A stretch of 64,000 nucleotides of DNA from Thermodesulfobacteriota bacterium. Lineage in GTDB: Bacteria > Desulfobacterota > Desulfobacteria > Desulfobacterales > C00003060. The translations under genes and the position numbers were made by a program. This document shows, in pieces, positions 1 to 64,000 of the stretch. The stretch covers positions 185,893 to 249,892 of the forward strand of contig JAXHVD010000002.1 in assembly GCA_034189385.1 (NCBI GenBank), read 5' to 3'. A model generated the notes under the pieces. The model did no database searches and had not been told where the DNA came from. It saw only the letters and a list, made by a program, of their open reading frames with translations. How positions within the stretch are numbered: position 1 is the first letter of the stretch; every line of letters starts with the position of its first letter.

Positions 1-475
1 ACAGGAGTCATGTAGGATGAGGGAATGGGAAATTGTACAAAATAACGCACTGTTATCAATAGAAAAATCATGGCGGGCCCCGGGCTCGCGGCACGTCCCG
101 GTGTGGGGTTGCTATTCTGTGTTCTTTGAGATTAGGATCAAATTTGATTGGAAATAGAATCGGTGCGAATCCATTTTGCTCACTCCGTGAGCATGTTAGC
201 AGCGTCTGCTTAACTCTGGTAGGTCACGAAAAGTCCGGCCTCGTGGCCCTACAAAAGTCAGCGACTCGCAACGCTTCAGTCGAGCAGGCGTCTTAGTCTT
301 AAAAGGGTAGCATGTTTTTCGCAATTGGCCGTGGCTTTTGTGCTGTTGCTATTTTCTTAATGAAAGGGGGTGAAACACCAAGAGATGGAAAGAGCCTTTC
401 CTGTGTGCCCTTGTGCACAAAGGAAGGACCCTTGTAACCTTTAGACATAGTTTGACAAAGGGGGGAGACACAACA

Positions 476-1711
476 ATGAATATTACCAGAAGGCAATTTT
501 TGCACTACTGCACTGCCTCTGCCGCCGCCCTGGGCCTCAGCCAGATGGATCTCTTGAAGCTGGAAAAGGCCTTGGCGACACCGCAGACAGGCTGCGGCAG
601 CCCGACACCTTCGGTGATCTGGATGACTGGCCAGGCATGCTCCGGATGCCAGACATCGCTGCTGAACCGGGTGGTGGATACTGGTGGCACGGGCTACTAT
701 GATGCAGATTTGTTGAATGCCCTTACCGGCGGCGCATTTCCTCAAGGGGTCCCCAGCGATCCTATTCCGGAATTGAACGTGGTAAACGACGTGGCGGATC
801 TGCTGGTGGGCGATGCCGTTGGCACCCTGGTGCCGGCCATCACCCCAAGGGGCCTCACGTGGGCGCCATTTTCGAATGGTTACGTCACGCTGGAGTGGCT
901 GACCACGGTGAACGCCGGCGCCGGCGACATTAATGTCCAGCACATCAAGAACATCGTCAATACCGGCGGTTTTTTTCTGTTGCTGGACGGCTCGATTCCT
1001 GTGTTAGATGAGAATTTCTGTCTCGTCTTTGATAACGAGGTGAATGACGGTGTGGGAGGGACCAAGATCATTTCCAGCCTTCCGCTCGGGCCGATTACCC
1101 TGTCTGATGCCCTCAGGTGGATGATACCACAGGCAGCTGCCTGCATCAGCGTGGGCACATGTTCTGCCTTTGGAGGCATCCCGTCCGGCAAGAAGAACAA
1201 GACGGGCGCCATAGGGCTTCAGCAATTCATGAGCGATAATTCGCTTTCCAAGCCGTTGATCAATGTGCCCGGCTGTCCGCCTCATCCGGACTGGATCGTC
1301 TATCCGGTGGCACAGATCCTGATTCACGGCCTGCCGTCCGTACTGGCTCCAGGTTGGCTGGACGCCTGGGGCAGGCCAGCAGCGACTTTCGGCAATCAGC
1401 CCTTCTGCTCAGCGGCAGGTTCTTCCTGTGCGAACCACCCGTCCATGGGTGCGGGCTTTGCCCAACACCTGGGTGACGACGGTTGCCAGGGGAACATGGG
1501 CTGTAAGGGGCCCATCACCTTTGGGGATTGCCCTTCCCGTCAGAAGAACGTGTTCGACGACGGCACAGTGAACAACTGGTGTTCTGCCGGCTCCCGAGGG
1601 CCCAATATCGCCCAGGCCCGGCACGTTTGCCAGAGTTGTATTCAACCGGACTTTCCGGATCCACCAACATCCCCATTCTACGAGCCGGCATCCGGCGCTA
1701 GCCCGGTTTAA
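476..1711 (+). CDS. [NiFe]-hydrogenase small subunit, Tat-exported (group 1-like), 411 aa
   Basis: ATG at 476 after a GGGGGAGA RBS. Tat motif ITRRQFL. Proximal cluster motifs CSGC, VGTCSAFGG and VPGCPPHPDW; distal/medial region GC..MGCKGP..DCP..NNWC..CQSC. No C-terminal TM anchor. Confidence 0.95.
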   Translation: MNITRRQFLHYCTASAAALGLSQMDLLKLEKALATPQTGCGSPTPSVIWMTGQACSGCQTSLLNRVVDTGGTGYYDADLLNALTGGAFPQGVPSDPIPELNVVNDVADLLVGDAVGTLVPAITPRGLTWAPFSNGYVTLEWLTTVNAGAGDINVQHIKNIVNTGGFFLLLDGSIPVLDENFCLVFDNEVNDGVGGTKIISSLPLGPITLSDALRWMIPQAAACISVGTCSAFGGIPSGKKNKTGAIGLQQFMSDNSLSKPLINVPGCPPHPDWIVYPVAQILIHGLPSVLAPGWLDAWGRPAATFGNQPFCSAAGSSCANHPSMGAGFAQHLGDDGCQGNMGCKGPITFGDCPSRQKNVFDDGTVNNWCSAGSRGPNIAQARHVCQSCIQPDFPDPPTSPFYEPASGASPV

Positions 1712-1726
1712 AGGAGGTGAAATAGC

Positions 1727-4066
1727 ATGGCAACACTAAGAATAGCACCTGTTAATAGAATCGAAGGACATATGGATGTCTCGGCCACGACCGATGTGAA
1801 CAAGGTCGTCACTCACGTAGACAACGAGGTAGTCATGTTCCGCGGCCTTGAAAATGTCATGGTCAAGCGGGACCCGCGGGACGCACCCATTATCACGCCA
1901 CGTACCTGAGGCGTCTGACCGATTACACATGGCTCGGCGAGCCATAAAGCGGTTGGAGAGGCCTATGGGTTCAAGGTGGACTACTCTCACTCAAACACTG
2001 GTGGCTATCCAGGCGGACCTGCCGATTTTTGGGCAAACAACGCCAGCGGAACGCCCACCATCAACAAACTGTATGAGGATGTTCCGGCCAATGGCGTATT
2101 GCTCAGAAACCTGGCCATGGCGTCCAACTACCTCATGTCCCACATTCTGCATTTCTACCATCTGGTAGCCTTGGATTATGTGGATGTAAACGGCACGGGG
2201 CTGATCCCGAAAGGGTTCCTCTGCCCGAACTATGACAGTAACTACTACGCCAGGGGGATCGACCCTGTCTTGCAGACAGGCGGTCTCGGAGCGCCGGCGT
2301 ACACGGTCAACAATGCCCCTGTGGCGAACCCAAACGTTCCCGCAGGCGTTGCCGGCGATCTCACCCCCTACCTTGCAGGACAGTATGTGCGCGCCTTAAA
2401 GGCGCGCCGGATGGCCCATCAGCTCGGCGCCATCTTTGCGGGCAAGATGCCCCATGCCTCCTGTTTCACACCGGGGTGCGTAACGACTAAGTCGTACGAT
2501 CCCACGCCGGGCGGCTCTGACGCTGCCGTGGTGAACAAGGTTCACGAGCTACTCTACGGTGGGCCCGGATTTGACGCGACCGCCCCGGGTGCACTCACCA
2601 TGTCCAACCCCCATCCGGAAAGCCTCATGGGCTTTATCGGAAAGCCCAGCGATTTCTGGAATTGGGCTGCGGACGCCAGTGGATCCACAGGCGGTTTGGG
2701 CTTTGGCTTTGCGCCCGAGTTTCTCCCGCCATGGGCAGCCGCTGGTGCGGCAACCGCAGGACCACTGGCCGGCCTCCTTGGGTCAGGGCCGTGGACACAC
2801 GGCGGCACCTTCATGTTTGATACGGTGGCCGCTGCCCACTGCTTCCCCGAGTACTTCTGGATCGGTTCCGGCTACGGCCGTTACCTGGCCTGGGGGATCT
2901 TTGAGGGGGCAGCCCCAGGGCACCCGGACGAAAGGCTCCTGACCAGGGGTCGGGTCCACACGCCGCTGGCGCCCAATCCTCCGGGGACACCCTACGCATA
3001 TGACTACAAGCATCATGGTGCGGACCACTTGAAGGCCAAGGAGTTTACCACAAACTCCTGGTACTATGATCCCGCGGGGATCGACTACGGGCGGCACATG
3101 TGGAAGGGCAAGACCAAGCCGAGGTCCCGTGCGACCAAGCCCAGTGCCTACACCTTTGCCAAGACCCCGCGCTACAAAAACAATGCGAGCACGGCTGCCT
3201 GGGAGATTGCCGATCATCCCAACGCCGCCTATCTTCCCTACGAGGTGGGACCGCTTGCCAGGATGATATCCAATGCCTCTCTGCTGACCACACCGGGCGG
3301 CCCAGCCACAGCAGGCGAAGTGGTTGCCGTGGACAGCGGGGCCTTTGGGTGTTACTACCCGGGTATCCTCGCAGATGTGGATGCCGTTCTGGCTCCCGCA
3401 GGTGTCGGAGGACCATCGCCCATTGGCGTGTTCCCGGGCAGGGGAGTCAACATGACAGCGCACATCACCTTTCTGGCCGGTGCGGGCGTTTTCTACCTGC
3501 CGCCAAACGCCTTCTCACCACAGGTATTGGGGAACGGTTTCCACAGCGACTACATGGGCGGTGCCACGCTGGACAGGATCGCGGCCAGGACCCTGGAGAC
3601 GTACTACGTGGGGGCGCAGATGCTCAACTGGTTTAACGCCCTTAACCCAGCCGCCCAGTCCAACAAGACCCTGTTCTTTGACTATAGCGGCTTCACGAAC
3701 AAGACAGCGCCCAAGAAGGCGAAAGGCGCAGGCCTGACTGAGGCCCCAAGGGGCGCTCTCGGGCACTGGATCAAGATCGGCAAGCCTGACGGGACTTGGA
3801 AGGGCAAGACGGAAAGGTACCAGATCATCACGCCCACGGCCTGGAACATCAGCCCCAAGGATGCCGTTAATGCGACAGAGAAGACCCTGGGTCTGATGGG
3901 TCCCATTGAAAGGTGCATCTGGGGTACCCCTGTGGTGGCCGAATCAGAGCCGATCGAGGTGTTGAGGATTATCCATTCCTTTGACCCGTGCTGTGCCTGT
4001 ACGGTCCATCTGATGAACCCGAAAAAGGAGAAGGTGGCCGAGGTCACACTCGAAGCCCTCATGTAG
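1727..4066 (+). CDS. [NiFe]-hydrogenase large subunit read through two in-frame TGA codons (putative Sec61 and Sec64 in the L1 motif), 779 aa
   Basis: AAGGAGGT RBS. N-terminus PVNRIEGH...FRGLE...RDPRDA. ORFs 1727..1909 and 1976..4066 are in the same frame (249 nt offset), and the bridge reads RT-TGA(1907)-GV-TGA(1916)-PITHGSAS, matching RxCGxCPxxH. Also SHILHFYHL, EAPRGALGHW, TPTAWN, and L2 DPCCACTVH followed by an 18-aa extension. Confidence 0.93.
1917..1954 (+). promoter_or_regulatory. Putative bacterial SECIS element of the hydrogenase large subunit
   Basis: Upper stem ATGGCTC(1929-1935)/GAGCCAT(1939-1945) with a G-starting loop, beginning 10 nt after the second TGA. Lower stem GACCG(1917-1921)/CGGTT(1950-1954). 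Confidence 0.7.
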
Positions 4067-4107
4067 GAATCCATTCCAACTGGAAGGGAGTTCCTTATAA
4101 CCTTAAA

Positions 4108-4142
4108 AGAAAAGGGGCCATTTTATGGCCCCTTTTCTATTT
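4108..4142 (+). terminator. Rho-independent terminator after the hydrogenase structural genes
   Basis: AGAAAAGGGGCCAT-TTT-ATGGCCCCTTTTCT perfect hairpin with a T-rich tail. Confidence 0.8.
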
Positions 4143-4280
4143 GATCTCACAAAGCTGGCGCGACCCGCCCGTTGAGTCCTCGCAAGCCATATCGCCATAC
4201 CCATTGGAGACAGCCTGGTGTCCCAAGGAATGACTTACATAATTGGCGAGGTCGCCAAGAACGCCGGGGGGGAATATCGT

Positions 4281-4418
4281 AAATCCGAAATTCGAAAATC
4301 GAAGCACGAAACAAATTCGAATGACCAGAATTCCAATGAACGAAAAACTTCACAAACGTTTGAGGACATGATAATATTTAAATTTCTGTCATTGTTTCGG
4401 ATTTCGTGCTTCGAGTTT
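4281..4418. repeat. Intergenic imperfect inverted-repeat element
   Basis: Left arm AAATCCGAAATTCGAAAATCGAAGCACGAAACAA and right arm TTGTTTCGGATTTCGTGCTTCGAGTTT are complementary over short CGAAA-type units. Confidence 0.6.
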
Positions 4419-4555
4419 AATGTCTTGATGACTCTCCGCAGATCATGGATTACTTCCACGATACTGTTATGACGATGCGTGCGTTTTGGCGGGGAAACTG
4501 GTATACTATTAATTTTATACTTGGAACGAATCCCCGATGAACAAGGAGGCAATGA

Positions 4556-5026
4556 GTGGAGAGTGATAAGCCTATACTGGTTTTGGGCGTGGGCAACCTG
4601 CTGCTGAAAGACGAAGGGGTGGGCGTCCACGTGGCCCGAAAACTCATGGAGATGGACCTGCCGTCCCATGTGGAGGTCCTGGATGGCGGCACAGGCGGCT
4701 TTGATCTGCTGGATGAGCTCGAAGGGCGCAAAAAGGTGATCGTTGTGGATACGGCGCAGGCGGGAAAGCCTGCCGGGACCATGTATCGCATGACCACAGA
4801 GGACATTGAAAAGACGGAAAAGGCCCGCATCTCTCTCCATGAGATTGACATGACCGATCTGTTGAAGCTGGCCGACCTGTTCAAGATTGAAAAGCCAGAG
4901 ATCGTGATCATCGGCATTGAACCCAAGGACATGGAGAGCGCCAGCACGGAGCTTTCTCCGGAGATCGAGGCCCTCATTCCCAAGGTGATCGACGTTGTGC
5001 TCAAGGAAATAGGGGTAGATGAGTAG
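4556..5026 (+). CDS. Hydrogenase maturation endopeptidase (HybD/HyaD family)
   Basis: ILVLGVGNLLLKDEGVGVHV, VEVLDGGT, VIVVD, SLHE and IIGIEP motifs; adjacent to a large subunit with a cleavable C-terminal tail. Confidence 0.95.
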   Translation: MESDKPILVLGVGNLLLKDEGVGVHVARKLMEMDLPSHVEVLDGGTGGFDLLDELEGRKKVIVVDTAQAGKPAGTMYRMTTEDIEKTEKARISLHEIDMTDLLKLADLFKIEKPEIVIIGIEPKDMESASTELSPEIEALIPKVIDVVLKEIGVDE

Positions 5027-5221
5027 CACAAGTTAGCGCCTCACGGGTTGAAAAGAGGCGCGCCCCCTTATCAACCGTTAGAAATAACACCTAAAAGTGT
5101 GCTGGGGTTGCTAGAAAACGGAAGAACCCTGGTTTGAACCTTTCTGATGCAATGGGAGCCTCGGGAGTATGAAATCCGCTTCTCTTCGGCCTCCAATGCC
5201 TTTAGTAGCTGTGCGAAAATC

Positions 5222-5412
5222 GATGAGATCGCAAAAAGCACATTTTGCTCGCTCCGTGAGCCTTTTGGGCGCACCCGTAATGTTCGGCTAAAATGCTAAA
5301 ACTCTCCGCCGCGGCGGATCAAACAGTTAGCATTTCTTAACGCCAAACATCCCAAGTGCTCTTCTCCCAAAATGCTCAATGTCGTTCGCAAAAGACTTTT
5401 TACGAGTTCATC
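5222..5412. mobile_element. MITE/REP-like non-autonomous element
   Basis: Terminal inverted repeats GATGAGATCGCAAAAAG and CTTTTTACGAGTTCATC (14/17 match). The internal AAAACTC-hairpin-TCAAACAGTT core recurs at 14457-14488 and 63961-63988. Confidence 0.55.
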
Positions 5413-5542
5413 AAAGATTGGAGGTAGGAATGGCTGTAGGCCTTCGTTCAGCGAATTTCCCCATCCCTCTTTTGCCAAATCCGGGGGGTACAAGTGTTGA
5501 CAGACCTACTATGAGTGGAAACGGGGGGTGGGACAGGTGAGT

Positions 5543-5609
5543 AAGTAGTTTTCCCGCCCAGAAACCGGGTATTTTCTGGGCCAGGATAGGTGATTTCCGC
5601 AATTGCGTC
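5543..5609 (+). promoter_or_regulatory. Conserved tripartite upstream motif, copy A
   Basis: Aligns with copies at 6693, 14996 and 39831. GT cores at 5545, 5569 and 5590 (spacing 24, 21); AATTG starts 11 nt after the third core. Confidence 0.65.
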
Positions 5610-5688
5610 CTCGTACGGTTCTATGGTTCTATAATGATGGGACAGGGGCGCGAAGCGGGGCCGAGTTCGGTTATCAAAGGAGAAGCCA

Positions 5689-6636
5689 ATGATTTTGTTG
5701 AGGCGCATCTTCAGTAATAGGGGAATCATCAGGTCAAAATTGGCCTGGTTGCTTGTGGTGTTGTGTGTGGTGACCGTTCTTGTTCTTGTGAGATGGCCCA
5801 AGGAAACAAGAAAGGAATCCATAAAAACTGCATCAGTTGAAGAAGCCCAAGAAGAGGTTGTTGCTAAAGTCGCTGTGGAGGAACAAGAAACACTGCGAGA
5901 GGATCCGTTACCTGAGAAGTGGCCACAGAAAGAACCCGAAGAAGTAGAAATGGATGTGGTAATGACTTTACAAGGAGTTGTAACAAACAGTGATCCTTGC
6001 ATTCAGCTCCTTACTGTGGAGGGCTTTGATTTTGATACGGGACCTCTTGACGTGAGCGGTATTCGGGCCGGCGATGTCGTGAAAGCCCACTATGTTGAGA
6101 AAAGGCTAGGTCGGCGAAAGACCAATGTCTTGAAGTCGGTGGAATTCATTGCTGCTTCAGAGCAGAGTACTGCCCAGAGGGTCATACCCCAACGTGAAGA
6201 AGCGCCATTCAGAGCCGTGGCGGAACAAGAAGAAAATGAGGAATTCATGGAAGAAGAACCGCTACCCGAACCAGAGAAAACACTGGCAACGAGGGAACTC
6301 GCCGGGAAAGAACGATTTAATGGGCAGCATAAAGAAATAGCGGGGCCGGAATCCACTCAAGAGGGACGGCCTGAGGGAGAGAAGGAATTCGCTGAAGCTG
6401 AAGAAGAAATGTTAGAGGAGGAAGAGCAGGAAACAGACGTCACAAACACCATGGCAGGCCGGGTGACCGCTTGTGACCATTGTTTTCAGCTGATTACGGT
6501 AGGGGGCCTCGACTTCGACGGGGGGCGCCTTGACGTAAGCGGCATTCGGCCCGGCGATTATGTGGAAATAGCATATACAGAAAAGCCGTCTGGCAAGGTG
6601 ATAAAATCTATTGTGGTCATTGAAAGTAACCATTGA
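5689..6636 (+). CDS. Membrane-anchored hypothetical protein with two OB-fold-like (DUF5666-like) repeats and Glu-rich linkers
   Basis: N-terminal TM segment LAWLLVVLCVVTVLVLV. Internal duplication GVVTNSDPCIQLLTVEGFDFDTGPLDVSGIRAGDVV / GRVTACDHCFQLITVGGLDFDGGRLDVSGIRPGDYV. Confidence 0.75.
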   Translation: MILLRRIFSNRGIIRSKLAWLLVVLCVVTVLVLVRWPKETRKESIKTASVEEAQEEVVAKVAVEEQETLREDPLPEKWPQKEPEEVEMDVVMTLQGVVTNSDPCIQLLTVEGFDFDTGPLDVSGIRAGDVVKAHYVEKRLGRRKTNVLKSVEFIAASEQSTAQRVIPQREEAPFRAVAEQEENEEFMEEEPLPEPEKTLATRELAGKERFNGQHKEIAGPESTQEGRPEGEKEFAEAEEEMLEEEEQETDVTNTMAGRVTACDHCFQLITVGGLDFDGGRLDVSGIRPGDYVEIAYTEKPSGKVIKSIVVIESNH

Positions 6637-6692
6637 GCTCACCCCCAAACTCGTCGTACTTATCTAAAACCAACCTAGCAGTCCTTTTGGAT

Positions 6693-6755
6693 TAGTAGAA
6701 GTCCCACGTAAAAATCAGGTCTTTCCAACTGCGAAATCCGTAATTCCCTGAATTG
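6693..6755 (+). promoter_or_regulatory. Conserved tripartite upstream motif, copy B
   Basis: TAGTAGAAGTCCC..AAAATCAGGTCTTTCC..AAATCCGTAATTCCCTGAATTG; cores at 6695, 6719 and 6740, AATTG at 6751. Confidence 0.65.
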
Positions 6756-6917
6756 TTTCTTGGGAGCATCCGGGCTAAAAGCTTAAAAGGCTAGAAAAGT
6801 GCGCTGAATCGGCGCCTTGGCCTGTGGTTTTAATGCTCCGCGGTGTGAGTTGCGGAGGCAGCTGATGGGGTTAAACCTAACCAACCGGAATCGCTGAACG
6901 CAGAGGGAATATCCCCA

Positions 6918-9848
6918 ATGCCCATATCCAGCAACTGGAAGAAGCATCTTTCGGTTCTTTTGCTCACGTTGACCGTGTTCGTCTTTGTGGGTGGTCGTAC
7001 TCTCCTACTGGCCGACGAGAACGATGCCCCCCACCAGACCCATCTGACCCTTGCCAGGGGCCCTGGCCTTGGAACAATTTGTACGCCTTGCCACACTGCC
7101 TCTCCTGGCATCTATGAGAATATCCGTTCCCCTTTGGCAGCTGCTTGCGTCACCTGCCACAGCCCTGGCGGACCATTTGATGGAGTGAATGACAGCGCTG
7201 TGGGCGCAGTGAACAATTGGGACAACTTGGGCGATCCAGGCGATGCTGCCGATTCCCTGATCTATGCATCATTTTATCCAGTAGATGTCAAACTGAAATC
7301 AGGAAAAGAAAAATGGTGTGCCACCTGTCACGATCAATCGGCCATGGGGGCGAACGTGATGGAGGAGTTCGAGGGATACGCAGACGACGCCGGCCTCCAG
7401 AGTAAATGGAAAGGCAAACAAGCTGCTCGCCCCGTGCAGTTGTGGTCTTACGTGCCGGACGAGCTGGGTGATTATGAGCTCGGCATCAGCGGCCAGTTTA
7501 TGCGCGTAAAACTCAAGTGGGACGGATCGGCCACCTATGGCTTGGTGAAAAGAAACTTTGCCGGCTCGCCTGAGGACCCTTATTTAGATCTAGGCGGTAA
7601 GGACTACTTCGGGTTTTACATGAAGGTGGAGAACAAGGGCAAGATCAAGAAGCTTAAGGTGAAGCTGAAGCTGATGGGGCAACTTACCTGGTGTACGGCC
7701 AAGTTTAAGGTGGACGCGGCAAGCGGCTTTGTGAATGACGTGTGGCATCTGGTCTTACTGCCCAGGGCGAGTTTTGACAACGACGCCTGTTTTGATGGGC
7801 TGGTAGACAAGATGAAGCTCGTTATCCTGGAGGGAAACCCTGGTGCGCCACCTGCGGTCACCTCTGTGTACTTTGATGCCTTTGGCTGTGACTTCACCGG
7901 AGCAAACGTGATAGGCGATAATGAGACCTACGGTTACTACAAGACAGGACACAAAGTCAACTGCACCCGCTGTCACGATCCCAGCAGCAAGCATATCGAT
8001 GGCAACAGGCGCCATGTCTTTGGATATATCAAGAAGAACGCAAATCCCACCAACTTCAGGTTTTATCCTGATCCTGCCAAACAGATGCAGCTTCCTTATA
8101 CGGAATATATTCCAGGGGCAGAGGGCTCCTTTGCCCTGTGCTATGGGTGCCATTTTGAGGAAAAGCTCATGGCGAACGAACCGGCAGAAAACCTGGAGAC
8201 CAATTTTACGGATGTAGGTTTCATCGCCGACGGGGCCCCTGATAATTTGCACTTATACCATGTAGGAGGGGAGCGCTATCCTGAAATCTCTGACCTAGAG
8301 GCCATCGTGTATCACGGCACATGCGTCCTTTGCCATGACCCCCATGGGCTGTTGAACCCAGCCATGGCCCGCAGAGAGATGGGCAATTTCATCTATTTTG
8401 ACCAGAATGGATGCGAAGTTGCCAAAGAGGAGTGGCATAACCCTGATGTAAATATGGGCGGTGCCCAGACAGAGGGATACGCCACCTATGAGCCTTTATG
8501 CTCTGAAGTTTGCCATATCAACGGGGTGCCACCGAATCCCGACTGCCAAGGGACCCATCCCTATATCAACTCTATGGGGATGGATGGGTGGTATACGCGG
8601 GGGTATGAAAGAGTCCCTCACAAACCAGGAACGGAGTTTGATCTTGACTGTTTTTTCTGCCACACGGCTGGACCTTCCCATGCTACCCACATCCAGACCA
8701 ATCCAAAGGGGCCAGCGCCCCTGGCCTGTGAAGACTGCCACCTTATAAACGAAGAAACCGTTTTTCAGATGGACAGGATGGTCCAACTGGATGTCTGCAA
8801 CCCCTGCCATAGCCCTGATGGTGCCTTTGATGGGCTAGATGACACGGAGTTTGGAGCAATAAACAACTGGGATAACGGCGTCTACGACTACGAGTCCGGC
8901 GGGAACAGCTTCAGGCCTGGAAAAGAGCAGTGGTGTGTGAGCTGCCATGACGATGGCACCTCCCTTTGCGACGGTGTGAGCGCTCCTGATGTGGGCATCT
9001 TCTACACCGGTGGTCACGGGAGACCCGGTGCCAGCGTGGAATGTCTGAGCTGCCATGATGCGACACGCACCCACATCGATGGAGAGGCCAGGACATACGC
9101 CTTTGACTCCCCATCCTATGATCCCGGTCTATCTGGTGTCACATACGCCTCGGGCTATCGGCTGCTGTATGTGGGTGGGAACGTCCCGCTCATGATCCCG
9201 GCTGACGTGACGATTACTTTTGACTGCACGAGTCAAGCCATCAAAGATAACGCCTTTAAGCTGTGCTTCAACTGTCATGATTCGTACAAGTTGTTCGATA
9301 ACACCCCTGGAGACGGCCTGGATACCAACTTCAAGCCGAGTCTGCCCGATCCTCCAATGGGTTACTCCTATGCCTATGGCAGTGAGTGGGACAACAATCA
9401 CCGCGCCCACCTGTTGAGCTTTGCCGGGCCATACTGGGATTCAGATTGGGACACTGGCACCATTGGCGGAACGGGCGCTGACGGACGCGAGTCTATGATC
9501 ACGTGCTCCTCCTGTCACAATGTCCACGGCGCTGCTGCTGCCCAGGCAGGCTGGACCAATGAGGCCATGATCAGGGACGGAAGCCTCGCAGGAAGGACCG
9601 GATATGGCTTCAGCTACGTGGTTGAGGATGTGGCGAGCGGCGGCTACCCTATGGTGACCTCCACCGGTGCCACTCAGGCAAACAGCGTTGGTGCTGTGTT
9701 CAGAAACAATACGGACAACATGTGCGGAGGGTCCTATTGTCACGATAGTCCCACTTCACCGCCTGGCAGCAGTTATGATGCCACGGGCATTGGCTGGGGG
9801 ACCTATCTAGAATACTACCGGCCCTGGCAGGACTATTTGGGAAATTAA
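6918..9848 (+). CDS. Large secreted multiheme cytochrome c (13 CxxCH plus one CX3CH and one CX4CH) with an inserted heme-free beta domain
   Basis: Signal peptide. Motifs CTPCH, CVTCH, CATCH, CTRCH, CYGCH, CVLCH, CSEVCH, CFFCH, CEDCH, CNPCH, CVSCH, CLSCH, CFNCH, CSSCH, CGGSYCH. Confidence 0.92.
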   Translation: MPISSNWKKHLSVLLLTLTVFVFVGGRTLLLADENDAPHQTHLTLARGPGLGTICTPCHTASPGIYENIRSPLAAACVTCHSPGGPFDGVNDSAVGAVNNWDNLGDPGDAADSLIYASFYPVDVKLKSGKEKWCATCHDQSAMGANVMEEFEGYADDAGLQSKWKGKQAARPVQLWSYVPDELGDYELGISGQFMRVKLKWDGSATYGLVKRNFAGSPEDPYLDLGGKDYFGFYMKVENKGKIKKLKVKLKLMGQLTWCTAKFKVDAASGFVNDVWHLVLLPRASFDNDACFDGLVDKMKLVILEGNPGAPPAVTSVYFDAFGCDFTGANVIGDNETYGYYKTGHKVNCTRCHDPSSKHIDGNRRHVFGYIKKNANPTNFRFYPDPAKQMQLPYTEYIPGAEGSFALCYGCHFEEKLMANEPAENLETNFTDVGFIADGAPDNLHLYHVGGERYPEISDLEAIVYHGTCVLCHDPHGLLNPAMARREMGNFIYFDQNGCEVAKEEWHNPDVNMGGAQTEGYATYEPLCSEVCHINGVPPNPDCQGTHPYINSMGMDGWYTRGYERVPHKPGTEFDLDCFFCHTAGPSHATHIQTNPKGPAPLACEDCHLINEETVFQMDRMVQLDVCNPCHSPDGAFDGLDDTEFGAINNWDNGVYDYESGGNSFRPGKEQWCVSCHDDGTSLCDGVSAPDVGIFYTGGHGRPGASVECLSCHDATRTHIDGEARTYAFDSPSYDPGLSGVTYASGYRLLYVGGNVPLMIPADVTITFDCTSQAIKDNAFKLCFNCHDSYKLFDNTPGDGLDTNFKPSLPDPPMGYSYAYGSEWDNNHRAHLLSFAGPYWDSDWDTGTIGGTGADGRESMITCSSCHNVHGAAAAQAGWTNEAMIRDGSLAGRTGYGFSYVVEDVASGGYPMVTSTGATQANSVGAVFRNNTDNMCGGSYCHDSPTSPPGSSYDATGIGWGTYLEYYRPWQDYLGN

Positions 9849-9898
9849 CGCGACAAGGAGTATTTAGGCATAGTCGCTTAATGGCAGAGATACATAAT

Positions 9899-10042
9899 TC
9901 ACCGCAAAGGCGCAAAGAGCACAGAGTCTATTTTGCTTTATGTTTTCCGCTGAGACGGCGGAAAACATAAGAAGCCATCGCCTATGGCGAATGTCTTGGC
10001 GTTCTTTGCGTCTCAAGCGAGTGCATGCGAGCGGGCGGTGAG
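9899..10042. repeat. Dispersed palindromic intergenic element (second copy at ~32822-32927)
   Basis: TTTTCCGCTGAGACGGCGGAAAA hairpin (inverted in the second copy) plus a shared GCGTTCTTTGCGTCT..AGCGA...GAGCGGGCGGTG segment. Confidence 0.55.
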
Positions 10043-10064
10043 TCTATGTCTGAAAAGAGAGTTT

Positions 10065-12362
10065 ATGTCTAAAAAGAGAAGGGAAAAGCATACGATAACG
10101 CATAGAAAAATGTTGCTCTCGGCAGCAACGGTGCTTTTTGTCTTGGCCGCAGCAGGGGCCTTGTGGGCCTTGTGCCCCCATCCTTATAACCGGCCCACGC
10201 CGACGATGGACTACGTGTCCCAAGAGATCGGCATGTTTGATGGCATATACTCGGAGTACACGGAGCAGGACTGCAGGGGCTGCCACGAGGATAGTGAGGA
10301 TGCAGTGAAAAACCGGCACCACGAGACGCCCAGGGGGGACATTTGTGTGGACTGCCACGCCGAAGACCAGTCTGGCGATAAGATAATAATAAGCAACTGC
10401 CTGGGTGGCGAGTCCTGGCAATGCCACGCCACCTATGACAACGGCTGGCACCACGCCACGGATTGGGCATTTAACGAGAATTGTGTCAAATGCCACAACC
10501 CGAACCTGATTGATGAGATCACGGAATTTTATGACTTCGCAACCTTGCCGCCGTCGCTCGTGGCGCCCACGCCCTTTTCCTGCGAGAACTGCCACTGGGA
10601 GCAGGCCATCATGGATCAGCCCGGCGACGCCTGCAATCCAGGCCACCCTTCCACTTATGAGCATGTAGACAGTTTCGGGAACCTTGTGGGGTACCATGAA
10701 TATTCCCGGTCTATCTATGACAGCCGCCTGAACCACCACATGGGAGGGGAGGGCTTTGCCCTCGGTCAGTGCTACCAGTGCCACTCCCTAGAGCCGACTG
10801 ATCCAAGTTGGGACCCCTACAATCCAGAGCTTATCCGTTACTGCGAGAGGTGCCACTCCATAGAGAGGCTCCATGGGATAGAAGCCCACGTGTCAACACA
10901 GGCCGGTTGGGCACCCGTTGGGTTCCATTGGGACCCTGTAGGCAGCGTGCCGGACCCGGGTAACATTGATTGCACCGACCTTGCGCCCACGTATTACCGC
11001 ACGGGCGATGACGGTACTGGCAATGTGGAGCGACTGGACCCTTATGGTGATCCTTTTGATCCTTCCCGTTACTGGGGGCAAGTGCCTTGCAGCCCTCCCA
11101 GGACGGAGGGCTTCTACACGGCCGACGAGCACTGCCTGGCATGCCACGCAGCCGGGCTGCCGCCCTGGGTCCCGGACCCTCCTCCAGCCGTTCCATGGCT
11201 TGACACGGGCCTTGACGGCATCCATCCCAGCCACGGAAGCCCTGTGATGCTTGTCGCCCTAAGGGGAGGCAACTTTGGCGATGAGCACATCTTGGGAAGG
11301 GACGTGCAAGTGGGGATAGATCCGGGAACGGGCTGGGTCTGGATTGACGCACCCATTTATTCCTGGAGTGACACCCTGATTGAGTGGCGGCTGACTGCCG
11401 GTCTGCTGGATCCCGGAAACTACAAGGTGCGGGTGGTGACCGAGGTGGGCAAGAGCAATAGGCGCAATTTTGTAGTAAAAGATCACCCCAAGCTGCTGAG
11501 TGCCAATCCGCAAAATGGACCATGCGACACCTGGATCACCCTTTCCGGGGAATTCGGCAACCAGCAGCAGAAAATGTTTGCTGACGGCTATCACGGTGTC
11601 CATCACGTGGTGGAATTTGAGGGCCCGATTACGACCTATACGGCGCTCAGCTATGCGAACTGGAGCGATACCAGCATTGACGTGATGATTGGAAAGGGCT
11701 TCTTAGACGAAGTAGATACCTGTGGGGAGCCCGTGGACGGGCGCAATTTTGTCCGCGATGATGGCACGGCGGTTCCTTCCGGTTCCTGCACGGGCCATAT
11801 CTGTCCGGAAGAGCCCAAGGTCATAAGCTGCAACGGGATGGCCCTTGGCACCTATGAGATCTGTGTAAAGGCCATCTACTATGGAGATGACGATGGGAGC
11901 GGCACCTTGACTTGCGGCGATATCGTCTTTCACGTGGACAAGAGCGATCCTTTAGACTTTGAGCTCACCAACACCCCCTATATTAACAAGGTCAAGCCCA
12001 AGGAAAGCGAGCGGTGGTTTGAGGAGGATTGCACTTCGGCGTATCCAGGATGCTACGTCATGCACAAGAACAAGATCAAGATCATCGGTGGAAACTTTGG
12101 TCCAACGCAAGGACCTGGTGATGAGGTGCGCTTTGGAAGCCTGGTACACTACACGAAGTACTGCGGCGGCAACACGGAGAAAGGAGAGCTCCTGCCAGTC
12201 TCTTTGTGGAGCAACACCAAAATCAAGGTCAAGTTGAAGGTTGCGGCCGAGTGGGAAGGCAAGAGCAAGTATATCTGGGTCTCTAAAGGCGGTCAGTGCA
12301 GCAATCCAGTGCCGATGGGGATCTTAGAGCCCACCAGCCTGTGCGATCAGTCGTGTCCCTAA
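10065..12362 (+). CDS. omcZ: OmcZ-like octaheme cytochrome c precursor with C-terminal IPT/TIG-like domains (paralog 1)
   Basis: 7 CxxCH plus CLGGESWQCH. Motif order matches G. sulfurreducens OmcZ as I recall it (QxxGxxD..CxxCH..RHH; HHxT..CxxCH; PxP..CExCH; HH; IRxCExCH..LH). C-terminal GGNFG...WS(D/N)T beta-sandwich repeats. Start chosen at ATG 10065. Confidence 0.8.
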   Translation: MSKKRREKHTITHRKMLLSAATVLFVLAAAGALWALCPHPYNRPTPTMDYVSQEIGMFDGIYSEYTEQDCRGCHEDSEDAVKNRHHETPRGDICVDCHAEDQSGDKIIISNCLGGESWQCHATYDNGWHHATDWAFNENCVKCHNPNLIDEITEFYDFATLPPSLVAPTPFSCENCHWEQAIMDQPGDACNPGHPSTYEHVDSFGNLVGYHEYSRSIYDSRLNHHMGGEGFALGQCYQCHSLEPTDPSWDPYNPELIRYCERCHSIERLHGIEAHVSTQAGWAPVGFHWDPVGSVPDPGNIDCTDLAPTYYRTGDDGTGNVERLDPYGDPFDPSRYWGQVPCSPPRTEGFYTADEHCLACHAAGLPPWVPDPPPAVPWLDTGLDGIHPSHGSPVMLVALRGGNFGDEHILGRDVQVGIDPGTGWVWIDAPIYSWSDTLIEWRLTAGLLDPGNYKVRVVTEVGKSNRRNFVVKDHPKLLSANPQNGPCDTWITLSGEFGNQQQKMFADGYHGVHHVVEFEGPITTYTALSYANWSDTSIDVMIGKGFLDEVDTCGEPVDGRNFVRDDGTAVPSGSCTGHICPEEPKVISCNGMALGTYEICVKAIYYGDDDGSGTLTCGDIVFHVDKSDPLDFELTNTPYINKVKPKESERWFEEDCTSAYPGCYVMHKNKIKIIGGNFGPTQGPGDEVRFGSLVHYTKYCGGNTEKGELLPVSLWSNTKIKVKLKVAAEWEGKSKYIWVSKGGQCSNPVPMGILEPTSLCDQSCP

Positions 12363-12463
12363 TAGCCTTTCCTTTTCCCTCACTATTACAACGGTTCAGT
12401 GGCTGCCGTGAAATGATGAAGTGATGGAATGGCGGAATGATGGGTTCAGAGGAAGAAAAAGAA

Positions 12464-14095
12464 ATGATGTGCAATGGTCTCTCCCGCTTTTACCCCATTA
12501 TTCCATTATTCCATTATTCCACCACCCCAACGATTCCCACTAAAGCAAAGCCTCCAATCTCATTTTACCTTGTTTGGCTCCTTGCGTTCATGCTGTCTCT
12601 TACGGGCTGCCGTCACCAATCCGGGGGGACGAAGGAGGCTGTTGCGCAGACAGATCCAAAGGTCGTGGCCATGATCGGAGATGAGGCAATCATGAGGCAG
12701 GACCTTGAGAACGCCATGAAGCGGTTACCGCCGCGCAGAGGGGAAGGATATCGTGGCAGGGTCCTTGATCGTTTAATAAGAGTAAGGGTTTTTTCTGAGG
12801 CAGCAAAAAGGGCGGGACTGGACAAGGATCCAGAGACCCAGGGGGATCTGGAGCGGGCTCAACATGAGATCTTAGCCCGATCTTTTATTGCCAGGCATGT
12901 GGACCAGCAGGCAGTGCCGTCAGAAAAAGAGTTGAACCAGTTCTACCTGGCACAGAAGAAGCAGTTCATGATCCCCGAAGGGGTATTGATGCAGCATATC
13001 GTCGTCAAGAAAAAAGAAGAGGCCGAAGCCATATTGGGGAAGTTGAAGGAGGGGGCCTCTTTTGAGGAGCTGGCTAGGAAAAGATCGATTGCCCCTTCAT
13101 GGAAAAGTGGAGGGCTCTGTGGGTGGCTCTTTAAGGGGAGGATGGAGCCGGAACTGGAGAAGGTGGCCTTTGAACTGGACAAAGCGGCACTGAGTGACGT
13201 CATAGAGACGAACAAGGGTTTCCAGATTATCAAGGTGTTAGAGAGACGGGACAAGAGAGAGCTGGGTTTTGAAGAGGCAAAGGCAAAGATATCCCATACA
13301 TTATTGGCGAAAAAGAAGAGGCAGCTTATTCATCAGTACTACAAAGAGGCAAAGGTAAAGAGAAATCCTACTGAGGCGGGCGTGCTGGCCAAAGTGGGAG
13401 ACGATGCCTTGACGGGAGAGAGCCTTGCGCCCATTTTGGCCAAGGTGTCGGAAAAGGAGAGAGGAGCGATCCGGCGCCGATGGATCGACTACTTCATAGA
13501 AAAAGAGGTCTTCTCAAAGGAAGCGAGAAAGGTGGGGCTCGAAAACGATCCAGAGGTGGCCTATGAACTTGAGAGAAGAAGGGAAGAGGTCCTGGCCGAT
13601 GCCTTTGCTAAACAGTTTATCACTCAGAAATACCCAATCAGTGATAGGGACATAGCGGGGTATTATCAAGCCCACCTGGAAGAGTTCCAGAGACCGTTGA
13701 GGATGAGGGTGAGATCCATACGGGTGGAGACGAGAAAAGAGGCAGAAGAGATCTTAGAAGCGCTACATGAGGGGGCTTCCTTTGAACGTCTGGCCATGAA
13801 AGAGTCCATTCACCCTGCAGCCCCCCTGGCGGGAAATATTGGCTGGTTCGGTAAAGGAGAAAAGGACGCTGCACTGGAAAGGGCCGCCTCTTCACTGGAA
13901 AAGGGGCAGATCAGCGACATCGTAAAGACAGGGGCTGGCTACGAGATACTAAAACTGACGAACAAAAAGGGCGGTGAGGTCAGGCCCCTTGAAGAGGTGG
14001 AGAAAGGGATAAGGATAAAATTGACGCAGCAAAGATTCGAGCGGGAAAGGCAGCATTATTATCAGGAGGCAAGGGTGAGAATCTTGGACTCATAG
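12464..14095 (+). CDS. PpiC/parvulin-type peptidyl-prolyl isomerase with two PPIase domains, probable lipoprotein
   Basis: HIVVK..EAEAIL..GASFEELARKRS...GG..GW, repeated. Lipobox-like LSLTGC. Start codon uncertain (12437 or 12464). Confidence 0.88.
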   Translation: MMCNGLSRFYPIIPLFHYSTTPTIPTKAKPPISFYLVWLLAFMLSLTGCRHQSGGTKEAVAQTDPKVVAMIGDEAIMRQDLENAMKRLPPRRGEGYRGRVLDRLIRVRVFSEAAKRAGLDKDPETQGDLERAQHEILARSFIARHVDQQAVPSEKELNQFYLAQKKQFMIPEGVLMQHIVVKKKEEAEAILGKLKEGASFEELARKRSIAPSWKSGGLCGWLFKGRMEPELEKVAFELDKAALSDVIETNKGFQIIKVLERRDKRELGFEEAKAKISHTLLAKKKRQLIHQYYKEAKVKRNPTEAGVLAKVGDDALTGESLAPILAKVSEKERGAIRRRWIDYFIEKEVFSKEARKVGLENDPEVAYELERRREEVLADAFAKQFITQKYPISDRDIAGYYQAHLEEFQRPLRMRVRSIRVETRKEAEEILEALHEGASFERLAMKESIHPAAPLAGNIGWFGKGEKDAALERAASSLEKGQISDIVKTGAGYEILKLTNKKGGEVRPLEEVEKGIRIKLTQQRFERERQHYYQEARVRILDS

Positions 14096-14627
14096 GCAGC
14101 CTGTTTTCTCTTCGCCGTTTCTTTTATAAAGAGCTGGCTTAAAACTATGGGGGTATGAACCGAACAAGCGAGCGCATTGTCCACAGGAGAGCTACCGCAG
14201 CCCTCGTAGGTTCAATATCCTCGGCTGCGGGACAATGGGTTGTCAGGTCACTTAAACTAGAACCCTAATGCAACCAAAATGCGTGCCCTATCATTTGTAA
14301 GCTGGCGATCAGCACGGCTTTTCAAGTGACACATGGAATTGTGACAGTTCTACAATGATAGAGATATAAATAGGTTTGCCGAAGTGCTTCAAAAACATTT
14401 TTCTTCGCTTGGTTTGCCACTTTTTACAGGCTCTAAGTTCGCTCCGCTAGCACTGCAAAACTCACCGCCTTCGGCGGTTCAAACAGTTCCAGTGCTAACG
14501 CTCCACTTCACTAAGAGCCTCTACAAAAGGTGTCAAAAATCGCTCAGAAAAAGTTCTGAAGCTTTTCCGGCGATGGTTATGGCTCAATTGGGGTAGAAAA
14601 ACCACCATTTCATACAGGAGGTTGCCC

Positions 14628-14963
14628 ATGTTTGGACTGGGTGTGCCGGAACTTATCATTATTGCCCTGATCATCCTGATTCTCTTCGGGGCTAAGCGTC
14701 TTCCGGGCATTGGAACGGGACTTGGCAAGACGGTAAAAGAGGTGCGTCACATCCAGGAGGAATTGGGGGAGGACAAGGGGAAGGGAAAAAAGGCTGGGGA
14801 AAGTGACGACCCCCCGTCAGAGGAGAGCAAGGGTCTTGAGGGCAGGCTGGCCCACTCTCTTCAACAGAAGCTCACTGGTAAGGTGATTGAACGGGTCCCT
14901 GGCATAAGGCAGGCCAAGCAACTAAAAGACAAGGCTGATAAGATCAAGAGGATTGTCAGTTGA
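14628..14963 (+). CDS. tatA: Twin-arginine translocase subunit TatA (with C-terminal extension)
   Basis: MFGLGVPELIIIALIILILFGAKRLPGIGTGLGK; AGGAGG RBS. Confidence 0.9.
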   Translation: MFGLGVPELIIIALIILILFGAKRLPGIGTGLGKTVKEVRHIQEELGEDKGKGKKAGESDDPPSEESKGLEGRLAHSLQQKLTGKVIERVPGIRQAKQLKDKADKIKRIVS

Positions 14964-14995
14964 GGTGTTGCAGTGAGCCCCTCCGCCCTTACGTT

Positions 14996-15058
14996 CGGTG
15001 ATTGCCCTGTGTAAAAATCAGGTCTTTTCACACGGAAAATGAGTGGTTCTCCCAATTG
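14996..15058 (+). promoter_or_regulatory. Conserved tripartite upstream motif, copy C (upstream of the two-component system)
   Basis: GGTGATTGCCC..GTAAAAATCAGGTCTTTTC..AAATGAGTGGTTCTCCCAATTG; cores at 14998, 15022 and 15043, AATTG at 15054. Confidence 0.65.
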
Positions 15059-15195
15059 TATTCTTAGTGACGTCGGTGTAATTCCTACATAATGGCCAAA
15101 GTAGCAGGATGCTGGTGATTTCATGTCAAAAAAGAGGGTCTGATTCCAGGTATTCGGGGTGCATGCAGTTTTGAGGAAGACGCGGAATGTGAGGC

Positions 15196-16029
15196 ATGAC
15201 ACCCCCTGGAAAGGATGCATGTAGGATGGCCCAGGTTATGGACAGCAAATCGAATCTGTTTCGTCATGAGCTTTCCTGGAATCCCATGGAGGAGGCTCGC
15301 CATGATCTTAGGTATCACCTTAAGATCATAAGCGATGTGACGGAAGCCAGAATGCTACGGAGGAGAATAAGAGCCTCTGAAGAAGCCTATAGAAAACAAA
15401 TTTCTCGGGAGCTCCATGATGGGATCGGTCAGGCGCTCAACACCATGGGCTTGTATGTTTCGTTAGCCAAAGAGACGTTGGGACAAAACCAGCAGGCCGT
15501 CATGGAGCACTTGTCCAAGCTGGAATCGCTCTTGGAGCGAACGGTAGACGAAGCCCATAGGCTGGCCATGAACATGCGGCCTTCTGTGCTGGATGACATG
15601 GGCCTCGTTCCGGCCCTGCGCTTTCTCTGCAAAGATGTTGGAACCAGGACCGGTATGGACATTCATATGAGAGCAAACCTGGCGCAAAGGCTTCGTGACA
15701 GAGAGGTAGAAACAGCCCTTTATCGAATGACTCAGGAAGGCCTGTGTAATATCGAAAAACACGCAAGTGCGACCCGGAGCGTCATCAAACTGGATCAAAG
15801 GGACTCGAGGTTGATTTTACGCATTCAAGACAATGGGTCAGGTTTTGATGTGCAAGAAGCCTGGAACCGAGGCATGGGCTTGATGGGCATGCAAGAGAGG
15901 GCTTCTCTGCTGGGAGGTCAGGTGACCATCAAGTCCCAAAGAGGTCAAGGTACCGAGATAAGAATCGAAGTCTTCCATAGAAATGTGAATGGAACAGAGG
16001 TGGGGCCGTGTCCGCGCTTACTATTCTGA
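15196..16029 (+). CDS. Soluble HisKA_3 (NarX/DegS-type) histidine kinase with a minimal N-terminal region
   Basis: H-box RELHDGIGQAL, LRP-like MRPSVLDDMGL, N-box QEGLCNIEKHA, DNGSGF, GMGLMGMQERA. Confidence 0.88.
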   Translation: MTPPGKDACRMAQVMDSKSNLFRHELSWNPMEEARHDLRYHLKIISDVTEARMLRRRIRASEEAYRKQISRELHDGIGQALNTMGLYVSLAKETLGQNQQAVMEHLSKLESLLERTVDEAHRLAMNMRPSVLDDMGLVPALRFLCKDVGTRTGMDIHMRANLAQRLRDREVETALYRMTQEGLCNIEKHASATRSVIKLDQRDSRLILRIQDNGSGFDVQEAWNRGMGLMGMQERASLLGGQVTIKSQRGQGTEIRIEVFHRNVNGTEVGPCPRLLF

Positions 16030-16685
16030 TCGCTGATGACCACACGCTCTTTCGCCAAGGGGTGATGAGTCTTTTGGAAAAACACGCCCATATCAAGGTC
16101 ATCGGCGAAGCGGCTACTGGTCAGCATGCCTTGGAGCAGATGAGGAAACTAAAGCCGGACCTGGTTATTCTGGATATTTCCATGCCCGGCCTGTCAGGTC
16201 TGGACATTATTGCCCGTATTAGAAAGATCAACCCCCGCACAAAGGTCTTGATTCTATCCATGTATGAGAACGAGGAATACCTTTATCGGGCGTTGAAGGC
16301 AGGTGCTTGTGGTTATGTCCTGAAAAAAATGGCAGCCAGGGATCTGCTTTCGTCCATTGCAGCTGCTCAAGCTGGCGAGGTGTACCTGAGCCCCTCCATG
16401 TCAACCCACGTGGTCAAGAGGTATCTCCTGCATGACAGCCCGGAGGGAAAGGATCTGACAGACCATTTGTTGACGGCTCGAGAACGTGAAATTTTAAGAC
16501 TGCTCTGCCTGGGCAAGGATAACAAACAGATCGCGGGGCTCCTTGATATCAGCTACCGCACGGCACAAACGCATCGGGCGAAGATTATGAAAAAGCTGAA
16601 TGTACGCACCTTGCCCCACCTTATCGGCTTTGCCATTCGCTCAGGGATCACGACGACGGAGGAGCTGATGTGCTGTCCGGAATGA
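16008..16685 (+). CDS. NarL/FixJ-family response regulator (REC + LuxR HTH)
   Basis: ILIADDH, ILDISMP, GYVLK, LTAREREIL...THRAKIMKKL. Confidence 0.95.
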   Translation: MSALTILIADDHTLFRQGVMSLLEKHAHIKVIGEAATGQHALEQMRKLKPDLVILDISMPGLSGLDIIARIRKINPRTKVLILSMYENEEYLYRALKAGACGYVLKKMAARDLLSSIAAAQAGEVYLSPSMSTHVVKRYLLHDSPEGKDLTDHLLTAREREILRLLCLGKDNKQIAGLLDISYRTAQTHRAKIMKKLNVRTLPHLIGFAIRSGITTTEELMCCPE

Positions 16686-17102
16686 AGGGGGCTGAATCCA
16701 GGTTGAGACCGTTACTTGAGATCTGGTTATACGACGAAATAGGTATTTCAAGGCAAAAGTGTGCTTATAGCAGGCAAAATCGTTTTGTACGAAGCGGTGC
16801 ATTCGGAGTCATTTCAGCGGAGTAAATCACGGAGACAGAGGAGTAACTGATTATGATTCAAAGGAAAACAGCCGCAAGGGTGGGGATTACTTCATGGGGC
16901 TGCGGCGCCTTGCTGTCGGGTGCTTGTTGCGCTATAGGCAAAAAGGTATGAGTGAAGACATGTGTTGCGAGTCTTTTGCGAGAAGAACAATCTTAAAAAA
17001 AGCCTGAGGAAAGGGGGTGCGACTCTAGGGTTGGGGGAGGAATTTTGACTATTCTAATAGGGTGAAAACTGTGAGGGTTTTTGAAGAAGGGAGGAAGACA
17101 TC

Positions 17103-19427
17103 ATGAGTAAGAGGACATGTGTATTACTTTTGGGGGCGGTGCTGCTGGTTCTTGCTGCGGCTGGAACCGTGGGGGCCCTGAATGCTGCCTACAATCGCCC
17201 GAATCCCACCATGGACTACGTGCCCCAAGACAGGGGGATCTACGATACCATGTACTGGGAATACAGCGGTGATTGCGGTTGCCGGAGCTGCCACGGAAAT
17301 AGCACGGCAGACAGACACCACTATACGCCCATTGTTTTAAGGGACAAGTTGTGTACGGTATGCCATCCCACATGTACCCCAGGTACTCCAGATTGTGAGA
17401 ACGGGGTCTTGATCATCAGGGATTGCACGACCTCCGGTTGCCACAGTTGGGCTGATGCAGGACCAAAGGATGAAAAAGGAACCTTTGATCCTGCCAACGA
17501 CAAAAACGGTTGGCATCACAACACGGATATGGCTGCCGCCGAGAACTGCACCGGCTGCCACAACCCAAACCTGGTTGAAGAGATCAGTGACTTTAGAGAC
17601 CACCAGATGTATCCGCCAACGGTAGTGACTCCTTCGCCCTTTTCTTGTGAGAACTGCCATTGGGAGCAAGCCCTGGTGGCCGGCACGGGTGATTGCGATA
17701 ATCCGGGACATCCATCGACCTATGACCACGTAGATAAGTGGGGAAACACTATAGGCTTCTATGAGTACAACAAGCCCATCTTCGGAAACTTTGATACCCA
17801 CCACATGGGATTCAAGGGCGAGGTGGCCCAAGACTGCTCCAAGTGCCACTCTCAAGATCCTGACAACCCAAGTTGGGATCCCTATAACCCGGAGCTTGGA
17901 CGCTATTGTCAGATATGCCACAGCATGCGCACCCTGCATACCATAGATCCTCATGTGGACGTCCATCCTGGGTGGTTTCCTGTCGGGTTCCATGCAAACG
18001 ACAACGATCTTGACGGCTTGATCGATGAAGATGATATCGACAGCCTAGACAATGATGGTGACGGCTATGTGGACGAAGATCCACCGGGTACGCTCGGCCC
18101 CGACCCATTTGTCTATGCCACTTGGGATGCCTCAAGCCCTCCCGGGGTTTGTGATCCTGAGCAATACCCGGGCTACACCGCTGATATGCAGTGCTGGGGA
18201 TGCCACGCCGACAATGTGCCTCCTTATGACGGAGACATTGGCTGTCAGCCTTGGATTGATACTGGTGCAGATGGCTTAATCCCCATTGCCGGTAGCTGTG
18301 GTCTGCAGGTGACCATCAGAGGCGGTTGCTTCGGCGATGAACAGATCGTGGGCCGGTCAGTGCAATTAAAAGTCGCGCCCCTCACTTGGATAGAGATGCC
18401 AGTGCACGCCTGGACAGACAACGTGATCGAGTGGGAGGTGCCGTGCTGGACCTTAGCCGCTGGAAACTACAAGGTACGCGTGGCCACGGAAGAAGGAAAC
18501 AGCAATGCTTTAAACTTTACCGTAAAGGACCATCCCACGTTGACCGGTATCAGTCCCGCTGCAGGAGGCTGCGGCACGTCGATCACGCTGACTGGAAGCG
18601 GCGGGTTTGCGCCCTCTAGAAAGACAGCGCCTTCGGTGGCAGATCCCACGAATTCATACTATGGCATCTACCACACGGTAGACTTTGTCTCCTCGCAAGG
18701 CACCTATACGGTCAACAATGACATGTTTACCGCATGGAGCGACACGAGCGTCACGCTCACGCTCCAAAAGGTCTTCGTGGACGAGGTAGATACCTGCGGC
18801 GACCCCACGGACAAGCGAAACTTCGTCCGCGATACTGGCGCCACGGTTCCTGCCGGTGCTTGTAACGGCCATGTCTGTCCTGAAGAGCCTAAGGTGGACA
18901 ACTGCGAGTGTCTGGGCCTTGGTGTCTATCAAGTGTACATGAAGGCCATCTACTACGGTGACGAAGACGGCAGCGACACCTTGACCTGCGGCGATATCAT
19001 CTTCCAGGTCGAAAAGAGTGATCCCGTGCAGTTTGAGCTTGTCCAGGCCCCATTTATTAACAAGGTCAAACCCAACCCGTCTGAGCGGTTTTTCTACGAG
19101 GACTGCGGCGGCGGTTGCATTATGCTGCACAAGAACATTGTCAAGATCATCGGCTACAACTTTGGCCCAACGCAACAAGCCGGTGACGAGGTGCGCCTTG
19201 GGAGCATGACCCAGTACGACGATAATTGTACCGGTGTCAATCCCGACGCTGGCAAACCCCTGCCGGTCAAGATGTGGAGTGCGACCAAGATCAAGGTCAA
19301 GCTGAAGGGCAAACCGGAATGGGACGGCAAGACCAAGTATCTCTGGGTCAAGAAAGCCGGTGTATGTAGCGCCCCAATGCCCGTAGGGATCTTGGATCCC
19401 ATCTCTCTGTGCGGCATGTGTCCATAA
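17103..19427 (+). CDS. omcZ: OmcZ-like octaheme cytochrome c precursor with C-terminal IPT/TIG-like domains (paralog 2)
   Basis: Signal peptide. Motifs CRSCH, CTVCH, CTTSGCH, CTGCH, CENCH, CSKCH, CQICH, CWGCH. PIFGNFDTHH resembles OmcZ PIFSNQDTHH (recalled). Colinear with 10065..12362. Confidence 0.82.
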   Translation: MSKRTCVLLLGAVLLVLAAAGTVGALNAAYNRPNPTMDYVPQDRGIYDTMYWEYSGDCGCRSCHGNSTADRHHYTPIVLRDKLCTVCHPTCTPGTPDCENGVLIIRDCTTSGCHSWADAGPKDEKGTFDPANDKNGWHHNTDMAAAENCTGCHNPNLVEEISDFRDHQMYPPTVVTPSPFSCENCHWEQALVAGTGDCDNPGHPSTYDHVDKWGNTIGFYEYNKPIFGNFDTHHMGFKGEVAQDCSKCHSQDPDNPSWDPYNPELGRYCQICHSMRTLHTIDPHVDVHPGWFPVGFHANDNDLDGLIDEDDIDSLDNDGDGYVDEDPPGTLGPDPFVYATWDASSPPGVCDPEQYPGYTADMQCWGCHADNVPPYDGDIGCQPWIDTGADGLIPIAGSCGLQVTIRGGCFGDEQIVGRSVQLKVAPLTWIEMPVHAWTDNVIEWEVPCWTLAAGNYKVRVATEEGNSNALNFTVKDHPTLTGISPAAGGCGTSITLTGSGGFAPSRKTAPSVADPTNSYYGIYHTVDFVSSQGTYTVNNDMFTAWSDTSVTLTLQKVFVDEVDTCGDPTDKRNFVRDTGATVPAGACNGHVCPEEPKVDNCECLGLGVYQVYMKAIYYGDEDGSDTLTCGDIIFQVEKSDPVQFELVQAPFINKVKPNPSERFFYEDCGGGCIMLHKNIVKIIGYNFGPTQQAGDEVRLGSMTQYDDNCTGVNPDAGKPLPVKMWSATKIKVKLKGKPEWDGKTKYLWVKKAGVCSAPMPVGILDPISLCGMCP

Positions 19428-19438
19428 TGACCCCTAAC

Positions 19439-19517
19439 CTGGAAGGAGGGGTTGATCCCTCCTTCCAGCCAGATTGAACTAAAAAGGGGGAAGGGAGCTT
19501 TCCTTCCCCCTCCTTTC
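19439..19517 (+). terminator. Tandem hairpins, probable terminator or mRNA-stabilising structure after omcZ-like paralog 2
   Basis: CTGGAAGGAGGG-gttgat-CCCTCCTTCCAG and AGGGGGAAGGGA-gctt-TCCTTCCCCCT followed by CCTTTC. Confidence 0.65.
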
Positions 19518-19570
19518 GAGCATTTTATTCGAATTTCTGATTTCCCGCTTACCTTCATGCGGGATGGGTT

Positions 19571-21247
19571 ATGAACATGAGATGGATGAAACGTTTTGAA
19601 GCCAATATCTGGCAGCGGTTGCGCCTGATGGCTTCAAAGCACACCTCGCCCCCTGTATTTCCGTGTCTTCATAATATTCCAACGATTTCTACTGGCACGA
19701 AGCCCCTGATTTTATGTTCCCTCATTCTGTGCATGGCTCTGTTTTTTGTTGTGGGTTGCCGTGAGGAGGCAGCCGATAGGTCGGCCCTTTTGGGAAAGAG
19801 CAAGTCAACGGTCGTGGCCTTGATCGGTGAGGAGGAGATCACAAGAGAGGATCTTGAACAGGATCTGAAGCAGATACCGGAGCAGAAACATCAGGCTCTG
19901 CAGAAGAAGATCCTGGACGATTTGATCGAGGCCAGGGTCTTTGCCAGGGAGGCAAGAAAGGCGGGTCTTCATGAAGACCCTGAGATTATGGAATCGTTGA
20001 AAAAGACGACAAAGGAAACGTTGGCAAGAAATTTTGTCAGGAGACATGTGGACAAAGAGGCTGAGCCCTCAGAAGAGGAACAACGGAAGTATTACGACGA
20101 ACACATGGACCAGTTCCTGGTCCCCGATGGTGTCATGCTTCGGCAGATCGTGCTGAAGGAAAAGGAGCAAGCCGAGGCGGTCCTAAAAGAGCTGAAGGAG
20201 GGGGCCCCCTTCGAGGAGCTGGCCAGAAAAAGATCGATTGGCCGCGCATGGAAGACGGGGGGGCGCCTTGGCTGGCGCTTTAAAGGGAGGATGGACCCGG
20301 CACTCGAAGAGGTGGCGTTTGGCCTGGAAAAGAGCGAGCTCAGTGACATTATTAAGACAGGGGAAGGGTATGAGATCATCGAGGTGTTGAACAAAAGCGA
20401 TCAAGGTCAGAGGCCCTTTGAAGAGGCAAAGCCTCACATACGCACCGGCCTGTTTAGGGACAAAAAGAACGCCCTTGTCCATGAGTTATACAAAGAGGCC
20501 GGGGTGGACATCGATCCCGCTGAAGATGGCGTGCTGGCCAAGGTAGGAGACGATGCCTTAACGGAAGAGACCCTTGCCCCTATCCTAGCCAAGGCTTCAG
20601 AAGAGCAACAAAAAGAGGTCAGGCGGCGATGGGTTCAGTATTTCATAGACACAACCGTCTTCTCAAAGGAGGCAAGAAAGATCCGCCTTGAAGACGATCC
20701 CGAGGTGGCCCGGGAGATCCGAAGAAAAACAGACCGGATACTGGCCACGGCCTTTCGGAAGAGGTTTATCGGGGAAAAAACGCAGATCAGCGACAAGGAG
20801 ATAGCCGACTATTACCAGTCCCACCCTGGGCAATTTACGACTCCTCCTCTGGTAAGGGTAGAAGCCATCTTGGTCGAGACCAGGCAGGAGGCTGAAGAGA
20901 TCGTGAAAGAACTAAAGGCCGGTGCCGGTTTTGCGGCCTTGGCTGCCAGGGAGTCGCTCTACCCTAATGCGGCTTCAAGGGCCGGAGAGATTGGCTGGTT
21001 TGGCAAGGGAGAAAGGGACCCTGCTCTGGAAAAGGTAGCCTTCGCCATGGAGCCTGGGAAGATCAGCGACATCATCAAGACAGAGGCAGGCTTCGAGATC
21101 ATCAAATTGATGGCAAAGAGAGGCGGGGAAACTAGGCCCTTTGATGAAGTAAAGCAGGACATAGAGATGAAGTTGATGGCGCAAAAACTAGCAGAAGAAA
21201 AGGAGCGTTATTACAAGGAGGCTGGGGTCAAAATCTTAGGCTTATAA
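19571..21247 (+). CDS. PpiC/parvulin-type peptidyl-prolyl isomerase with two PPIase domains (paralog 2), probable lipoprotein
   Basis: Colinear with 12464..14095; FFVVGC lipobox-like motif; FEELARKRS, GEIGWFGKGE. Confidence 0.88.
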   Translation: MNMRWMKRFEANIWQRLRLMASKHTSPPVFPCLHNIPTISTGTKPLILCSLILCMALFFVVGCREEAADRSALLGKSKSTVVALIGEEEITREDLEQDLKQIPEQKHQALQKKILDDLIEARVFAREARKAGLHEDPEIMESLKKTTKETLARNFVRRHVDKEAEPSEEEQRKYYDEHMDQFLVPDGVMLRQIVLKEKEQAEAVLKELKEGAPFEELARKRSIGRAWKTGGRLGWRFKGRMDPALEEVAFGLEKSELSDIIKTGEGYEIIEVLNKSDQGQRPFEEAKPHIRTGLFRDKKNALVHELYKEAGVDIDPAEDGVLAKVGDDALTEETLAPILAKASEEQQKEVRRRWVQYFIDTTVFSKEARKIRLEDDPEVAREIRRKTDRILATAFRKRFIGEKTQISDKEIADYYQSHPGQFTTPPLVRVEAILVETRQEAEEIVKELKAGAGFAALAARESLYPNAASRAGEIGWFGKGERDPALEKVAFAMEPGKISDIIKTEAGFEIIKLMAKRGGETRPFDEVKQDIEMKLMAQKLAEEKERYYKEAGVKILGL

Positions 21248-21302
21248 CAGGTTTCGTTAACAAGGGGCATGGCCTGCGTTATTTGCTGGCAAGAATGGGT
21301 GA

Positions 21303-21653
21303 GTGGAAGTTTTGGTAAAGCCGACGTCGCAAATTGAAAGAAGGGCATGCAAGAGATTTGGGCTAGAACTCCCCGTGCATATCGAGTGGAAGGACGTCTC
21401 GGGGGAAGTCATAGAAAGTGAAGGGGCCACGAAGGATATGAGTGCTTCCGGTGCCTTTGTGATCTGTCAGGAGATGATTGGCGTCAAGTGCCATGTCAAT
21501 CTGAAGATCGACCTGCCGATTGCCTTGGCAGGAGCCAGAAAAAGTCTTGTATCAGCCCGCGGAAGCGTTGTCACGAAAGAGACCATGACCGAGCCTGATG
21601 AGGGCTATGGGCACAGGATCAAGTTTGACTATTTTTCCTTCAAGAGACTCTAA
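21303..21653 (+). CDS. Stand-alone PilZ-domain protein (putative c-di-GMP receptor)
   Basis: ERRACKR (RxxxR) and DMSASG (DxSxxG). Confidence 0.8.
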   Translation: MEVLVKPTSQIERRACKRFGLELPVHIEWKDVSGEVIESEGATKDMSASGAFVICQEMIGVKCHVNLKIDLPIALAGARKSLVSARGSVVTKETMTEPDEGYGHRIKFDYFSFKRL

Positions 21654-21676
21654 AGAACCCAACTTAAGTTTATGAA

Positions 21677-23155
21677 ATGAAAATACTAACGCTCAATCCG
21701 CCATTCTTGCCCAAGTTTTCAAGAGAGCAGCGAAGCCCTGCAGTCACCAAGAGCGGGTGCCTCTACTACCCCATGTGGTTGGCCTATGCAACAGGGGTTT
21801 TGGAAGAGGCGGGGTTTGATGTAAAGCTTGTGGACGCCCCAGCCCAGGGCAAAGGGATGAACGAGGTCATTGATGCTGCAAAGACCTTTCACCCTGAAAT
21901 GGTGGTCCTCGACACCAGCACGCCGAGTATATACAATGATGTGGGTGTGGCTGCAAAAATCAAAGAGGTCCTGCCGGGCTGCACCACCGTCCTTGTGGGC
22001 CCCCATGTCTCGGCACTTCCCGAAGAAACCTTAAAGCTTGATCCCGCCATCGACGTCATCGCCCGGGGAGAATACGATTATACTGTCAGGGACCTGGCTC
22101 GGGCCGTGGAAGGGGGCAAAGATTTTGAAGACGTGGCAGGGATCACATTCCAACGAAATGGCACGATCCTTCATACCCAAGACCGGCCTTTGATCGATGA
22201 CCTGGACAGCATCCCGCTGGTCAGCAAGGTGTATCAGAGGCACCTCAACGTGAGAGACTATTTTTATTCCATTTGCCAGTATCCGGAAATTGCCATTATT
22301 ACTGGCAGGGGGTGCCCTCACCGTTGCACCTATTGCGTCTATCCGCAGACTTTTCAAGGAAGGCGGTATCGGCCAAGAAGCGCGGAGAACGTGGTGGAGG
22401 AATTTCTATACATTGCCGAGACGTTCCCTTTCGTCAAGGAAATCTTCATTGAGGATGACACGTTTACTGTAAACAGAAAGCGATGCCACGAGATCTGCCG
22501 AAGACTGATCCAAGCAGGAAGCCGGATTAGCTGGACCGCTAATGCCAGGGCAGACGTAGATTTTGAGACGTTGAGGCTGATGAAAGCGGCCGGTTGCAGA
22601 CTTTTGTGCGTGGGGGTGGAGAGCGGAAATCAAAGAGTCCTGAACAACATCAAGAAGGGGCTTTCCCTGGAACAGATCAGGAGGTTCTTCAGGGACGCCA
22701 AAAGGGCCAGGGTCCTTGTGCACGGCTGTTTCTTGGTGGGCAACAAGGGGGAAACCCGACAGACCCTGGAAGAGACCCTCGATTTTGCCAAAGAGTTAAA
22801 TCCTGACACGGCCCAGTTCTTTCCCCTCATGGTCTATCCCGGCACTGAGGCCTATCGATGGGCAAAGGAAGAGAATCTGATTTTGACGGAGGATTACTCA
22901 CAGTGGCTGACGGAGGAGGGTTTACATCACTGTGTCATAGAGCAACCAAGCCTTTCAAACGCTGAACTGGTGGCGTTTTGTGATAGGGCCCGGCGAGAGT
23001 TCTATCTGAGGCCTGGCTATTTTGTATGGAAACTCAGGCAGGTTTTACTTCATCCTTCGGAACTGGAGAGGACGGGCAAGTCATTAAAGACCTTCGTCAA
23101 GTACTTGCTAAGGGGAACTTTCGCTCAATCTCGCTTGGTGGCGGGGAGCACGTGA
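21677..23155 (+). CDS. B12-binding-domain radical SAM protein (HpnJ-like)
   Basis: YYPMWLAYA N-terminus, VLVGPH, RGEYD, RGCPHRCTYC, EDDTF, GVESG, YPGT. Confidence 0.88.
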   Translation: MKILTLNPPFLPKFSREQRSPAVTKSGCLYYPMWLAYATGVLEEAGFDVKLVDAPAQGKGMNEVIDAAKTFHPEMVVLDTSTPSIYNDVGVAAKIKEVLPGCTTVLVGPHVSALPEETLKLDPAIDVIARGEYDYTVRDLARAVEGGKDFEDVAGITFQRNGTILHTQDRPLIDDLDSIPLVSKVYQRHLNVRDYFYSICQYPEIAIITGRGCPHRCTYCVYPQTFQGRRYRPRSAENVVEEFLYIAETFPFVKEIFIEDDTFTVNRKRCHEICRRLIQAGSRISWTANARADVDFETLRLMKAAGCRLLCVGVESGNQRVLNNIKKGLSLEQIRRFFRDAKRARVLVHGCFLVGNKGETRQTLEETLDFAKELNPDTAQFFPLMVYPGTEAYRWAKEENLILTEDYSQWLTEEGLHHCVIEQPSLSNAELVAFCDRARREFYLRPGYFVWKLRQVLLHPSELERTGKSLKTFVKYLLRGTFAQSRLVAGST

Positions 23156-23240
23156 CTGGACGATGACGATTGAGTCGTGACCAGAAGGACGGTCCCGGCC
23201 CAGAGCGGTAGAGAAAAAAATACTTTGTGGAGTATAATTT

Positions 23241-24287
23241 ATGGATATTTCAGTGATTGTGCCGGTTTTTAATGGCGGAAAAAAGATCGGGAAGTGCGTC
23301 GACGCCCTGAAGAGGCAGAAGACTGAAAGAACCTTTGAAATCATTGTCGTTGATGACGGATCAACAGACAGGAGCCTCCACGGAGTTGAAGGGAAGGGCA
23401 TCAGGGTCTTTAAGCAACCGAATCAGGGCCCTGGGGCAGCACGAAACCTCGGGGTCGAGAAGGCCCTGGGCAAGATCATCCTTTTCACAGATGCCGATTG
23501 TGAGCCCCTGGAGGATTGGATTGACCAGATGGCGTGCCCCTTGGATAAGCCCTGCACCTCGGGAGTCAAGGGGTCCTATCTCACACGACAGAAAGGCCTC
23601 ATTGCCCGCTTTGTTCAACTGGAATACGAAAGCAAATACGAAAGGATGAAAAGGGACCCTTCCATTGATTTTGTTGATACCTACGCAGCGGGCTTTATTA
23701 AGGAAGATTTCTTGAAGGTGGGAAAATACGATGCGCGATTTCCTACGCCTTCTGTAGAGGACCAGGAGTTTTCCTTTCGCATGTGGGAAAAGGGTTACCG
23801 GATGGTCTTTAATCCCGAGGCCAAGGTCTTTCACACCCATTCGGACAGCCTTTGGAACTATATGAAAAAGAAGTTTCGGATCGGGTTCTGGAAAGCCCTC
23901 GTGTTGAAAAAACACCCGCAAAAGGTCTTCAGGGATTCCCACACCCCCCAATCGTTGAAGTTGGAGATGGTCCTTGCCATGCTGTTGTTGCTTTCCTTGT
24001 CCTTATTGCCAGTAATGGGCGCAAGCCTTTCTTTTGCCCTCTTTCCCCTGGCTGCTTTTCTGATAACGACTTCTCCTTTTGTCCTGAAACTCCTCGGGAA
24101 GGACCTGCCGGTGGCCCTTTTTTCGCCATTTCTTCTCTTTGCCCGGGCCCTTTCCTTGAGTTCTGGCCTCATTGCGGGGATGTATAAATTCTATGTTGTT
24201 GACTCAAGGGTTGGCAGTGGCGTGATTGATGACCGAGAAAACGGTCTCTGTGAAAAGGAGTATATGAGAAGCATGTCTTCTCAGTGA
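23241..24287 (+). CDS. GT2 glycosyltransferase with C-terminal TM helices
   Basis: ISVIVPVFN, IIVVDDGSTD, GPGAARN, FTDAD, EDQE. Confidence 0.92.
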   Translation: MDISVIVPVFNGGKKIGKCVDALKRQKTERTFEIIVVDDGSTDRSLHGVEGKGIRVFKQPNQGPGAARNLGVEKALGKIILFTDADCEPLEDWIDQMACPLDKPCTSGVKGSYLTRQKGLIARFVQLEYESKYERMKRDPSIDFVDTYAAGFIKEDFLKVGKYDARFPTPSVEDQEFSFRMWEKGYRMVFNPEAKVFHTHSDSLWNYMKKKFRIGFWKALVLKKHPQKVFRDSHTPQSLKLEMVLAMLLLLSLSLLPVMGASLSFALFPLAAFLITTSPFVLKLLGKDLPVALFSPFLLFARALSLSSGLIAGMYKFYVVDSRVGSGVIDDRENGLCEKEYMRSMSSQ

Positions 24288-24305
24288 GAGAGAGGTGACA
24301 GTCGA

Positions 24306-24971
24306 ATGCTTGAAAAAAGGATATTGGACATTGTCGTTTCCAGTGTGTTGATCATCCTGGCGTTGCCAGTCATGGCCCTGGTGGCCCTGTTGGTGAAACT
24401 CGACTCCCGTGGCCCGGCCATTTTTACACAGACCCGGATCGGTCAGGACCGCCGTCGGGCCAAGGCCTCTCGAGGGGGAGCAATGGCCCCTGCCTGTGAC
24501 ATGAGGGAAGAGGATCTGGGCGGAAAGCCCTTTACCATATACAAGTTTCGGACCATGGTCCAGGAGGCAGAGCAGCTCTTGCCTTGCCTCGTGAATCTGG
24601 GGGCCCTTAACGAGCCCGTTTACAAGCTACAAGATGATCCCAGGGTGACCCCCTTGGGAAGTCTTCTGAGGAAGGCCAGCCTGGATGAGCTTCCGCAACT
24701 GTTCAATGTGCTGAAAGGGGACATGAGCTTGGTGGGGCCACGGCCTGAAGCCATAGAAGTCGTGCAGCTTTATGAAAAGACGCATAAGAAACGGCTCCAT
24801 GCCAAGCCTGGCCTTACGGGCTTGCAACAGGTCACCTGTCGCGGAACGCAATCCATGCAACAGAGGCTGAAGTACGACCTCTATTACATCAAGCACCGCT
24901 CTCTGCTGCTTGATCTTGGGATCCTCTTTAGGACGGTATTCGTTGTCATGATGGGTACTGGGGCCTTTTGA
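24306..24971 (+). CDS. Polyprenyl-phosphate sugar phosphotransferase (priming glycosyltransferase, Bac_transf family)
   Basis: KRILDI, KFRTM, DPRVT, SLDELPQLFNVLKGDMSLVGPRP, KPGLTG. Confidence 0.95.
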   Translation: MLEKRILDIVVSSVLIILALPVMALVALLVKLDSRGPAIFTQTRIGQDRRRAKASRGGAMAPACDMREEDLGGKPFTIYKFRTMVQEAEQLLPCLVNLGALNEPVYKLQDDPRVTPLGSLLRKASLDELPQLFNVLKGDMSLVGPRPEAIEVVQLYEKTHKKRLHAKPGLTGLQQVTCRGTQSMQQRLKYDLYYIKHRSLLLDLGILFRTVFVVMMGTGAF

Positions 24972-25007
24972 GTTGGGAGTCATTTAACCAAAAAGAGTGG
25001 AGGCGAG

Positions 25008-25202
25008 ATGTTCGGAATCGGCATGCCAGAGTTGATCATCATTATGGTCATCATCCTCATCATCTTTGGAGCTGGAAAACTCCCGGAGATCGGAAGCGGT
25101 ATTGGCCAAGGGATCAAGAACTTTAAAAGAGCCACGTCAGGAGAGTTGGAAGAAAATACAGAAGCAAAAGAGATAGAAGGGCTAAAAGAGGAAAGAGCAT
25201 AA
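25008..25202 (+). CDS. tatA: Twin-arginine translocase subunit TatA
   Basis: [40 protein letters not shown]. Confidence 0.95.
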
Positions 25203-25215
25203 AAGAGGTGACGAG

Positions 25216-28200
25216 ATGGCGTCATCACATACGCGGTGGGAGGTCAGGCACGGCATCCAAATAGGTGTCGCGTCCTTCTTGTTAATCTGGGCGATCACCA
25301 CAGCAGGCATACCAAAGGCCTATGCTGTGACATACGAGCTCACTGGAGACGGATTGGGATTATCGCAAGGAAACCATGGCACCTCGTTGACGATATCGCC
25401 TGAATTGTCATTGTCCGCCCTCACCTGGGGAAACTGTTGCGGGTACCCTACAGGATACCCCGGAATCATCTATCTGCACCAGACAGACGGCACGGGCGTC
25501 CGGTGGGGAAGCACCGGATTGTCCTCAAAAAAGATCTCTGGCTGGGGAATAGGTCGCTACGAGTCGCTCATATTCGACTTTTCTTCAGGAGCAGACGCAC
25601 AATCCATCACCATCTGGATCAACGAGATTCATAAGCATGGCGGTCCATCTGGTTCTCCCGTGGACTTATGGGTCAAACCCTCTTCCGGATCGGCCTTTGA
25701 GATTGATGATGTTTCATCATACCTTCATTATACAGATGGCGACACAGCCTACGTGGATTTTTCCGAGCTCTCCGACCTAAGCGGCGTGGGCTCCATCGAA
25801 CGGGTCATCGTAAGAGCGAACTACGGCTTTCATCTCTATATCAGTCGCATTGACTGCCAGCCTTTCACAGACGCTGACGGTGACGGCTATCCGGCAGATA
25901 ATGACTGCAACGATGGCGATCCGAATATCAACCCCGGCGCCACGGAAATATGTAACGGGGTGGATGACAACTGTGACGGCGATATTGATGAAGGCTGTCC
26001 GATCTACTACCGCGATGCCGATGGCGACGGTTTTGGGGATCCCGATGACACGACTACCGTTCCGCAGTCAGGCTATGTCAGCAATGGATCGGACTGTGAC
26101 GATACCAATGGAAGCATCTATCCCGGCGCCACCGAGTACTGTAACGGGGTGGATGACGATTGCGACGGGCAGACGGATGAAGGCTGCGCGCTGTGGTACC
26201 GTGACGGGGACGGTGATGGCTATGGCCATCTCACCGATTCGTCTACCTACCAGCACGACGATTACACCACGCACAACAACGGTGACTGCGACGACAGCGA
26301 TTCTAGCATCAATCCCGGCGCCACAGAGGTGTGTGACGGCATAGACAATAACTGCGACGGCCTGACAGATGAGGGCTGTACGATCTACTATCGAGATGGC
26401 GATGGCGATGGTTATGGCGATTCCACGGACTCCCAGATAGCCACGAGCCCGCCATATGGCTATGTAGATAACGATGGTGACTGCGACGACAGCGATTCTA
26501 GCATCAATCCCGGCGCCACAGAGGTGTGTGACGGCATAGACAACAACTGCGACGGCCTGACAGATGAGGGCTGTACGACCTACTATCGAGATGGCGATGG
26601 CGACGGCTATGGCGATGTGACGGACTCCCAAATAGCCACCAGCCCGCCGTCCGGCTATGTGCCGAACTCCGATGACTGCGACGATACGGATGACACCATC
26701 TATCCTGGTGCTACCGAGGCCTGCAACGGCGTAGATGACGACTGTGATGGGGTAACGGATGAAAACTGTGCCATCATCACCTATTATAGGGATGCCGACG
26801 GTGACGGCTATGGCGATCCCATGGACTCCACTACAGGGACCACTCCCCCATCGGGCTATGTCGCTGACTCGAGCGACTGCGACGACAGCGATTCCAATGT
26901 CAATCCCGGGGCTACTGAACAGTGCAACGGCTACGATGACGACTGTGACTCGTTTACCGATGAGGGTTGCCCCCTTCTCTACTGGGATGGCGACAGCGAC
27001 GGCTACGGCAATCCTGCCGGACCCACCACGAAGATTCCGCAGGCAGGCTATGTGGCTGACGCCAGTGACTGCGACGATACCAACGGGGCCATCCATCCGC
27101 TCGCGACAGAAGTGTGCAATGGCGTGGATGACAACTGTGACGGCAATACGGATGAAGGGTGTGCCACGTACTATCGGGATGCGGACGGTGACACGTACGG
27201 CGATTCTGGAGACTCTACGACGGCGACGAGTCAGCCGGCCGGTTATGTAGCCAATGCTGGTGACTGTGACGACACGAATAGTGCCATCAATCCGGGCGCG
27301 ACAGAAGTTTGTAATGGTGTGGATGACAACTGTGATGGCAATACAGATGAAGGCTGCGCGACCTATTATCGGGATGCGGACGGTGACACGTACGGCGATT
27401 CTGGAGACTCTACGACGGCGACGAGTCAGCCGGCCGGTTATGTAGCAAACGCTGGTGACTGTGACGACACGAATGGTGCCATCAATCCGGGTGCGACAGA
27501 AGTTTGTAATGGTGTGGATGACAACTGTGATGGCAATACGGATGAAGGCTGCGCGACCTATTATCGGGATGCGGACGGTGACACGTACGGCGATCCTGGG
27601 GATTCCACGATGGCGACGAGTCAGCCTGCGGGTTATGTAGCAAACGCTGGTGACTGTGACGACACGAATGGTGCCATCAATCCGGGTGCTACTGAAGTGT
27701 GCAATGGGGTAGATGACAACTGTGACGGCAATACGGATGAAGGGTGTGCCACTTACTATCGCGATGCGGACGGCGACACCTATGGCGATGCCGGAGACTC
27801 CACGGTGGCGACGAGCCAGCCAGCCGGCTATGTGACCGACTCCAGCGACTGCGACGACACGAATGGGGCCATCAATCCGGGTGCGACAGAAGTCTGCAAC
27901 GGTGTGGATGATAATTGCGATGGGAATACCGATGAGGGTTGCGTCACGTACTATCAGGATGCAGATAGCGACAGCTTTGGCAACTCTTCAGCCTCTCAAG
28001 TGGCCACCAGCCAGCCGGCGGGCTATGTGCCGACCCCGGGGGACTGCAACGACAATGACAATACCGTCTATCCAGGGGCCGCGGAACTCTGTGATGGCAA
28101 GGATAATGACTGCGATACCCAGGTTGACGAGGGCTGCACCCTTCTTTACTGGGACGGCGATAGTGATGGCTGGGGAAATCCCGCTGGACCAACAAGCACA

Positions 28201-30066
28201 GTGCCGCAGTCGGGCTATGTAGCCAATGCTGGTGACTGTGACGACACCAACGGTGCCATTAATCCGGGTGCCACGGAAGTCTGCAATGGTGTGGATGACA
28301 ACTGCGACGGGACGACGGATGAGGGTTGCGCGACGTACTACCGCGATGCAGACGGCGACACCTATGGCGATGCCGGAGACACCACAGTGGCTACCAGCCA
28401 GCCAGCGGGCTATGTGACCGACTCGAGTGACTGCGACGACACCAATGGAGCGATCAACCCGGGTGCCACGGAAGTTTGCAATGGTGTGGATGACAACTGC
28501 GACGGAAACACAGATGAGGGTTGCGCGACTTACTACCGCGATGCAGACGGCGATACCTATGGCGATGCCGGAGACACCACAGTGGCTACCAGCCAGCCAG
28601 CGGGCTATGTGACGGATTCGAATGACTGCGACGACACCAATGGGGCCATCAATCCGGGTGCGACAGAAGTTTGTAATGGTGTGGATGACAACTGTGATGG
28701 CAATACAGATGAAGGCTGCGCGACCTATTATCGGGATGCGGACGGTGACACGTACGGCGATTCTGCAGACTCTACGACGGCGACGAGTCAGCCGGCCGGT
28801 TATGTAGCAAACGCTGGTGACTGTGACGACACCAATGGTGCGATCAACCCGGGTGCCACGGAAGTTTGCAATGGTGTGGATGACAACTGCGACGGAAACA
28901 CAGATGAGGGTTGCGCGACGTACTACCGCGATGCAGACGGCGACACCTATGGTGATGCTGGAGACTCGACCACAGCCACGAGTCAGCCAGCCGGCTATGT
29001 AACGGATTCGAGCGACTGTGACGACACCAACGGAGCCATCAACCCGGGCGCGACAGAAGTCTGCAACCTTGTAGATGACAACTGTGACGGAAACACAGAT
29101 GAGGGTTGCGCGACTTACTACCGCGATGCGGACGGCGACACCTATGGTGATCCTGGAGACTGGACTACAGCTACGAGCCAGCCAGCGGGCTATGTAGCCA
29201 ACGCTGGTGACTGTGACGACACGGACAGTGCCATCAACCCGGGCGCCACGGAAGTCTGCAATGGCTTGGATGACGACTGCGATGGGCAGAGCGATGAAGG
29301 GTGTCCGGCCCTGTATCAGGATGCCGATAACGACGGTTATGGAGATCCTGCCGGGCCTACAACGACCATTCCCCAGACAGGCTATGTGGCTGACGCAAGT
29401 GACTGCAACGACAGCGACAACACGATCTACCCCGGCGCCCCTGAGGCCTGTAACGGCATAGATGACGACTGCGACGGGACGATTGACGAGGGCTGTCCTC
29501 CTGTTACGTATTACTACCGCGACGCCGACGGCGATGGTTATGGCGATCCCGGTGATTCCGTAACGACACCGACATCAGGGTACGTAGCCAATAATGACGA
29601 CTGCGATGATACGAATGACGATATTCATCTCGGGGCCACGGAACAGTGCAATGGGGTGGATGACGACTGCGATGGGGCCACAGACGAAGGTTGTGTGATC
29701 TACTACGAGGACTCTGATGGGGATGGGTATGGAGATCCTGCTTCCACAAAGACCGTAGCATCGCCTGCGCCACCACCGGGCTATGTGTCTAACAGCAGTG
29801 ACTGTAATGACAGCAACGCCCTGATCTATCCCGGCGCCCCTGAGCGGTGTAACAACAGTAAGGATGATGATTGCGATGGTCTAACGAATGAAGGCTGCAT
29901 ATCCGGTTTAGGCGGTGGCGGCGGCGGCGGCTTGAACTATGTGGGCGGCGTGGCCTTGCCGGTAGATAAGCTTGGCCTGCTGGCCCCCTGGGTGGGTCTG
30001 GCCGCGTTGATGACGGCCATGATCGCCTTGGCAACATGGAGGAAAAAGCGAGGCAGTATCACCTAA
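25216..30066 (+). CDS. Giant Asp/Cys-rich surface protein with 21 putative metal-binding (MopE-related, PF11617-like) repeats and a C-terminal membrane anchor
   Basis: Signal peptide (AYA). Repeated YxDxDGDxYG...DCDDx5PGATEVCNGVDDNCDGxxDEGC. Poly-Gly linker, then VGGVALPVDKLGLLAPW, a TM helix and an RKKR tail. Confidence 0.9.
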   Translation: MASSHTRWEVRHGIQIGVASFLLIWAITTAGIPKAYAVTYELTGDGLGLSQGNHGTSLTISPELSLSALTWGNCCGYPTGYPGIIYLHQTDGTGVRWGSTGLSSKKISGWGIGRYESLIFDFSSGADAQSITIWINEIHKHGGPSGSPVDLWVKPSSGSAFEIDDVSSYLHYTDGDTAYVDFSELSDLSGVGSIERVIVRANYGFHLYISRIDCQPFTDADGDGYPADNDCNDGDPNINPGATEICNGVDDNCDGDIDEGCPIYYRDADGDGFGDPDDTTTVPQSGYVSNGSDCDDTNGSIYPGATEYCNGVDDDCDGQTDEGCALWYRDGDGDGYGHLTDSSTYQHDDYTTHNNGDCDDSDSSINPGATEVCDGIDNNCDGLTDEGCTIYYRDGDGDGYGDSTDSQIATSPPYGYVDNDGDCDDSDSSINPGATEVCDGIDNNCDGLTDEGCTTYYRDGDGDGYGDVTDSQIATSPPSGYVPNSDDCDDTDDTIYPGATEACNGVDDDCDGVTDENCAIITYYRDADGDGYGDPMDSTTGTTPPSGYVADSSDCDDSDSNVNPGATEQCNGYDDDCDSFTDEGCPLLYWDGDSDGYGNPAGPTTKIPQAGYVADASDCDDTNGAIHPLATEVCNGVDDNCDGNTDEGCATYYRDADGDTYGDSGDSTTATSQPAGYVANAGDCDDTNSAINPGATEVCNGVDDNCDGNTDEGCATYYRDADGDTYGDSGDSTTATSQPAGYVANAGDCDDTNGAINPGATEVCNGVDDNCDGNTDEGCATYYRDADGDTYGDPGDSTMATSQPAGYVANAGDCDDTNGAINPGATEVCNGVDDNCDGNTDEGCATYYRDADGDTYGDAGDSTVATSQPAGYVTDSSDCDDTNGAINPGATEVCNGVDDNCDGNTDEGCVTYYQDADSDSFGNSSASQVATSQPAGYVPTPGDCNDNDNTVYPGAAELCDGKDNDCDTQVDEGCTLLYWDGDSDGWGNPAGPTSTVPQSGYVANAGDCDDTNGAINPGATEVCNGVDDNCDGTTDEGCATYYRDADGDTYGDAGDTTVATSQPAGYVTDSSDCDDTNGAINPGATEVCNGVDDNCDGNTDEGCATYYRDADGDTYGDAGDTTVATSQPAGYVTDSNDCDDTNGAINPGATEVCNGVDDNCDGNTDEGCATYYRDADGDTYGDSADSTTATSQPAGYVANAGDCDDTNGAINPGATEVCNGVDDNCDGNTDEGCATYYRDADGDTYGDAGDSTTATSQPAGYVTDSSDCDDTNGAINPGATEVCNLVDDNCDGNTDEGCATYYRDADGDTYGDPGDWTTATSQPAGYVANAGDCDDTDSAINPGATEVCNGLDDDCDGQSDEGCPALYQDADNDGYGDPAGPTTTIPQTGYVADASDCNDSDNTIYPGAPEACNGIDDDCDGTIDEGCPPVTYYYRDADGDGYGDPGDSVTTPTSGYVANNDDCDDTNDDIHLGATEQCNGVDDDCDGATDEGCVIYYEDSDGDGYGDPASTKTVASPAPPPGYVSNSSDCNDSNALIYPGAPERCNNSKDDDCDGLTNEGCISGLGGGGGGGLNYVGGVALPVDKLGLLAPWVGLAALMTAMIALATWRKKRGSIT
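25870..29898 (+). repeat. Coding tandem repeat array, ~195-nt unit x21
   Basis: Counted 21 C..C..C..C units in the translation; central units are near-identical at protein level. Confidence 0.9.
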
Positions 30067-30146
30067 CCGTTCACGGAGTGTTGGAGTACTGGAGTGATGG
30101 AGTGTTGGAACAAATGACGGACCCCGCAAGAGGATGGGAAAGAGCC

Positions 30147-30989
30147 ATGAAAGGCTGTGCAGTGTCACGCCAACAACCTCTGCCTGTCCCGAAACAGACA
30201 CAGGGAGTGATACTAGGTTTTTTCTGTTTTCTCGCGTGCTTGTTTCTCCATCCGTCCGGTCAGGCATCTGACGTATACGCCGGCAAAGGGCCTTCTGCCA
30301 GGGCAGCCATTGTGGACCATTTGAGCCTTACGGAGCCCAACCCGAGCTTTGTCAAGGCATGCAAGGCCCTATTGGAAGGGGCCGGATTTGCCGTAGATTA
30401 CTATCAAGGTGAAGAGGTCACTGTGGACCTTTACAGGAATCTTCCCGCCCATGGATACAAGGTGATCGTTTTGAGGGTCCATTCGGCGTACATTCATAAG
30501 TATCTGTCCCTGGCCATGTTCACCTCTGAACCGTACAGCAAGGGGAAGTATGTCTATGAGCAGCTTCGAAACCGGGTGGCCAGTGGGCATCTTCAACCCT
30601 ATGAGATAGGGGACCCCCAGCAGTTCGTCATTACGGACAAGTTTGTCCGTTTCAGCATGAAGGGCTCCTTCAATGATGCCCTCATCATGATGATGGGATG
30701 CACGGGCGTCAAGAGGTGCGCGGCAAGCGCATTCATAGAAAAAGGGGCCAAGGCATACATCGGCTGGAACGGCCTGGTTTCTGCGGGCCACACGGACAGG
30801 GCGACTATCGAGCTACTAAAAGGCCTTCTACAGGAAAAGCAACCTATAGACCGGGCCGTGACAGAGACCATGAAAGAGGTGGGGCCTGAACCCCGGTACC
30901 AGAGCCGGTTGCTCTTTTGGCCCATTGAGGCCGGAAAGCAGACGGTGCATACGCCCCAGAACAGAATTGCTAAAGTGGCAAGCAAGTGA
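30147..30989 (+). CDS. Membrane-anchored or exported protein with a caspase/gingipain (clan CD)-like His/Cys dyad pattern
   Basis: Hydrophobic N-terminal segment, then VIVLRVHS ... LIMMMGC ... FIEKGAKAYIGW, the strand-His / strand-Cys layout of CHAT/C25-like folds. Start at 30147 is uncertain. Confidence 0.6.
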   Translation: MKGCAVSRQQPLPVPKQTQGVILGFFCFLACLFLHPSGQASDVYAGKGPSARAAIVDHLSLTEPNPSFVKACKALLEGAGFAVDYYQGEEVTVDLYRNLPAHGYKVIVLRVHSAYIHKYLSLAMFTSEPYSKGKYVYEQLRNRVASGHLQPYEIGDPQQFVITDKFVRFSMKGSFNDALIMMMGCTGVKRCAASAFIEKGAKAYIGWNGLVSAGHTDRATIELLKGLLQEKQPIDRAVTETMKEVGPEPRYQSRLLFWPIEAGKQTVHTPQNRIAKVASK

Positions 30990-31224
30990 GTCGTGTGTGC
31001 CGCTATTTGTTCCAGTGGTGATGAGGAGGTGAGTTACACAAGAGAGACGCACGGTGAAGTGATAGTGTCCATTCAGGTTTTTGATGGACCAATTTCAAGC
31101 ATTTTTTGAGCATGAAGCATCGAAAGCTGGTCTTAAAAAAAATGCAGACAAAAGGAGGTGATATGGACGGGAGATGGGCTTTTCTTGCAGGGGAAAAGTT
31201 AGAAAAAACAAAAAAGGAGGAGAA

Positions 31225-32544
31225 ATGAAAAAAGAGACAGATCTTGACAGAAGAAAGTTTTTGAAAGGCAGCGTGATCGGGGCCGGTGTACTGACCACCG
31301 GCTTTGCGACCGGGCTGTCTTTACCGGGCACCGCCCATGCGTCGCTCCCCACGTTGCCGTTACCGTATTGTAGGATATATAACGGCTCAAGTTGGGTACC
31401 CAGTTCCGACCCAGGGTCATACAGCCCTTCGTACAGACAGGCTGTCCTTGACCCGGATGACGTGAGGGTCATGACCTGGTGGTATTACAATTCGGGCAAG
31501 GGGTGAATGCAGTCCTGTGTGTCAGGTTTGATGCAAGGATTCAAAGCGGCATTTGCCAGTGACAGCACGGACTGGGACTTTATTCCCTATGACATGTACA
31601 TGTACGGCGGAGGCGGCATTGGCGGTTGGGGCACCCTGTGCGGGATTCCCAACGGTTGCGCGGCCTTGACGAATCTCATCGGCCTCCACGGCGCCTTGGG
31701 ATCAGACATCCTGGGCCACTATTCCAGCAGCGAGTGGCCGCCTAGGACGCTTGCGGACATGTACCACGATCCCGATCCCGTTTACGGCCCCGGTGGCTCG
31801 GGCGGCTACACCTGGGTCAAGACACCCATGCATGATGACGACGTTTTGGCCCACGTGATTCCTTATTCACCCCTGTGCCACATATCCATCAGCAAGTGGT
31901 GCTATGCGGCGGGGGTCAACTTGGGTACCATGGGCACGGAAGGTTACCAGCACAAGAATGATCGTTGCGGCAAGATAGCCTCTGAGATGGCGGGTAAAAC
32001 TGCTGAAATGATCAATTATTACGCCCTTAACGTGGCCCGGTCAGACCCGTACGCGATCCCAGCGGCAACTGCAGACTGCTCTACCTGTCACTACACAGGC
32101 AGCGATCCCAATATAGCTCCCGCCCAGATCACCAAAATGGACTGCGCGGAGTGCCATGCGGTCACGCCCGACGCCGTTCATCAAGGCCTGAGGATGATCG
32201 TTGAAAGTGTGTGGACAGCAGACGGCTCCGGCACGCCCAAGAACACCTTTACCTCGGGTGACCCGATCCAGTACAAGGTTCGGTTCCACCTCTTGGGTGC
32301 CGGGTATTGCTACGTGAAGACCGGCGTGTCCAAAGTGAAAGACAGTGCCGGTGTCAAGATGCTGAAGCTTGTCAAGAGTGACACGTTAGTTGCAGCTACC
32401 TATGACTGGACGTGGTCTGATACCATCGACCCAACCGATGCTCTTGGCACGGCAAAGGTCATTATGCGTTTGAAGTGCTTCGACTATGAAGGTGGCAATG
32501 TCCTTGATAATCAGGAAATGAAGTACAAGTTTACCATCGTATAA
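31225..32544 (+). CDS. Tat-exported split-Soret cytochrome c / C-GCAxxG-C-C family selenoprotein (putative Sec94) with two CxxCH and a C-terminal Ig-like domain, 439 aa
   Basis: GGAGG RBS; DRRKFLK Tat motif. ORFs 31174..31506 and 31507..32544 abut in frame across TGA 31504. GKG-U occupies the first conserved Cys of the family, followed by GGWGTLCG, SPLCHISISKWC, DRCG, CSTCH, CAECH. Confidence 0.88.
31511..31541 (+). promoter_or_regulatory. Putative bacterial SECIS element
   Basis: AGTCCT-G-TGTGTCA-GGTT-TGATGCA-AGGATT. The upper stem starts 11 nt after the TGA and the loop begins GG, resembling the E. coli fdhF SECIS geometry. Confidence 0.8.
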
Positions 32545-33060
32545 GCGCCTTCCGCAAAGAGCCTAGAGGCTTAGGAAGGCTCTTGGCATTTATCTATTGC
32601 AGCGAGGAGGGTCTGCAGTTGGGGGAACGATTGCACTTAACTCAGCAGCTGGTGTAAGAGACTGCCTGTCAGTCCCATCAGCAGCCGAGGTGGGAGTAGA
32701 GTATGGCCCTCCTTGTTCCTCAGGGGCGGAGCCCCCTACATATTGCGGGGCTCCGCCCTTTTTTCCTCCCCCTTGGAGAGGGAAAAGTGTTTCAATGTCC
32801 ATGCCTGCCCGAAGGGCAAGTTGCTTTTTGCTTTTCGGCGTCTCAGCGAAAAGCAAAAAAAAGGATTCCTTTGCGTTCTTTGCGTCTTGAGCGACCCTGA
32901 GCAACGTCGAAGGGGAGCGGGCGGTGCATCATGACACTAGATATGAATTGCCTTATAAGAAACGGATGGAAGGGGAGGTGATATTACAAGATCTTGGATG
33001 AAGGCGGTGTAGTACCGTCAGCTTAAGAAGGGGTTGGGGGACCCATTCTTAAGACGCAGG

Positions 33061-33250
33061 CGTTCACCGTTTTCCGTTTTCCGTTCACCGATACACGTTT
33101 CTTGGCAAAGCATGGAAATGCGAGGCTACCATAAGACCAAGCAAACGTTTTCAAAGAGGCTCCGAGAGGACCTATTTCAGGGTAGGCTGAAGGCGTAAAA
33201 TTAAGAGCCTCCCCACCTACGGACAACGGATAACAGTCAACGGTGAACGG
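33061..33250. repeat. Intergenic inverted element built from 7-nt units
   Basis: CGTTCACCGTTTTCCGTTTTCCGTTCACCG ... CGGACAACGGATAACAGTCAACGGTGAACGG. Confidence 0.55.
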
Positions 33251-33290
33251 TTACATCAAGACAAACCTGCAAAACAAGAGGGGTGGAAAG

Positions 33291-33920
33291 ATGACCAGTA
33301 AGAGGAGCCTGTTGCTATTGGCCGGCTTTTTAGCGGTCTTCATCACAATGATAGGAGCAGCGAAAGCAGAAGAGGGGTTTCAGATTGACTCTGTAGTGGT
33401 CACTGATGCCTATGGTAACGAGATGGACGAATTCGAGGTCTATAACCCCGTCATGATAAAAGTGAATTATACCGTTGATGACGGGATCGCGCCCTGCTGC
33501 GTGAAGGTAATCGTGAAAGGCTTTGACCAGCGGCGTGTAAACAAACTGACTCTGGATTCTGCAGGTAGCGATACCATCACCGAGGCCCTGAATCCGACAA
33601 GATCCGGGGAGGCGAACATCAAGTGCATTTTGAAGGTGTTTAAGGACGGTGTGCTCCTGGGTAATAAGGACAAAGTCGTAAAGCACGTCACCATCATAGG
33701 TCTCCATGGTCCCGCGTGCTGGGGCTTAGAGGAATCCGAGTGCCGCAGTTGCCATGGGAATAATTTGGCAAACAGACACCACCTCACGGACACGGTTCTG
33801 AGAGACCACCTGTGTACGGTTTGCCACCCAACATGTACGCCAGGTATTCCCAATTGTCCGAATGGGGTGCTGTTGATTAGGGATTGCCTGACGAGCGGCT
33901 GTCACACTCCGATCGATTAG
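33291..33920 (+). CDS. Secreted Ig-like domain fused to an OmcZ-derived triheme module
   Basis: Signal peptide (AKA). C-terminal CRSCH..RHH..CTVCHPTCTPG..CLTSGCH is nearly identical to hemes 1-3 of 17103..19427. Confidence 0.85.
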   Translation: MTSKRSLLLLAGFLAVFITMIGAAKAEEGFQIDSVVVTDAYGNEMDEFEVYNPVMIKVNYTVDDGIAPCCVKVIVKGFDQRRVNKLTLDSAGSDTITEALNPTRSGEANIKCILKVFKDGVLLGNKDKVVKHVTIIGLHGPACWGLEESECRSCHGNNLANRHHLTDTVLRDHLCTVCHPTCTPGIPNCPNGVLLIRDCLTSGCHTPID

Positions 33921-33970
33921 GGGTGCGTTTAAGTGGGGTTGTGATTGGGAAAATCAAGGAAGGGGAAAGA

Positions 33971-35782
33971 ATGAAAACGGATCGGTCTGCATTTTTGTTT
34001 CTGACGCTTTTGGCACTGCCCATTTTAATCCTGGTTGGCGCCCCTCATGTTTATGCGCTCGGCCATTACGGCATTCCCGGTACCCTGGACGGTTGTGATG
34101 TGTGCCATGATTTCGCCGGTGGCTATTATGACAGCCCCACGTTGGGCAATCTTCGGTGGGTCAACTCCTCTATCGAATGGCCCTTGGGTACGGTCCACTC
34201 GCCCGTCAAGTTTACCATTTTTTCGAGCACTCTCCCTGCCGACGGGACCATGGGTGATGGCGACGACTTGACGCTGGATGGTCCCTGTGAAGTATGCCAT
34301 ACCACAGCAGATTACCACACCAATACAGGCGATGGAACGAACCATTTTGATGGTCAGAACTGCACGGCCTGTCATCCCCACTTTGCAAATGACATTATCA
34401 ATTACTTCGAGCCCCGTTTCATTGGCACGCAATCCCATATCACCCACTGGACAGATCCAAAGGGGCCTCAACTGGGAGAGGATACCTGCACGGTGTGTCA
34501 TTACGCAAGCGATTTTAGCCGGTTTGCCGACGGAGAACTCTTAGCCGACACGGCCATTTGTGATGGCTGCCATAGCCGTTACGGGGCCTATAACGGGGTG
34601 GACGATACCACCGTCGGGGCCAAGGCCAACTGGGAGGAAGGGATCTACGAAGCGAACGGGTCCGACCTGAAACCCGGAAAAGACGATTGGTGTGCCACCT
34701 GCCATGACAACGGGACCTCCACCGTGAATGGGGTCGATGCCCCCAATGTGATGGGCGATAACACCACCTATGGCTACAACCTGTCCGGTCACGGAGAATA
34801 TGCTCTTTTGTGTAAAGACTGTCACAGCTACACTGTGTTGCACACAGACGGTGATGCAAGAACGTACGCGGCTGCAAGCAATAACTACCGGGACGGGTAC
34901 AGGCTGAACGAAGACATGGCTGTTCCCCGAAATGGTGAGATCCATCCGCAAGCCTTCAGGCTTTGCACCAACTGCCATACCTATACAGACATCACCGGGC
35001 CCACAAGCAACTTCAGGGATGATGGAAAGGGCCTGCAGTTTCATGAAATGCACCTCAACTGGTGGCCTGCCTTTATTTGTGCGGACTCGGATTTTGATGG
35101 TGTAGGCTGCAGTTCAGGGATCTGTAAGGATTCTGCCATGACTTGTATCAACTGTCACAATGTTCATGGGTCGCCCACAGCGCCTATGATCCGCCACGGA
35201 GAGCTGATGAGCACTCCGGGTACGAGTGACAAAGTGCCTGCTTTGGATTTCCGTTGGTATAAGGCAGACGGTACGACGCAGACAACGGTACTGGAGGAGA
35301 GTCTTTATGGTGGTCTGATTTGCGGGCTGATGCCCGATGTCTCGGTGAACCATGTCTGCTCTGGTTGCCACACCACCGCGCAGTTAAAGTGGTACAGAAC
35401 CCCTGGAGGCCCTCTGGGCGTCACGGTGGAAGCGGTGTGGACCAGTACCCTGGCCGATGTCACCAAGACGGTATTTGCTCCCAATGAAGATATCCGGTAT
35501 CACGCGCGTTTTAAGATTGTCGGGTCAGGCTCATACTTTGTGAAGGCCGCTGATTCAAAGGCAAAGAGCACTTCCGGGATATTTTGGAAAACCGAACTCG
35601 ATCCAAAAAAGTTGACCCTCTCTGAAGGCACCTATGAGTGGACCTGGGATGAGGCCATTCCGGGAACGGCCACCCCAGGTTCAGGGGCAAAGCTCGTTGT
35701 TCTTATGAAGATGTTTGACGCCCCGGGAGGCACCTTACTGAGTAAAGAGAAAAAGACTGCAACCTTTAGCATCGCCCCATAG
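33971..35782 (+). CDS. Secreted decaheme cytochrome c with a C-terminal Ig-like domain
   Basis: Signal peptide (VYA). 10 CxxCH: CDVCH, CEVCH, CTACH, CTVCH, CDGCH, CATCH, CKDCH, CTNCH, CINCH, CSGCH. Core is homologous to the modules of 6918..9848. Confidence 0.92.
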   Translation: MKTDRSAFLFLTLLALPILILVGAPHVYALGHYGIPGTLDGCDVCHDFAGGYYDSPTLGNLRWVNSSIEWPLGTVHSPVKFTIFSSTLPADGTMGDGDDLTLDGPCEVCHTTADYHTNTGDGTNHFDGQNCTACHPHFANDIINYFEPRFIGTQSHITHWTDPKGPQLGEDTCTVCHYASDFSRFADGELLADTAICDGCHSRYGAYNGVDDTTVGAKANWEEGIYEANGSDLKPGKDDWCATCHDNGTSTVNGVDAPNVMGDNTTYGYNLSGHGEYALLCKDCHSYTVLHTDGDARTYAAASNNYRDGYRLNEDMAVPRNGEIHPQAFRLCTNCHTYTDITGPTSNFRDDGKGLQFHEMHLNWWPAFICADSDFDGVGCSSGICKDSAMTCINCHNVHGSPTAPMIRHGELMSTPGTSDKVPALDFRWYKADGTTQTTVLEESLYGGLICGLMPDVSVNHVCSGCHTTAQLKWYRTPGGPLGVTVEAVWTSTLADVTKTVFAPNEDIRYHARFKIVGSGSYFVKAADSKAKSTSGIFWKTELDPKKLTLSEGTYEWTWDEAIPGTATPGSGAKLVVLMKMFDAPGGTLLSKEKKTATFSIAP

Positions 35783-36169
35783 AAGAGAGGCGTGAACTTT
35801 GCATGTCTTCTAGCCATGGGGCCATATGTCCAGAACGAATCGTCACAGGGCGGTTCAACTGGCAACGCGAGGGCCATTCCTGTAGCTGCAATCGGCTCTC
35901 CATCACTCCACTACTCCAAGCCCCCATGCTGAGCAAAGAGCATTTTCATGCATGTGGTGTGCATGTGTGAGTAACAGATCCTTTGCGTTGATGCGTCCAC
36001 ATCCCTGCCCGGGCATGCTTTACAGATCCTACACATGGGGGATAAGCCCGAACTACCAGATATTGCAAAGTCTTCTCATTTGACACGCCAGTCAGTTTTC
36101 GCTATAGTCCGCGCACGGAAAAACAAGTGCTTGTCACTTCAATACTGATTTTGTTCTCGGAGTGAACGA

Positions 36170-38002
36170 ATGGATTTCGTCTTTATATCCATGCCCTATT
36201 CGAAGTTTGATTCCAAATGGTTCGCCCATGTTCCCAACATCAATCTGGGTATGGTGGAAGCCTTCTTGACGAACAAGGGAAAACGGGCAAAGAGCTTTCA
36301 TTTCCACCTGAAGTTCTTGGCCCATTTGAGGGGGTTTGATCCAGAGATTCGAGATAATTTGGTCAAGCTGTCAGACCCATTTGGAGTGGAATACCTGGGC
36401 TTGGACTATCTGTTTGCATCCCTTCTCTTTGAAGAAAGGTACTCCCTATCAAGGGAGCGGTTTGAAGAGCGCCTCCACGCCATTGGATTGACGTTGAACG
36501 ACTTTGAGGCCTTGCGGGAGGTCGCAAGGGCATTTATCGAAGACGTCTTTTCCGAGCTCTTGCCATACCTGGAAGGAACAAGGCTTGTTGGTTTTAGCTG
36601 TTCTCACTATCAACTGAGCGGTACCTTGCTCATGTGCTCCAAGATAAAGAATGCCTGCCCCGATACCCTGACTTTGGTGGGTGGGAAGGACTGTTCGGGT
36701 GCCTTTGCGCCTGAGTTACTGTCTAACACAGACTTGGTGGATTTTGTAGGCATCGGCGAGTGCGAAGTCACCATCGCGAGTGTACTGGATCATGTCCATG
36801 ATCGGAAAAAGCCTCTCTATAACGTCGTCTACAGGGACGCAGGGGGTGGAATAGGCAAATCGGAATCAAAGGAGAACCTTTCCCTTCAGTCGCTTCCCTT
36901 TCCAGCATATGATCTTGAAGATTTTTCCATAGAGGCACAAGAAGTTATCTTACCGATTGAGCTGGGGAGGGGGTGTCCGTGGGGAAAATGCACGTTTTGC
37001 CCGGACAAATCGTACAACATCCGATGTCAGTCAAAGACTGCACACCAAGTCACGACAGAGATAGAGCACTACCAGCAACTCTCAAGAGACCTCAGAAATT
37101 TCATCATCCTGGATTCCGATGCCCTGAAAATCCCAAAGATGATCATAGAGCTGTCAAAGTCTCTGGAAGGAAAGGGCCTGTCCTTTCACTTCGCAGAATT
37201 TCGGGCAGAGAAGATGGGAAAGAAGGTGCTGGAGTCCCTCTTGCGCTTTGGCACCTGGGTGTCACAATTTCAAGTGGGCATTGAAACCTTTAGCGACAGG
37301 GTCTTGAAGCTGATGAAAAAAGGGGTCGGCGCCTTGAAGAATGTGGAAGTCCTGAAGATGGCCGCTGAGTCGGGAGTGCCCTTACAGTTCAATCTCTTTA
37401 CGTGTTTTCCCAAGATGACGACCGAGGACCTGATGGAAAACTTAAGGGTGATGGATCTTATTACGCACTTATTGGTTACCAAAAATATCTCCATCCACCC
37501 GGCGGAATTCTATTTGCCCACAGACTGTCCCATTTTTGAGAATATTGGGCATTACGGCCTGGAGAAACACAGTGCTTCGATCTTTTCAGACATCTTTGAG
37601 GACTTTCCCATGCCGTCTTATTCAAACTATCCATACCCCTACCAGTTTGATAATGATGAAGAGCAATTTGAGATGTCTATGATGTTCAGAAAGAAAGTAG
37701 AGGAGATTGAAAGAAAAAGCCCCGGCGAAAACTTCATTTTCTACAAGAGGGCTTCAAAGGGCCTGCAGATCGCGGCGTGCCGGGATGGGAGGCATGTGAC
37801 TCATATCCTCACGCCCGGAGAGGAGGAGGTGTATCTGTCGGCCATTGAGAAGGTGCAACGAATCAGGACACTATCCAAAAAGTTGGGGGTCTCCTCAGCC
37901 GACCTCTGTTCCATGCTCGATGCATTTGAGCAAAAGGGCTTGATACTCTACTCTTCCGATAGAAAATCCTTCCTCTCCCTGGCCACAAGAGAGCGTCACT
38001 GA
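36170..38002 (+). CDS. B12-binding radical SAM protein resembling RiPP-maturation C-methyltransferases
   Basis: FISMPY..PNINLG N-terminus, LVGFS, VGG, GECE, RGCPWGKCTFC, QVGIETFS..LKLMKKG, and a C-terminal wHTH-like segment. Confidence 0.75.
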   Translation: MDFVFISMPYSKFDSKWFAHVPNINLGMVEAFLTNKGKRAKSFHFHLKFLAHLRGFDPEIRDNLVKLSDPFGVEYLGLDYLFASLLFEERYSLSRERFEERLHAIGLTLNDFEALREVARAFIEDVFSELLPYLEGTRLVGFSCSHYQLSGTLLMCSKIKNACPDTLTLVGGKDCSGAFAPELLSNTDLVDFVGIGECEVTIASVLDHVHDRKKPLYNVVYRDAGGGIGKSESKENLSLQSLPFPAYDLEDFSIEAQEVILPIELGRGCPWGKCTFCPDKSYNIRCQSKTAHQVTTEIEHYQQLSRDLRNFIILDSDALKIPKMIIELSKSLEGKGLSFHFAEFRAEKMGKKVLESLLRFGTWVSQFQVGIETFSDRVLKLMKKGVGALKNVEVLKMAAESGVPLQFNLFTCFPKMTTEDLMENLRVMDLITHLLVTKNISIHPAEFYLPTDCPIFENIGHYGLEKHSASIFSDIFEDFPMPSYSNYPYPYQFDNDEEQFEMSMMFRKKVEEIERKSPGENFIFYKRASKGLQIAACRDGRHVTHILTPGEEEVYLSAIEKVQRIRTLSKKLGVSSADLCSMLDAFEQKGLILYSSDRKSFLSLATRERH

Positions 38003-38089
38003 AAGATAAAATGCGCGCTTTGTACCCGCTGGTTTTGCTCCATCGGGGCAACGAAAGCTAAGCCAAATCCCAGTGCGAAATCTGCCAAG

Positions 38090-38494
38090 TTATTCTTGGG
38101 TGAGCACTAGGTCATGTTTCTGTAACATTTCTCTGGCAGCATGATAGTCATCTTCGTCTATCTTGAGAAATTTGCCCGTATCACAATACTGAATCAAGGC
38201 AGCTCGTTGGTCGCCAACGACCACACAATAGTACGTTGTCTTGTCCCATTTCGGAAGCTGATGGAGTTCTACCTTCAACTCAAAGTCCGTCTCGATGCTT
38301 TCTTCTTGACCTTCAGATGTAATGCTCATGAGACAAAGGATATCCTCTACGATTCTTGCTGGCCCCGTTATCCACGAGACTTTTTCATCTTTTGAATCCC
38401 AGGCCCTGTATTGATAATCTCCGTCCTCATTTTGCCAAATGGCGTATTCTTGTAAGTGATACGCTCGCTCTTTATCAGCCAGCAATTTTGTCAT
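38090..38494 (-). CDS. Hypothetical protein
   Basis: 134-aa ORF with a GGGGCGG RBS-like site, co-oriented with 38554..39381. Confidence 0.65.
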   Translation of the reverse strand: MTKLLADKERAYHLQEYAIWQNEDGDYQYRAWDSKDEKVSWITGPARIVEDILCLMSITSEGQEESIETDFELKVELHQLPKWDKTTYYCVVVGDQRAALIQYCDTGKFLKIDEDDYHAAREMLQKHDLVLTQE

Positions 38495-38553
38495 ACCGCC
38501 CCCTTAGTGCTATCCGTTAGCCCCATTATTTCCGCATCCAGTTCTATCAACCA

Positions 38554-39381
38554 TCATTTTTCTTCTTTTTCCGGCAAAAACCTGAAAATCCCCCGGAGCA
38601 TCTCTCTCCGGCTCATGCTCTTCTTGGACGCCTGGTCCAACTTGCGCCAGGGATTGAATTCAGTCCTTTGTTTGCCCTTTTTGCGGACCGTTTTGGGGGG
38701 AGTCCTTTGTTTCGCCTTGGCCGCTTTTTCCATCTCCATAAGGTTGGAGTCTGTGGTGTCTGCGCCTTCGTTAAACTCAACGTCACTTAGATCCACCAAT
38801 TGGCTGAAACGCGTACCCTTGAAGGCGGCCTTCTTTTTGAAGGTGGATCTACTAAAATCGACTTGGCCTGCGAATCTGGCATGGTCGAAGACGATGTCGC
38901 CCTTAAAAACACAGGATACAAAGGCCGCTCCGTTTTCAAACGTAGCCCTGGCAAAGCTCACCCCGCTATGAAACGTACAATCCTCAAAGCGAATCTCTTT
39001 CTTGAAAATAGACTGGGTAAAATCCGCCTTTTTCTGAAAAGCTGCATCCCAAAAGATCAGTTGTCCACCCAAGATGCCTTTTTTGAAATAGACCTCTTCC
39101 GTAAAGACTGATTCATCAACGCACATGTCAACATTGATGGAATCAATCTCCACTTCATTCAGTACACACTCTTCAATGGTGATGGGTCTAATATGCTGGT
39201 TTGCAAGGGCGGTGATCTCCCCAAGGTTCGAAATGGACTTTCCCTCGATGATAATGTTGGAGTCAGCTCCTGTTTTCTCTCCATGATAGAGATCTTCCAG
39301 GTCTTCGGCAGTGAATGCAGGGATATCTTCACTGGGTTCAAGGTCGTCCATGTGATCATTGTCTACGTCATCTTCATACAT
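38554..39381 (-). CDS. Pentapeptide-repeat protein (AxFxxAxF type)
   Basis: ADFTQSIF, VSFARATFENGAAFVSCVF, VFDHARFAGQVDFSRSTFKKKAAFKGTRF. Confidence 0.8.
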   Translation of the reverse strand: MYEDDVDNDHMDDLEPSEDIPAFTAEDLEDLYHGEKTGADSNIIIEGKSISNLGEITALANQHIRPITIEECVLNEVEIDSINVDMCVDESVFTEEVYFKKGILGGQLIFWDAAFQKKADFTQSIFKKEIRFEDCTFHSGVSFARATFENGAAFVSCVFKGDIVFDHARFAGQVDFSRSTFKKKAAFKGTRFSQLVDLSDVEFNEGADTTDSNLMEMEKAAKAKQRTPPKTVRKKGKQRTEFNPWRKLDQASKKSMSRREMLRGIFRFLPEKEEK

Positions 39382-39578
39382 GTTGCTGTCCCCCGGGCGG
39401 ATTTCCCACCTTCTTTTGCAATGTAAGATAATGTAAGATATATTATGGTTTTTAGCAAGAAGAAGGCATGGTGAACCGATTAAGCGAGCGCATTCCCCGT
39501 AGGTTCCGCCTGACGGCAGTGCTTCGCGGGCTGCGGGGTTAGCGAGCGTATATAAAATGAGACATATTCCTTACGGTC

Positions 39579-39612
39579 GAAGATTCCCTGCAGCTTGCTG
39601 CAGGGAATCTTC
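39579..39612. repeat. REP-like perfect palindrome (core repeated at 53301-53318)
   Basis: GAAGATTCCCTGCAGC-TT-GCTGCAGGGAATCTTC; CCTGCAGCTTGCTGCAGG recurs at 53301. Confidence 0.65.
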
Positions 39613-39830
39613 AATCATTATCCAGCCCCATACATGATAGGGGCCTCATTTTTGCAATAGAGGACGGCTAACGTACCAAAAGAGTGCAAGGTCGTTTAAC
39701 GGGTGCAAGAAGGGAAAGCAACACAAGATGTTTGATGCCTTAGATTGGTTGGCGGCCATGTGTTGTGGTATCAGCCCGAAAGAGATTCTATGCTAACCCC
39801 ACTTAGCGTCAACGGGCCACTGTGTATTAT

Positions 39831-39896
39831 AAGTAGTTTTCCCATTCAAAATACGGTATTTTCACCGCCAAAATACGTAATTCTCGCAATTGCGTC
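39831..39896 (+). promoter_or_regulatory. Conserved tripartite upstream motif, copy D
   Basis: AAGTAGTTTTCCC..GGTATTTTC..ATACGTAATTCTCGCAATTGCGTC; very similar to copy A. Cores at 39833, 39856 and 39877, AATTG at 39888. Confidence 0.65.
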
Positions 39897-40091
39897 ATTA
39901 TACGATTTCGCATAGGGTTAGACAACTTCGAGAAAGCCTGAGGTTCGGCCTTATAAAGGATGGGCCTGTTAAATGACCGGGATTTGGAGTTTCAACGATG
40001 AGCGCGTTCTTGCATTCATGGAATGTTGGAATGCTGCCATCTCCATTGGGGAGCAAAGCAAAGTCAATGTTTCCCAAAAGTTAGGTGATTG

Positions 40092-41789
40092 ATGATGAAA
40101 AAAGTATTGGTTATGGGCCTAGATGGAGCGACCTTTGATCTTATCAAGCCATGGGTTCGCGCGGGGAAGTTGCCGACATTTGAGAGGCTGATGAAACAAG
40201 GGGCCTACGGGGAGTTGGAATCAACTGTTCACCCCATGAGTTCCATTGCCTGGCCTTCTTTCATGACGGGAATGAACCCTGGAAAGCATGGGCTTTTTGA
40301 CGTCACCGAACAGTTGCCCGGCAGTTATGACATCAAGTTTACGAGCGGGGCGTCGCGATGTGGGAAGACCGTGTGGGGACTGCTCAGCGATGTTGGTAAG
40401 TCGGCGGGAGTCATCAATGTGCCCATGACCTATCCCCCGGAAAAGGTAAACGGGTATCTTATCGCTGGGATGGATGCTCCAGGCATGGAGAGCCACTTCA
40501 TCTACCCCGAGGCGCTGTGGGACGAGATCAAGGAACACGCAGGAGGATATTGTATCGAACATGGAAACCCCATGAGCAACAGAAGCCTGGGCGAATTTGA
40601 ACAAGACGTAAAACAGGCGATGGAACAGAGATACGCGGCCTTTAAGTACCTGAGGGAGCATCACCCAACAGACTTGTTGGTGTGCGTTTTTGTGGCCACG
40701 GACAGGGTTCACCATTTCTTTTGGAAGCATATGGAAGAACAGGCCCAGTCGGAGGCCGGCACAGCTCCTTCAAGGTTTGGCAATGTCATCCTCGACATCT
40801 ATCAAAGGTGTGACGGCATCCTTGAAGAGATCATCGACAGCTTAGATGACGACACCGTGCTTCTGATTATGTCCGATCACGGGGCAGGGCCCCTTCGTAA
40901 ACTCGTGAACTTAAATGCCTGGCTCAACAGCCAAGGCTTGCTGCGGATGAAGGATCAAGGGGACGGCCATGGTCACCTGCTGGCGGATCTGAAGCAGAGT
41001 CCTTTCAAAGTGGCCAGGGTTGGCTGGAGGATATTGAAACGTTACCTGCCCGATCGATACAAGTCACTGTTGAACAAACTGTTGCCAACCACAAAAGATC
41101 GTCTGGCAACGTATCTCTTTTTATCGCGCATTGATTGGGCTGCAACCAAGGCCTATTCCATAGGTTATTTTGGCGACATCCGAATCAATGTAAAAGGCAG
41201 AGAGCCCAACGGTATTGTCGATCCTGGCAGTGAATACGAGGAGCTTCGAGAAGAGCTTGTTGCCAAGTTGGAGGCCCTGAGAGACCCTGATACGGGAGGA
41301 CAAATGGTGGATAAAGTCTACAAGAGGGAAGAACTCTACCGCGGTGACCATGTGCACAAGGCCTCGGACCTTATCATCAAATGGCAAGACTACGAGTACA
41401 AATCAAGAATAAACCTGGAAGTGGATGACAAGGTTAGCGCATCCCAAATCATGATCGACCCTGCCACAGACAGCAAGGTCTCGTCCATTCACAGAATGAA
41501 CGGCATCTTTATGGCCTTTGGAAAGGATGTGAAACAGGGCGTCGAGATCAAGGGGGCCCGTATCATCGATCTGGCGCCCACCATGCTGTACTTCTTGGAT
41601 GAACCGGTGCCGGATTCCATGGACGGCGAGGTACTGACCAGAGCGTTTGAAGAGAGCATTTTTGATCAAACCCCAATAAGGTATCGCAAGGGCGAGGAAG
41701 GCGACCTTTCGCCACAGGAAAGCCCTTACACGGATGAGGAGGCCGAGCAGATCAAGGATAGGTTGCAGGGCCTGGGGTACATTGATTGA
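40092..41789 (+). CDS. Alkaline-phosphatase-superfamily (type I phosphodiesterase / nucleotide pyrophosphatase-like) protein 1
   Basis: GLDGAT, STVHPMSSIAWPSFMTGMNPGKHG, MSDHG, IIDLAPT, LGYID end. Confidence 0.92.
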   Translation: MMKKVLVMGLDGATFDLIKPWVRAGKLPTFERLMKQGAYGELESTVHPMSSIAWPSFMTGMNPGKHGLFDVTEQLPGSYDIKFTSGASRCGKTVWGLLSDVGKSAGVINVPMTYPPEKVNGYLIAGMDAPGMESHFIYPEALWDEIKEHAGGYCIEHGNPMSNRSLGEFEQDVKQAMEQRYAAFKYLREHHPTDLLVCVFVATDRVHHFFWKHMEEQAQSEAGTAPSRFGNVILDIYQRCDGILEEIIDSLDDDTVLLIMSDHGAGPLRKLVNLNAWLNSQGLLRMKDQGDGHGHLLADLKQSPFKVARVGWRILKRYLPDRYKSLLNKLLPTTKDRLATYLFLSRIDWAATKAYSIGYFGDIRINVKGREPNGIVDPGSEYEELREELVAKLEALRDPDTGGQMVDKVYKREELYRGDHVHKASDLIIKWQDYEYKSRINLEVDDKVSASQIMIDPATDSKVSSIHRMNGIFMAFGKDVKQGVEIKGARIIDLAPTMLYFLDEPVPDSMDGEVLTRAFEESIFDQTPIRYRKGEEGDLSPQESPYTDEEAEQIKDRLQGLGYID

Positions 41790-42027
41790 GGGGAAGTGTC
41801 CACTCAAAGCGATCTTCTTGAGCCGACGACAAAAAGTATCGGATAGCCTGAAGCGAAGCGATGGTAGATACGGTAGCTCGATGCTGCTTAGGGAAGAAGA
41901 AGGGATCTCTTGATTCATCCAGTGTCGAGAAACCAATTAGCCAGCATCTTATTCTTTGGGGCGGGGCACTATTGCAAGAAACTTGAAACCTATTTTGAGA
42001 TCTTGATCTATGGAGACGCCTGGTACC

Positions 42028-43692
42028 ATGACAGAGGGCAAGGTTTTCGTAATCGGTCTGGACGGAGCCACCTTGGATCTTATAAGACCCTGGGCGAGCG
42101 AGGGCAAACTGCCCCATTTGGCACAAATCATGGCAACAGGGGCCTTTGGCAAGCTTCGTTCCACCATCCATCCTTTGACAGCCCCTGCTTGGACATCCTT
42201 CATGACCGGCAAGAATCCCGGAAAGCACGGGATCTTTGATTTCATCTCCCTTTCTCCCAACAGTTATAATATTAGATACAACAACGCCCTTTCCCGAAAG
42301 TCGGCATCGTTGTGGAAGATCCTGAGTCAGGCGGACAAGAAGGTGATATCTGTGAATGTGCCCTTTACCTTTCCGCCAGAAGAGGTAAACGGCATCTTGA
42401 TTAGCGGACTGGACACGCCGAGTACCAAGAGTCTTTTCACCTATCCTCCATCCGTGGCTGACGACATAAAGAGGCATGTTGGTGAATATGTGATCATGGC
42501 TCAATATAGAAATAGTCGCCGTGCCTATGTTTCAGAGATATTCCGCATGATAGACAGCAGGGTGGCCACGGTTAAATACCTCATGGACAAAGAGCCCTGG
42601 GACTTTTTTATGGTTGTCTTCAGCGCAACGGATGTTGTCCAACACACATTTTGGAAATACATGGATAAAAGTCATCCCCAGCATGTTGCCCAGGAGGCGG
42701 CCGAATACGAGGATGTCATATATCGAGTCTATCAGAGAATGGATCAGGTCATTGGCCGATTGCTTGCCCGTTTGGATGACCAAACAACGCTCATGATTAT
42801 GTCTGATCACGGTTTTGGCCCCCTTAGGAAGGCGGTGTACCTGAACAAGTGGCTGGAGCACGAGAACCTGTTGGAGCCGGCAGCACGGAGTAACAGCGTT
42901 CGGGGTTCCGGTCAGGCTTTGAAGGGCATCCTGGGAAGATGCAAGAAGAACTTGCCCCGAGAGCTGAAAGATGTGGCCATAAGGTTCTTGCCGGGATTGA
43001 AGGCCAGGATCAATTCCTACCTGGTTGGCTCCCACATTGACTGGTCTCGCACGCAAGCCTTCTCTTTTGGCGTTCATGGAAGTATTTTTATCAATCTTGC
43101 TGGCAGACAGCCAAATGGCATTGTCCAGCCAGGGAAAGAATACGAGTCGGTGCGCACCAGGATCATTGACAGGTTGAATCGGCTGACTGATCCTGAAACC
43201 GGAGAGAGAGTCGTGGAGCGGGTCTACCGCCGAGAAGAGCTTTATCATGGAGACTGCGTGGATCTGGCCCCGGATCTGTTGATTGAATGGAAGGATTATG
43301 CCTACACGGCCCAGCAGGATTATGGAGAGGGAGTGAACTCGGTCTTTCAGACGCGCAGCAAGTTTGAGTTTTCCGAAAAGGAGCACAATGGAAGCCACCG
43401 ATTAGACGGTGTCCTCATGATGTGTGGAGGACCGACCGAGCGTGGTGTTGAGCTGCACGGGTGCCACATCGTGGATTTGGCTCCCACGATCCTGCACCTG
43501 ATGGGTACAGGCATTCCTGAAGACATGGACGGGAAGGTGTTAACATCCGCCATGGCTGATGACTATATAGCGGCCCATCCCATTGCATATGGAAGGGCTG
43601 CCGATCATGACATGGATGAAGTGACAAGGACGTATTCAAGTGACGAAGCCGAAAAAATCGGTAACAGATTAAAAGATCTGGGGTATCTATAG
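42028..43692 (+). CDS. Alkaline-phosphatase-superfamily protein 2
   Basis: GLDGAT, STIHPLTAPAWTSFMTGKNPGKHG, MSDHGFG, LGYL end. Start 42010 or 42028. Confidence 0.92.
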   Translation: MTEGKVFVIGLDGATLDLIRPWASEGKLPHLAQIMATGAFGKLRSTIHPLTAPAWTSFMTGKNPGKHGIFDFISLSPNSYNIRYNNALSRKSASLWKILSQADKKVISVNVPFTFPPEEVNGILISGLDTPSTKSLFTYPPSVADDIKRHVGEYVIMAQYRNSRRAYVSEIFRMIDSRVATVKYLMDKEPWDFFMVVFSATDVVQHTFWKYMDKSHPQHVAQEAAEYEDVIYRVYQRMDQVIGRLLARLDDQTTLMIMSDHGFGPLRKAVYLNKWLEHENLLEPAARSNSVRGSGQALKGILGRCKKNLPRELKDVAIRFLPGLKARINSYLVGSHIDWSRTQAFSFGVHGSIFINLAGRQPNGIVQPGKEYESVRTRIIDRLNRLTDPETGERVVERVYRREELYHGDCVDLAPDLLIEWKDYAYTAQQDYGEGVNSVFQTRSKFEFSEKEHNGSHRLDGVLMMCGGPTERGVELHGCHIVDLAPTILHLMGTGIPEDMDGKVLTSAMADDYIAAHPIAYGRAADHDMDEVTRTYSSDEAEKIGNRLKDLGYL

Positions 43693-43705
43693 GGAAAGGA
43701 AGCAT

Positions 43706-45388
43706 ATGAAAAACAGGGTTTTTGTCATCGGCTTGGATGGGGCTACATTTGATCTGATAAAGCCATGGGCTCGCGAGGGGAAGCTTCCCAATCTTTCCCG
43801 TCTGATTTCCACTGGCGTCCATGGCGACCTCATGTCAACGATTCATCCTCTGTCGCCTCAGGCATGGAGTTCGTTTATGACAGGGAAGAATCCTGGCAAG
43901 CACGGGATTTACGGCTTTGTTAAACGAATGAGCGGGAGCTATGACCTCGAATACACCAACGCCACGAACTGTGATGGCGCCACGATATGGCGTTTGGTAA
44001 GCGAGGCAGGCGGAAAGGTTGGTGTCATTGATGTTCCTTTCACATATCCCCCTGAAACGGTGGATGGTTTTTTGATCACCGGGATGGATGCCATGTGGGA
44101 TGAATCTACCTTCATCTATCCAAGGGATTTAAAGGCGGAGATTGAGAACAGACTGGGAGATTACTGCTGGTATCCGCAGAAACCAACCATGAAGGAGATG
44201 GATAAGTATGTGGATGACATGTTTAAAGTCATTGATCACCGGGCCCGCATCACAGAATATCTCATGGAAAACAGGCCCTGGGATTTTTTTATCACCGTCT
44301 TCCTGGCCCCTGACAGGGTACAGCACACGTTGTGGCGTCACATGGACAAGAACCACGTCTTGCACAATTCCCAGGAGGCCGAGAAGTACGGTGACGTCAT
44401 TTTCCGCGTCTATCAAAGGATAGATGAGATCATAGGCGAGTTGGTGGCAAAGCTAGACGACAGAGCGACCGTGGTGATCATGTCCGATCATGGCGCCGGT
44501 CCTTACAAGTGCGTCTTGAACCTGACCAAGTGGCTGAACATGAACGGGTGGCTGAAATTTAAGGGCGGCCGAAATGGGGCTAAATTGGGCGGTCTGCGGA
44601 GTGGAGTGCTCAAGAATTCCTACTTCGTTCTTAAGAAATGGCTTCCGAACAAGTTGAAAAAGAGACTGGCCACCCTTTCTCCTGATCTCAAGCACAAATG
44701 GGCGTCACGTATCATCTTTTCCGGGATCGACTGGCGAAATACACGAGCATACGCCGTGGGTAACTACGGCAACATTTCCATTAATGTTAAAGGCAGGGAA
44801 CCCTTGGGAATTGTTGATCCCGGCGAAGAATACGAAAGCCTTCGAGAGGAGATCATCCAGAGGTTGGCGGGGCTCAAGGACCCTGATTCCGGGGAGCCGA
44901 TCCTGGACAAAGTCTACAGGCGGGAAGAGCTTTACAGTGGGCCGTACATGGAAGAGGCTCCAGACCTCATTGTCCTTTGGAAGGACTTTGCCTATTACAC
45001 GCGTCAATCGGTTGCCGACGAAGAGGTGTCACTGTTCGAGCCACCAGGCAAATTCGGAAACAGGACCATCGAACATAGCGCCTGTCACAGGCCCAACGGT
45101 ATCCTGATTATGAACGGAAGGCCATTGCTTCAGGGCAAAACCATAGAGGCGAATATCATAGATTTGGCTCCCACCATCCTTCATGCCATAGGGCTTCCCG
45201 TGCCGGAGGACATGGATGGCAAGGTGCTCTCCGAGGCTTTCGCTTCTTCCTATCTCCAATCCCATCCCGTTCGCTATGTGGCCCTTGAAGCCGTGCCCAA
45301 ACATATAGAAGAGAAGACCCCAGCCGTTTCTTCGGAGGAAGCCGAAGCAACACGGCAAAGGCTTCGAGACTTGGGGTACATTGATTGA
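43706..45388 (+). CDS. Alkaline-phosphatase-superfamily protein 3
   Basis: GLDGAT, STIHPLSPQAWSSFMTGKNPGKHG, MSDHG, LGYID end. Confidence 0.92.
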   Translation: MKNRVFVIGLDGATFDLIKPWAREGKLPNLSRLISTGVHGDLMSTIHPLSPQAWSSFMTGKNPGKHGIYGFVKRMSGSYDLEYTNATNCDGATIWRLVSEAGGKVGVIDVPFTYPPETVDGFLITGMDAMWDESTFIYPRDLKAEIENRLGDYCWYPQKPTMKEMDKYVDDMFKVIDHRARITEYLMENRPWDFFITVFLAPDRVQHTLWRHMDKNHVLHNSQEAEKYGDVIFRVYQRIDEIIGELVAKLDDRATVVIMSDHGAGPYKCVLNLTKWLNMNGWLKFKGGRNGAKLGGLRSGVLKNSYFVLKKWLPNKLKKRLATLSPDLKHKWASRIIFSGIDWRNTRAYAVGNYGNISINVKGREPLGIVDPGEEYESLREEIIQRLAGLKDPDSGEPILDKVYRREELYSGPYMEEAPDLIVLWKDFAYYTRQSVADEEVSLFEPPGKFGNRTIEHSACHRPNGILIMNGRPLLQGKTIEANIIDLAPTILHAIGLPVPEDMDGKVLSEAFASSYLQSHPVRYVALEAVPKHIEEKTPAVSSEEAEATRQRLRDLGYID

Positions 45389-45412
45389 AGGTGACCTGGT
45401 AGGATCTTTCCT

Positions 45413-46900
45413 ATGAACGTTGTCAAACGAATCGCCAAGAATTCATCTGTTACCATGGGTACAGGAATTGTGAACATGGTCGGTGCGCTACTCACCCTGG
45501 CCGTTGTGGCGCGGTACCTGGATGCAGAGCGATTCGGAGAGTACATATTCGTGATGGCCTTTATCGCGGTTTTTGAGGTACTTACGGACATGGGATACAA
45601 TGCGATATTGGTCAGAGAAATAGCTCGGGCAAAGGACCAACTGACTAAAGTGGTGGGAACAGCTGTCATTGTTAAATTCTTCGTTGCATTACTCAGCTTT
45701 GGTCTCATATTGATTTCGGCAACGGTCTTCGAGCTGGCCGTGGAGCTCAGTCCGGAAGTCAAGAATGCCATCTGTGTCATGGCCCTTGTAGTGACATTGG
45801 ACTTCTTTGTCGACATCTGCATTTCTACCATACGGGCCCATGAGAAAATGGAATATGAGGCAATCATAGTAGTCTTCAACCGAGTTACTACTGTGCTATT
45901 TATTGGCCTTGTTGCCATGTTCAACTTGGGGTTTTTAAGTCTTTTCTTAGCCAGGCTGTACTCAAACATTCTTACTTCAGGACTGGCTATCTTTGTCTAT
46001 GTGAGAAGGTTTGGAAAGCTTCAACTTGACTATGATATTTCCACAAGCAGGCACCTCACAAAAGAAGCGCTTCCCCTGGGTGTGGGGCAGCTTGTGGACA
46101 GGCTCTATATTACAACAAACTTTTTTTTGATAAGGATCATTCAGTCGGCAGCAGAGGTGGGATTTTATGGAGGTGCTTACAGAATCATACAGAAATGTGG
46201 AATAGTTGCAGTTTCTATTGTGGCTGCTGTCTTTCCAGTCTTTTCAAAGCTATCACAGTCTTCAGTCTCATCACTCGCGCTGGCCCACGAAAAGACATTG
46301 AAGTTCCTTGTGGCCATAAGCTTGCCTGTAGTGGTGATTGTAATCTGCATGTCAAAAAAGATCACTACCATTCTATTCGGAACGAATGTTCTTGAGATCG
46401 CTCAATCATTGAAGATACTGGCTTTCTGTCTCGTCCTGAATTTTTCTAATTTGCTTTTCAAATTTACCTTGAATGCCATGAACAAGCAATTGTTATACAG
46501 GCGGAACATATTGGTGGCCTTTGTCACTAACCTTGTATTGGCTCTGCTGTTGATCCCGGTCTATGGACACATTGGAGCTTGTGTCGCATTTCTGGCTTCA
46601 TCGGGGCTCCTTTTCGTGCTAGGTCACTGGAGTATATCAAAGTACATGGCTGGGGTGTCTCTGAAGGCAGCATTGGTGAGACCTTTTGCAAGCGCGTTGG
46701 TGATGGCCGTTTTCCTGGTGTTGGGCCGTGATATTAATTTCTACCTCGTTGTGCCAGGTAGCATCTTGGCCTACGTTGTTAGCTCGGCGGTCTTAGGAAC
46801 GTTTACAATCGATGAAATTCGCATGCTGCAATCTGCCAGGACGGGTCCGAGAGACCATAATGAGGAAGATGTAAGATATGCACCCTGTTCGCTGTCGTGA
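45413..46900 (+). CDS. Wzx-type oligosaccharide flippase
   Basis: IAKNS start, ARYL..ERFG.Y, LVREIA, VGFYGGAYRI, many TM helices. Confidence 0.9.
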   Translation: MNVVKRIAKNSSVTMGTGIVNMVGALLTLAVVARYLDAERFGEYIFVMAFIAVFEVLTDMGYNAILVREIARAKDQLTKVVGTAVIVKFFVALLSFGLILISATVFELAVELSPEVKNAICVMALVVTLDFFVDICISTIRAHEKMEYEAIIVVFNRVTTVLFIGLVAMFNLGFLSLFLARLYSNILTSGLAIFVYVRRFGKLQLDYDISTSRHLTKEALPLGVGQLVDRLYITTNFFLIRIIQSAAEVGFYGGAYRIIQKCGIVAVSIVAAVFPVFSKLSQSSVSSLALAHEKTLKFLVAISLPVVVIVICMSKKITTILFGTNVLEIAQSLKILAFCLVLNFSNLLFKFTLNAMNKQLLYRRNILVAFVTNLVLALLLIPVYGHIGACVAFLASSGLLFVLGHWSISKYMAGVSLKAALVRPFASALVMAVFLVLGRDINFYLVVPGSILAYVVSSAVLGTFTIDEIRMLQSARTGPRDHNEEDVRYAPCSLS

Positions 46901-48539
46901 CATAGGGAAACTGTTGGTTATCGGTCTAGACGGGGCGACCTTCACGGTCCTGAATCCATTGATGCGGGATGGATACCTTCCCCATCTAAAGGCCATGATC
47001 GAAAGTGGGGGGCACGGCATTTTGCAGTCAACGATGCCTCCCTTTAGCGCTTCGGCCTGGGCGTCTTTCATGACCGGCAAGAACCCCGGCAAGCACGGTC
47101 TTTTTGATTTCAGGGCTCCGGTGATGACAAACCCGCTAAGGCCTTTGACCAATTCCACATTCATTAGATCGAAGACATTGTGGAGGATTCTGAGCGATGC
47201 CGGGAAGAAAGTGGTGGCCATCAATGTCCCCATGACCTACCCGCCGGAAAGTGTCAACGGAGTCATGATTGGTGGCATTATGACCCCTGTCATCAAGGAT
47301 AAATGCTTCTACCCTCCTGAACTCCACCAGAAAGTAGCCGATGCACTGGGGGAATATAGACCGGAGCCTGACTGGGATGCGTACAGAGAAAACGGCATCA
47401 GAGATGCAGACCGTGATGTGATCCCGAGACTGGTGGAAGAGGTCACCTCTTTGAGTCAAAATAGAGGCGAGGCGGGCCTCTTCTTGCTAGAGGAAGTTGA
47501 CTGGGATCTCTTCATGATCGTCTTTACCAGTGTGGACAGGCTCCAGCATTTTGCATGGAAGTATCTGGACCCGGCCTATCACGACTATGACTCCAAGACA
47601 GCTAGAATCTACTGGGAGGTGCTGGCCGGGTACTATTCCGCCCTTGACGACATGATAGGAAAACTGATCCAGGGGGCCGGCAAGGATGTTCATGCCATTA
47701 TTTTATCTGATCACGGTTTTGGGCCGCAATACAAGAAATTCTACATTAACAATTGGCTCGTGGAGCAAGGTTTTCTCGGACTTTTGGAAACGAAGAGAGC
47801 ATGGCGAAAGCTGTTTAGAAGGTTCGATATCTCTCGCATCAGAAAGCTCGTGCCGACGTCACTAGAACGTAGGATGAGGAGAAACTTCACGGTGTTCAAT
47901 TGTATTGATTGGTCTCGAACCAAGGCCTATGGGGGAACTTCCAGTGAACAAGGAATATTTATCAATGTGAAGGGTAGAGAACCCCATGGTATTGTCAGGC
48001 CTGGGAGCGAGTATCGTCAGGTGGTGGACGAGGTCTGTGAGAAACTGGATCAGTTGGTTGATCCGGCCACAGGGGAACGTGTTGTGACCAAGATATTCAG
48101 GAGGGATGAATTGTACTGGGGACCTCATGTGGAATTTGGGCCGGACATCGTGTTCGAGCTCAAGGATATGAGTTATTTGACCAAAGAAAACATTGGCCAA
48201 CATGACCTGTTTGAGTCTTCCGGGTTTGAGTCTGGTTCTCATCGCAGAGAGGGAGTGCTAGTGATGAACGGACCGGTCTTTAAGAAGGGATTCAAGTCTC
48301 CTGAGGCATCAATCGTAGATGTAGCGCCGAGCATTCTCTATTCGCTGGGTATCCCTGTGGATAGCGATATGGACGGAAGGGTGTTGACAGATTGGTTTGA
48401 GGAAAAGTTCGTGGAGGAAAGGCCTGTTCGGACAAGAAGCTTTGATGCAGATTCTGATGGAAGTGGGAGAAAAACTGTTTATTCTGATGCAGAGAGTGAA
48501 GAGATAGAGTCCGTGCTCAAAGGCCTAGGGTACTTATAG
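46878..48539 (+). CDS. Alkaline-phosphatase-superfamily protein 4
   Basis: GLDGAT, STMPPFSASAWASFMTGKNPGKHG, LSDHGFG, LGYL end. Start uncertain. Confidence 0.9.
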   Translation: MHPVRCRDIGKLLVIGLDGATFTVLNPLMRDGYLPHLKAMIESGGHGILQSTMPPFSASAWASFMTGKNPGKHGLFDFRAPVMTNPLRPLTNSTFIRSKTLWRILSDAGKKVVAINVPMTYPPESVNGVMIGGIMTPVIKDKCFYPPELHQKVADALGEYRPEPDWDAYRENGIRDADRDVIPRLVEEVTSLSQNRGEAGLFLLEEVDWDLFMIVFTSVDRLQHFAWKYLDPAYHDYDSKTARIYWEVLAGYYSALDDMIGKLIQGAGKDVHAIILSDHGFGPQYKKFYINNWLVEQGFLGLLETKRAWRKLFRRFDISRIRKLVPTSLERRMRRNFTVFNCIDWSRTKAYGGTSSEQGIFINVKGREPHGIVRPGSEYRQVVDEVCEKLDQLVDPATGERVVTKIFRRDELYWGPHVEFGPDIVFELKDMSYLTKENIGQHDLFESSGFESGSHRREGVLVMNGPVFKKGFKSPEASIVDVAPSILYSLGIPVDSDMDGRVLTDWFEEKFVEERPVRTRSFDADSDGSGRKTVYSDAESEEIESVLKGLGYL

Positions 48540-48543
48540 GCAT

Positions 48544-49725
48544 ATGAAAGAGCATCATCGCGTCAACATTCTTTTTACGAACGCGTCGGCTTTTTCAGTG
48601 GCAAAGCAAATCGGCGGCGGAGAGGTACATTTACTGTCGTTGATCAGCAAGTTGAATCGCGAGAGATACAAGATCTTTGTGACCTATCCGGGCCCAGGGC
48701 CATTAGAAGAATTACTGAAGAAGGAATCTGTGACCCCCGTGCGAGTCACGAGCCTACGGGGCAAATGGGAACCTTTATGCGTCTTTGAGCTTATGTGCCT
48801 CATCCAGAGGCATAGCATTGACATCGTTCATTCTTATGAGCCCAAGAGCGCCTTTTGGGCCATGATAGCTGCCAATCTGCTGGACGTGCCGGGAGAGGTT
48901 TACACGGTCCATTTGCCCTGCTTCACTCCATACTGGAAAGAGTCGGGATGGAGATGGGCACGTGACAAGATTAGATTTCTGAGAGACACTATCACCAGTG
49001 GCATGGCTGACAAAATCATTGCTGTATCTGACGAAATAAGAACCGAGAAAATAGAGAGACAACACGTAGCTCCTGACAAGGTAGTGACGATTCTAAACGG
49101 TGTCGATAGCACAAAGTTTTCGCCGACGAGAAAAGACCGCAAGCGCCTGTATGAAAAGTTTGGCATTCCCGAGGAATCTCCTCTAGTAGGGGTGGTGGCC
49201 CGTATGGAACCGCACAAGGGACACGGCTATTTGATTCAGGCAATGAGTGCTGTAATAGATGAAGTGCCGGAAACCCGGCTGCTTGTTATCGGGGAGGGTT
49301 GGTATGAACAGGAGATAAGGAGGGCTGTACAACGCCAGCAGTTAGAAAATCATATCATATTCACCGGGTTTCAGGAGGATATGGCAGGCATACTTGCAGG
49401 TCTGGATATCGTGGTGATGCCATCCCTGTACGAAAGTACTAATCTATCTTTGGTCGAGGCGATGATGATGGAAAAACCTGTTGTTGCCTCGGCGATCCCC
49501 AGCCACAGACAGATGGTTCAAGATGGCGTGAATGGTTTTTTGGTCAGACCCAAAGACACCCAGGGTCTGGCCAGCGCCATGATTAAGGTGTTGAAAGGTC
49601 CTTCTTTGGCAATAACCATGGGAAAAAAGGGCCGCAAGATCGCTGTTGCACGATTCAGCCTGGATCGAATGTGTGAAGAGACAGAAGACTTGTATGAGGC
49701 CTTGTTGAGCAAGGTGGATATATGA
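48544..49725 (+). CDS. GT4 glycosyltransferase
   Basis: GGGE, VARMEPHKG, PSLYESTNLSLVEAM. Confidence 0.9.
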   Translation: MKEHHRVNILFTNASAFSVAKQIGGGEVHLLSLISKLNRERYKIFVTYPGPGPLEELLKKESVTPVRVTSLRGKWEPLCVFELMCLIQRHSIDIVHSYEPKSAFWAMIAANLLDVPGEVYTVHLPCFTPYWKESGWRWARDKIRFLRDTITSGMADKIIAVSDEIRTEKIERQHVAPDKVVTILNGVDSTKFSPTRKDRKRLYEKFGIPEESPLVGVVARMEPHKGHGYLIQAMSAVIDEVPETRLLVIGEGWYEQEIRRAVQRQQLENHIIFTGFQEDMAGILAGLDIVVMPSLYESTNLSLVEAMMMEKPVVASAIPSHRQMVQDGVNGFLVRPKDTQGLASAMIKVLKGPSLAITMGKKGRKIAVARFSLDRMCEETEDLYEALLSKVDI

Positions 49726-51182
49726 CGACCATGCTGTTATCCAGACAACTACTGGGCAACGTCGACCTCAAAAAGTCTGAGTTGGTGGTGGTGATCGTCA
49801 TTGTGGCAGCAGAGATGTTGCTGGGACTCATCTGTCTCATAACGGGCGTTCGCGTATTCCCCCTGTTTCTTGGCGGTCTTCTGGTGTTACTCATATTCCT
49901 GTTCCCAAGAATAGGAGTCCTCTTCGTGTTATTCTTTGTCCCGGGTGTGCGGTACCTGACGTTTGACATTGGCCCGGTCACCATGAACCCCCTTCGTCTA
50001 CTGCTTGTTCCCACTTTCATAGGTCTGATGTTGCATGTTCTGGTGAATAGAGCATCCTTTAAGCCGCTAAACATAGGTGTTCCCATGGTTGCATTTATTT
50101 CGGTAGCGGTTTTGTCTGTTGTGCAAGGATGTGACCTTGGGGCCGGTCTTACAAGGCTCATGTTTTTCCTTTCTCTCTTCTTAGTACCATTTGTCCTGGT
50201 TCAGCTCATTGACAACAAGAAGTGGGTAAAGACAGCCGTCGGCGTCATGGTTGCGTCCTCCATCGTGTTGATTACGTTAGCTCTAGTGGAGGCATTTTTT
50301 GTCTATAGGGGGTTCTCGGCTATGATTGCCGGGGGGCACAGACTTGCGGGGGGCGTAACTGGTAGACTTTATGGGGGGCCGCATCCTTTTGCCTTGGATC
50401 TTAATACCTATTTACCCTTCGTGCTTCTTTTGGCTGCGGCTTCGTGTCGTTGGAAGTCCTTGGCTTTGATCTTGTTGGGATCCTGTTTTATGCTCGGTAT
50501 CTTTTTTTCGGGAGCCATGGCGGGGTGGTTGGGGGCAATCGGTTCGTTAATTGTTCTTTTCCTTGTGGGCTTTGCGCGTGATCGGCGGAAGGTTGTCTTG
50601 GGCGTTTTCAAAAGGCTTGTGCTGGTAATGGTGGTTGGAGGCGTCCTGGTTGGTGCTTTTGTTCCCACAGGATTGCGGGGAGCTCGTCTTGAAAGGTTTA
50701 TGACCATTGTAAAACTGCAAGGCACTCACGCCCTTGGCAGTAGAACAACAAACCTAAGACTTCCTGTTTGGGCCGCATACAAGAAAATGTTCTATGAGCA
50801 CCCTCTCCTTGGTGTGGGCTTGGGATCCGGACCCGTTGAATATCACAAGTACATGGTTGCCAAGTTGGGTGAGCCGGGAAAGGAGTTTACCCATCATGGT
50901 TTCAACGTTTTTGTGGACATAGGAGCCGAGATGGGCATACTGGGACTGGCTGCCTTTGTCTGGTTCATCATTGCCTATGCTAGGCAGGTTCTGAGGTCCT
51001 TGAGCCTGATTGAAGATCCGTTCCTGGCCAACATGCTATTGGCCTCCTTTACAGCTTCCGTGGCTGTTTTCATCCAGATGCAGACTGAGACGGGAACCTT
51101 TTGGGGCAATAATTTTTGGTGTCTTCTTGGCCTATCTCTTGCGATCGTGAACGTGGCCAACAGGAAAAGATCGAAGATATAA
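49722..51182 (+). CDS. O-antigen ligase/polymerase (Wzy_C / WaaL-like) membrane protein
   Basis: Multiple TM helices; R..VW....MFYEHPLLGVGLG, H...N.F..IGAEMGILG. Confidence 0.85.
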   Translation: MTTMLLSRQLLGNVDLKKSELVVVIVIVAAEMLLGLICLITGVRVFPLFLGGLLVLLIFLFPRIGVLFVLFFVPGVRYLTFDIGPVTMNPLRLLLVPTFIGLMLHVLVNRASFKPLNIGVPMVAFISVAVLSVVQGCDLGAGLTRLMFFLSLFLVPFVLVQLIDNKKWVKTAVGVMVASSIVLITLALVEAFFVYRGFSAMIAGGHRLAGGVTGRLYGGPHPFALDLNTYLPFVLLLAAASCRWKSLALILLGSCFMLGIFFSGAMAGWLGAIGSLIVLFLVGFARDRRKVVLGVFKRLVLVMVVGGVLVGAFVPTGLRGARLERFMTIVKLQGTHALGSRTTNLRLPVWAAYKKMFYEHPLLGVGLGSGPVEYHKYMVAKLGEPGKEFTHHGFNVFVDIGAEMGILGLAAFVWFIIAYARQVLRSLSLIEDPFLANMLLASFTASVAVFIQMQTETGTFWGNNFWCLLGLSLAIVNVANRKRSKI

Positions 51183-51302
51183 TTTTGGAAGGGAAGACTT
51201 GCACACCGGGACATCCACCTTGAGAAATATATGGCGAAGCCAAGACGGCGAGCCCGATTGCTGTTGATTGGTTAGGCAATAAGATTTTTATGGCCTCATA
51301 CA

Positions 51303-52832
51303 TTATAGATAGCCCAGCGATTTCAGTTGCTGTCTCAACAGGTCAGAGTCTTCCCCCTCTTCGGCATCAAGATGCCCGCCAGATGGTTCGCCGTCGTAAG
51401 TTGGGATGTATGCTGGGGGAGATTCATTGAGAAACTGCTCTTCGATAATTCCTGTAATCACCTGCCCGTCCATATCCTGACCTACAGGCACCCCCACGAG
51501 GGTCAGAAGCGTGGGTACAAGATCGATGTTTCTGATTGCAGGTGCTGATAAGCCTTTCTTTATATTTGGTCCTGACAGTATGAACATCCCAGAGGGGTGG
51601 TGCGTCCCTGTGAGCCTGTCGGGATTTCTTGCGATAAACTCCTGAAGCTTACGCGCTGTGCCACTACAGCGCATATGCATGTCCTGTTCGAATGTGGACT
51701 CCTCAACGGCCGGATTGAACCTCAAAGATATATTGTCATGCCCTTCTTTTTCCACTTGAAAGAGCTTCTCACCGGTCTCTTTCACAGTGACATTTTTCAA
51801 GAGATCCATAATCTTTTGTTCATTTGCGGTATCGAGAATTCTTATTACTGCCTTTGCACCAAGGTTAATACCTCTCGCCTCATTCTCGATACCCAGCACT
51901 TTCAGGAGTGGCTCAAATTTAATCCTCTTGCGATATTTGAATTCCTTTCCGACAGCGCAGAACCCATGATCAGAGACAACAAGGACAATGGATCTGTCGT
52001 CGATCTCTAGGAGGATTTTGCCAAGAGTAGCATCTGCTTTCTTGTACGCTTCAGAAATCACATTTTTGTATTTCTCAATCTCTCTTTGCGGCAAGCCGTC
52101 GAAAAGCTCCGGCTCTCTGTATTTCCAGAAGTAGTGTGAACACGCATCAAGCAAGTGCATGTGGAAAAAAGAGTACCCAGGTTGATACCTCTTAGAGAGA
52201 TATACAAAAACGTCACTTTGCATTTCCTGTCTGAAGACTCTCTGCCAAAAAAAATCTTTCCTCTCATCTGAGAGTCTGGACAATTTGCCGATAAGTAGCC
52301 TTGCGCCCAAGGAGAGGGTTCTTACTGAAACTCCGAATTGGCGGCAGAGTAGGGCATAGCGGAGATAATGAGCCAATGGTGTCTTTTTCCCCTCTCGTGT
52401 TTTGACTTCGAGTTGTGAAAGAAAGCCCAGCTCCGGGGGATATGTTTCGGTTCCTCTGGCTGTAAAAAGGTTCGGTACAATAAAGCCGTTCACCTTCTTC
52501 GGGGGCCACGTAGTGAAGTGACCGAAGACACCTATGGCGACACCTTGCTGCTCCAAAATGTCCCAGATCGTCTTGCACCTCCTGGTCTTGGCTGTTGCCC
52601 AAAAGTCCTTGATACCGTGTTTGTCCGGCAACTTTCCTGTGGAGATACTGGTCCACAACACGGGGGAAATCAAAGGCGGAGGTGCCTCACAGATCCCATA
52701 ACTGCCATTCTCCATGAGCCTGGAGATATTTGGTAGCTCCTTTCTTCTATCCATGCTATTGATGATGTCCCACGTGGCACCATCTAGGCCAATAACAACT
52801 ATCTTGAGTTTGTTGTGCTGGGATTTTTCCAT
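51303..52832 (-). CDS. Alkaline-phosphatase-superfamily protein 5 (divergent)
   Basis: GLDGAT, PLISPVLWTSISTGKLPDKHG, VSDHGF, DLVPT, LGYL end. Confidence 0.9.
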   Translation of the reverse strand: MEKSQHNKLKIVVIGLDGATWDIINSMDRRKELPNISRLMENGSYGICEAPPPLISPVLWTSISTGKLPDKHGIKDFWATAKTRRCKTIWDILEQQGVAIGVFGHFTTWPPKKVNGFIVPNLFTARGTETYPPELGFLSQLEVKTREGKKTPLAHYLRYALLCRQFGVSVRTLSLGARLLIGKLSRLSDERKDFFWQRVFRQEMQSDVFVYLSKRYQPGYSFFHMHLLDACSHYFWKYREPELFDGLPQREIEKYKNVISEAYKKADATLGKILLEIDDRSIVLVVSDHGFCAVGKEFKYRKRIKFEPLLKVLGIENEARGINLGAKAVIRILDTANEQKIMDLLKNVTVKETGEKLFQVEKEGHDNISLRFNPAVEESTFEQDMHMRCSGTARKLQEFIARNPDRLTGTHHPSGMFILSGPNIKKGLSAPAIRNIDLVPTLLTLVGVPVGQDMDGQVITGIIEEQFLNESPPAYIPTYDGEPSGGHLDAEEGEDSDLLRQQLKSLGYL

Positions 52833-53398
52833 TTCCTCTTTCCTATGGTCTCAATCTGTTATTGAGAGAGATTTCTGCCTTTTAGTAAAACGCCCTACTA
52901 TAGCGGCGCTGCTGCCAATTGTCAATTGGAAAAAATTCCCTTGACTCGGAGACTATTGCAGCCCTTGGCAACTTGACGCGAGCCTTTCGTCGTTAGGCCC
53001 GATGGTCAGGGGCGATGGACGTCCCACAAGAAAATCTGACTTTGTCTGAAGGCAGGGCACCAGATCGCTCAAATAGGGACCTACCGCAACAAGATTCCCC
53101 TTTTGGGCCATTGAAAATCCGTCGCCGGTATCAACGTTGAAACGCCTCCAGATGTTTGAGGTGACCAGCATTGACCTTGACATACATGGCCACTCGTAAT
53201 AGTGTATATTATAAATTGGTTACTGCAACAAGTGATTTGGGACTTAGTCAAGGCCACCCTAAACGGTCGCTGCGAAGCACTGCCGCTAGGTAGAACATTG
53301 CCTGCAGCTTGCTGCAGGGTCTTCAATGCCGGAAAGGCTCTTTTGGATAATGAAGTGAAAGGAATGATGCAAGAAACGGGAGCAAATGTAGAGTGGTT

Positions 53399-54511
53399 AT
53401 GCGAATTGGAATCGAAAACCATTATGTCCATGGCATAGCCAGAGGCACACGCACGTACCTGGAGAATATGACGACGATTATGCCAGTGCTTGCACCGGAG
53501 CATGATTTCTACTTTTACAGTCACGGATATGAAAAGACAAGGCAACGCAGGCATAACGTCACGGAGGTCCAAAGCCCATACCGTCTCAATCATCTTAACT
53601 ACCTCGTTGGGTTCGGGCAGGTAGCGAGACGGGACAAGCTTTCGCTTTTTCATAGCCAGTACGTGGGGGGCATGGGGATGACGATTCCACAAGTTGTGAC
53701 GGTCCATGACGTCTTTCAGGCATCACATCCCCAGTACTTTCCGTTTCTCCACCGGAAGCAGTTGGACATCATGATGCGGCTTGTCGCTTCAAGGGCGGCG
53801 GCTGTTGTAACCGTTAGCAGCTACTCAAAGGCCGCTATTTGCCACTTTTACGATATTTCTGAACATCGGGTGACAGTCGCATATGAGGCAGCGAGTGATT
53901 TTTTTACGCCTACCAAGCCCGATGGGGCGTTGCGGAGGCAGATGAACGCGTTGGGTATTGGCAACGGCCCATTTTTTCTCTTCGTAGGCAGGCTAGCGCC
54001 AATCAAAAATCTAAAGGGCCTTGTATGCTCCTATGGTCTGTTCAGAGAGCGAGTGAAAGTGCCTGTACAACTTGTCATCGTCGGTGATCAGGATGATCTG
54101 TTCGGAGACGATGGCAGCCGCGAGGCCTATTTGGCGTGTCCCTACAAAGCTCACATTATCTTCACAGGGTCTGTCCGCAGGACTCTGCTTCGGGTGCTGT
54201 ACAGTAATGCCGAGGCCTTGGTCCTGCCATCCTTTTGTGAAGGATTTGGATTACCCGCAATCGAGGCTATGGCTTGCGGCACGCCTTGTATTGTTTCCGA
54301 TCGAGGTGCGCTGCCGGAGGTTGTCGGTGACGCAGGAAAGATCGTTTCCGTTGATGAACCAGACGAGTTGGCCAATGCAATGCATGACCACATTGAAAAA
54401 GAAGATCTCAAGGCGGCCAAACGCGAAGCAGCATTAAAGCGTGCAACGACGTTTTCATGGGAACGGTGTGCGCGGGAAACCTTGCAGGTCTACAGGAATG
54501 TCATGGAATAG
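53399..54511 (+). CDS. GT4 glycosyltransferase (MtfB-like)
   Basis: VVTVHD, VGRLAPIKN, PSFCEGFGLPAIEAMACGTP, FSWERCA. Confidence 0.92.
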   Translation: MRIGIENHYVHGIARGTRTYLENMTTIMPVLAPEHDFYFYSHGYEKTRQRRHNVTEVQSPYRLNHLNYLVGFGQVARRDKLSLFHSQYVGGMGMTIPQVVTVHDVFQASHPQYFPFLHRKQLDIMMRLVASRAAAVVTVSSYSKAAICHFYDISEHRVTVAYEAASDFFTPTKPDGALRRQMNALGIGNGPFFLFVGRLAPIKNLKGLVCSYGLFRERVKVPVQLVIVGDQDDLFGDDGSREAYLACPYKAHIIFTGSVRRTLLRVLYSNAEALVLPSFCEGFGLPAIEAMACGTPCIVSDRGALPEVVGDAGKIVSVDEPDELANAMHDHIEKEDLKAAKREAALKRATTFSWERCARETLQVYRNVME

Positions 54512-54531
54512 GACCCCGAGTGAGTTCAGTT

Positions 54532-55785
54532 ATGACGAGAAGTGAAAATTTCTTGGATGGCCGCGTAAAGCTATGGAACGTTGCCGGCAAGGTGTCTCTT
54601 TCAGCGGCTGTGGAGTGCATTATCTCCGAAACCGCCCTTCCAGACGATCGTCAGGCCCGCCTGTTGTTGAAACCCAACTTGAACAACGATCTTATTGGGC
54701 TCACCGGAAACTCGACAGACCTGCGCGTGGTTCATGCCGTTGTTCAGTCCTTACAGCAGAGAGGGTACAGAAATCTCACGGTGATTGATGGCCCAAACCT
54801 TGGTATCGCCCGCACCGGAGCCGACGTGTTGGGCCGTCTTGGGGTCAGGGCGCTATGCGAAAGCTTGGGCGTAACATGCTCGGATGTAAACAGTGGAGAA
54901 TCCACGGAAGTAACTCTGGATAACAAGATCACCATAAGGGTCGCCAAAGAGTTCTTAGATGCAGATTGCGTCATCAATTTGCCCACAGTAAAGACCCATG
55001 CGGAGGTTATGTTTTCGTCTTGCATGAAGAATCTGATCGGCATTGTTGTCGGCATTTGTAAGCGCCAAGTCCACAGGGATCTAGTCGGCAGTATCGTTGC
55101 GCTGAATCAGCTTACCCCTATTTCTATAAACATTGTTGACGGCTTGATGGCTATGGAAGGTGACGGCCCTGGCGATGGAATCCCGCGACAACTGAATTGG
55201 ATCTTTTCAGGGCAAGCCTCCTTTCTGACTGATGCTGTCATTGCGAGGCTTATAGGCCTGAACCCTTTTGAAGAAGTGCCCTATTTGCGGGAGGCCTTTC
55301 GACAGGGACTAGTTGAGAAAGATGATGCCGTGCAAATAGCACACATGGCGCCCAGAGTAACGATACTTAGACCGAAACCCCGCAAGTGGACGTCATGTGT
55401 ACTCGGACACTGGTCACTTGGCTGGTTTCGTGATGTTATTCGGCCGCTGTTTGACAATCAGGTTATTCGTCCTTTCTTGCACTGCCGTGGAGTGGTACAA
55501 GACATCTATGAGGCCCAAGAGGCAGATGTGAAGTTCGAATTCGCTGAAAGTATCTCATGTGGAGACTGTTCACTTTGTTCCTATTATTGTCCCATGGGGC
55601 TTGAGCGGAACGACATTCTTGATGAGAGTAAAGGATGCATTCAGTGTGGATATTGCTACTGGGTCTGCGGTGCAGGTAAGATTCGGATGGTGGGCCACAA
55701 AGGGTATCTGACGCGCCATATCGAAAGGTACAAGACACTGATAGAAAATGCAGTCAGTTCTGGACAGCTTGAAAGGATCTCCTAA
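54532..55785 (+). CDS. DUF362-family protein with a C-terminal 2x[4Fe-4S] ferredoxin domain
   Basis: LLKPN, INLPTVKTH, MKNLIG, IVDGLMAMEGDGP; CGDCSLCSYYCP and CIQCGYCYWVC. Confidence 0.85.
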   Translation: MTRSENFLDGRVKLWNVAGKVSLSAAVECIISETALPDDRQARLLLKPNLNNDLIGLTGNSTDLRVVHAVVQSLQQRGYRNLTVIDGPNLGIARTGADVLGRLGVRALCESLGVTCSDVNSGESTEVTLDNKITIRVAKEFLDADCVINLPTVKTHAEVMFSSCMKNLIGIVVGICKRQVHRDLVGSIVALNQLTPISINIVDGLMAMEGDGPGDGIPRQLNWIFSGQASFLTDAVIARLIGLNPFEEVPYLREAFRQGLVEKDDAVQIAHMAPRVTILRPKPRKWTSCVLGHWSLGWFRDVIRPLFDNQVIRPFLHCRGVVQDIYEAQEADVKFEFAESISCGDCSLCSYYCPMGLERNDILDESKGCIQCGYCYWVCGAGKIRMVGHKGYLTRHIERYKTLIENAVSSGQLERIS

Positions 55786-55826
55786 AAAAATCCGCTGTTG
55801 ACATGAAGCTGACAGATAAAGCCCTT

Positions 55827-58800
55827 TTAAGGGCCCATGATAACGAATTCAGAACTCGCCTTGTCTAAGTCCAGAACCACACTTCCCAGTTTCAGCTTCA
55901 GTTTGTAGTTTACGGTTTTGACCTTGCCATCCGGAATGGTGTCAGGAACGATGATAATCCGGCCCTCATGCTTCTCTTTGACCATGTGATAAAGGCCGCC
56001 GGGATATCGGTAGTCCATTTGCTCTAATAGGGGATAGTAGTCCCCAAAGACCCGAATCTTTCCTTTGACCTTGTATTCCGTGTCACTATCTCCAGTCGTT
56101 TCGTATAGGATGTGAAACTGGATAGGTTCTCCTCGAGAGAATACCGTTTGCCTCAGCCCCTCGCTTCCCGTCGTGTACGCCTCCCGAATGACAACTTCAG
56201 GGGGGGTGAAAGATACTTGCTGCTCATTGAGAGGAATAGTCATGGTCAGCGATTCGACACCGATGCCGCAGTCACAAAGTGGGCTGATAGGGTTACCCGC
56301 CTGATCATATATAGTCATGGTCACGGCGTCGGATGAGACGGAAACGTGACCAAACCCACCGACTGCGTCAGAGGGAGATGGGATGCATCGCCCATCCCAA
56401 ATTGCGGTGATGCCACGCACCTTCCAGGAACCCTGTCCGTTTAAACCATCGTCCGAGCAGTGGATATAGTTACCGTTATTGCAATGGAAAAGCCCACAAC
56501 AGGCTTCAGGCCAGGGATTGTCTTCGCTGGTGTCTCTGTTTAGTGCTGCTAAATGTCTATCTCCACAGAGCCAGAGGACGTGGGGGGCAGTGATTTTGCT
56601 TTTTAGGTAATCCCGTTGTGCATCAAGAGGGTCATAGTCCGCCCATTTGTCACTTGACTTCATTTCATCAGACAAGAATGGCAACTCAGAACAAATGAAC
56701 TTCCATCTGGCCGCACTGTTGTTGACGTGCTGGACAAGCCACTCACGTTGCACATGACCAGCAGCTATATTCCTTGCCCTTGCCATTTCATTGGTGTCGC
56801 CGTCCTGGCGATGATCGCTGGCGCCACTTTCACGGATTTCCCAGGCCTGCCAGGTTCCATCGAAAATCTGATCCCTCAGAGTGATCTGTCTTCCGAAGAC
56901 CCCGTCGATAAGCGTGCAGCTACCATCGGTTACGTTGGTTACCACGTCCCCTCGCACAACCTCTGCCGTCCTATTATCCCAATAAGTAACTGGGATTGAA
57001 ATCGTCAGACCGTTTACAACATCTAACGAATCACCACTGGCCTTGGGGGTGACGCCAAACTGGGTGCCGTCGAGCATGTCCCCGCCGCAAGGGGTAGGAC
57101 AGATGGTCTCAGCACAATTTGGGTCTCTTTTGTACCTCGTGTCAATGCAAAAGAATTCTGCCAGGGAGCCATATTTGAAGCCATACCAGAGGCCCCCGCG
57201 TTTGATCCGGATCTCTTGGCCCCCGCCGAACCATCGGCTGGACAGGCCTGTCGTGTGGATGGTGGTGGAAGAAACAACATCGGTGATAACGGCGTAGCAG
57301 CCAGTCGTCAGATCGTAAACCACTTGGCCCGGGTAAACACCTGCATCTGTGAAGTCCAGCCCGTCGTTCACACTGGGGTCCTGGGTTACGGTAGTGGCAT
57401 CTCCTTCCGATGCCACAAAGACGAGGTCTCCGTCCCCCGCAGCTTTGTCTCCCGGGCCGTCACCCAATTCAGGCATTGGTGTATAGTCTATGAAAGCATC
57501 ATAGGCATTGTATGTTCTGTTATTGGTGCCGTCCATATCTCCACACTTGTCAGAATTATTGCCCACGTAGTCGTGATCCGACCATATGCGGAATAGTGGC
57601 ATCTTTCGCAGGACGTGGTACGTTAAATGCCTGCCCCAGGCTGAAAAGCCCCTCCTTCTTTTATAGGATGGCCAAAGGGGACTCTTGCCACCCCCACCGC
57701 CTTGGACGTCCTGGTCAAGGCCCTCCTTTTCGTCGCTGTTAATCCCGTAGTGGTCACCGAGGTCTATTAAGAAGCGAGGGTTTCGTCCCCCACGCGTCAT
57801 CTGAGCAAAAAGACTGTAGTTGAGGCCTACCGGATGGTTGTCAGCTCCGAAGACAAATTCGAAGGCTTCGGTATTTTCGCTGCTCGGAAACGTTGCACAC
57901 CGGGGAAGACTACTCCAATATGGATGATCGGCCTCAAGCCAAGGATCCGTGTGAGAGTACTCGTAAAAACCGCTGGTTTCGAAAACATGGACCGGTATGC
58001 CGTCTACCAAGAACGTGAAATAGTACGTAGTGTCGCTGTCCAGGCCGGCTGCGGTGGTGATGCAAGTATAGTCATTTTTGCCAGATGGAGGCGCATCTGG
58101 CTGCCGTTCCCAATAGTCGTTTCCCAGTACGTAGCCCTCCGGATCCTTTGCAATAGTCTCTGATTTGCTGTACCTGACCGTGACTGTTGCCTCGTTGCTT
58201 GCCCGACACCACACCTTGATTTGGTGCTCTGTGACCCCACTGAAGACGGGTACGTGGGTCAGATACGTTCCCTGTCCATCGGAGCTAAAAATGACTTCCA
58301 ACCAGAGCGTACTTACATTTGCTCCTGTTGGCACTCCCCCTGGGCTACTTGAGGGATACCCAGAAGCAACGCCACCGTGCCAATTGTTTACGTCGTTCCA
58401 CTGCCACGGTCCTCTTGTTTGCGGATTTACTTCCCACTCCGCATAGTAATATTCGTAAGCGTCAGAGACCATAATCTTCTGTTTGAATCTGTTGCCGTTC
58501 CCAGGATCACAGTAATCAAGTCTAAGGTCTCTCCGCACCTTTTTCCCAGTGTCGTGGCCCTTGGCTCTGACCCAAAGTCTCGTCGCCAGGATCTTGCCTT
58601 GGATTTCCTCCGGTGCGTTTTGAAAAGTGAAGTATTGTGGGCTGCCTCCGGTCAATGGATACACGAATTCAGCTTCGTTCAAGATAGCTCCCAGCTTATC
58701 GCCGGAGCTCACTGCCCACTGATTGTAGTCACCCAATAGACCGTCTGGCTTCAATATGAGGCGCAGGACGGAGGGTGGGGCAGAGGATTCGTCTGCAGTA

Positions 58801-58910
58801 CAGGGCCGATAGTCCAAGGCAAGTCCAGTTGCACAGACGCAACTGACGAGGATCAGAATGGATACGAACTTCGGAAATAGCGCCATCTTTTCCAAGTGCT
58901 GTTGTTTCAT
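55827..58910 (-). CDS. Large secreted PhoD-like metallophosphoesterase with insertions and a C-terminal Ig-like domain
   Basis: VFGAD, LGDHY, WSDHDYVGNN, IDTRYKRD, LCGDRH; N-terminal hydrophobic signal. Start 58910 or upstream to 59042. Confidence 0.8.
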   Translation of the reverse strand: MKQQHLEKMALFPKFVSILILVSCVCATGLALDYRPCTADESSAPPSVLRLILKPDGLLGDYNQWAVSSGDKLGAILNEAEFVYPLTGGSPQYFTFQNAPEEIQGKILATRLWVRAKGHDTGKKVRRDLRLDYCDPGNGNRFKQKIMVSDAYEYYYAEWEVNPQTRGPWQWNDVNNWHGGVASGYPSSSPGGVPTGANVSTLWLEVIFSSDGQGTYLTHVPVFSGVTEHQIKVWCRASNEATVTVRYSKSETIAKDPEGYVLGNDYWERQPDAPPSGKNDYTCITTAAGLDSDTTYYFTFLVDGIPVHVFETSGFYEYSHTDPWLEADHPYWSSLPRCATFPSSENTEAFEFVFGADNHPVGLNYSLFAQMTRGGRNPRFLIDLGDHYGINSDEKEGLDQDVQGGGGGKSPLWPSYKRRRGFSAWGRHLTYHVLRKMPLFRIWSDHDYVGNNSDKCGDMDGTNNRTYNAYDAFIDYTPMPELGDGPGDKAAGDGDLVFVASEGDATTVTQDPSVNDGLDFTDAGVYPGQVVYDLTTGCYAVITDVVSSTTIHTTGLSSRWFGGGQEIRIKRGGLWYGFKYGSLAEFFCIDTRYKRDPNCAETICPTPCGGDMLDGTQFGVTPKASGDSLDVVNGLTISIPVTYWDNRTAEVVRGDVVTNVTDGSCTLIDGVFGRQITLRDQIFDGTWQAWEIRESGASDHRQDGDTNEMARARNIAAGHVQREWLVQHVNNSAARWKFICSELPFLSDEMKSSDKWADYDPLDAQRDYLKSKITAPHVLWLCGDRHLAALNRDTSEDNPWPEACCGLFHCNNGNYIHCSDDGLNGQGSWKVRGITAIWDGRCIPSPSDAVGGFGHVSVSSDAVTMTIYDQAGNPISPLCDCGIGVESLTMTIPLNEQQVSFTPPEVVIREAYTTGSEGLRQTVFSRGEPIQFHILYETTGDSDTEYKVKGKIRVFGDYYPLLEQMDYRYPGGLYHMVKEKHEGRIIIVPDTIPDGKVKTVNYKLKLKLGSVVLDLDKASSEFVIMGP

Positions 58911-59181
58911 CGCAGGTTGTCCTTTTTGGGGTTCCGCTTGAAAAACGTCTGGAGGTGAGCCCTTCGTCTCTTGCGGGGCATTTCCTTTGGTCAGGGACGG
59001 TCCTGGCGGGCTGGCCTGGCCGATGAGTGAGATGTGTTTCAATTGAAGTGCCGCTTAAAGCGAGTGGGGCTGTTTGGGCCATTTATACACCTATTTTCAG
59101 GTAGTTAGCCCCAGCTCTCCTGAAATGCGTACACAAATAAGCTGGCTTCCAGAAATGTCACATGAGGGAGTCTGTGATTTT

Positions 59182-59286
59182 TCATAGGGGAAAACCCTAT
59201 TTCTGTCAAGGGAAAACCCTAATCTACTCAAGAAAAACCCCTATGTACATCAAGAAAAACCCTAGTCTCTCTAAGGGAAAACCCTG
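59182..59286. repeat. Five phased direct repeats (21-22 nt period) in a divergent promoter region
   Basis: AAAACCCT-type cores ending at 59198, 59220, 59242, 59263 and 59285, most preceded by (C/T)AAG(G/A). Confidence 0.85.
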
Positions 59287-59445
59287 TGTTCTCAATGTGG
59301 TGCAAGACAACAGGCCACTGGTGAGGCGGGTGTGAAAAAAGCGCTCTTTCTGGGGGCGCGGAACCCAAGATCATGGTCCCCAGGGAGCAAGTGCCTGAGA
59401 ATGGCAACAGGTACTTCAGAGTATTGTTCGCCTTGACAGTCCAAT

Positions 59446-61980
59446 ATGGTTTGTGCGCTAATACCATTTGTAATGGCTCGCCCTAAAAATCTTATTTTTA
59501 TCATGAACTTGGTAATTCGGACATTGATGGCAATGGCAACGCTATGGCTCACAGCCATGTCGGTGACAACTGCCTTTGCTCAGGGCACTCTCGTTCGAGG
59601 TGGGGTGACGACGGGAGAAGGGCACGCTTTGGTCTTAGTGGAAGAGGCCCAGTTAAGGGATCTGGTCAGTCAGATAGTGAGAAGCGTGATATATGCGAAA
59701 GAGGCCGGACTCAAGGTAGAAAAGTGTGAGATGGCGCTTAAGACTTTGAACCCTATCTTGGAGGACGCAGGCACTTTTCTTAGGAGAAAGAAACCAGCAG
59801 CAGGTCTTGAGCAATCCTATGAGACAATATTAGAAAGAATCAGGAACGGGCAGGAACTTGGGCACAGTGTGTTGAGATGTCTAAAGGAGGAGTTCAAGAA
59901 AAAACACCCTTGGCATGGGCCTGGTGTCCATGAGGCGGACTCAAATGTGAAAGAAAGAGGCCATACCCTAGGAGGGGGAGCTTTGGGTCGATACTTTTAT
60001 GGGACTCGCATACCGGCAAAGACCCCACCCAAAGAAATGGACAAGATTCTCAAGAGCATAAAACCATTTGACTTCGATTTCTTTTACTATGGCTACAAGG
60101 CTAAGAAGGTTAATCAGCAAAAAGGCAAGTACAATTGGAGCATCTTGAACAAGCGGGTGACACTTCTCAACGCACATGAATATCCGATGAGTGTTTCTGT
60201 CAATTTCGGCAGTATGCGACCATGGGCTTTGATGGACAAGTTTTCTTGGATACCTAAGCATTACGCACGGGCAGAGATAGAGGAAATGCTATATCGTAAT
60301 GACAAGGGTGAGGTGCTTTGGCGTTCGGGCTTTCATTCTGCGTTGAACATCTGGCACCCGGTGATCATCGCATACCAAAAGGATTGGTTGCGGGCCCTTG
60401 GGAGTTTCTGCCGTGACCGCAACATCATCATGTATGAACTCTTCAACGAAATGGGTCTCTCTGCCAAGAAAAGACCTGTGGGTTATGGCAAGTATGCCAG
60501 GATTGCTTTTGGGAACTATTTGGAAGAGAAGTATGGAGATATAGACGCCTTAAACAAGACCTTGAAGACGGCATATCCTGGGTTCGAAGTTATCAAGCCA
60601 CCACCCGCAGATGGCTACCAGAGAGGAGATGTTCCTATCGGCCTTGTCTATGAATTTGAAAGATTCAGAAAAGATAGTCTCGTGGATTACATGAAACAGA
60701 TGATTTCGGAGTTGAGAAGGGCGGACACCAACCCAGAGCACGCCATTTCTTCCCAGTTTACCGGTTGGTTCAATGACGCTCATCGTGCCAAGTATTCCGC
60801 AAGGGATTTTCTCAGGCTTGGCTCTTTGGACTGGGATCTTTATGGCGCCCATTGCGCGGGGGACGGAAGGTTTCCGGCCATTACCTTGCTTTACCATTAT
60901 TGCATCAATCGGTATGCGAAGAAGCTCTATTGGAATGATGAGTTCTGGTGGGACTACCGCGAGGCAGCAGACGAAAAGGTTGATGATGAGATTGTCTTAA
61001 GGGCCGTGGCTGAAAGGAACCTGTGGCGGCATATTGCCTATGGAGCAAGGGGGATCAATATTTTCCCTGGACTCTATTCCGATTTGCCGAGTGGGCTCTT
61101 CACAAAGAATAGGCAAATAAGATATGCAGCGTCGGCCTTTCCAGTTGTTTTCAAGAAGATAAACAACTATGCCAAGATATTTGTCAATAGCGACATACTG
61201 AACCAACAGATTGCCATTTTACAGCCCAGTACGACCCTAGATGTTGTTGGTAATGAGTTTTTGGCCAACGAGAATGCCATGAAGCTCTCTGATTGGATGT
61301 TGAGCGAGCACTTGATTCCATTCTATGTTCCAGAAGAGTGTATTTTGGACGGAAGAGAGTCTCTCTTTGAATTTCGTGTATTGATAAGCCCTTATGCGCC
61401 TTTTGCCCCCAAAGGTCTTTGGGCAAAAGTGGAAAAGTGGGTGAAGGGCGGAGGAACATTTGTTTGCGTCGGCCCTTTTGCTTGTTTTGACCAGTACGGC
61501 GGCGAGCAGGATGCGTTTGCAAAAGCGATCCACGGAGAGACGCCGGAGGGCCTCCTTAGTAAGAAGCACGGGAAGGGACGGCTAGTCGTGATGAACAAGG
61601 ATCTCACCTACGCAGCTTATTTGAAGTACATTCAGCCTGCGTTGGAACCCTTGAAGCTTGTCAGCTGTGATCTGAAACCACACATTCTGCAGTTGCCTGC
61701 GAGCAGGGACAGATTTACTGGTGAAAGGAACTTCTACGCCAGGAGTGATATCGACCTCGTTCCATGGGAAGGCGAGCAGGGTAATTGGTATCTCTTTGTG
61801 ATCAACCTGAATGCTTCCAAGATTCTCAAGACAACCATTGAGGTAAAAGGGCCCTTTACCAAGGCCCTGGACCTCAGCGTTGATGGCGGCATGCCAGTGC
61901 CTGCCCTGAAGCGAAGGGATGCAGTAGAATTCCGCGCATGCTTGAAAGCGGGGCAGGGGGTCCTATATCGCCTGTTCTAA
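59446..61980 (+). CDS. Secreted GH42 (beta-galactosidase)-like glycoside hydrolase
   Basis: YELFNE acid/base motif, YLEEKYGDIDALNK, WNDEF nucleophile motif, and a trimerisation-like domain WVKGGGTFV. True start probably ~59503-59527. Confidence 0.72.
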   Translation: MVCALIPFVMARPKNLIFIMNLVIRTLMAMATLWLTAMSVTTAFAQGTLVRGGVTTGEGHALVLVEEAQLRDLVSQIVRSVIYAKEAGLKVEKCEMALKTLNPILEDAGTFLRRKKPAAGLEQSYETILERIRNGQELGHSVLRCLKEEFKKKHPWHGPGVHEADSNVKERGHTLGGGALGRYFYGTRIPAKTPPKEMDKILKSIKPFDFDFFYYGYKAKKVNQQKGKYNWSILNKRVTLLNAHEYPMSVSVNFGSMRPWALMDKFSWIPKHYARAEIEEMLYRNDKGEVLWRSGFHSALNIWHPVIIAYQKDWLRALGSFCRDRNIIMYELFNEMGLSAKKRPVGYGKYARIAFGNYLEEKYGDIDALNKTLKTAYPGFEVIKPPPADGYQRGDVPIGLVYEFERFRKDSLVDYMKQMISELRRADTNPEHAISSQFTGWFNDAHRAKYSARDFLRLGSLDWDLYGAHCAGDGRFPAITLLYHYCINRYAKKLYWNDEFWWDYREAADEKVDDEIVLRAVAERNLWRHIAYGARGINIFPGLYSDLPSGLFTKNRQIRYAASAFPVVFKKINNYAKIFVNSDILNQQIAILQPSTTLDVVGNEFLANENAMKLSDWMLSEHLIPFYVPEECILDGRESLFEFRVLISPYAPFAPKGLWAKVEKWVKGGGTFVCVGPFACFDQYGGEQDAFAKAIHGETPEGLLSKKHGKGRLVVMNKDLTYAAYLKYIQPALEPLKLVSCDLKPHILQLPASRDRFTGERNFYARSDIDLVPWEGEQGNWYLFVINLNASKILKTTIEVKGPFTKALDLSVDGGMPVPALKRRDAVEFRACLKAGQGVLYRLF

Positions 61981-62455
61981 AGTGAAATAAATGTCATTTG
62001 CAACAAAGGGTTCTTTTTTCTTGGTCATGTGCCAGCTCACCCCCAACGTTCTCCGAGACCAGTACTTTCCCAGCTCTAAATAAGGTGGTTGCCCATCCTT
62101 AAACGGATAATTCTCCCAATTGTGTCCTTGTATCATATGAGCTAAAAAGGCGGGAACATGGAGCGGTATACAAAAACTCTGGGCTGCCCGTGTCATGAGG
62201 CAAGGATGCCCCAAAGGACTTATTTCTAAAATCCTGGATTTCTGGCGCGAATATTCTTTCCTAACATATCGTTATCATTACATAAGCATTGTGTGTTGAC
62301 CATCAAGGAGCCTTTTTCGTAGCCTGAGAAGGCGACAAAAGAAGCCCTGTTTGTCATCTTCAGGAGTTGGACGAGGGTGGGGGGGATAATGCGTATAGCG
62401 CTGGGGTGAACGTTCATGACAGACCTTTGTCAGTCAAGGTGTAAAGGGGTTAGGA

Positions 62456-63868
62456 ATGAAAAAGGGCAATAGGCAGTGGCCGATGAGGATGAGGTTGTTG
62501 GGTATAGTGCTTCTCAGTCCTCTTGTTTTCCTCGAAGCGGGAGATCTGATGGCAGAACCCTTCGGCTTTTTTGGTATAAGAAGCGCCCTGAAAAGGGATT
62601 ACCTTGAAGACATAGGGGGCGGTGAGGGATTCTTGATCCGGTCCAACCTCTATTTTAGAAATGTATATTCTATTGCGGAAGATGTATGGGATTTCAAGAC
62701 CGCAGACAAAGACAATCTGTTTAGCCAGGCCTGTGTAAGAAAGGCACAGCTTGTGGTGACGTTTATGTCCCCAACCAACATGGAGAAGATAAGAAGTGAC
62801 TATTACCGGGATTTTATCCTGAGAACCGTAGAGAGGTATGATGGGGATGCCGATTATGGTTGCACGGAGAGCCCTCCGGACTGCTACGCGCTTGGAGACC
62901 AGATGTATCCCCTGTGGAGTGAAAGCGAAAGGCCAGCGGTCAAGTTCTGGCAGATGGAAAACGAAGTTGACGATAACATTTACTGGTTAGACCACCCTGA
63001 AGATTATTCTGAGCTGATCAACTTGGTGTACCCTTTAGTGAAGCAGGCCTGTCCGGACTGTACCGTTTTGCTGGGCAGCCTCTTGCTTAAGGACATGGGG
63101 CACCCATTCTATGACGTCTTTTTTCAAAATTCCAGCAGCTTTGACATCTTTGATCTCCATCGATTTACCACGATGAACAAGAATCACTTCAGTGGCTATT
63201 CCTCAAGAATTGAATGGCTTAGACAGCAGGATCCTTCTTTACCCCTTTGGATGACGGAAACGGCAAATCACACGGATTCTCCCCGAAAGGCAGACGGAAC
63301 GTTTTGGCCGTACCAGAGTGAATTGAACCAGGCTCTATCGGTTTTTAAACGAATTATTCACCTTTCTTCGCTTGGCGTGGAGAAAATCCTGTGGAACCAC
63401 CTGTTCGAACGCACAAATGGGAAGGAAAATGGGATTTTTTGGTATACAGGTCTCATCTATGATGGCGAAGGAGAATTTGACAAAGGCAAACATGTGAAGA
63501 AACTCTCTTATTTCACATATAAGCTAATGGTCCAGAAATTAGGACATGCTGATTGGCAGAACATCACAAGCACTAACCCCGCGGAGAATGTTTACCTGTA
63601 TCTGTTTATGGTGGATGGGGCACCAATGTATGTGGCATGGTACGACTGGTTCGACGGCACGGACAAGTCGATCCAAGTGACCCTTGATGTCAGCGCCATC
63701 ACCACCCCTGAGGCAGTCGTGACCAAGGCGGTGCCAAAGTTTCAGACAGGAAAGAAAGCCGATACGGTCCCCTTTGTGCAAGCGTTCAAGAGCTACCCGG
63801 TGTCGGTCACAGAGGATGCGATCAACATCACCTTGGGCAAGAAGCCGGTCTTCATTCAGGAGAATTAA
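62456..63868 (+). CDS. Secreted clan GH-A glycoside hydrolase (GH39/GH5-like)
   Basis: Signal peptide; VERYDGD, WQMENE, FDIFDLH, PLWMTET. Confidence 0.75.
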   Translation: MKKGNRQWPMRMRLLGIVLLSPLVFLEAGDLMAEPFGFFGIRSALKRDYLEDIGGGEGFLIRSNLYFRNVYSIAEDVWDFKTADKDNLFSQACVRKAQLVVTFMSPTNMEKIRSDYYRDFILRTVERYDGDADYGCTESPPDCYALGDQMYPLWSESERPAVKFWQMENEVDDNIYWLDHPEDYSELINLVYPLVKQACPDCTVLLGSLLLKDMGHPFYDVFFQNSSSFDIFDLHRFTTMNKNHFSGYSSRIEWLRQQDPSLPLWMTETANHTDSPRKADGTFWPYQSELNQALSVFKRIIHLSSLGVEKILWNHLFERTNGKENGIFWYTGLIYDGEGEFDKGKHVKKLSYFTYKLMVQKLGHADWQNITSTNPAENVYLYLFMVDGAPMYVAWYDWFDGTDKSIQVTLDVSAITTPEAVVTKAVPKFQTGKKADTVPFVQAFKSYPVSVTEDAINITLGKKPVFIQEN

Positions 63869-63960
63869 GGTGTCTTAGATAAACGGGCTGTTGCCCAAAT
63901 CTCTTTTCCCTTGTTCTGAGACGTTTTTTGACAAATCTAAGGCTTGCTCCAGGCGCTTTC

Positions 63961-63988
63961 AAAACTCGCCCTTCGGGCTCAAGCAGTT
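63961..63988. repeat. REP-like core (third copy)
   Basis: AAAACTCGCCCTTCGGGCTCAAGCAGTT; compare 5298-5328 and 14457-14488. Confidence 0.5.
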
Positions 63989-64000
63989 GAAATCGCTTGT

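Follow-up and report, generated by a model that had tools for sequence, protein, structure and literature searches.

A conserved gene cluster joining a hydrogenase with two predicted selenocysteines to OmcZ-family cytochromes

The conserved core of the gene cluster studied here consists of an OmcZ-family octaheme cytochrome, the Tat-exported small subunit and the long UxxU large subunit of a hydrogenase, a maturation protease and a PpiC foldase, and is smaller than the 35 kb initially delimited. We read the resulting module, which often includes tatA, as a hydrogenase–cytochrome unit that would exchange extracellular electrons with H+/H2 and would likely favour H2 evolution; on the sequence evidence we put the probability of this reading at roughly 45%. 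The OmcZ-family cytochrome is likely to be the dedicated redox partner of the hydrogenase and would be exported past the outer membrane, as OmcZ is. Electrons from reduced minerals, partner cells or the biofilm matrix would pass through its hemes to the all-cysteine Fe–S chain of the enzyme, which would lie either in the periplasm behind a porin–cytochrome conduit (OmcKL here) or at the surface. The H2 formed would be recaptured by two ordinary hydrogenases and would feed sulfate reduction and the Wood–Ljungdahl pathway. No link between a hydrogenase and OmcZ was found in the literature searched.

The gene cluster and its conserved core

The window (the whole stretch of DNA analysed, 64,000 nucleotides from a sulfate reducer living in sediment) carries all of the genes listed in the initial annotation, on the + strand between positions 476 and 35782. 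The hydrogenase, predicted to be exported and selenium-rich, is present as a Tat-exported small subunit and a large subunit with two in-frame TGA codons, and the two OmcZ-like/PpiC modules as two OmcZ-family octahemes, each followed by a double-PpiC gene. The features of the core are as follows.

476–1711, + strand, hydrogenase small subunit with a Tat signal and without a C-terminal membrane helix; medial 4-Cys cluster, distal His replaced by Cys (PF01058/PF14720)
1727–4066, + strand, long-form hydrogenase large subunit (779 aa) with N-terminal R-T-U-G-V-U (PF00374, E = 1e-83; group 1 PDB matches; tree)
1907–1918, + strand, two in-frame TGA codons (U61 and U64), where selenocysteine is predicted to serve as terminal and bridging Ni ligand (sequence, conservation)
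1929–1945, + strand, predicted bacterial SECIS hairpin with a G-starting loop, 11 nt past the second UGA (folding)
4556–5026, + strand, hydrogenase maturation protease (PF01750; TIGR00072 above cut-off)
10065–12362, + strand, OmcZ-family octaheme precursor 1, heme domain and IPT/TIG domains (in alignment A2)
12437–14095, + strand, double-PpiC foldase 1, with the true start probably lying more 3' (rotamase Pfams)
17103–19427, + strand, OmcZ-family octaheme precursor 2, eight heme motifs, three His-His pairs, three IPT/TIG domains
19571–21247, + strand, double-PpiC foldase 2 (Pfam)

A lack of conserved linkage in related genomes had been set beforehand as refuting an integrated system; the claim survives this test for a core smaller than 35 kb. 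Of the 25 clade loci in which 1 kb or more of upstream sequence is available, 22 have an OmcZ-family gene immediately ahead of the hydrogenase, versus none of 68 other group 1 loci; these counts include kin and are not independent (20 of 23 after dropping two near-duplicates). All eight genus genomes that carry the UxxU enzyme also have an OmcZ-family gene, and the module occurs in Desulfobacteria and probably in Nitrospirota. The hydrogenase-adjacent octahemes are not monophyletic and belong to deeply different subfamilies; the octaheme partner has thus been swapped while the adjacency was kept, which argues for selection. Small-subunit and adjacent-octaheme distances correlate (Mantel r = 0.83, n = 14), a result that we set aside because it is confounded by shared descent. 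One distant locus also has the decaheme, tatA, PpiC, the MopE-repeat protein and ORF317. Five genus genomes hold OmcZ-family genes without the UxxU hydrogenase; one of these, the 98% complete G020, has the PpiC and sugar-transferase genes in place as well. A Cys-type paralog of the enzyme (L033) has no OmcZ neighbour, and none of the module was seen in the 10 kb downstream of an enzyme 86% identical to that of the window (L150). The enzyme is rare rather than absent elsewhere: 400 other genomes of the phylum, with two candidates scored per genome, gave no match at E = 1e-60.

The remaining features of the cluster are as follows.

5689–6636, + strand, membrane-anchored protein, accessory, not conserved (no Pfam or NCBIfam match; Atlas feature scores <0.8)
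6708–6724, + strand, candidate regulator-binding motif, copy 1 (exact 17-mer)
6918–9848, + strand, secreted 15-heme cytochrome, accessory: 13 CxxCH, CX3CH and CX4CH (motif count)
14628–14963, + strand, tatA copy 1 (PF02416)
15011–15027, + strand, candidate regulator-binding motif, copy 2 (exact 17-mer)
15196–16029, + strand, HisKA_3 histidine kinase lacking a clear sensor domain (Pfam)
16008–16685, + strand, NarL/LuxR-type response regulator (Pfam)
21303–21653, + strand, PilZ-like protein (below Pfam cut-off)
21677–23155, + strand, B12-binding radical SAM protein, HpnJ-like (below cut-off)
23241–24287, + strand, GT2 glycosyltransferase (Pfam)
24306–24971, + strand, phosphoglycosyl transferase, Bac_transf (Pfam; homolog in 4/50 clade loci)
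25008–25202, + strand, tatA copy 2 (PF02416)
25216–30066, + strand, MopE-motif repeat surface protein, 1616 aa, with a hydrophobic and basic C-terminal tail (PF11617, 21 matches)
30036–30989, + strand, ORF317, secreted protein (60% identical ortholog in the distant locus L190)
31225–32544, + strand, Tat-exported split-Soret-like diheme selenoprotein with a C-terminal beta-sandwich (1H21, E = 7e-13)
33291–33920, + strand, beta-sandwich with the first three hemes of an OmcZ-like protein, ending in TAG
33971–35782, + strand, secreted decaheme cytochrome (orthologs)

The individual identifications of the initial annotation mostly stood, namely the 15-heme and 10-heme cytochromes (by heme motif counts), the two tatA genes, the glycosylation genes, the two-component pair, the split-Soret-like selenoprotein and the adhesin-like repeat protein, which is the MopE-repeat protein. 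Conserved linkage does not extend over the full set of about 35 kb: genes for the 15-heme and split-Soret-like proteins, for glycosylation and for the two-component system come and go as accessories, each found in 1–4 of 50 loci. The 15-heme cytochrome gives a weak MtrC-domain Pfam match and is homologous to the decaheme family (3/50 loci). Orthologs of the decaheme, 39–62% identical, lie upstream of the octaheme in three loci (L180, L186 and L190), and its C-terminal beta-sandwich is shared with the split-Soret-like protein. Genes for TatA occur in 6/50 clade loci and homologs of the MopE-repeat gene, built of 195-nt repeats, in 2/50; the membrane-anchored protein has no match in the 50 clade loci. 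The ESM Atlas gave no explanation for ORF315 or ORF317, the latter falling in unnamed clusters. The single in-frame TGA of the split-Soret-like gene (31504–31506) is kept, with its hairpin, in a paralog on contig C63 and in G020, and a further paralog (C29) has Cys at this position. As Pfam gave no match, we can only infer its family, which is probably that of the C-GCAxxG-C-C selenoproteins (listed in PMC13188914). The supposed 3-heme cytochrome does have three hemes, fused to a beta-sandwich; its N-terminal part has no match in 36 other genus genomes, and the gene may therefore be a relic.

A shared upstream motif had also been proposed. It exists, but it is narrow: the 4.13-Mb genome contains only two copies of the exact 17-mer, one ahead of the 15-heme gene and the other ahead of the two-component genes, and none precedes the hydrogenase. 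When 17 intergenic regions were scanned for 14-mers, no motif proved to be shared by most genes. In 5 of 18 loci of relatives, a related motif stands before the OmcZ-family gene (0.004 expected from its frequency in this genome), and the kinase/regulator pair lies upstream of the octaheme in 2/50 loci. Five wetland metatranscriptomes contain 5–13% of the sequence words; contigs from four of them, short and mostly <90% alike, touch genes related to those for the hydrogenase and the octaheme and cannot show expression, its level or co-expression.

Hydrogenase selenocysteines and iron–sulfur ligands

The enzyme has the traits of group 1 [NiFe] hydrogenases: a Tat-exported small subunit, the L1/L2 motifs, a C-terminal tail with its protease and a placement among group 1 sequences in FastTree phylogenies with local supports, in which one long-branch join inside the clade was flagged. 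Its subgroup is given by best match only, because the tree holds no named HydDB references; the small-subunit clade profile best matches the NiFeSe enzyme 1CC1 (E = 5e-72), with IHENCP aligned to FCEDCP. The large subunit ends in an ordinary DPCCACTVH motif with a cleavable tail and has no lipobox, and neither a membrane anchor, a lipobox nor a cytochrome b partner for the hydrogenase was seen in the sequence of the locus.

From the sequence we infer that both UGA codons are read as selenocysteine. The UxxU motif, whose UGA codons align to Cys, is present in 47/50 clade loci, down to about 32% identity, and in 8 of 37 genus genomes; the C-terminal Ni-ligand motif is all-Cys in every clade row that reaches this end. 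A loop G is seen in 29 of 30 UxxU segments versus 40 of 114 CxxC segments, and the host genome encodes one tRNA-Sec, one SelB and one ordinary tRNA-Cys. We regard it as highly improbable that the codons are instead read as Cys through tRNA-ReC or that the gene is dead. Such a view could appeal to the enrichment of tRNA-ReC described for genomes with group 4 UXXU enzymes (PMC13582414) and to the hairpin itself, which is significant when folded from the first UGA (z = -3.45) and not from the second UGA alone (z = -1.26; 20 of 200 shuffles). It is opposed, however, by the retention of both TGA codons over such a range of identity, by compensatory changes in the hairpin stems and by the selenocysteine machinery of the host, in whose genome ARAGORN and Rfam, both of which may miss tRNA-ReC, gave no candidate for this tRNA. 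Gene callers truncate the large subunit at UGA, and motif-based hydrogenase surveys therefore likely miss the enzyme.

The distal Fe–S ligand is Cys in all 26 parsed clade sequences, versus His in 31 of 34 controls, and the medial cluster is 4-Cys in 24 of the 26. This all-cysteine relay would likely bias the enzyme to H2 evolution. The engineered double change in the A. macleodii hydrogenase is reported to have raised H2 evolution 3–4-fold, and H184C to have nearly abolished uptake in that of D. fructosovorans (PMC3701524). The argument is indirect, because the single H230C change in A. macleodii acted oppositely, raising uptake and lowering evolution.

OmcZ-family octahemes and the direction of electron flow

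Each octaheme of the window carries seven CxxCH motifs and one CX7CH or CX4CH, with three HH pairs in both. Profiles were needed to recognize the family, single-sequence phmmer searches against the PDB having missed OmcZ: the profile of alignment A2, which includes octaheme 1, matches 7LQ5 (E = 9.5e-9), and the full-length profile A4 of octaheme 2 matches residues 31–452 of Geobacter OmcZ50 (8D9M; E = 5.3e-18), spanning both the heme and the C-terminal domains. The modelled C-terminal domains match IPT/TIG folds in fold searches (Z = 14.7, r.m.s.d. of 1.4 over 84 residues). The full-length model of octaheme 2 from 111 sequences has a pLDDT of 78.5 and an AlphaFold model of the heme domain from 14 sequences one of 37; searches with the apo octaheme models returned IPT/Ig matches only. 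A complex prediction for the small subunit and the octaheme domain scored 0.00 and was counted neither way. A PpiC gene follows in 10 of the 19 clade loci with at least 3 kb of sequence and in none of 69 controls. The prolyl isomerase of the omcZ operon is described as required for wire expression (bioRxiv 10.64898/2026.07.18.739370), and OzpA cleavage as the step that makes OmcZ wires (PMC13748539; bioRxiv 10.64898/2026.07.18.739370). With two S8 queries, no OzpA-type subtilase was found in the 50 clade loci, many of them short, or on contig C12.

The window holds no porin, as initially noted, and an OmcKL-type decaheme with an MtrB/PioB barrel lies elsewhere in the genome, on contig C63; this barrel is above the PF11854 cut-off when scanned directly and had been missed, a false negative, by the six-frame PF11854 search of the genome. 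By two queries, porins were found in 5 of 8 carrier genomes and 14 of 29 non-carriers, with no enrichment. The only secretin found is PilQ, so that a folded hydrogenase has no evident type II route. The host also encodes DsrAB, CdhC and two other NiFe hydrogenases.

The current might run in the opposite direction, H2 being oxidized and its electrons passing through a porin–cytochrome conduit to OmcZ-family wires and on to Fe(III)/Mn(IV) minerals or partner cells. Group 1 hydrogenases are mostly uptake enzymes, the genome has an OmcKL-type conduit and the module abuts 16- and 25/26-heme clusters in three relatives (G011, L164 and L211). The characterized OmcZ proteins export electrons (PMC9473688, PMC13748539), as OmcZ does for Geobacter anodes. 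We nevertheless judge this direction unlikely, given the near loss of uptake on the distal His-to-Cys change in D. fructosovorans (PMC3701524), the ordinary periplasmic group 1 enzyme that the host already has (C56) and the three of eight carriers in which the two queries found no porin. It is likewise rather unlikely that the octaheme is never cleaved or polymerized and serves, as a periplasmic or envelope-bound monomer, as a private substitute for cytochrome c3 that passes electrons to inner-membrane complexes, extracellular electrons playing no part. The lack of an adjacent protease in clade loci would fit such a monomer, as would a C-terminal part longer than that of OmcZ50, with three IPT domains, PilQ as the only secretin and the lack of porin enrichment in carriers. 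Yet IPT-domain multihemes, adhesin-like repeats and sugar transferases accompany the module in several loci, and unlinked subtilases occur in all six genomes searched, one OmcZ-family paralog in each of G006 and G001 even adjoining a subtilase.

An adjacency that reflects only a common island, foldase or regulon, with no electron link, seems to us improbable. In its favour, the hydrogenase and octaheme trees are incongruent (octaheme 2 of the window is sister to that of L190, with the hydrogenase in another subclade), and OmcZ-family paralogs are often located away from the hydrogenase. However, the octaheme gene stays immediately upstream in two phyla and with different cytochrome subfamilies, none of 114 control loci shows this arrangement, and the change in the distal ligand speaks for a different redox partner. 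We favour the hydrogenase–cytochrome unit that would exchange extracellular electrons with H+/H2. A more specific version, in which an undescribed subgroup with two selenocysteines at nickel and an all-cysteine relay would operate on OmcZ-family wires, at the cell surface or outside it, as an enzymatic electrode that makes H2 from electrons supplied by minerals, metals or partner cells (or runs in reverse), is a doubtful proposal. If true, it would bring direct electron transfer and H2-mediated transfer together in a single mobile module found in sulfate reducers and Nitrospirota. Work on corrosion, electroautotrophy and syntrophy has long asked whether sulfate reducers take up extracellular electrons directly via cytochromes or indirectly in the form of H2; the module offers a two-protein candidate joining both routes that can be expressed and assayed, a Shewanella expression system existing for OmcZ. 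It would also provide a natural example of a group 1 hydrogenase in which Se is predicted at two Ni ligands, one bridging and one terminal, together with the Fe–S ligand set that engineers built for higher H2 output.

Relation to known systems

The omcZ operon of Geobacter sulfurreducens comprises OmcZ (GSU2076), OzpA (GSU2075) and a prolyl isomerase (PDB entries 7LQ5 and 8D9M; PMC9473688), and an archaeal OmcZ2 has been described (PMC13748539). The clade loci share with this operon a homologous octaheme domain, the three His-His pairs, C-terminal beta-sandwich domains and an adjacent prolyl isomerase. They differ in their longer precursors (680–960 aa versus 473 for OmcZ), in octahemes that lack the CX14CH interface loop and have CX4CH at another heme, in the absence of an adjacent subtilase and in the hydrogenase operon that directly follows in most loci.

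The group 1a periplasmic [NiFeSe] hydrogenase HysAB (Desulfomicrobium baculatum, 1CC1/4KL8; Desulfovibrio vulgaris, 5JSU) is the best match of the small subunit and among the best of the large subunit, and shares Tat export, the 4-Cys medial cluster and the lack of a membrane helix. HysAB uses cytochrome c3. The clade enzyme, in contrast, has predicted Sec at both N-terminal ligands instead of a C-terminal UxxC, a large subunit of 639–857 aa versus about 500, Cys for the distal His and an OmcZ-family cytochrome as neighbour, and its scores with the HysAB NCBIfam models are all below cut-off. With the group 4 UXXU [NiFeSe] hydrogenases it shares the N-terminal UXXU and one downstream G-loop SECIS (PMC13582414). 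Those enzymes are membrane-bound energy-converting complexes, whereas the best matches here are to group 1 and the locus has no membrane subunits; for group 1, the passages of Takano et al. (2026; PMC13582414) that address it cite only two CXXU exceptions, from Baltazar 2011, and no UXXU.

Compared by description, the FohAB/MIC core has a similar Tat-exported hydrogenase without anchor, clustered protease and tat genes and glycosylation genes nearby, and FohAB has been proposed to turn extracellular electrons into H2 (PMC6181927, PMC12667266). It belongs, however, to corrosive methanogens, archaea without an outer membrane, has no cytochrome partner in these descriptions and includes a carbonic-anhydrase-like gene; neither such a fohE nor tatC was found among the 24 window proteins scanned, which include tatA only. 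Features in common with the OetABI/OmcKL conduits of syntrophic sulfate reducers (PMC10553843) are the OmcKL-type pair of the genome and, next to the module in G011, a 16/26-heme cluster with a probable barrel. The account of Murali et al. (2023; PMC10553843) proposes OmcS, OmcX and Apc2a as wires, with hydrogenases lost in two partner clades, whereas here the hydrogenase is tied to an OmcZ-type gene.

Predicted selenocysteine ligands in the long-form hydrogenase clade

The large subunit of the window's hydrogenase has TGA codons at both N-terminal Ni ligands. A profile search found such a both-TGA subunit in eight of the 37 genus genomes and also picked up one paralog that is all-Cys. The clade of long-form group 1 enzymes comprises 50 loci besides the window, from genus genomes and metagenomes (30 assigned by tree placement and 20, mostly partial, by tblastn rank): 47 UxxU, two CxxC and one without its N-terminal end. 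In a FastTree phylogeny of 140 large subunits, the 32 long-form rows, 30 of them UxxU, form one clade among the group 1 sequences (local support 100). Clade large subunits span 639–857 aa, compared with a mean of 509, with more Gly/Ala/Pro and less charge. Many carry a C-terminal D-F-C or D-Y-C motif instead of the usual D-P-C.

A hairpin lies downstream of the second UGA, with loop G in 29 of 30 distinct UxxU segments versus 40 of 114 CxxC segments, and mean energies of −9.9 and −7.0 kcal/mol, respectively, although these sequences are kin and not independent data points. Compensatory changes are seen by eye in the stems, and the host genome carries tRNA-Sec and one SelB; decoding of the UGA codons as something other than Sec seems very improbable. 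A two-Sec site is plausible because hydrogenase variants with Sec engineered into each of the four ligand positions stay active (PMC8020662, available text).

The small subunit has NiFeSe HysB as its nearest match. Its distal-cluster His is replaced by Cys in all 26 clade sequences parsed by pattern, out of 44 loci given, whereas His is kept in 31/34 controls, the three exceptions being a sister group that also has N-terminal Sec. H2 evolution rose 3–4-fold in an enzyme engineered to carry both a His-to-Cys and a Pro-to-Cys change in its ligand set, and the effect of single changes differed between two hosts (PMC3701524, available text).

The accessible part of Takano et al. 2026 (PMC13582414) confines UXXU to group 4 and cites two group 1 CXXU exceptions; a group 1 UXXU hydrogenase was not found described in the literature searched, including that part and one review. 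N-terminal CxxU group 1 enzymes occur in six of the 16 same-order genomes drawn (L021–L026 in G034, G028, G027, G025, G035 and G032), outnumbering the two cited exceptions. Their large subunits are of ordinary length (R-S-C-G-V-U), and all five segments folded form the G-loop hairpin. A separate small group 1 set with N-terminal Sec (~550–610 aa; UxxU at L200 and L219, CxxU at L206, L213, L226 and L227) has distal Cys in three parsed members and no OmcZ-family neighbour at its loci; L219 has a 4-heme gene upstream.

Linkage to OmcZ-family cytochromes

Single-sequence searches with the octaheme (eight-heme) precursor gave no OmcZ match; profiles of 14 and 111 relatives matched OmcZ30 and OmcZ50, with the OmcZ50 alignment covering residues 31–452 of 473. 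The octahemes contain three His–His pairs, a hallmark of the family (PMC13748539, available text), and their C-terminal part is modelled as IPT/TIG domain folds. By sequence, the window octahemes are OmcZ homologs, with nanowire formation only a candidate property. With 260 proteins of at least 614 aa, the family is a large one. In two genomes (G000:C12:17380-19515, L237; G052:C18, L255), a third paralog is broken at a similar point into ORFs of about 475 and 230 aa; this split might replace proteolysis. At L247 (G006:C77) and L250 (G001:C1), a paralog is transcribed divergently from an adjacent 671-aa subtilase gene, confirmed by Pfam in G006, and formate-dehydrogenase-type genes adjoin the pair at L247.

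The linkage whose absence the initial annotation took as a refutation is conserved for a core of genes. Of the 50 clade loci, 25 include 1 kb or more of sequence before the small-subunit gene, and in 22 of these the gene immediately upstream on the same strand belongs to the OmcZ family (20/23 once two near-duplicates are dropped). Three loci lack it: the Cys paralog L033, and L151 and L152, which are closely related to the window's enzyme but whose contigs stop short of the site of the window's octahemes, 6 kb downstream of its hydrogenase. No such neighbour occurs at 114 other hydrogenase loci, of which 68 have an equal flank. Among the 19 clade loci with 3 kb of downstream sequence, 10 have PpiC there, versus 0/69 controls; L150 has no module gene within 10 kb downstream.

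L190, with a 32% identical large subunit, encodes in order a decaheme (62% identical to the window's), an octaheme (49%), both subunits, protease, tatA, PpiC, a MopE-repeat protein and the predicted secreted protein ORF317 (60%). The module probably occurs in two phyla, since the L190 small subunit shares 80% identity with a protein labelled Thermodesulfovibrionales. Hydrogenase-adjacent octahemes are polyphyletic; partners have therefore been exchanged and adjacency kept. The window itself is mosaic, and its octaheme–PpiC unit is duplicated. FdhE immediately precedes the decaheme–octaheme–hydrogenase block at L180, L186 and L190, itself preceded by molybdopterin oxidoreductase and Fe–S genes at the latter two; formate may feed the same module there.

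In the other direction the association is less strict: OmcZ-family genes occur in five genus genomes that lack a clade enzyme. In a 98% complete genome (L249, G020:C20), split-Soret-like, 7-heme, octaheme, PpiC and sugar-transferase genes stand in order without a hydrogenase.

Window content and host genome

All gene classes claimed for the region were found, all on the + strand. The proposed 35-kb integrated system shrinks to the smaller conserved hydrogenase–OmcZ-family module. The triheme gene exists, probably as a chimeric OmcZ fragment; the shared upstream motif has two exact copies, but none before the hydrogenase. A porin–cytochrome conduit is, as stated, absent from the window, but the genome has one on C63 (GSU2203/GSU2204-family, above NCBIfam cut-offs; PF11854 also matched), with a Sec-containing split-Soret-like paralog ~9 kb away. 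A C-terminal domain shared by Tat-exported split-Soret-like proteins and the Sec-pathway decaheme possibly serves in sorting or anchoring.

G000:C63:30867-33796 (L238), OmcKL-type pair (GSU2203 decaheme + GSU2204 barrel)
Window 32176-32541 and 35405-35779, ~120-aa beta-sandwich-like domain; also in paralogs on C63 and C29

The window (G000:C12:185893-249892) belongs to a 4.13 Mb genome, 90% complete, with DsrAB, CdhC and two more NiFe hydrogenases of ordinary motifs on C56 and C16. Inspection of ORFs immediately upstream revealed hypB/D/E/F and several two-component genes. By eye, positions 36170-63868 encode a further radical SAM protein, five phosphodiesterase/sulfatase-like proteins, a flippase, glycosyltransferases and an O-antigen-ligase-like protein, and are probably an exopolysaccharide cluster (domain scan over 36170-38002 and 38554-39381). 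Elsewhere, a 5398-aa lipoprotein-like ORF immediately follows the pilQ secretin gene (G000:C17:1845-18041), and two 1300-aa paralogs of the window's large cytochromes have 13–14 CxxCH and Golvesin-like C-terminal domains (G000:C1:320590-329586).

Proposed electron path and known systems

The octaheme best fits as the hydrogenase's redox partner, because the distal ligand is changed and adjacency is near-obligate; mere co-location is improbable. In sediments, where H2 pressures are low, the H+/H2 potential overlaps the OmcZ heme range. That range runs from −420 to −60 mV (PMC9473688, available text). By analogy with the MIC hydrogenase of corrosive methanogens, extracellular electrons would pass through the octaheme hemes, as a cytochrome antenna, to the hydrogenase, and the H2 produced would be recaptured by the cell for sulfate reduction, a tentative reading to which we give a probability of about 0.45.

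This direction is favoured because the host already has an ordinary periplasmic enzyme. Reverse electron flow is unlikely. A similarly unlikely alternative is that the octaheme stays a periplasmic monomer. OmcZ assembly is driven by cleavage by the subtilase OzpA (PMC9473688 and bioRxiv 10.64898/2026.07.18.739370, available text), and several results count against a nanowire: two S8 queries found no subtilase in any clade locus (many of the loci being short), porins were found with two queries in 5/8 carriers of the clade enzyme versus 14/29 non-carriers (the second query being a 722-aa protein called a barrel from position and C-terminus only), and the sole secretin found is PilQ. Unlinked subtilases are present in all six genomes searched.

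The hydrogenase–OmcZ-family module is real, conserved and apparently undescribed, its parts belonging to known superfamilies. We found no description of the linkage in the literature searched, and the supplements of PMC13748539 (90 OmcZ homologs) and PMC10553843 (cytochrome and hydrogenase tables) may contain these proteins. The clade enzyme falls outside HysAB, outside the group 4 UXXU hydrogenases and, judged on linked genes, outside the MIC core. The Geobacter omcZ locus has ozpA, whereas the window's cytochrome locus lacks it. The methanogen MIC hydrogenase (PMC6181927 and PMC12667266, available text) shares the proposed extracellular-electron-to-H2 mode, but the cytochrome antenna would be particular to the module proposed here.

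Follow-up and report, generated by a model that had tools for sequence, protein, structure and literature searches.

To our knowledge, all that has been learned about selenium in hydrogenases from structures, spectroscopy and electrochemistry concerns a single position, the terminal ligand of the C-terminal motif, where selenium is credited with fast reactivation after oxygen and with high H2 production. Selenocysteine (Sec) at both cysteine positions of the N-terminal motif has been described in silico for UXXU-type Group 4 [NiFeSe] hydrogenases by Takano, Inoue, Aono, Ochi and Mihara (Front Microbiol 2026; PMC13582414), in a study that excluded sequences assigned to Groups 1-3 and counted 27 forms with CXXU, 4 with UXXC and 16 with UXXU within Group 4. 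The same article cites Baltazar 2011 for an N-terminal CXXU in two Group 1 sequences, and summarizes that Sec in place of a Ni-ligand Cys in a Group 1 enzyme leaves activity kept but altered; the engineered Cys-to-Sec hydrogenases of Escherichia coli (Evans et al. 2021 and 2024; PMC11212049) are single laboratory substitutions. As far as these reports go, the UXXU type is in print for Group 4 only, in silico, and an exported Group 1 form is not yet described.

The locus analyzed here lies in a 64,000-nucleotide stretch of a Thermodesulfobacteriota genome (hereafter the window, to which all coordinates refer; all features are on its forward strand). An earlier note on this DNA had proposed a hidden [NiFe] hydrogenase large subunit in which both cysteines of the N-terminal motif are encoded by UGA, most likely read as Sec, and homologues, selection, a downstream hairpin and the Sec machinery of the genome all support that proposal. 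The accompanying statement that no such natural enzyme was known still holds for characterized enzymes; it no longer holds for predictions in silico, since the Group 4 UXXU type was described in September 2026 (PMC13582414).

Organization of the hydrogenase locus

Direct translation of positions 1727-4066 in frame 1 gives 779 residues up to the TAG at 4064-4066, with TGA at 1907-1909 (UGA-1, residue 61) and TGA at 1916-1918 (UGA-2, residue 64) as the sole internal in-frame stops, which confirms that two apparent ORF fragments are one frame; the read-through sequence at this point is ...IITPRT-U-GV-U-PITHGSAS.... The expectation that gene callers would split the gene was correct, as the table-11 ORF list breaks it into a 60-aa ORF (1727-1909) and a 696-aa ORF that starts with GTG (1976-4066). 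Read through, the product matches Pfam NiFeSe_Hases (PF00374) at 282 bits (E 1.2e-83; cut-off 25.8) and has orthologues with identities of 57-90%, and on these grounds we annotate 1727-4066 as a [NiFe] hydrogenase large subunit of 779 codons, with two UGAs predicted to be read through. An AGGAGG ribosome-binding site, read from the sequence, lies at 1712-1717, 9 nt 5′ of the ATG.

The N-terminal nickel-binding motif (L1; R-T-U-G-V-U-P-I-T-H, 1901-1930) aligns with RICGVCTLVH of 3myr_B, placing UGA-1 at the terminal Ni-ligand position and UGA-2 at the Ni-Fe bridging position. The roles that had been assigned to the two L1 cysteines agree with PMC13582414, where the first position is the terminal Ni ligand and the second the Ni-Fe bridge. 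The C-terminal motif (L2; D-P-C-C-A-C-T-V-H, 3983-4009) is all Cys, as had been reported, with TGC and TGT as the ligand codons at the window locus (the TGC at 3989-3991 being the first Cys) and an extra Cys at 3992-3994. Past the motif His, translation and structure alignment define an 18-residue C-terminal extension (4010-4063); solved mature large-subunit chains end at the aligned His (3myr_B ends ...CIACAVH), and the tail is presumably cut off by the maturation endopeptidase.

The small-subunit gene (476-1711; 411 aa from the ATG at 476, in an ORF that opens with GTG at 413) has Pfam Oxidored_q6 and NiFe_hyd_SSU_C matches, and its translation carries the twin-arginine (Tat) export signal MNITRRQFL. 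Upstream of the hydrogenase genes are hypE, hypB, hypF and hypD. Downstream are an intrinsic-terminator-like hairpin read by eye (GGGGCC, loop ATTTTAT, GGCCCC, then TTTT; 4114-4136) and a maturation endopeptidase gene of the HycI/HybD family (4556-5026), identified by a PF01750 match of 106.6 bits at 4625-5008 (G000:C12:190517-190900); the adjoining hyp and endopeptidase genes are all intact. Two large multihaem c-type cytochrome genes follow (6918-9848, 976 aa; 9984-12362, 792 aa), with Pfam Paired_CXXCH_1, Cytochrome_C7 and MtrC/MtrF domains. CxxCH-bearing ORFs also adjoin the hydrogenase genes at four other loci (L067, L069, L081 and L099), and the cytochromes of the window are candidate electron acceptors.

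Family placement and predicted structure

The profile match, both ligand motifs (with U at the L1 Cys positions), the small subunit, and the hyp and endopeptidase genes identify the product as a [NiFe] large subunit, and the Tat signal on the small subunit together with closest relatives in Group 1 places it in that group (exported, respiratory uptake type). The best solved relative of the small subunit is the periplasmic [NiFeSe] chain 2wpn_A (174 bits, with other small subunits at 89 bits or less), and MNITRRQFLHYCTASAAALGLSQ of the small subunit aligns with the Tat leader of this chain. For the large subunit, rows 1-54 of the best 60 matches among solved chains are periplasmic or membrane-bound two-subunit enzymes (69-167 bits); within the same best 60, the F420-, NAD- and methyl-viologen-reducing chains (Group 3 type) reach at most 62 bits, over the N-terminus only. 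No Group 4 chain occurs among the matches listed in either the sequence or the structure searches.

In the AlphaFold2 model, residues 38-76, which include the N-terminal motif, score below 50 in pLDDT because most alignment rows lack the N-terminus; the model thus says nothing on the geometry of the site and was used for fold search only. The matches listed in that search are all two-subunit uptake-type enzymes with [NiFeSe] large subunits leading, the best being those of Desulfomicrobium baculatum and Desulfovibrio vulgaris (target TM 0.79). The gene is not a canonical HysA (Group 1a), having TGC and no Sec at the first L2 Cys, and it falls below the NCBIfam cut-offs for both HysA (NF045518; 235.9 versus 780 bits) and NiFeSe_hydrog (NF033181; 323.2 versus 600 bits). 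From these comparisons the enzyme appears to be a Group-1-like hydrogenase, Tat-exported and oversized at 779 aa, with the periplasmic [NiFeSe] enzymes as its nearest relatives.

Conservation of the paired TGA codons

Tabulating TGA against TGY at both L1 positions of homologues, a check that the earlier note had suggested, gave TGA/TGA at 9 of 31 genome loci (the window locus and eight others) and at 35 of 80 metagenome loci, with CxxC at 37 of the 80. The TGA/TGA loci are spread over three subclades of an oversized hydrogenase family, the third of which has the L1 motif GRI-U-GV-U-LVSH. In the closest group (at least 51% identity; L057-L079) there are 20 UxxU and 3 CxxC loci, and in the alignment of clade A both L1 codons are TGA in all 22 distinct sequences. 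Cys-type relatives have TGT or TGC at both positions (L052, L072, L073 and L079), with TGY/TGY found also in P0011, P0037, P0042, P0046 and P0052, and the single-Sec forms CxxU and UxxC are absent from the genome loci and the 80 metagenome loci of the oversized family. One genome, G028, holds a Sec/Sec gene together with a Cys/Cys paralogue. L2 has the form C-C-A-C in every Sec-type clade-A locus where it is readable, with the exception of L071.

Few species representatives carry a member of the oversized family, which was reached mainly through metagenome contigs: one scan of genome contigs with a single protein yielded one relative only, 400 genomes drawn evenly from the phylum held no further member at 1e-45, and a genus-level search produced no matches beyond those already found. 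In the phylogenetic tree, the family forms one well-supported clade apart from ordinary-sized sequences, with 9 switches between Sec and Cys, 7 of them forced by supported branches, counts that are approximate because the tree was built with FastTree and midpoint-rooted. Apart from the DNA sequences, an RNA-library contig (X5 record 22) spans both TGAs with 14 differences; contigs cannot show expression, so it was not counted as a sign of transcription.

Selection was measured on 13 distinct full-length clade-A genes, among which dS is about 1.5. Upstream of UGA-1 (64 codon columns) dN/dS has a median of 0.104, and downstream of the TGAs (947 codon columns) one of 0.198, so that the proposed dN/dS check finds purifying selection on both sides. 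A contig from an independent wetland DNA run (X3 record 9) spans 1805-1935 with 0 differences, which means that the TGA pair is no assembly slip and is present in real DNA.

These results bear on the simplest reading of the ORF list, in which translation stops at UGA-1 and leaves a 60-residue peptide and a 696-residue protein starting from the GTG at 1976, or in which the gene is a pseudogene or an assembly error. Table-11 gene calling gives exactly these two ORFs, and in databases most relatives appear as proteins of about 640-740 aa that are truncated at the N-terminus (among the 66 closest database proteins, most lack at least 60 N-terminal residues and only 5 span 99% or more of the query). 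However, the 696-residue piece would be without two of the four metal ligands, the 60 upstream codons are in frame and under stronger purifying selection than the downstream part, the TGAs are conserved across sequences as divergent as the dS given above, independent assemblies agree, and the neighboring hyp and endopeptidase genes are intact; we therefore regard termination or damage as exceedingly improbable. The argument that chance nonsense mutations could hardly have struck these very codons is borne out by their recurrence in 22 of 22 clade-A sequences and 35 of 80 metagenome loci, and recurrence, selection, the hairpin and the Sec machinery together indicate that the TGA pair is no damage.

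A SECIS-like hairpin downstream of UGA-2

A SECIS-like hairpin occupies 1929-1945, with a 7-bp stem (1929-1935 with 1939-1945) and a GGC loop (1936-1938), starting 10 nt past UGA-2 and 19 nt past UGA-1. The stem loses none of its 7 pairs in any of 20 sequences, and codons +7 to +13 (CAT GGC TCG GCG AGC CAT AAA), although degenerate, show zero synonymous variation among 22 distinct sequences, in which the conserved residues flanking them use 2-4 codons. The 66-nt fold at this region has z = -2.88. Being invariant, the clade-A hairpin has no covariation of its own, and the evidence there is the invariance of synonymous sites; in the sister clade, another hairpin occupies this place, and 2 of its pairs show compensatory changes (in 4 and 3 of 10 sequences) while no pair is broken. 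A fold check of four Cys-type relatives (L072, L093, L105 and L116) gave no such hairpin, and for the third subclade a palindromic hairpin read by eye is not reproduced by minimum-energy folding. Rfam had no match over the whole window at the gathering threshold, nor at 1850-2050 with E up to 10; bacterial SECIS elements are poorly covered by Rfam, and this null result therefore says little.

The optimal spacing between UGA and SECIS in E. coli fdhF is about 11 nt, a distance that the 19 nt of UGA-1 exceeds, so that of the two codons only UGA-2, at 10 nt, is near it. Such spacing would fit a scheme in which one UGA only is read as Sec while the other is near-cognate suppressed or mostly terminating, giving a low yield of enzyme with one selenium. 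Against it, both codons are TGA in every Sec-type member (all 22 clade-A sequences and the 35 metagenome loci), and single-TGA forms are absent from the family though one point mutation away. This pattern of both TGAs or neither argues that both UGAs are selected as such, and a single insertion is in our judgment very unlikely. Insertion of Sec at both codons, directed by the one hairpin, is the reading that we prefer, and we know of no hydrogenase in which experiments have shown a single SECIS to direct Sec into two codons 9 nt apart.

Selenocysteine machinery and alternative decoding of UGA

In a check suggested by the earlier note, the source genome proved to possess complete Sec machinery: selA (612 bits), selB (370 bits), selD (389 bits), which itself has an in-frame TGA, and one tRNA-Sec (72 bits). 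Both selB and tRNA-Sec were also found in 5 of 5 other UGVU-bearing genomes checked. ARAGORN reports 42 tRNAs in the source genome, among them one Sec-shaped and one ordinary 75-nt tRNA-Cys. With UGA opposite Cys in relatives, a stem-loop with G in its apical loop, and selA, selB, selC and selD in the genome, the gene has the features of a bacterial selenoprotein gene. Genome-wide reassignment of TGA was considered and rejected, since TGA ends 606 of 1533 ORFs of at least 300 aa and is the commonest stop codon in the genome. Matches of 50.2 bits to RF01852 in four relatives were likewise rejected as second Sec-type tRNAs, being ordinary 77-nt tRNA-Trp(CCA) according to ARAGORN.

Sec thus stands as the most likely meaning of the UGAs, and not as the sole option that it had seemed. 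The SECIS/SelB route could instead insert Cys at one or both codons by means of a CysRS-charged Sec-shaped tRNA (tRNA-ReC, selC*), making the enzyme all-Cys or a mixed population. Of the genomes with UXXU Group 4 enzymes, about 56% are reported to have tRNA-ReC-type tRNAs, and the Cys caveat is stated in the same article (PMC13582414). Closer to the present locus, a tRNA-Cys(GCA) of 92 nt, with U73 and a long variable arm, is encoded in the same-genus genome G011, whose UGVU gene is L026; it directly adjoins a second SelB-like ORF (718 aa, 321 bits). By contrast, the lone Sec-shaped tRNA of the source genome has anticodon UCA and G73, the SerRS-type discriminator, a single SelB passes the cut-off there, and BLASTN with the G011 tRNA returned chance matches only (18 nt or less). 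Among the six same-genus UGVU genomes examined (G000, G028, G006, G036, G011 and G030), a second full SelB with an adjacent tRNA is found in G011 only. Since the source genome is 90% complete, a Cys-charging tRNA may have been missed in it; on balance, we consider insertion of Cys unlikely.

Proposed biogenesis and significance

The best explanation for the observations as a whole, which we hold with considerable confidence, is an exported two-subunit hydrogenase with Sec at residues 61 and 64, both inserted through one hairpin. Positions 476-5026 would then encode an intact exported two-subunit [NiFe] hydrogenase with its own maturation protease. The single stem-loop past UGA-2 would bring SelB with Sec-tRNA(Sec) twice in succession, three codons apart, and from these two deliveries would come a 779-residue protein with Sec as the terminal Ni ligand (61) and as the Ni-Fe bridging ligand (64), both C-terminal ligands remaining Cys. 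Hyp-dependent metal insertion would be followed by removal of the 18-residue tail, and the large subunit would ride to the periplasm on the Tat signal of the small subunit. There the enzyme may exchange electrons with multihaem cytochromes c, in the manner of sulfate reducers' periplasmic [NiFeSe] and [NiFe] enzymes.

A wider claim follows the same lines and is, in our view, probable rather than assured: that two selenium atoms, one in a terminal and one in a bridging position, ligate the Ni-Fe centre of this natural periplasmic hydrogenase, opposite to the side of the site where all characterized [NiFeSe] enzymes carry theirs; that one SECIS serves two UGAs 9 nt apart; and that the enzyme belongs to an uncharacterized oversized lineage, linked to multihaem cytochromes, which has switched between Sec/Sec and Cys/Cys at least 7 times with no single-Sec form seen. 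Such switching without observed intermediates suggests that neither selenium atom functions without the other.

If the prediction is true, the enzyme, with selenium on the other terminal ligand and on a bridging one, would test which selenium effects depend on position, and it would be nature's own parallel to the variants engineered in E. coli. If one SECIS serves both codons, a second SelB-Sec-tRNA complex is needed at the same hairpin within three codons. Moreover, genes of this kind are systematically mis-called as truncated, so that surveys of hydrogenases in sediments and wetlands will count too few of them or assign them to the wrong class.

Comparison with known hydrogenases

The periplasmic Group 1a [NiFeSe] Hys enzymes of Desulfomicrobium baculatum and Desulfovibrio vulgaris Hildenborough (PDB 1cc1, 4kl8, 2wpn and 5jsh) are likewise two-subunit, Tat-exported and soluble, and they are selenoenzymes of sulfate-reducer-type bacteria, a likeness that for the new enzyme is predicted from its genes. 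Both kinds have a C-terminal tail and a dedicated endopeptidase. However, the single Sec of Hys takes the place of the first Cys in the C-terminal motif, whereas the new enzyme has Cys at that position and two UGAs in the N-terminal motif. The new large subunit is also about 280 residues longer than that of Hys (779 versus about 490-500), and the small subunit about 100 longer.

With the Group 4 UXXU enzymes as described in PMC13582414, the new gene shares UGA at both L1 Cys positions, one SECIS-like hairpin downstream whose apical loop contains G, occurrence together with selABCD, and a patchy spread of Sec and Cys over the tree. It is accordingly of the UXXU type, but not part of a Group 4 energy-converting membrane complex: the Group 4 enzymes are membrane-bound, energy-converting and cytoplasm-facing, while the new one is predicted to be Tat-exported and Group-1-like. 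In addition, single-Sec forms are reported for Group 4, in contrast to the new family, whose metagenome loci hold only the UxxU and CxxC forms counted above.

A Group 1 CXXU type (RSCGV-U-TYTH, about 549 aa) is present in 7 genomes from other families of the same order. These enzymes have in common with the new one the Sec position at the N-terminal bridging ligand, but their genes contain one UGA only, their size is ordinary, and the tree puts them on another branch. Finally, the variants of Evans et al. (PMC11212049) are engineered and carry single substitutions, whereas the new enzyme is natural and its Sec is predicted to be double.

A hydrogenase large-subunit gene with two in-frame UGA codons

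Translation of positions 1727-4066 in frame 1 gave the TGA codons at 1907-1909 and 1916-1918 as the sole internal stops, with the frame ending at a TAG (4064-4066) and an AGGAGG lying 9 nt upstream of the ATG. Translation table 11 splits this frame into ORFs of 60 and 696 codons. The 779-residue read-through product hits the large-subunit family of [NiFe] hydrogenases in Pfam with an E-value of 1.2e-83. Its N-terminal ligand motif (R-T-U-G-V-U-P-I-T-H, 1901-1930, forward strand; U stands for TGA, the predicted Sec codon) aligns with RICGVCTLVH in an enzyme of solved structure and has UGA at both cysteine positions, and the ligand codons of the C-terminal motif DPCCACTVH (3983-4009, forward strand) are TGC and TGT. 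The earlier note had described two in-frame TGAs at both N-terminal ligand cysteines and an all-cysteine C-terminal motif, and translation, motif alignment and codon reading bore out every detail.

Right behind the first C-terminal ligand stands an extra cysteine (residue 756, 3992-3994; C-C-A-C). The motif D-x-C-C-A-C-T-V-H was found in all Sec-type members of clade A, the closest relatives of the window gene, with a readable motif (loci L021-L026 and L057-L069), the sole exception being L071, which has U-A-V-U at the N-terminus and C-I-A-C at the C-terminus. Cys-type relatives have C-L-A-C, C-L-S-C or C-I-A-C, and C-C-A-C occurred in none of them.

Conservation and selection

Among 31 loci from related genomes, the two codons were TGA/TGA in nine (the window locus and 8 others), TGY/TGA in seven and TGY/TGY in 14, with the motif absent from one. 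For metagenomes, 80 loci were collected by a family-alignment search and their motif codons then read: 35 had TGA at both positions (28 U-G-V-U, 6 U-S-V-U and 1 U-A-V-U), 37 had Cys/Cys, one had AGA/TGA, and in seven the motif was not reached; the form with one TGA and one Cys codon was seen in none of the 80. Within the closest group (at least 51% identity, L057-L079), UxxU accounted for 20 of 23 loci and CxxC for the other three. The TGA pair, which the earlier note had considered implausible as two independent nonsense mutations, recurs among homologues. The AGA (Arg) replacing TGA at the first ligand of L080 (L080:1115-1126), a locus of the GRI-U-GV-U-LVSH subclade, is a single observation; the locus may be a nonfunctional copy, a variant form or simply an error.

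Across 13 distinct full-length clade-A genes, the median dN/dS was 0.104 upstream of the first UGA (64 codon columns) and 0.198 downstream of the UGAs (947 codon columns), with dS of about 1.5; these low values on each flank indicate that selection maintains both pieces and that they are translated in one frame. Over 1805-1935, a contig of an independent wetland DNA run showed 0 differences, and the same holds for the probable source run over 1400-1968. TGA recurrence, dN/dS and the independent contig together exclude, for practical purposes, a pseudogene, an assembly error and a two-piece product, and the TGA pair of the window gene is a real feature under selection, almost certainly a double recoding site.

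A candidate recoding hairpin

A 7-bp stem (1929-1935 and 1939-1945, forward strand) closed by a GGC loop (1936-1938) lies 10 nt 3′ of the second UGA and 19 nt 3′ of the first. Its seven codons (His, Gly, Ser, Ala, Ser, His, Lys) are each represented by one codon in 22 distinct clade-A sequences, in which the conserved residues flanking it use two to four codons each. All 7 pairs are intact in 20 of 20 clade-A sequences, covariation being absent because nothing varies, and the fold of the 66-nt stretch has a z of -2.88. In the sister clade (approximately 32% identity, QR-x-U-[GS]-V-U-PIGH) another hairpin occupies the corresponding place. Two of its pairs have compensatory changes, one reading AU instead of UA in 4 of 10 sequences and the other GC instead of UA in 3 of 10; a further pair is changed on one side, and no pair is broken. 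Since the compensatory changes alter the encoded amino acids, it is the pairing that is conserved. A hairpin of this kind was absent from the Cys-type relatives L072, L093, L105 and L116. Inspection by eye of the third subclade (GRI-U-GV-U-LVSH) picks out a palindrome, which differs from the minimum-energy fold. Elsewhere in the window genome, selD (G000:C29:10803-11726, L009) also contains a TGA in frame (S-G-U-A-A-K), and a comparable hairpin, its loop rich in G, follows that codon.

Decoding as selenocysteine or cysteine

The window genome assembly (4.13 Mb, 90% complete) contains all of selA, selB, selC and selD, with profile scores of 612 bits for SelA, 370 bits for SelB and 389 bits for SelD. 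Its single tRNA-Sec, 98 nt long and scoring 72 bits, has the anticodon UCA and G73 as discriminator. More long ORFs end in TGA than in any other stop (606 of 1533), so the codon is not reassigned. Both selB and tRNA-Sec were also present in five of five further genomes of the genus that carry a UGVU gene. Matches of 50.2 bits to the Rfam tRNA-Sec model RF01852 (gathering score 47) at G028:C15:295-371, G011:C82:355-431, G006:C61:362-438 and G036:C43:434-510 proved to be ordinary 77-nt tRNA-Trp(CCA) rather than tRNA-Sec, an above-threshold pitfall in counting Sec tRNAs.

The UGAs might instead be read as cysteine, given that a Cys-charged, Sec-shaped tRNA can decode UGA plus SECIS in this way, according to Takano et al. 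2026 (PMC13582414). G011, a genome of the same genus with the same hydrogenase, has on contig C4 a 92-nt long-arm tRNA-Cys(GCA) with U73 (L141:3081-3172) adjoining a second SelB-like ORF of 718 aa (G011:C4:42125-44047); this looks like a selC*/selB* (tRNA-ReC) pair and makes the caveat a real one for the hydrogenase family. By comparison, the window assembly yielded one ordinary tRNA-Cys, no second Sec-shaped tRNA, no hit when a tRNA of that kind was used in BLASTN, and only one SelB, although at 90% completeness such a pair may have escaped notice. Selenocysteine at both N-terminal positions is the best reading and a quite probable one.

Hydrogenase type and family tree

In sequence searches the large subunit was about equidistant from all solved Group 1 enzymes (approximately 150-167 bits) and fell below both the HysA and the NiFeSe cut-offs of NCBIfam; the small subunit was clearly closest to periplasmic [NiFeSe] small subunits (174 bits versus at most 89 for others). 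An AlphaFold2 model of the large subunit (pLDDT 78, pTM 0.86) had its best structural matches in the [NiFeSe] large subunits of Desulfomicrobium baculatum and Desulfovibrio vulgaris (target TM 0.79), from which the window protein differs in lacking their defining C-terminal Sec and in being approximately 280 residues longer.

We built a midpoint-rooted FastTree of 90 rows from complete genes trimmed at the C-terminal His, omitting partial genes and a duplicate of the window. The oversized enzymes grouped together in a 40-row clade with a local support of 99 (27 UxxU, 12 CxxC and 1 RxxU). Sec and Cys forms occur side by side in each of its three subclades, and the UxxU label required 9 changes on this midpoint-rooted tree, 7 of them forced by supported branches. 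One genome, G028, whose oversized hydrogenase is 57% identical to the query, has both copies, Sec/Sec on contig C96 (L023) and Cys/Cys on C1 (L052/L054), an arrangement resembling the isoenzyme pairs that Desulfovibrio and Methanococcus regulate by selenium. P0047, a family member that has a C-C-A-C motif and is truncated at the N-terminus, is labeled by its source as coming from a Planctomycetota MAG, a hint that the Sec-type enzyme crosses phyla. Separately, 7 of the 31 genome loci (L032, L034, L037, L039, L041, L042 and L043), in genomes from other families of the same order, are of a CXXU type (R-S-C-G-V-U-T-Y-T-H): Group-1-type enzymes of ordinary size (approximately 549 aa) with UGA only at the second N-terminal ligand and an all-Cys C-terminal motif.

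Genomic surroundings

The small-subunit gene (476-1711, forward strand), with the twin-arginine signal MNITRRQFL, lies directly upstream of the large subunit, and hypE, hypB, hypF, two radical-SAM genes and hypD lie farther upstream on the same contig. On the 3′ side, a terminator-like hairpin read from the sequence (4114-4136) precedes a HycI/HybD-family endopeptidase gene (ORF 4556-5026). Farther downstream, three genes for very large multihaem cytochromes of the c type (6918-9848, 976 aa; 9984-12362, 792 aa; 17103-19427, 774 aa) alternate with two genes for SurA-like peptidyl-prolyl isomerases (12437-14095 and 19571-21247), which together may form an extracellular or periplasmic electron-transfer module; CxxCH-bearing ORFs also adjoin the hydrogenase genes in 4 related loci. 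Because neither a cytochrome b gene nor a C-terminal membrane anchor was seen at the window hydrogenase locus, the enzyme appears to be soluble and periplasmic and would pass electrons to c-type cytochromes. The 1616-residue product of an ORF at 25216-30066 contains 21 repeats of the MopE-like, putatively copper-binding type PF11617 (E 5.9e-227).

Comparison with known systems

In full-text literature, the sole paper found for UXXU together with hydrogenase was Takano et al. (Front Microbiol, September 2026; PMC13582414), whose survey left out Groups 1-3 and reports 47 sequences of Group 4 that have CXXU, UXXC or UXXU in the N-terminal motif. According to that paper, Sec in Groups 1 and 3 is C-terminal except for three CXXU sequences noted in Baltazar 2011. 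Selenoproteome reviews, in the portions available, list only C-terminal UxxC hydrogenase subunits. In the literature searched we found no printed description of UxxU in a Group-1-type exported hydrogenase, a point on which Baltazar 2011 and the papers' supplements may bear. As predicted from sequence, the window enzyme has its [NiFeSe] chemistry at the N-terminal motif instead, and twice over; it is a Group 1-like, periplasmic enzyme from an oversized lineage that is uncharacterised. The system is not categorically new. The Group 4 UXXU described in PMC13582414 is analogous and has already taken away a good part of the surprise, but the enzyme would still attract a hydrogenase chemist.

Follow-up and report, generated by a model that had tools for sequence, protein, structure and literature searches.

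The presence of OmcZ-like genes is taken to signal nanowires and electron transfer outside the cell, and the question raised by this locus is whether its two OmcZ-like octaheme cytochromes (cyt1 and cyt2) are nanowire subunits or electron carriers of another kind. Both genes lie in the window, that is, the whole 64-kb stretch of DNA that was analysed (Table 1), and the source genome is designated G000. The initial annotation described two paralogous octahemes with OmcZ-like motif order and HH ligand pairs, each directly followed by a PpiC gene, and this description was confirmed: cyt1 and cyt2 are 49% identical, and the products of the following genes (PpiC1 and PpiC2, 51% identical) have two Rotamase domains apiece. 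The two modules, described as tandem, are both present but do not stand back to back, with tatA and a two-component pair intervening. A hydrogenase operon is located 6 kb upstream of cyt1, and a MopE-repeat protein, polysaccharide genes and beta-propellers are among the neighbours of the cluster.

Table 1. Features of the cytochrome-hydrogenase region in window coordinates
Feature	Position	Strand	Basis and remarks
[NiFe]-hydrogenase small subunit (hydS)	476..1711	+	PF01058, PF14720; Tat (twin-Arg) signal; without C-terminal membrane anchor or hydrophobic segment
Group 1 [NiFe]-hydrogenase large subunit (hydL), 779 aa with two in-frame TGA read through	1727..4066	+	PDB matches, NCBIfam; Cys in C-terminal motif
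hydL TGA-x-x-TGA site	1907..1918	+	Seen in 17/18 hydL rows adjoining clade genes
Candidate SECIS for both TGA: hairpin with G-first loop	1929..1945	+	z -3.16 in window; weak in three relatives
Hydrogenase maturation protease, HyaD/HycI type	4556..5026	+	PF01750
Acidic protein, N-terminal hydrophobic segment, no family	5689..6636	+	Homologs near clade genes at two other loci
Exported cytochrome, 13 CxxCH	6918..9848	+	Related large cytochromes recur beside clade genes
cyt1, OmcZ-like octaheme 1	10065..12362 (ORF from 9984)	+	Signal peptide, 7 CxxCH + CX7CH, three HH pairs, acidic Pro-rich linker, three Ig/IPT-like domains
PpiC1, two-parvulin PpiC/SurA-type foldase with lipobox	12437..14095	+	Two Rotamase domains
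tatA	14622..14963	+	PF02416
HisKA_3 kinase + LuxR-type response regulator	15196..16685	+	Same pair upstream of cyt2 ortholog in L066, L067
cyt2, OmcZ-like octaheme 2	17103..19427	+	Signal peptide, 7 CxxCH + CX4CH, three HH pairs, Asp-rich insert before heme 8, acidic Pro-rich linker, three Ig/IPT-like domains
PpiC2, two-parvulin PpiC/SurA-type foldase with lipobox	19571..21247	+	Two Rotamase domains

In both cytochromes the one non-canonical heme motif is at heme III, and LH and GFH motifs accompany the three HH pairs, which in cyt2 are H72/73, H138/139 and H233/234 and are each kept in 76-79 of 79 homologs. The heme pattern is not a product of chance, because all 16 heme Cys and seven of the eight proximal His are invariant among the 79 homologs and the eighth proximal His occurs in 78. 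In the odd heme III motif, a putative heme attachment site, the two Cys and the His are invariant as well (79/79). Two of the conserved OmcZ regions are present as variants, region 2 (L/IHNIE/Q) as LHTI/LHGI (H279 in 78/79) and region 4 (DCxGCH) as D-x-x-CxxCH, while only D...YP, with no GH, remains of region 1 (DGHYV/IP) in the clade. Region 3 (GxGHI/LG), which in OmcZ immediately precedes the heme VIII motif and supplies the ligand of heme V, aligns roughly with a GW...GFH segment (His in 72/79) located ~70 residues before heme VIII in cyt1 and cyt2; the invariant H284 is another candidate for the heme V ligand. The heme domains are strongly acidic (16-17 K+R vs 53-56 D+E).

A profile of clade homologs (A1) matched Geobacter OmcZ (8D9M) with an E value of 5.5e-19 over the heme and tail regions, and a profile restricted to the heme domain did so at 5.9e-10. 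Single-sequence phmmer searches of the PDB did not find OmcZ; the profile alone did. For fold comparison the heme domain was folded alone, giving a model of moderate quality (pLDDT 63). Among 48,161 chains, 7LQ5 and 8D9M were the only ones to match this model with a Z of at least 2 (Z 7.6 and 7.4, rmsd 6.0-6.1, 180-186 aligned), and these two OmcZ structures were also ranked 1-2 by Foldseek (E 2.6e-3). The full-length model gave Ig-type Foldseek matches only, NCBIfam contains no model for these cytochromes or for a canonical OmcZ homolog, and in the ESM Atlas no structure match passed the threshold, the single lead scoring below 0.9. On the strength of the profile match and of the sole fold match, cyt1 and cyt2 are distant relatives of OmcZ with the OmcZ fold, as had been proposed, and the occurrence of OmcZ-like genes in a lineage other than Geobacter is supported. 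We file them as a divergent sister clade and not as OmcZ proper, because region 1 is not kept.

The clade has much in common with OmcZ of G. sulfurreducens (GSU2076; 7LQ5/8D9M), which is encoded with OzpA (GSU2075) and a prolyl isomerase: the order of the eight heme motifs, the three HH pairs, the LH ligand, the Arg before heme VII, the signal peptide, the Ig-like tail and an adjoining PpiC-type gene. In contrast to OmcZ, to which its members are ~25-27% identical, the clade has its odd motif at heme III (CX4CH in 71/79) instead of heme II (CX14CH), has three additional conserved His (H203, H209 and H284) and does not keep the R1 motif. Its tail consists of three Cys-rich Ig domains rather than two, its PpiC is a two-parvulin protein, often with a lipobox, and the clade is linked to Tat redox enzymes, with neither an adjoining S8 gene nor the published cut motif. 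OmcZ2 of 'Ca. Methanoperedens vercellensis' (PMC13748539) resembles the clade in its longer heme domain (330 residues), three Ig-like domains and tandem paralogs in one cluster; unlike the clade, it is archaeal, has eight canonical motifs and flanking serine proteases, is cut after GWAG and forms demonstrated filaments. When scored against six canonical OmcZ homologs, only 3 of 111 sequences exceeded 100 bits, the cut-off of one published survey, and the clade is therefore easily overlooked. Clade members may already be included among the homologs listed by Gu et al. (2023) and by Kai et al. (2021), in the supplementary figures of PMC13748539 or in bioRxiv supplements; a text search of four files of PMC13748539 returned unrelated proteomics rows only.

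Within the order, the octaheme clade occurs in a single genus; it is also present in records outside that genus, and genomes hold several dispersed paralogs. A recent tandem duplication or an obligatory heteropolymer was rejected on the basis of the 49% identity and of a quick tree with SH-aLRT support, whose long branches meet at the root and in which cyt1 and cyt2 are not sisters. Since most relatives are also single copy per locus, the heteropolymers suggested in the initial annotation are unsupported. One relative (L067) keeps the order PpiC-kinase-regulator-cytochrome-PpiC.

The tail was predicted by AlphaFold2 as a confident all-beta region (high pLDDT) whose Foldseek matches were tandem Ig/FN3/IPT proteins, which bears out the IPT-like C-terminal domains seen at the outset, and the second match of profile A1 covers the 8D9M tail. 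The Pro-rich linker after heme 8 is likewise real and is acidic as well, with Asp or Glu within the first 4 positions in 60 of 81 clade linkers; Pro occurs no more than 8 residues into the linker in 67/81 clade members vs 9-11 residues in 6/6 canonical controls. The cut motif (an aromatic and two small residues) was present in the first 10 positions of 0/81 clade linkers. A missing motif is no proof that cleavage does not occur, because three of the six OzpA-linked controls (L214, L216 and L217) also lack a W-x-G-N-type motif. Three tail Cys are conserved (C490 in 86/93, C601 in 82/93 and C448 in 71/93), and the tails of three clade members contain an in-frame TGA at a Cys-equivalent position, the frame staying open on read-through; the third paralog likely has selenocysteine in its tail. 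Given the conserved Cys and this TGA, the tail looks to be retained. Other secreted proteins of G000, and the S8 proteases that adjoin some clade members, also have its third domain.

That no OzpA subtilase is adjacent, as initially stated, was supported by the lack of any S8 gene in the window and by a genome-wide search. The two secreted S8 proteases of G000 are encoded on other contigs and reached 69 and 43 bits against an HMM built from six control proteases, and no OzpA ortholog was found in this 90% complete genome. All six canonical control loci combine omcZ with an S8 gene and a single PpiC gene. For the clade, an S8 gene was present within 8 kb in 3/83 members and in one of the 22 with at least 5 kb of sequence on both sides (well-flanked members). 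These three members form one nested branch and stand head to head with S8 genes whose products scored 152-164 bits on the same HMM and are nearer to OzpA (30-34%) than those of G000. Within the genus, the top matches to a control OzpA were in genomes without the cytochrome. In OmcZ the C-terminal part hinders filament assembly until it is cut (PMC12307469); for the uncut precursor, a predicted structure is described. With protease and cut motif both missing, the proposal that the proteins are left uncleaved fits better than processing by another protease, and nanowire formation by the cytochromes is hypothetical.

A PpiC gene occurs within 8 kb of 19/83 clade members. The two-parvulin form is encoded in 10 of 37 genus genomes, nine of which have a heme-domain match and one a tail fragment. 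As a candidate ortholog of the omcZ-operon PpiC it was rejected, the canonical omcZ PpiC having its best match in C7 of G000 (248 bits vs 161-163), and the window PpiCs are probably not orthologous to that protein. With respect to export, G000 has no T2SS GspD/GspE above cut-off; it encodes a GSU2203/2204-type porin-cytochrome outer-membrane conduit and type IV pilus genes.

The new element here is the tie of OmcZ-like cytochromes to hydrogenases, formate dehydrogenases (FDH) and molybdoenzymes. Clade members lie beside a Tat-exported hydrogenase in 21 cases, an FDH in 6 and a molybdoenzyme in 2 (any of these, 27/83; within 500 bp, 23/83). Half of the well-flanked members (11/22) have a linked Tat enzyme and the other 11 have none within 8 kb, compared with the ~1.5% of G000 that is no more than 8 kb away from a periplasmic hydrogenase or FDH (three loci); the clade loci are not independent, because most stem from one genus. 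At some loci the clade gene takes the slot of a cytochrome subunit, as in hydS-hydL-cyt-hyaD (L039), fdhA-fdhB-cyt (L037, L038) and Mo-enzyme-torD-cyt (L045), and the small subunits encoded there have no C-terminal membrane anchor; the L039 hydrogenase is an all-Cys enzyme. Cytochromes of the c3 type are the usual partners of periplasmic hydrogenases, and in sulfate reducers such hydrogenases and periplasmic formate dehydrogenases can have a cytochrome c3 subunit of their own; G000 already encodes c3-type cytochromes. As with those subunits, the clade gene codes for a multiheme c-type cytochrome and shares an operon with a soluble, unanchored Tat-exported enzyme, but the fold of its product is that of OmcZ, not that of c3, and a tail of 400 residues is attached.

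The hydrogenase with TGA-x-x-TGA was detected in 8/37 genus genomes, six with a whole clade gene within ~6 kb on the same contig and two with a clade-type tail at a contig edge, and no clade gene was near a close Cys-type hydrogenase paralog (L212) or the ordinary hydrogenase of G000 (L222). The link within the window is loose: hydL is 6 kb from cyt1 and 13 kb from cyt2, which is not counted as hydrogenase-linked in the 27/83 tally, and hydL is followed by a 14-pair terminator-like hairpin, the one exception in promoter and terminator scans that were otherwise near chance. A complex prediction for cyt2 (residues 28-480) and the hydrogenase small subunit scored 0.00, with controls not folded, and is evidence neither way.

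The hydrogenase itself is a Group 1 periplasmic [NiFe] enzyme, as evidenced by its Tat small subunit, its maturation protease and a large subunit whose top PDB matches were all Group 1 enzymes. HydL is ~250 residues longer than the 521-residue large subunit of the ordinary hydrogenase of G000. Its two TGA codons fall at the N-terminal nickel ligands, residues 61 and 64, and are likely read as selenocysteine (UxxU); selA and tRNA-Sec were found in G000. A frameshift or pseudogene was excluded by the identical two TGA in 17/18 rows, and a genome-wide reading of TGA as Trp by the many genes that terminate at TGA. With regard to the candidate SECIS, the consensus that RNAalifold derived from 16 hydL segments was weak (double changes in 2/15 pairs), the stems varying between sub-lineages, and the hairpin was above shuffles in none of three relatives folded singly. 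The Group 1 [NiFeSe] enzyme HysAB carries its one Sec in the C-terminal motif, in place of the first Cys, whereas hydL has Cys in that motif and TGA codons in the N-terminal one. A published study found UXXU only in Group 4 hydrogenases and cites, for Groups 1 and 3, exceptions of the CXXU type only (PMC13582414); the window hydrogenase differs from these UXXU-type Group 4 [NiFeSe] enzymes in belonging to Group 1.

We give an even chance to the reading that the clade comprises tail-retaining, non-polymerised OmcZ-fold electron carriers for periplasmic H2/formate enzymes. The exported octahemes would keep their three Ig-like domains, and the retained tail would block filament assembly, in the way described for uncut OmcZ. 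Each octaheme is likely folded by the two-parvulin lipoprotein whose gene follows it, and the cytochromes likely serve soluble Tat-exported redox enzymes, here probably the upstream Group 1 hydrogenase. From hydrogenase or FDH, electrons would travel along the eight hemes and on to either the periplasmic network (c3, Qrc, Dsr) or the GSU2203/2204-type conduit. Counting against this reading, the Ig-like tails and the MopE-repeat, polysaccharide and beta-propeller neighbours suggest a cell-surface setting. A lack of any dedicated partnership, with the cytochromes as mobile multiheme cargo of a redox/surface island, a general electron store or relay whose proximity to hydrogenase reflects shared island ancestry, would account for the well-flanked members without a linked enzyme, for the dispersed paralogs and for the restriction to one genus of the order; this is improbable in view of the three non-homologous kinds of Tat enzyme, the more than one gene order, the records outside the genus and the excess of links over the genomic background.

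Two nanowire readings, which taken together fall somewhat short of an even chance, have to be weighed against the non-polymerised carrier. In a classic OmcZ-type nanowire the protein would be secreted and its linker cut by an unlinked protease, either one of the G000 S8s or a peptidase that tolerates Pro; the heme domains would then polymerise and connect H2/formate metabolism with minerals or partner cells. Distal His are retained at all eight positions, the one for heme V being a candidate, as is the Arg that precedes heme VII, archaeal OmcZ2, which is cut and forms filaments, also has three Ig domains (PMC13748539), the three head-to-head S8s are closer to OzpA, and conduit and pilus genes are present. 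We nevertheless consider this unlikely, since G000 has no OzpA ortholog, S8 genes are near so few members, the best OzpA matches of the genus are in genomes without the cytochrome, the linker is acidic and Pro-rich, the heme domains are strongly acidic, R1 is not kept, and cleavage would discard a tail with conserved Cys and a likely Sec. Alternatively, the full-length protein might serve as an uncut surface wire or scaffold, displayed or polymerised outside the cell with its Ig domains anchoring or docking it; hydrogenase or FDH would work on it and swap electrons with partner cells, minerals or metal. The shared third tail domain, as for an anchoring module, the longer hydrogenase large subunit, the flanking surface-protein and polysaccharide genes and the branched and ring assemblies of engineered OmcZ (bioRxiv 10.64898/2026.07.18.739370) are consistent with this; the reported hindrance of filaments by the C-terminal part (PMC12307469) and the lack of a T2SS above cut-off in G000 make it equally doubtful.

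If the non-polymerised carrier is correct, a sizeable clade has the heme core without protease and cut site, so that the fold works unassembled too; the clade would be a natural stable form of the OmcZ precursor and a caution against nanowire calls by homology alone. The link to H2/formate enzymes joins the best-studied nanowire family to sulfate-reducer energy metabolism. A broader scenario, which we regard as speculative and at about one chance in four, is that sediment sulfate reducers have repurposed the OmcZ fold as an uncut interchangeable module, in some cases a selenoprotein, that connects a two-selenium hydrogenase, FDH or molybdoenzyme to electron transfer over long range, at the cell surface or outside it, forming an enzyme-coupled H2/formate wire. 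Two RNA runs yielded contigs, giving neither strand nor level, that cover hydS, hydL and both cytochromes; because they are mostly 85-95% alike, these contigs are attributed to relatives.

The two octaheme-plus-PpiC modules described in the initial annotation are a real feature of the window: all four genes were found on the + strand, in a cluster running hydS, hydL (the [NiFe]-hydrogenase small and large subunits), maturation protease, acidic protein, 13-heme cytochrome, cyt1, PpiC1, tatA, kinase-regulator pair, cyt2 and PpiC2, with 49% identity between the cytochromes cyt1 and cyt2 and 51% between the foldases PpiC1 and PpiC2. Both cyt1 and cyt2 have a signal peptide, three HH pairs and eight heme motifs, seven of them CxxCH and a longer one at heme III, followed by an acidic Pro-rich linker and a ~400-residue beta-rich tail. 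The window belongs to contig C12 of a genome (G000) that encodes dsrA, DsrJ, QrcAB, c3-type cytochromes and a GSU2203/2204 decaheme-porin pair. Among the records with homologs, 20 are named: 12 as Desulfobacterales or Desulfobacteria, five only as 'bacterium', two as Nitrospirota and one, a weak match, as Anaerolineales. The lineage thus does look unlike Geobacter, as had been proposed, and we infer a sulfate-reducing host of the Desulfobacterales/Desulfobacteria kind.

Single-sequence searches of the PDB did not find OmcZ. A heme-region search returned 222 homologs, and a profile built from 93 sequences matched the OmcZ structures 8D9M (E = 5.5e-19, in two matches covering the hemes and heme 8 plus tail) and 7LQ5 (E = 9.1e-11), so that the suspected similarity is significant at the profile level. 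The top two Foldseek matches of the heme-domain model (pLDDT 63) were both OmcZ structures (E = 2.6e-3), and in a wide fold search of 48,161 chains with this model a Z of at least 2 was reached by two OmcZ structures only. With the OmcZ family features of PMC13748539 as a checklist, the clade of cyt1/cyt2 homologs keeps the HH pairs, regions 2 and 4 and the Arg that precedes heme VII, but not region 1. A GW...GFH segment, with His in 72 of 79 sequences, aligns only roughly with region 3 and in cyt1 and cyt2 stands about 70 residues ahead of heme VIII; three extra His are conserved in 75, 74 and 79 of 79 sequences. A quick tree with 101 rows set 94 rows of the clade and its relatives apart from the other seven, six canonical OmcZ homologs and an additional sequence (SH-aLRT 100); in it cyt1 and cyt2 were not sisters. 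These comparisons place the homologs as a divergent sister clade of OmcZ with a predicted OmcZ fold.

The reported lack of OzpA, the S8 subtilase that cuts OmcZ, beside the omcZ-like genes held up in a search of the whole G000 assembly, which is 90% complete: it has two S8 genes, both on contigs other than the window's, to which an HMM of six control proteases gives 69 and 43 bits. The six canonical control loci, found among 401 genomes drawn from the phylum, all combined omcZ with an S8 and with a PpiC of a single domain. From 107 loci plus the window and L003, which holds a third G000 paralog, 111 heme domains carrying six or more motifs were merged at 90% identity to 85, and removal of two short proteins of other architecture left 83 clade members; an S8 lay within 8 kb of three of these, and of one of the 22 flanked by 5 kb or more in both directions. 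Published OmcZ-type cut sites lie after WFGN and after GWAG. None of 81 clade linkers, most of them acidic with an early Pro, had an aromatic residue and then two small ones within the first ten positions, which is supporting rather than decisive evidence because the exact motif is absent from three of the six controls as well. In both OzpA linkage and cut motif, the clade as a whole departs from the OmcZ/OzpA system. Three members of one nested branch (L052, L058 and L136) stand head to head with a 670-690-residue S8 that shares its terminal Ig-like domain with the tail of the cytochromes, and their linkers share an Arg-containing stretch that is a candidate cut site.

Within 8 kb of the 83 members we found a hydrogenase in 21 cases, an FDH in six and a Phs/Psr-like molybdoenzyme in two (any of these in 27), and a two-parvulin PpiC in 19; such an enzyme was linked to 11 of the 22 well-flanked members. 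Gene orders include hydS-hydL-cytochrome-hyaD (L039), fdhA-fdhB-cytochrome-PpiC (L037 and L038), Mo-enzyme-torD-cytochrome-PpiC (L045) and, at many loci of the genus, cytochrome-hydS-hydL-hyaD-PpiC. In operons of the first three types the clade gene occupies the position that normally belongs to the cytochrome subunit, and the small subunits checked had no C-terminal membrane helix. Pfam assignment of 49 neighbours of unlinked members turned up neither an S8 nor any other obvious candidate for a processing protease, and the neighbours had no theme in common. Four loci (L105, L110, L116 and L119) hold tandem clade-gene pairs without PpiC, S8 or hydrogenase; in three of them the two genes are separated by one for a 563-residue protein that belongs to no Pfam family. 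Within the order, one genus yielded the clade, and a single weak match turned up elsewhere among 401 genomes. Among the 37 genomes of this genus, which are related to each other and partly incomplete, it occurs in 12, and the two-parvulin PpiC in 10, always with a heme-domain match or tail fragment. Titles and abstracts on OmcZ and on UXXU hydrogenases contained nothing on the clade or its link to H2/formate enzymes, although published alignments may include members, and the clade is not mentioned in the accessible parts of PMC9473688, PMC9012536, PMC12246660, PMC10553843 and PMC13188914. The genetic context, with H2/formate-enzyme neighbours, is new.

The window hydL has two in-frame TGA codons at its N-terminal Ni ligands; gene callers place its start at 1976, and it is ~250 residues longer than the ordinary enzyme of G000. 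Of 18 hydL rows from beside clade genes, which include two duplicate pairs, 17 had the same two codons. A G-first-loop hairpin lies downstream of them (z = -3.16 in the window, weak in three relatives), and G000 has selA and tRNA-Sec. The accessible part of PMC13582414 describes UXXU in Group 4 only, whereas the best structural relatives of the window hydL are Group 1. Selenocysteine at both sites is likely but not certain, since a Cys-inserting tRNA at UGA may act in such genomes, according to the same part of that paper. Searched from the enzyme side, the two-TGA hydrogenase was present in 8 of the 37 genus genomes, in six of them together with a complete clade gene on the contig and in two with a clade-type tail at a contig edge. 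Since other proteins have these tail domains too, such a tail need not come from a clade gene.

The tail, a set of Ig-like domains, contains 13 Cys in cyt1 and 17 in cyt2, several of them conserved, versus 0-4 in the controls. In the third G000 paralog and two relatives (L043 and L080), a TGA lies in frame where Ig1 meets Ig2, and past it the tail stays open for 190-242 codons; 27 of 93 full-length members have Cys at the equivalent position, several database proteins terminate at this TGA, and hairpins lie behind it (z = -1.69 and -2.84). This suggests selenocysteine in these tails, or else a switch by which read-through yields a long instead of a short product.

On the observed fold, ligands, missing protease and neighbourhoods, we give roughly even chances to the clade being an uncut, unassembled OmcZ-fold electron carrier. 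The cytochrome would be exported by Sec, matured by Ccm and folded with the aid of the membrane-tethered PpiC; it would stay uncut, hence tail-bearing, and receive electrons from a soluble Tat enzyme, passing them on to the c3/Qrc/Dsr network or an outer-membrane conduit. This reading is weakened by the position of cyt1 and cyt2, 6 and 13 kb from hydL and behind a terminator-like hairpin, and by the presence of c3 in G000. A classic cut nanowire is unlikely beside the protease and linker results, and the putative tail selenocysteine would make more sense in a domain that is retained than in one that is cut off. An uncut surface wire or scaffold appears just as unlikely: in OmcZ, the C-terminal part hinders filament formation until cut, according to the accessible part of a review (PMC12307469). 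In a preprint, OmcZ assembly followed OzpA treatment and required the prolyl isomerase. That half of the well-flanked members lack a linked enzyme also weakens the carrier reading and would suit a cytochrome with no dedicated partner; given the recurrent enzyme-cytochrome orders, we consider this the least probable account.

Coordinates of the cytochromes, the hydrogenase and further features in the window and related loci
Location	Coordinates	Feature
Window	476-21247 (+)	Gene cluster from hydS to PpiC2
Window	1727-4066	hydL, Group 1 hydrogenase large subunit
Window	10065-12362	cyt1
Window	17103-19427	cyt2; residues about 298-330, between GFH motif and heme 8, an Asp-rich D-x-D-x-D-G-like insert of low pLDDT, a possible calcium-binding site
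Window	5030-5600, 9850-9990, 14100-14300	Intergenic; very high read depth in DNA runs, suggesting multicopy repeats or mobile elements between genes
Window	25216-30066	1616-residue protein, at least 21 MopE-type Cys/Asp repeats, C-terminal membrane anchor
Window	31174-32544	Tandem Tat-signal ORF and split-Soret-like diheme ORF
Window	33243-33920	Exported protein; C-terminus a copy of cyt2 hemes I-III (74% identical), stopping directly after heme III
Window	33884-35782	10-heme cytochrome, next after the preceding protein
Window	40089-52832	Polysaccharide gene cluster with five sulfatase/phosphodiesterase-like paralogs
L003 (G000:C12)	9381-11516 (C12 about 17.4-19.5 kb)	Third OmcZ-like paralog
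G000:C22	34616-36769	Secreted protein ending in the third tail domain; directly upstream of one G000 S8
G000:C62	77593-78282	Secreted protein ending in the third tail domain
G000:C7	90523-92574	Secreted protein ending in the third tail domain
G000:C12	16053-17246	Secreted protein ending in the third tail domain
L235 (G000:C63)	3868-6797	GSU2203/GSU2204-type decaheme and MtrB/PioB-like porin, an outer-membrane electron conduit
L214	12339-13391	Ten-heme OmcZ-like protein; Ig tail replaced by two further hemes
L219	7131-8261	Ten-heme OmcZ-like protein; Ig tail replaced by two further hemes

The third tail domain, shared with these secreted proteins, is a possible anchoring or sorting module. Clade genes in L071, L095 and L115 have relatives of the MopE-repeat protein nearby, and those in L047, L111 and L141 have homologs of the Tat-signal and diheme ORFs.
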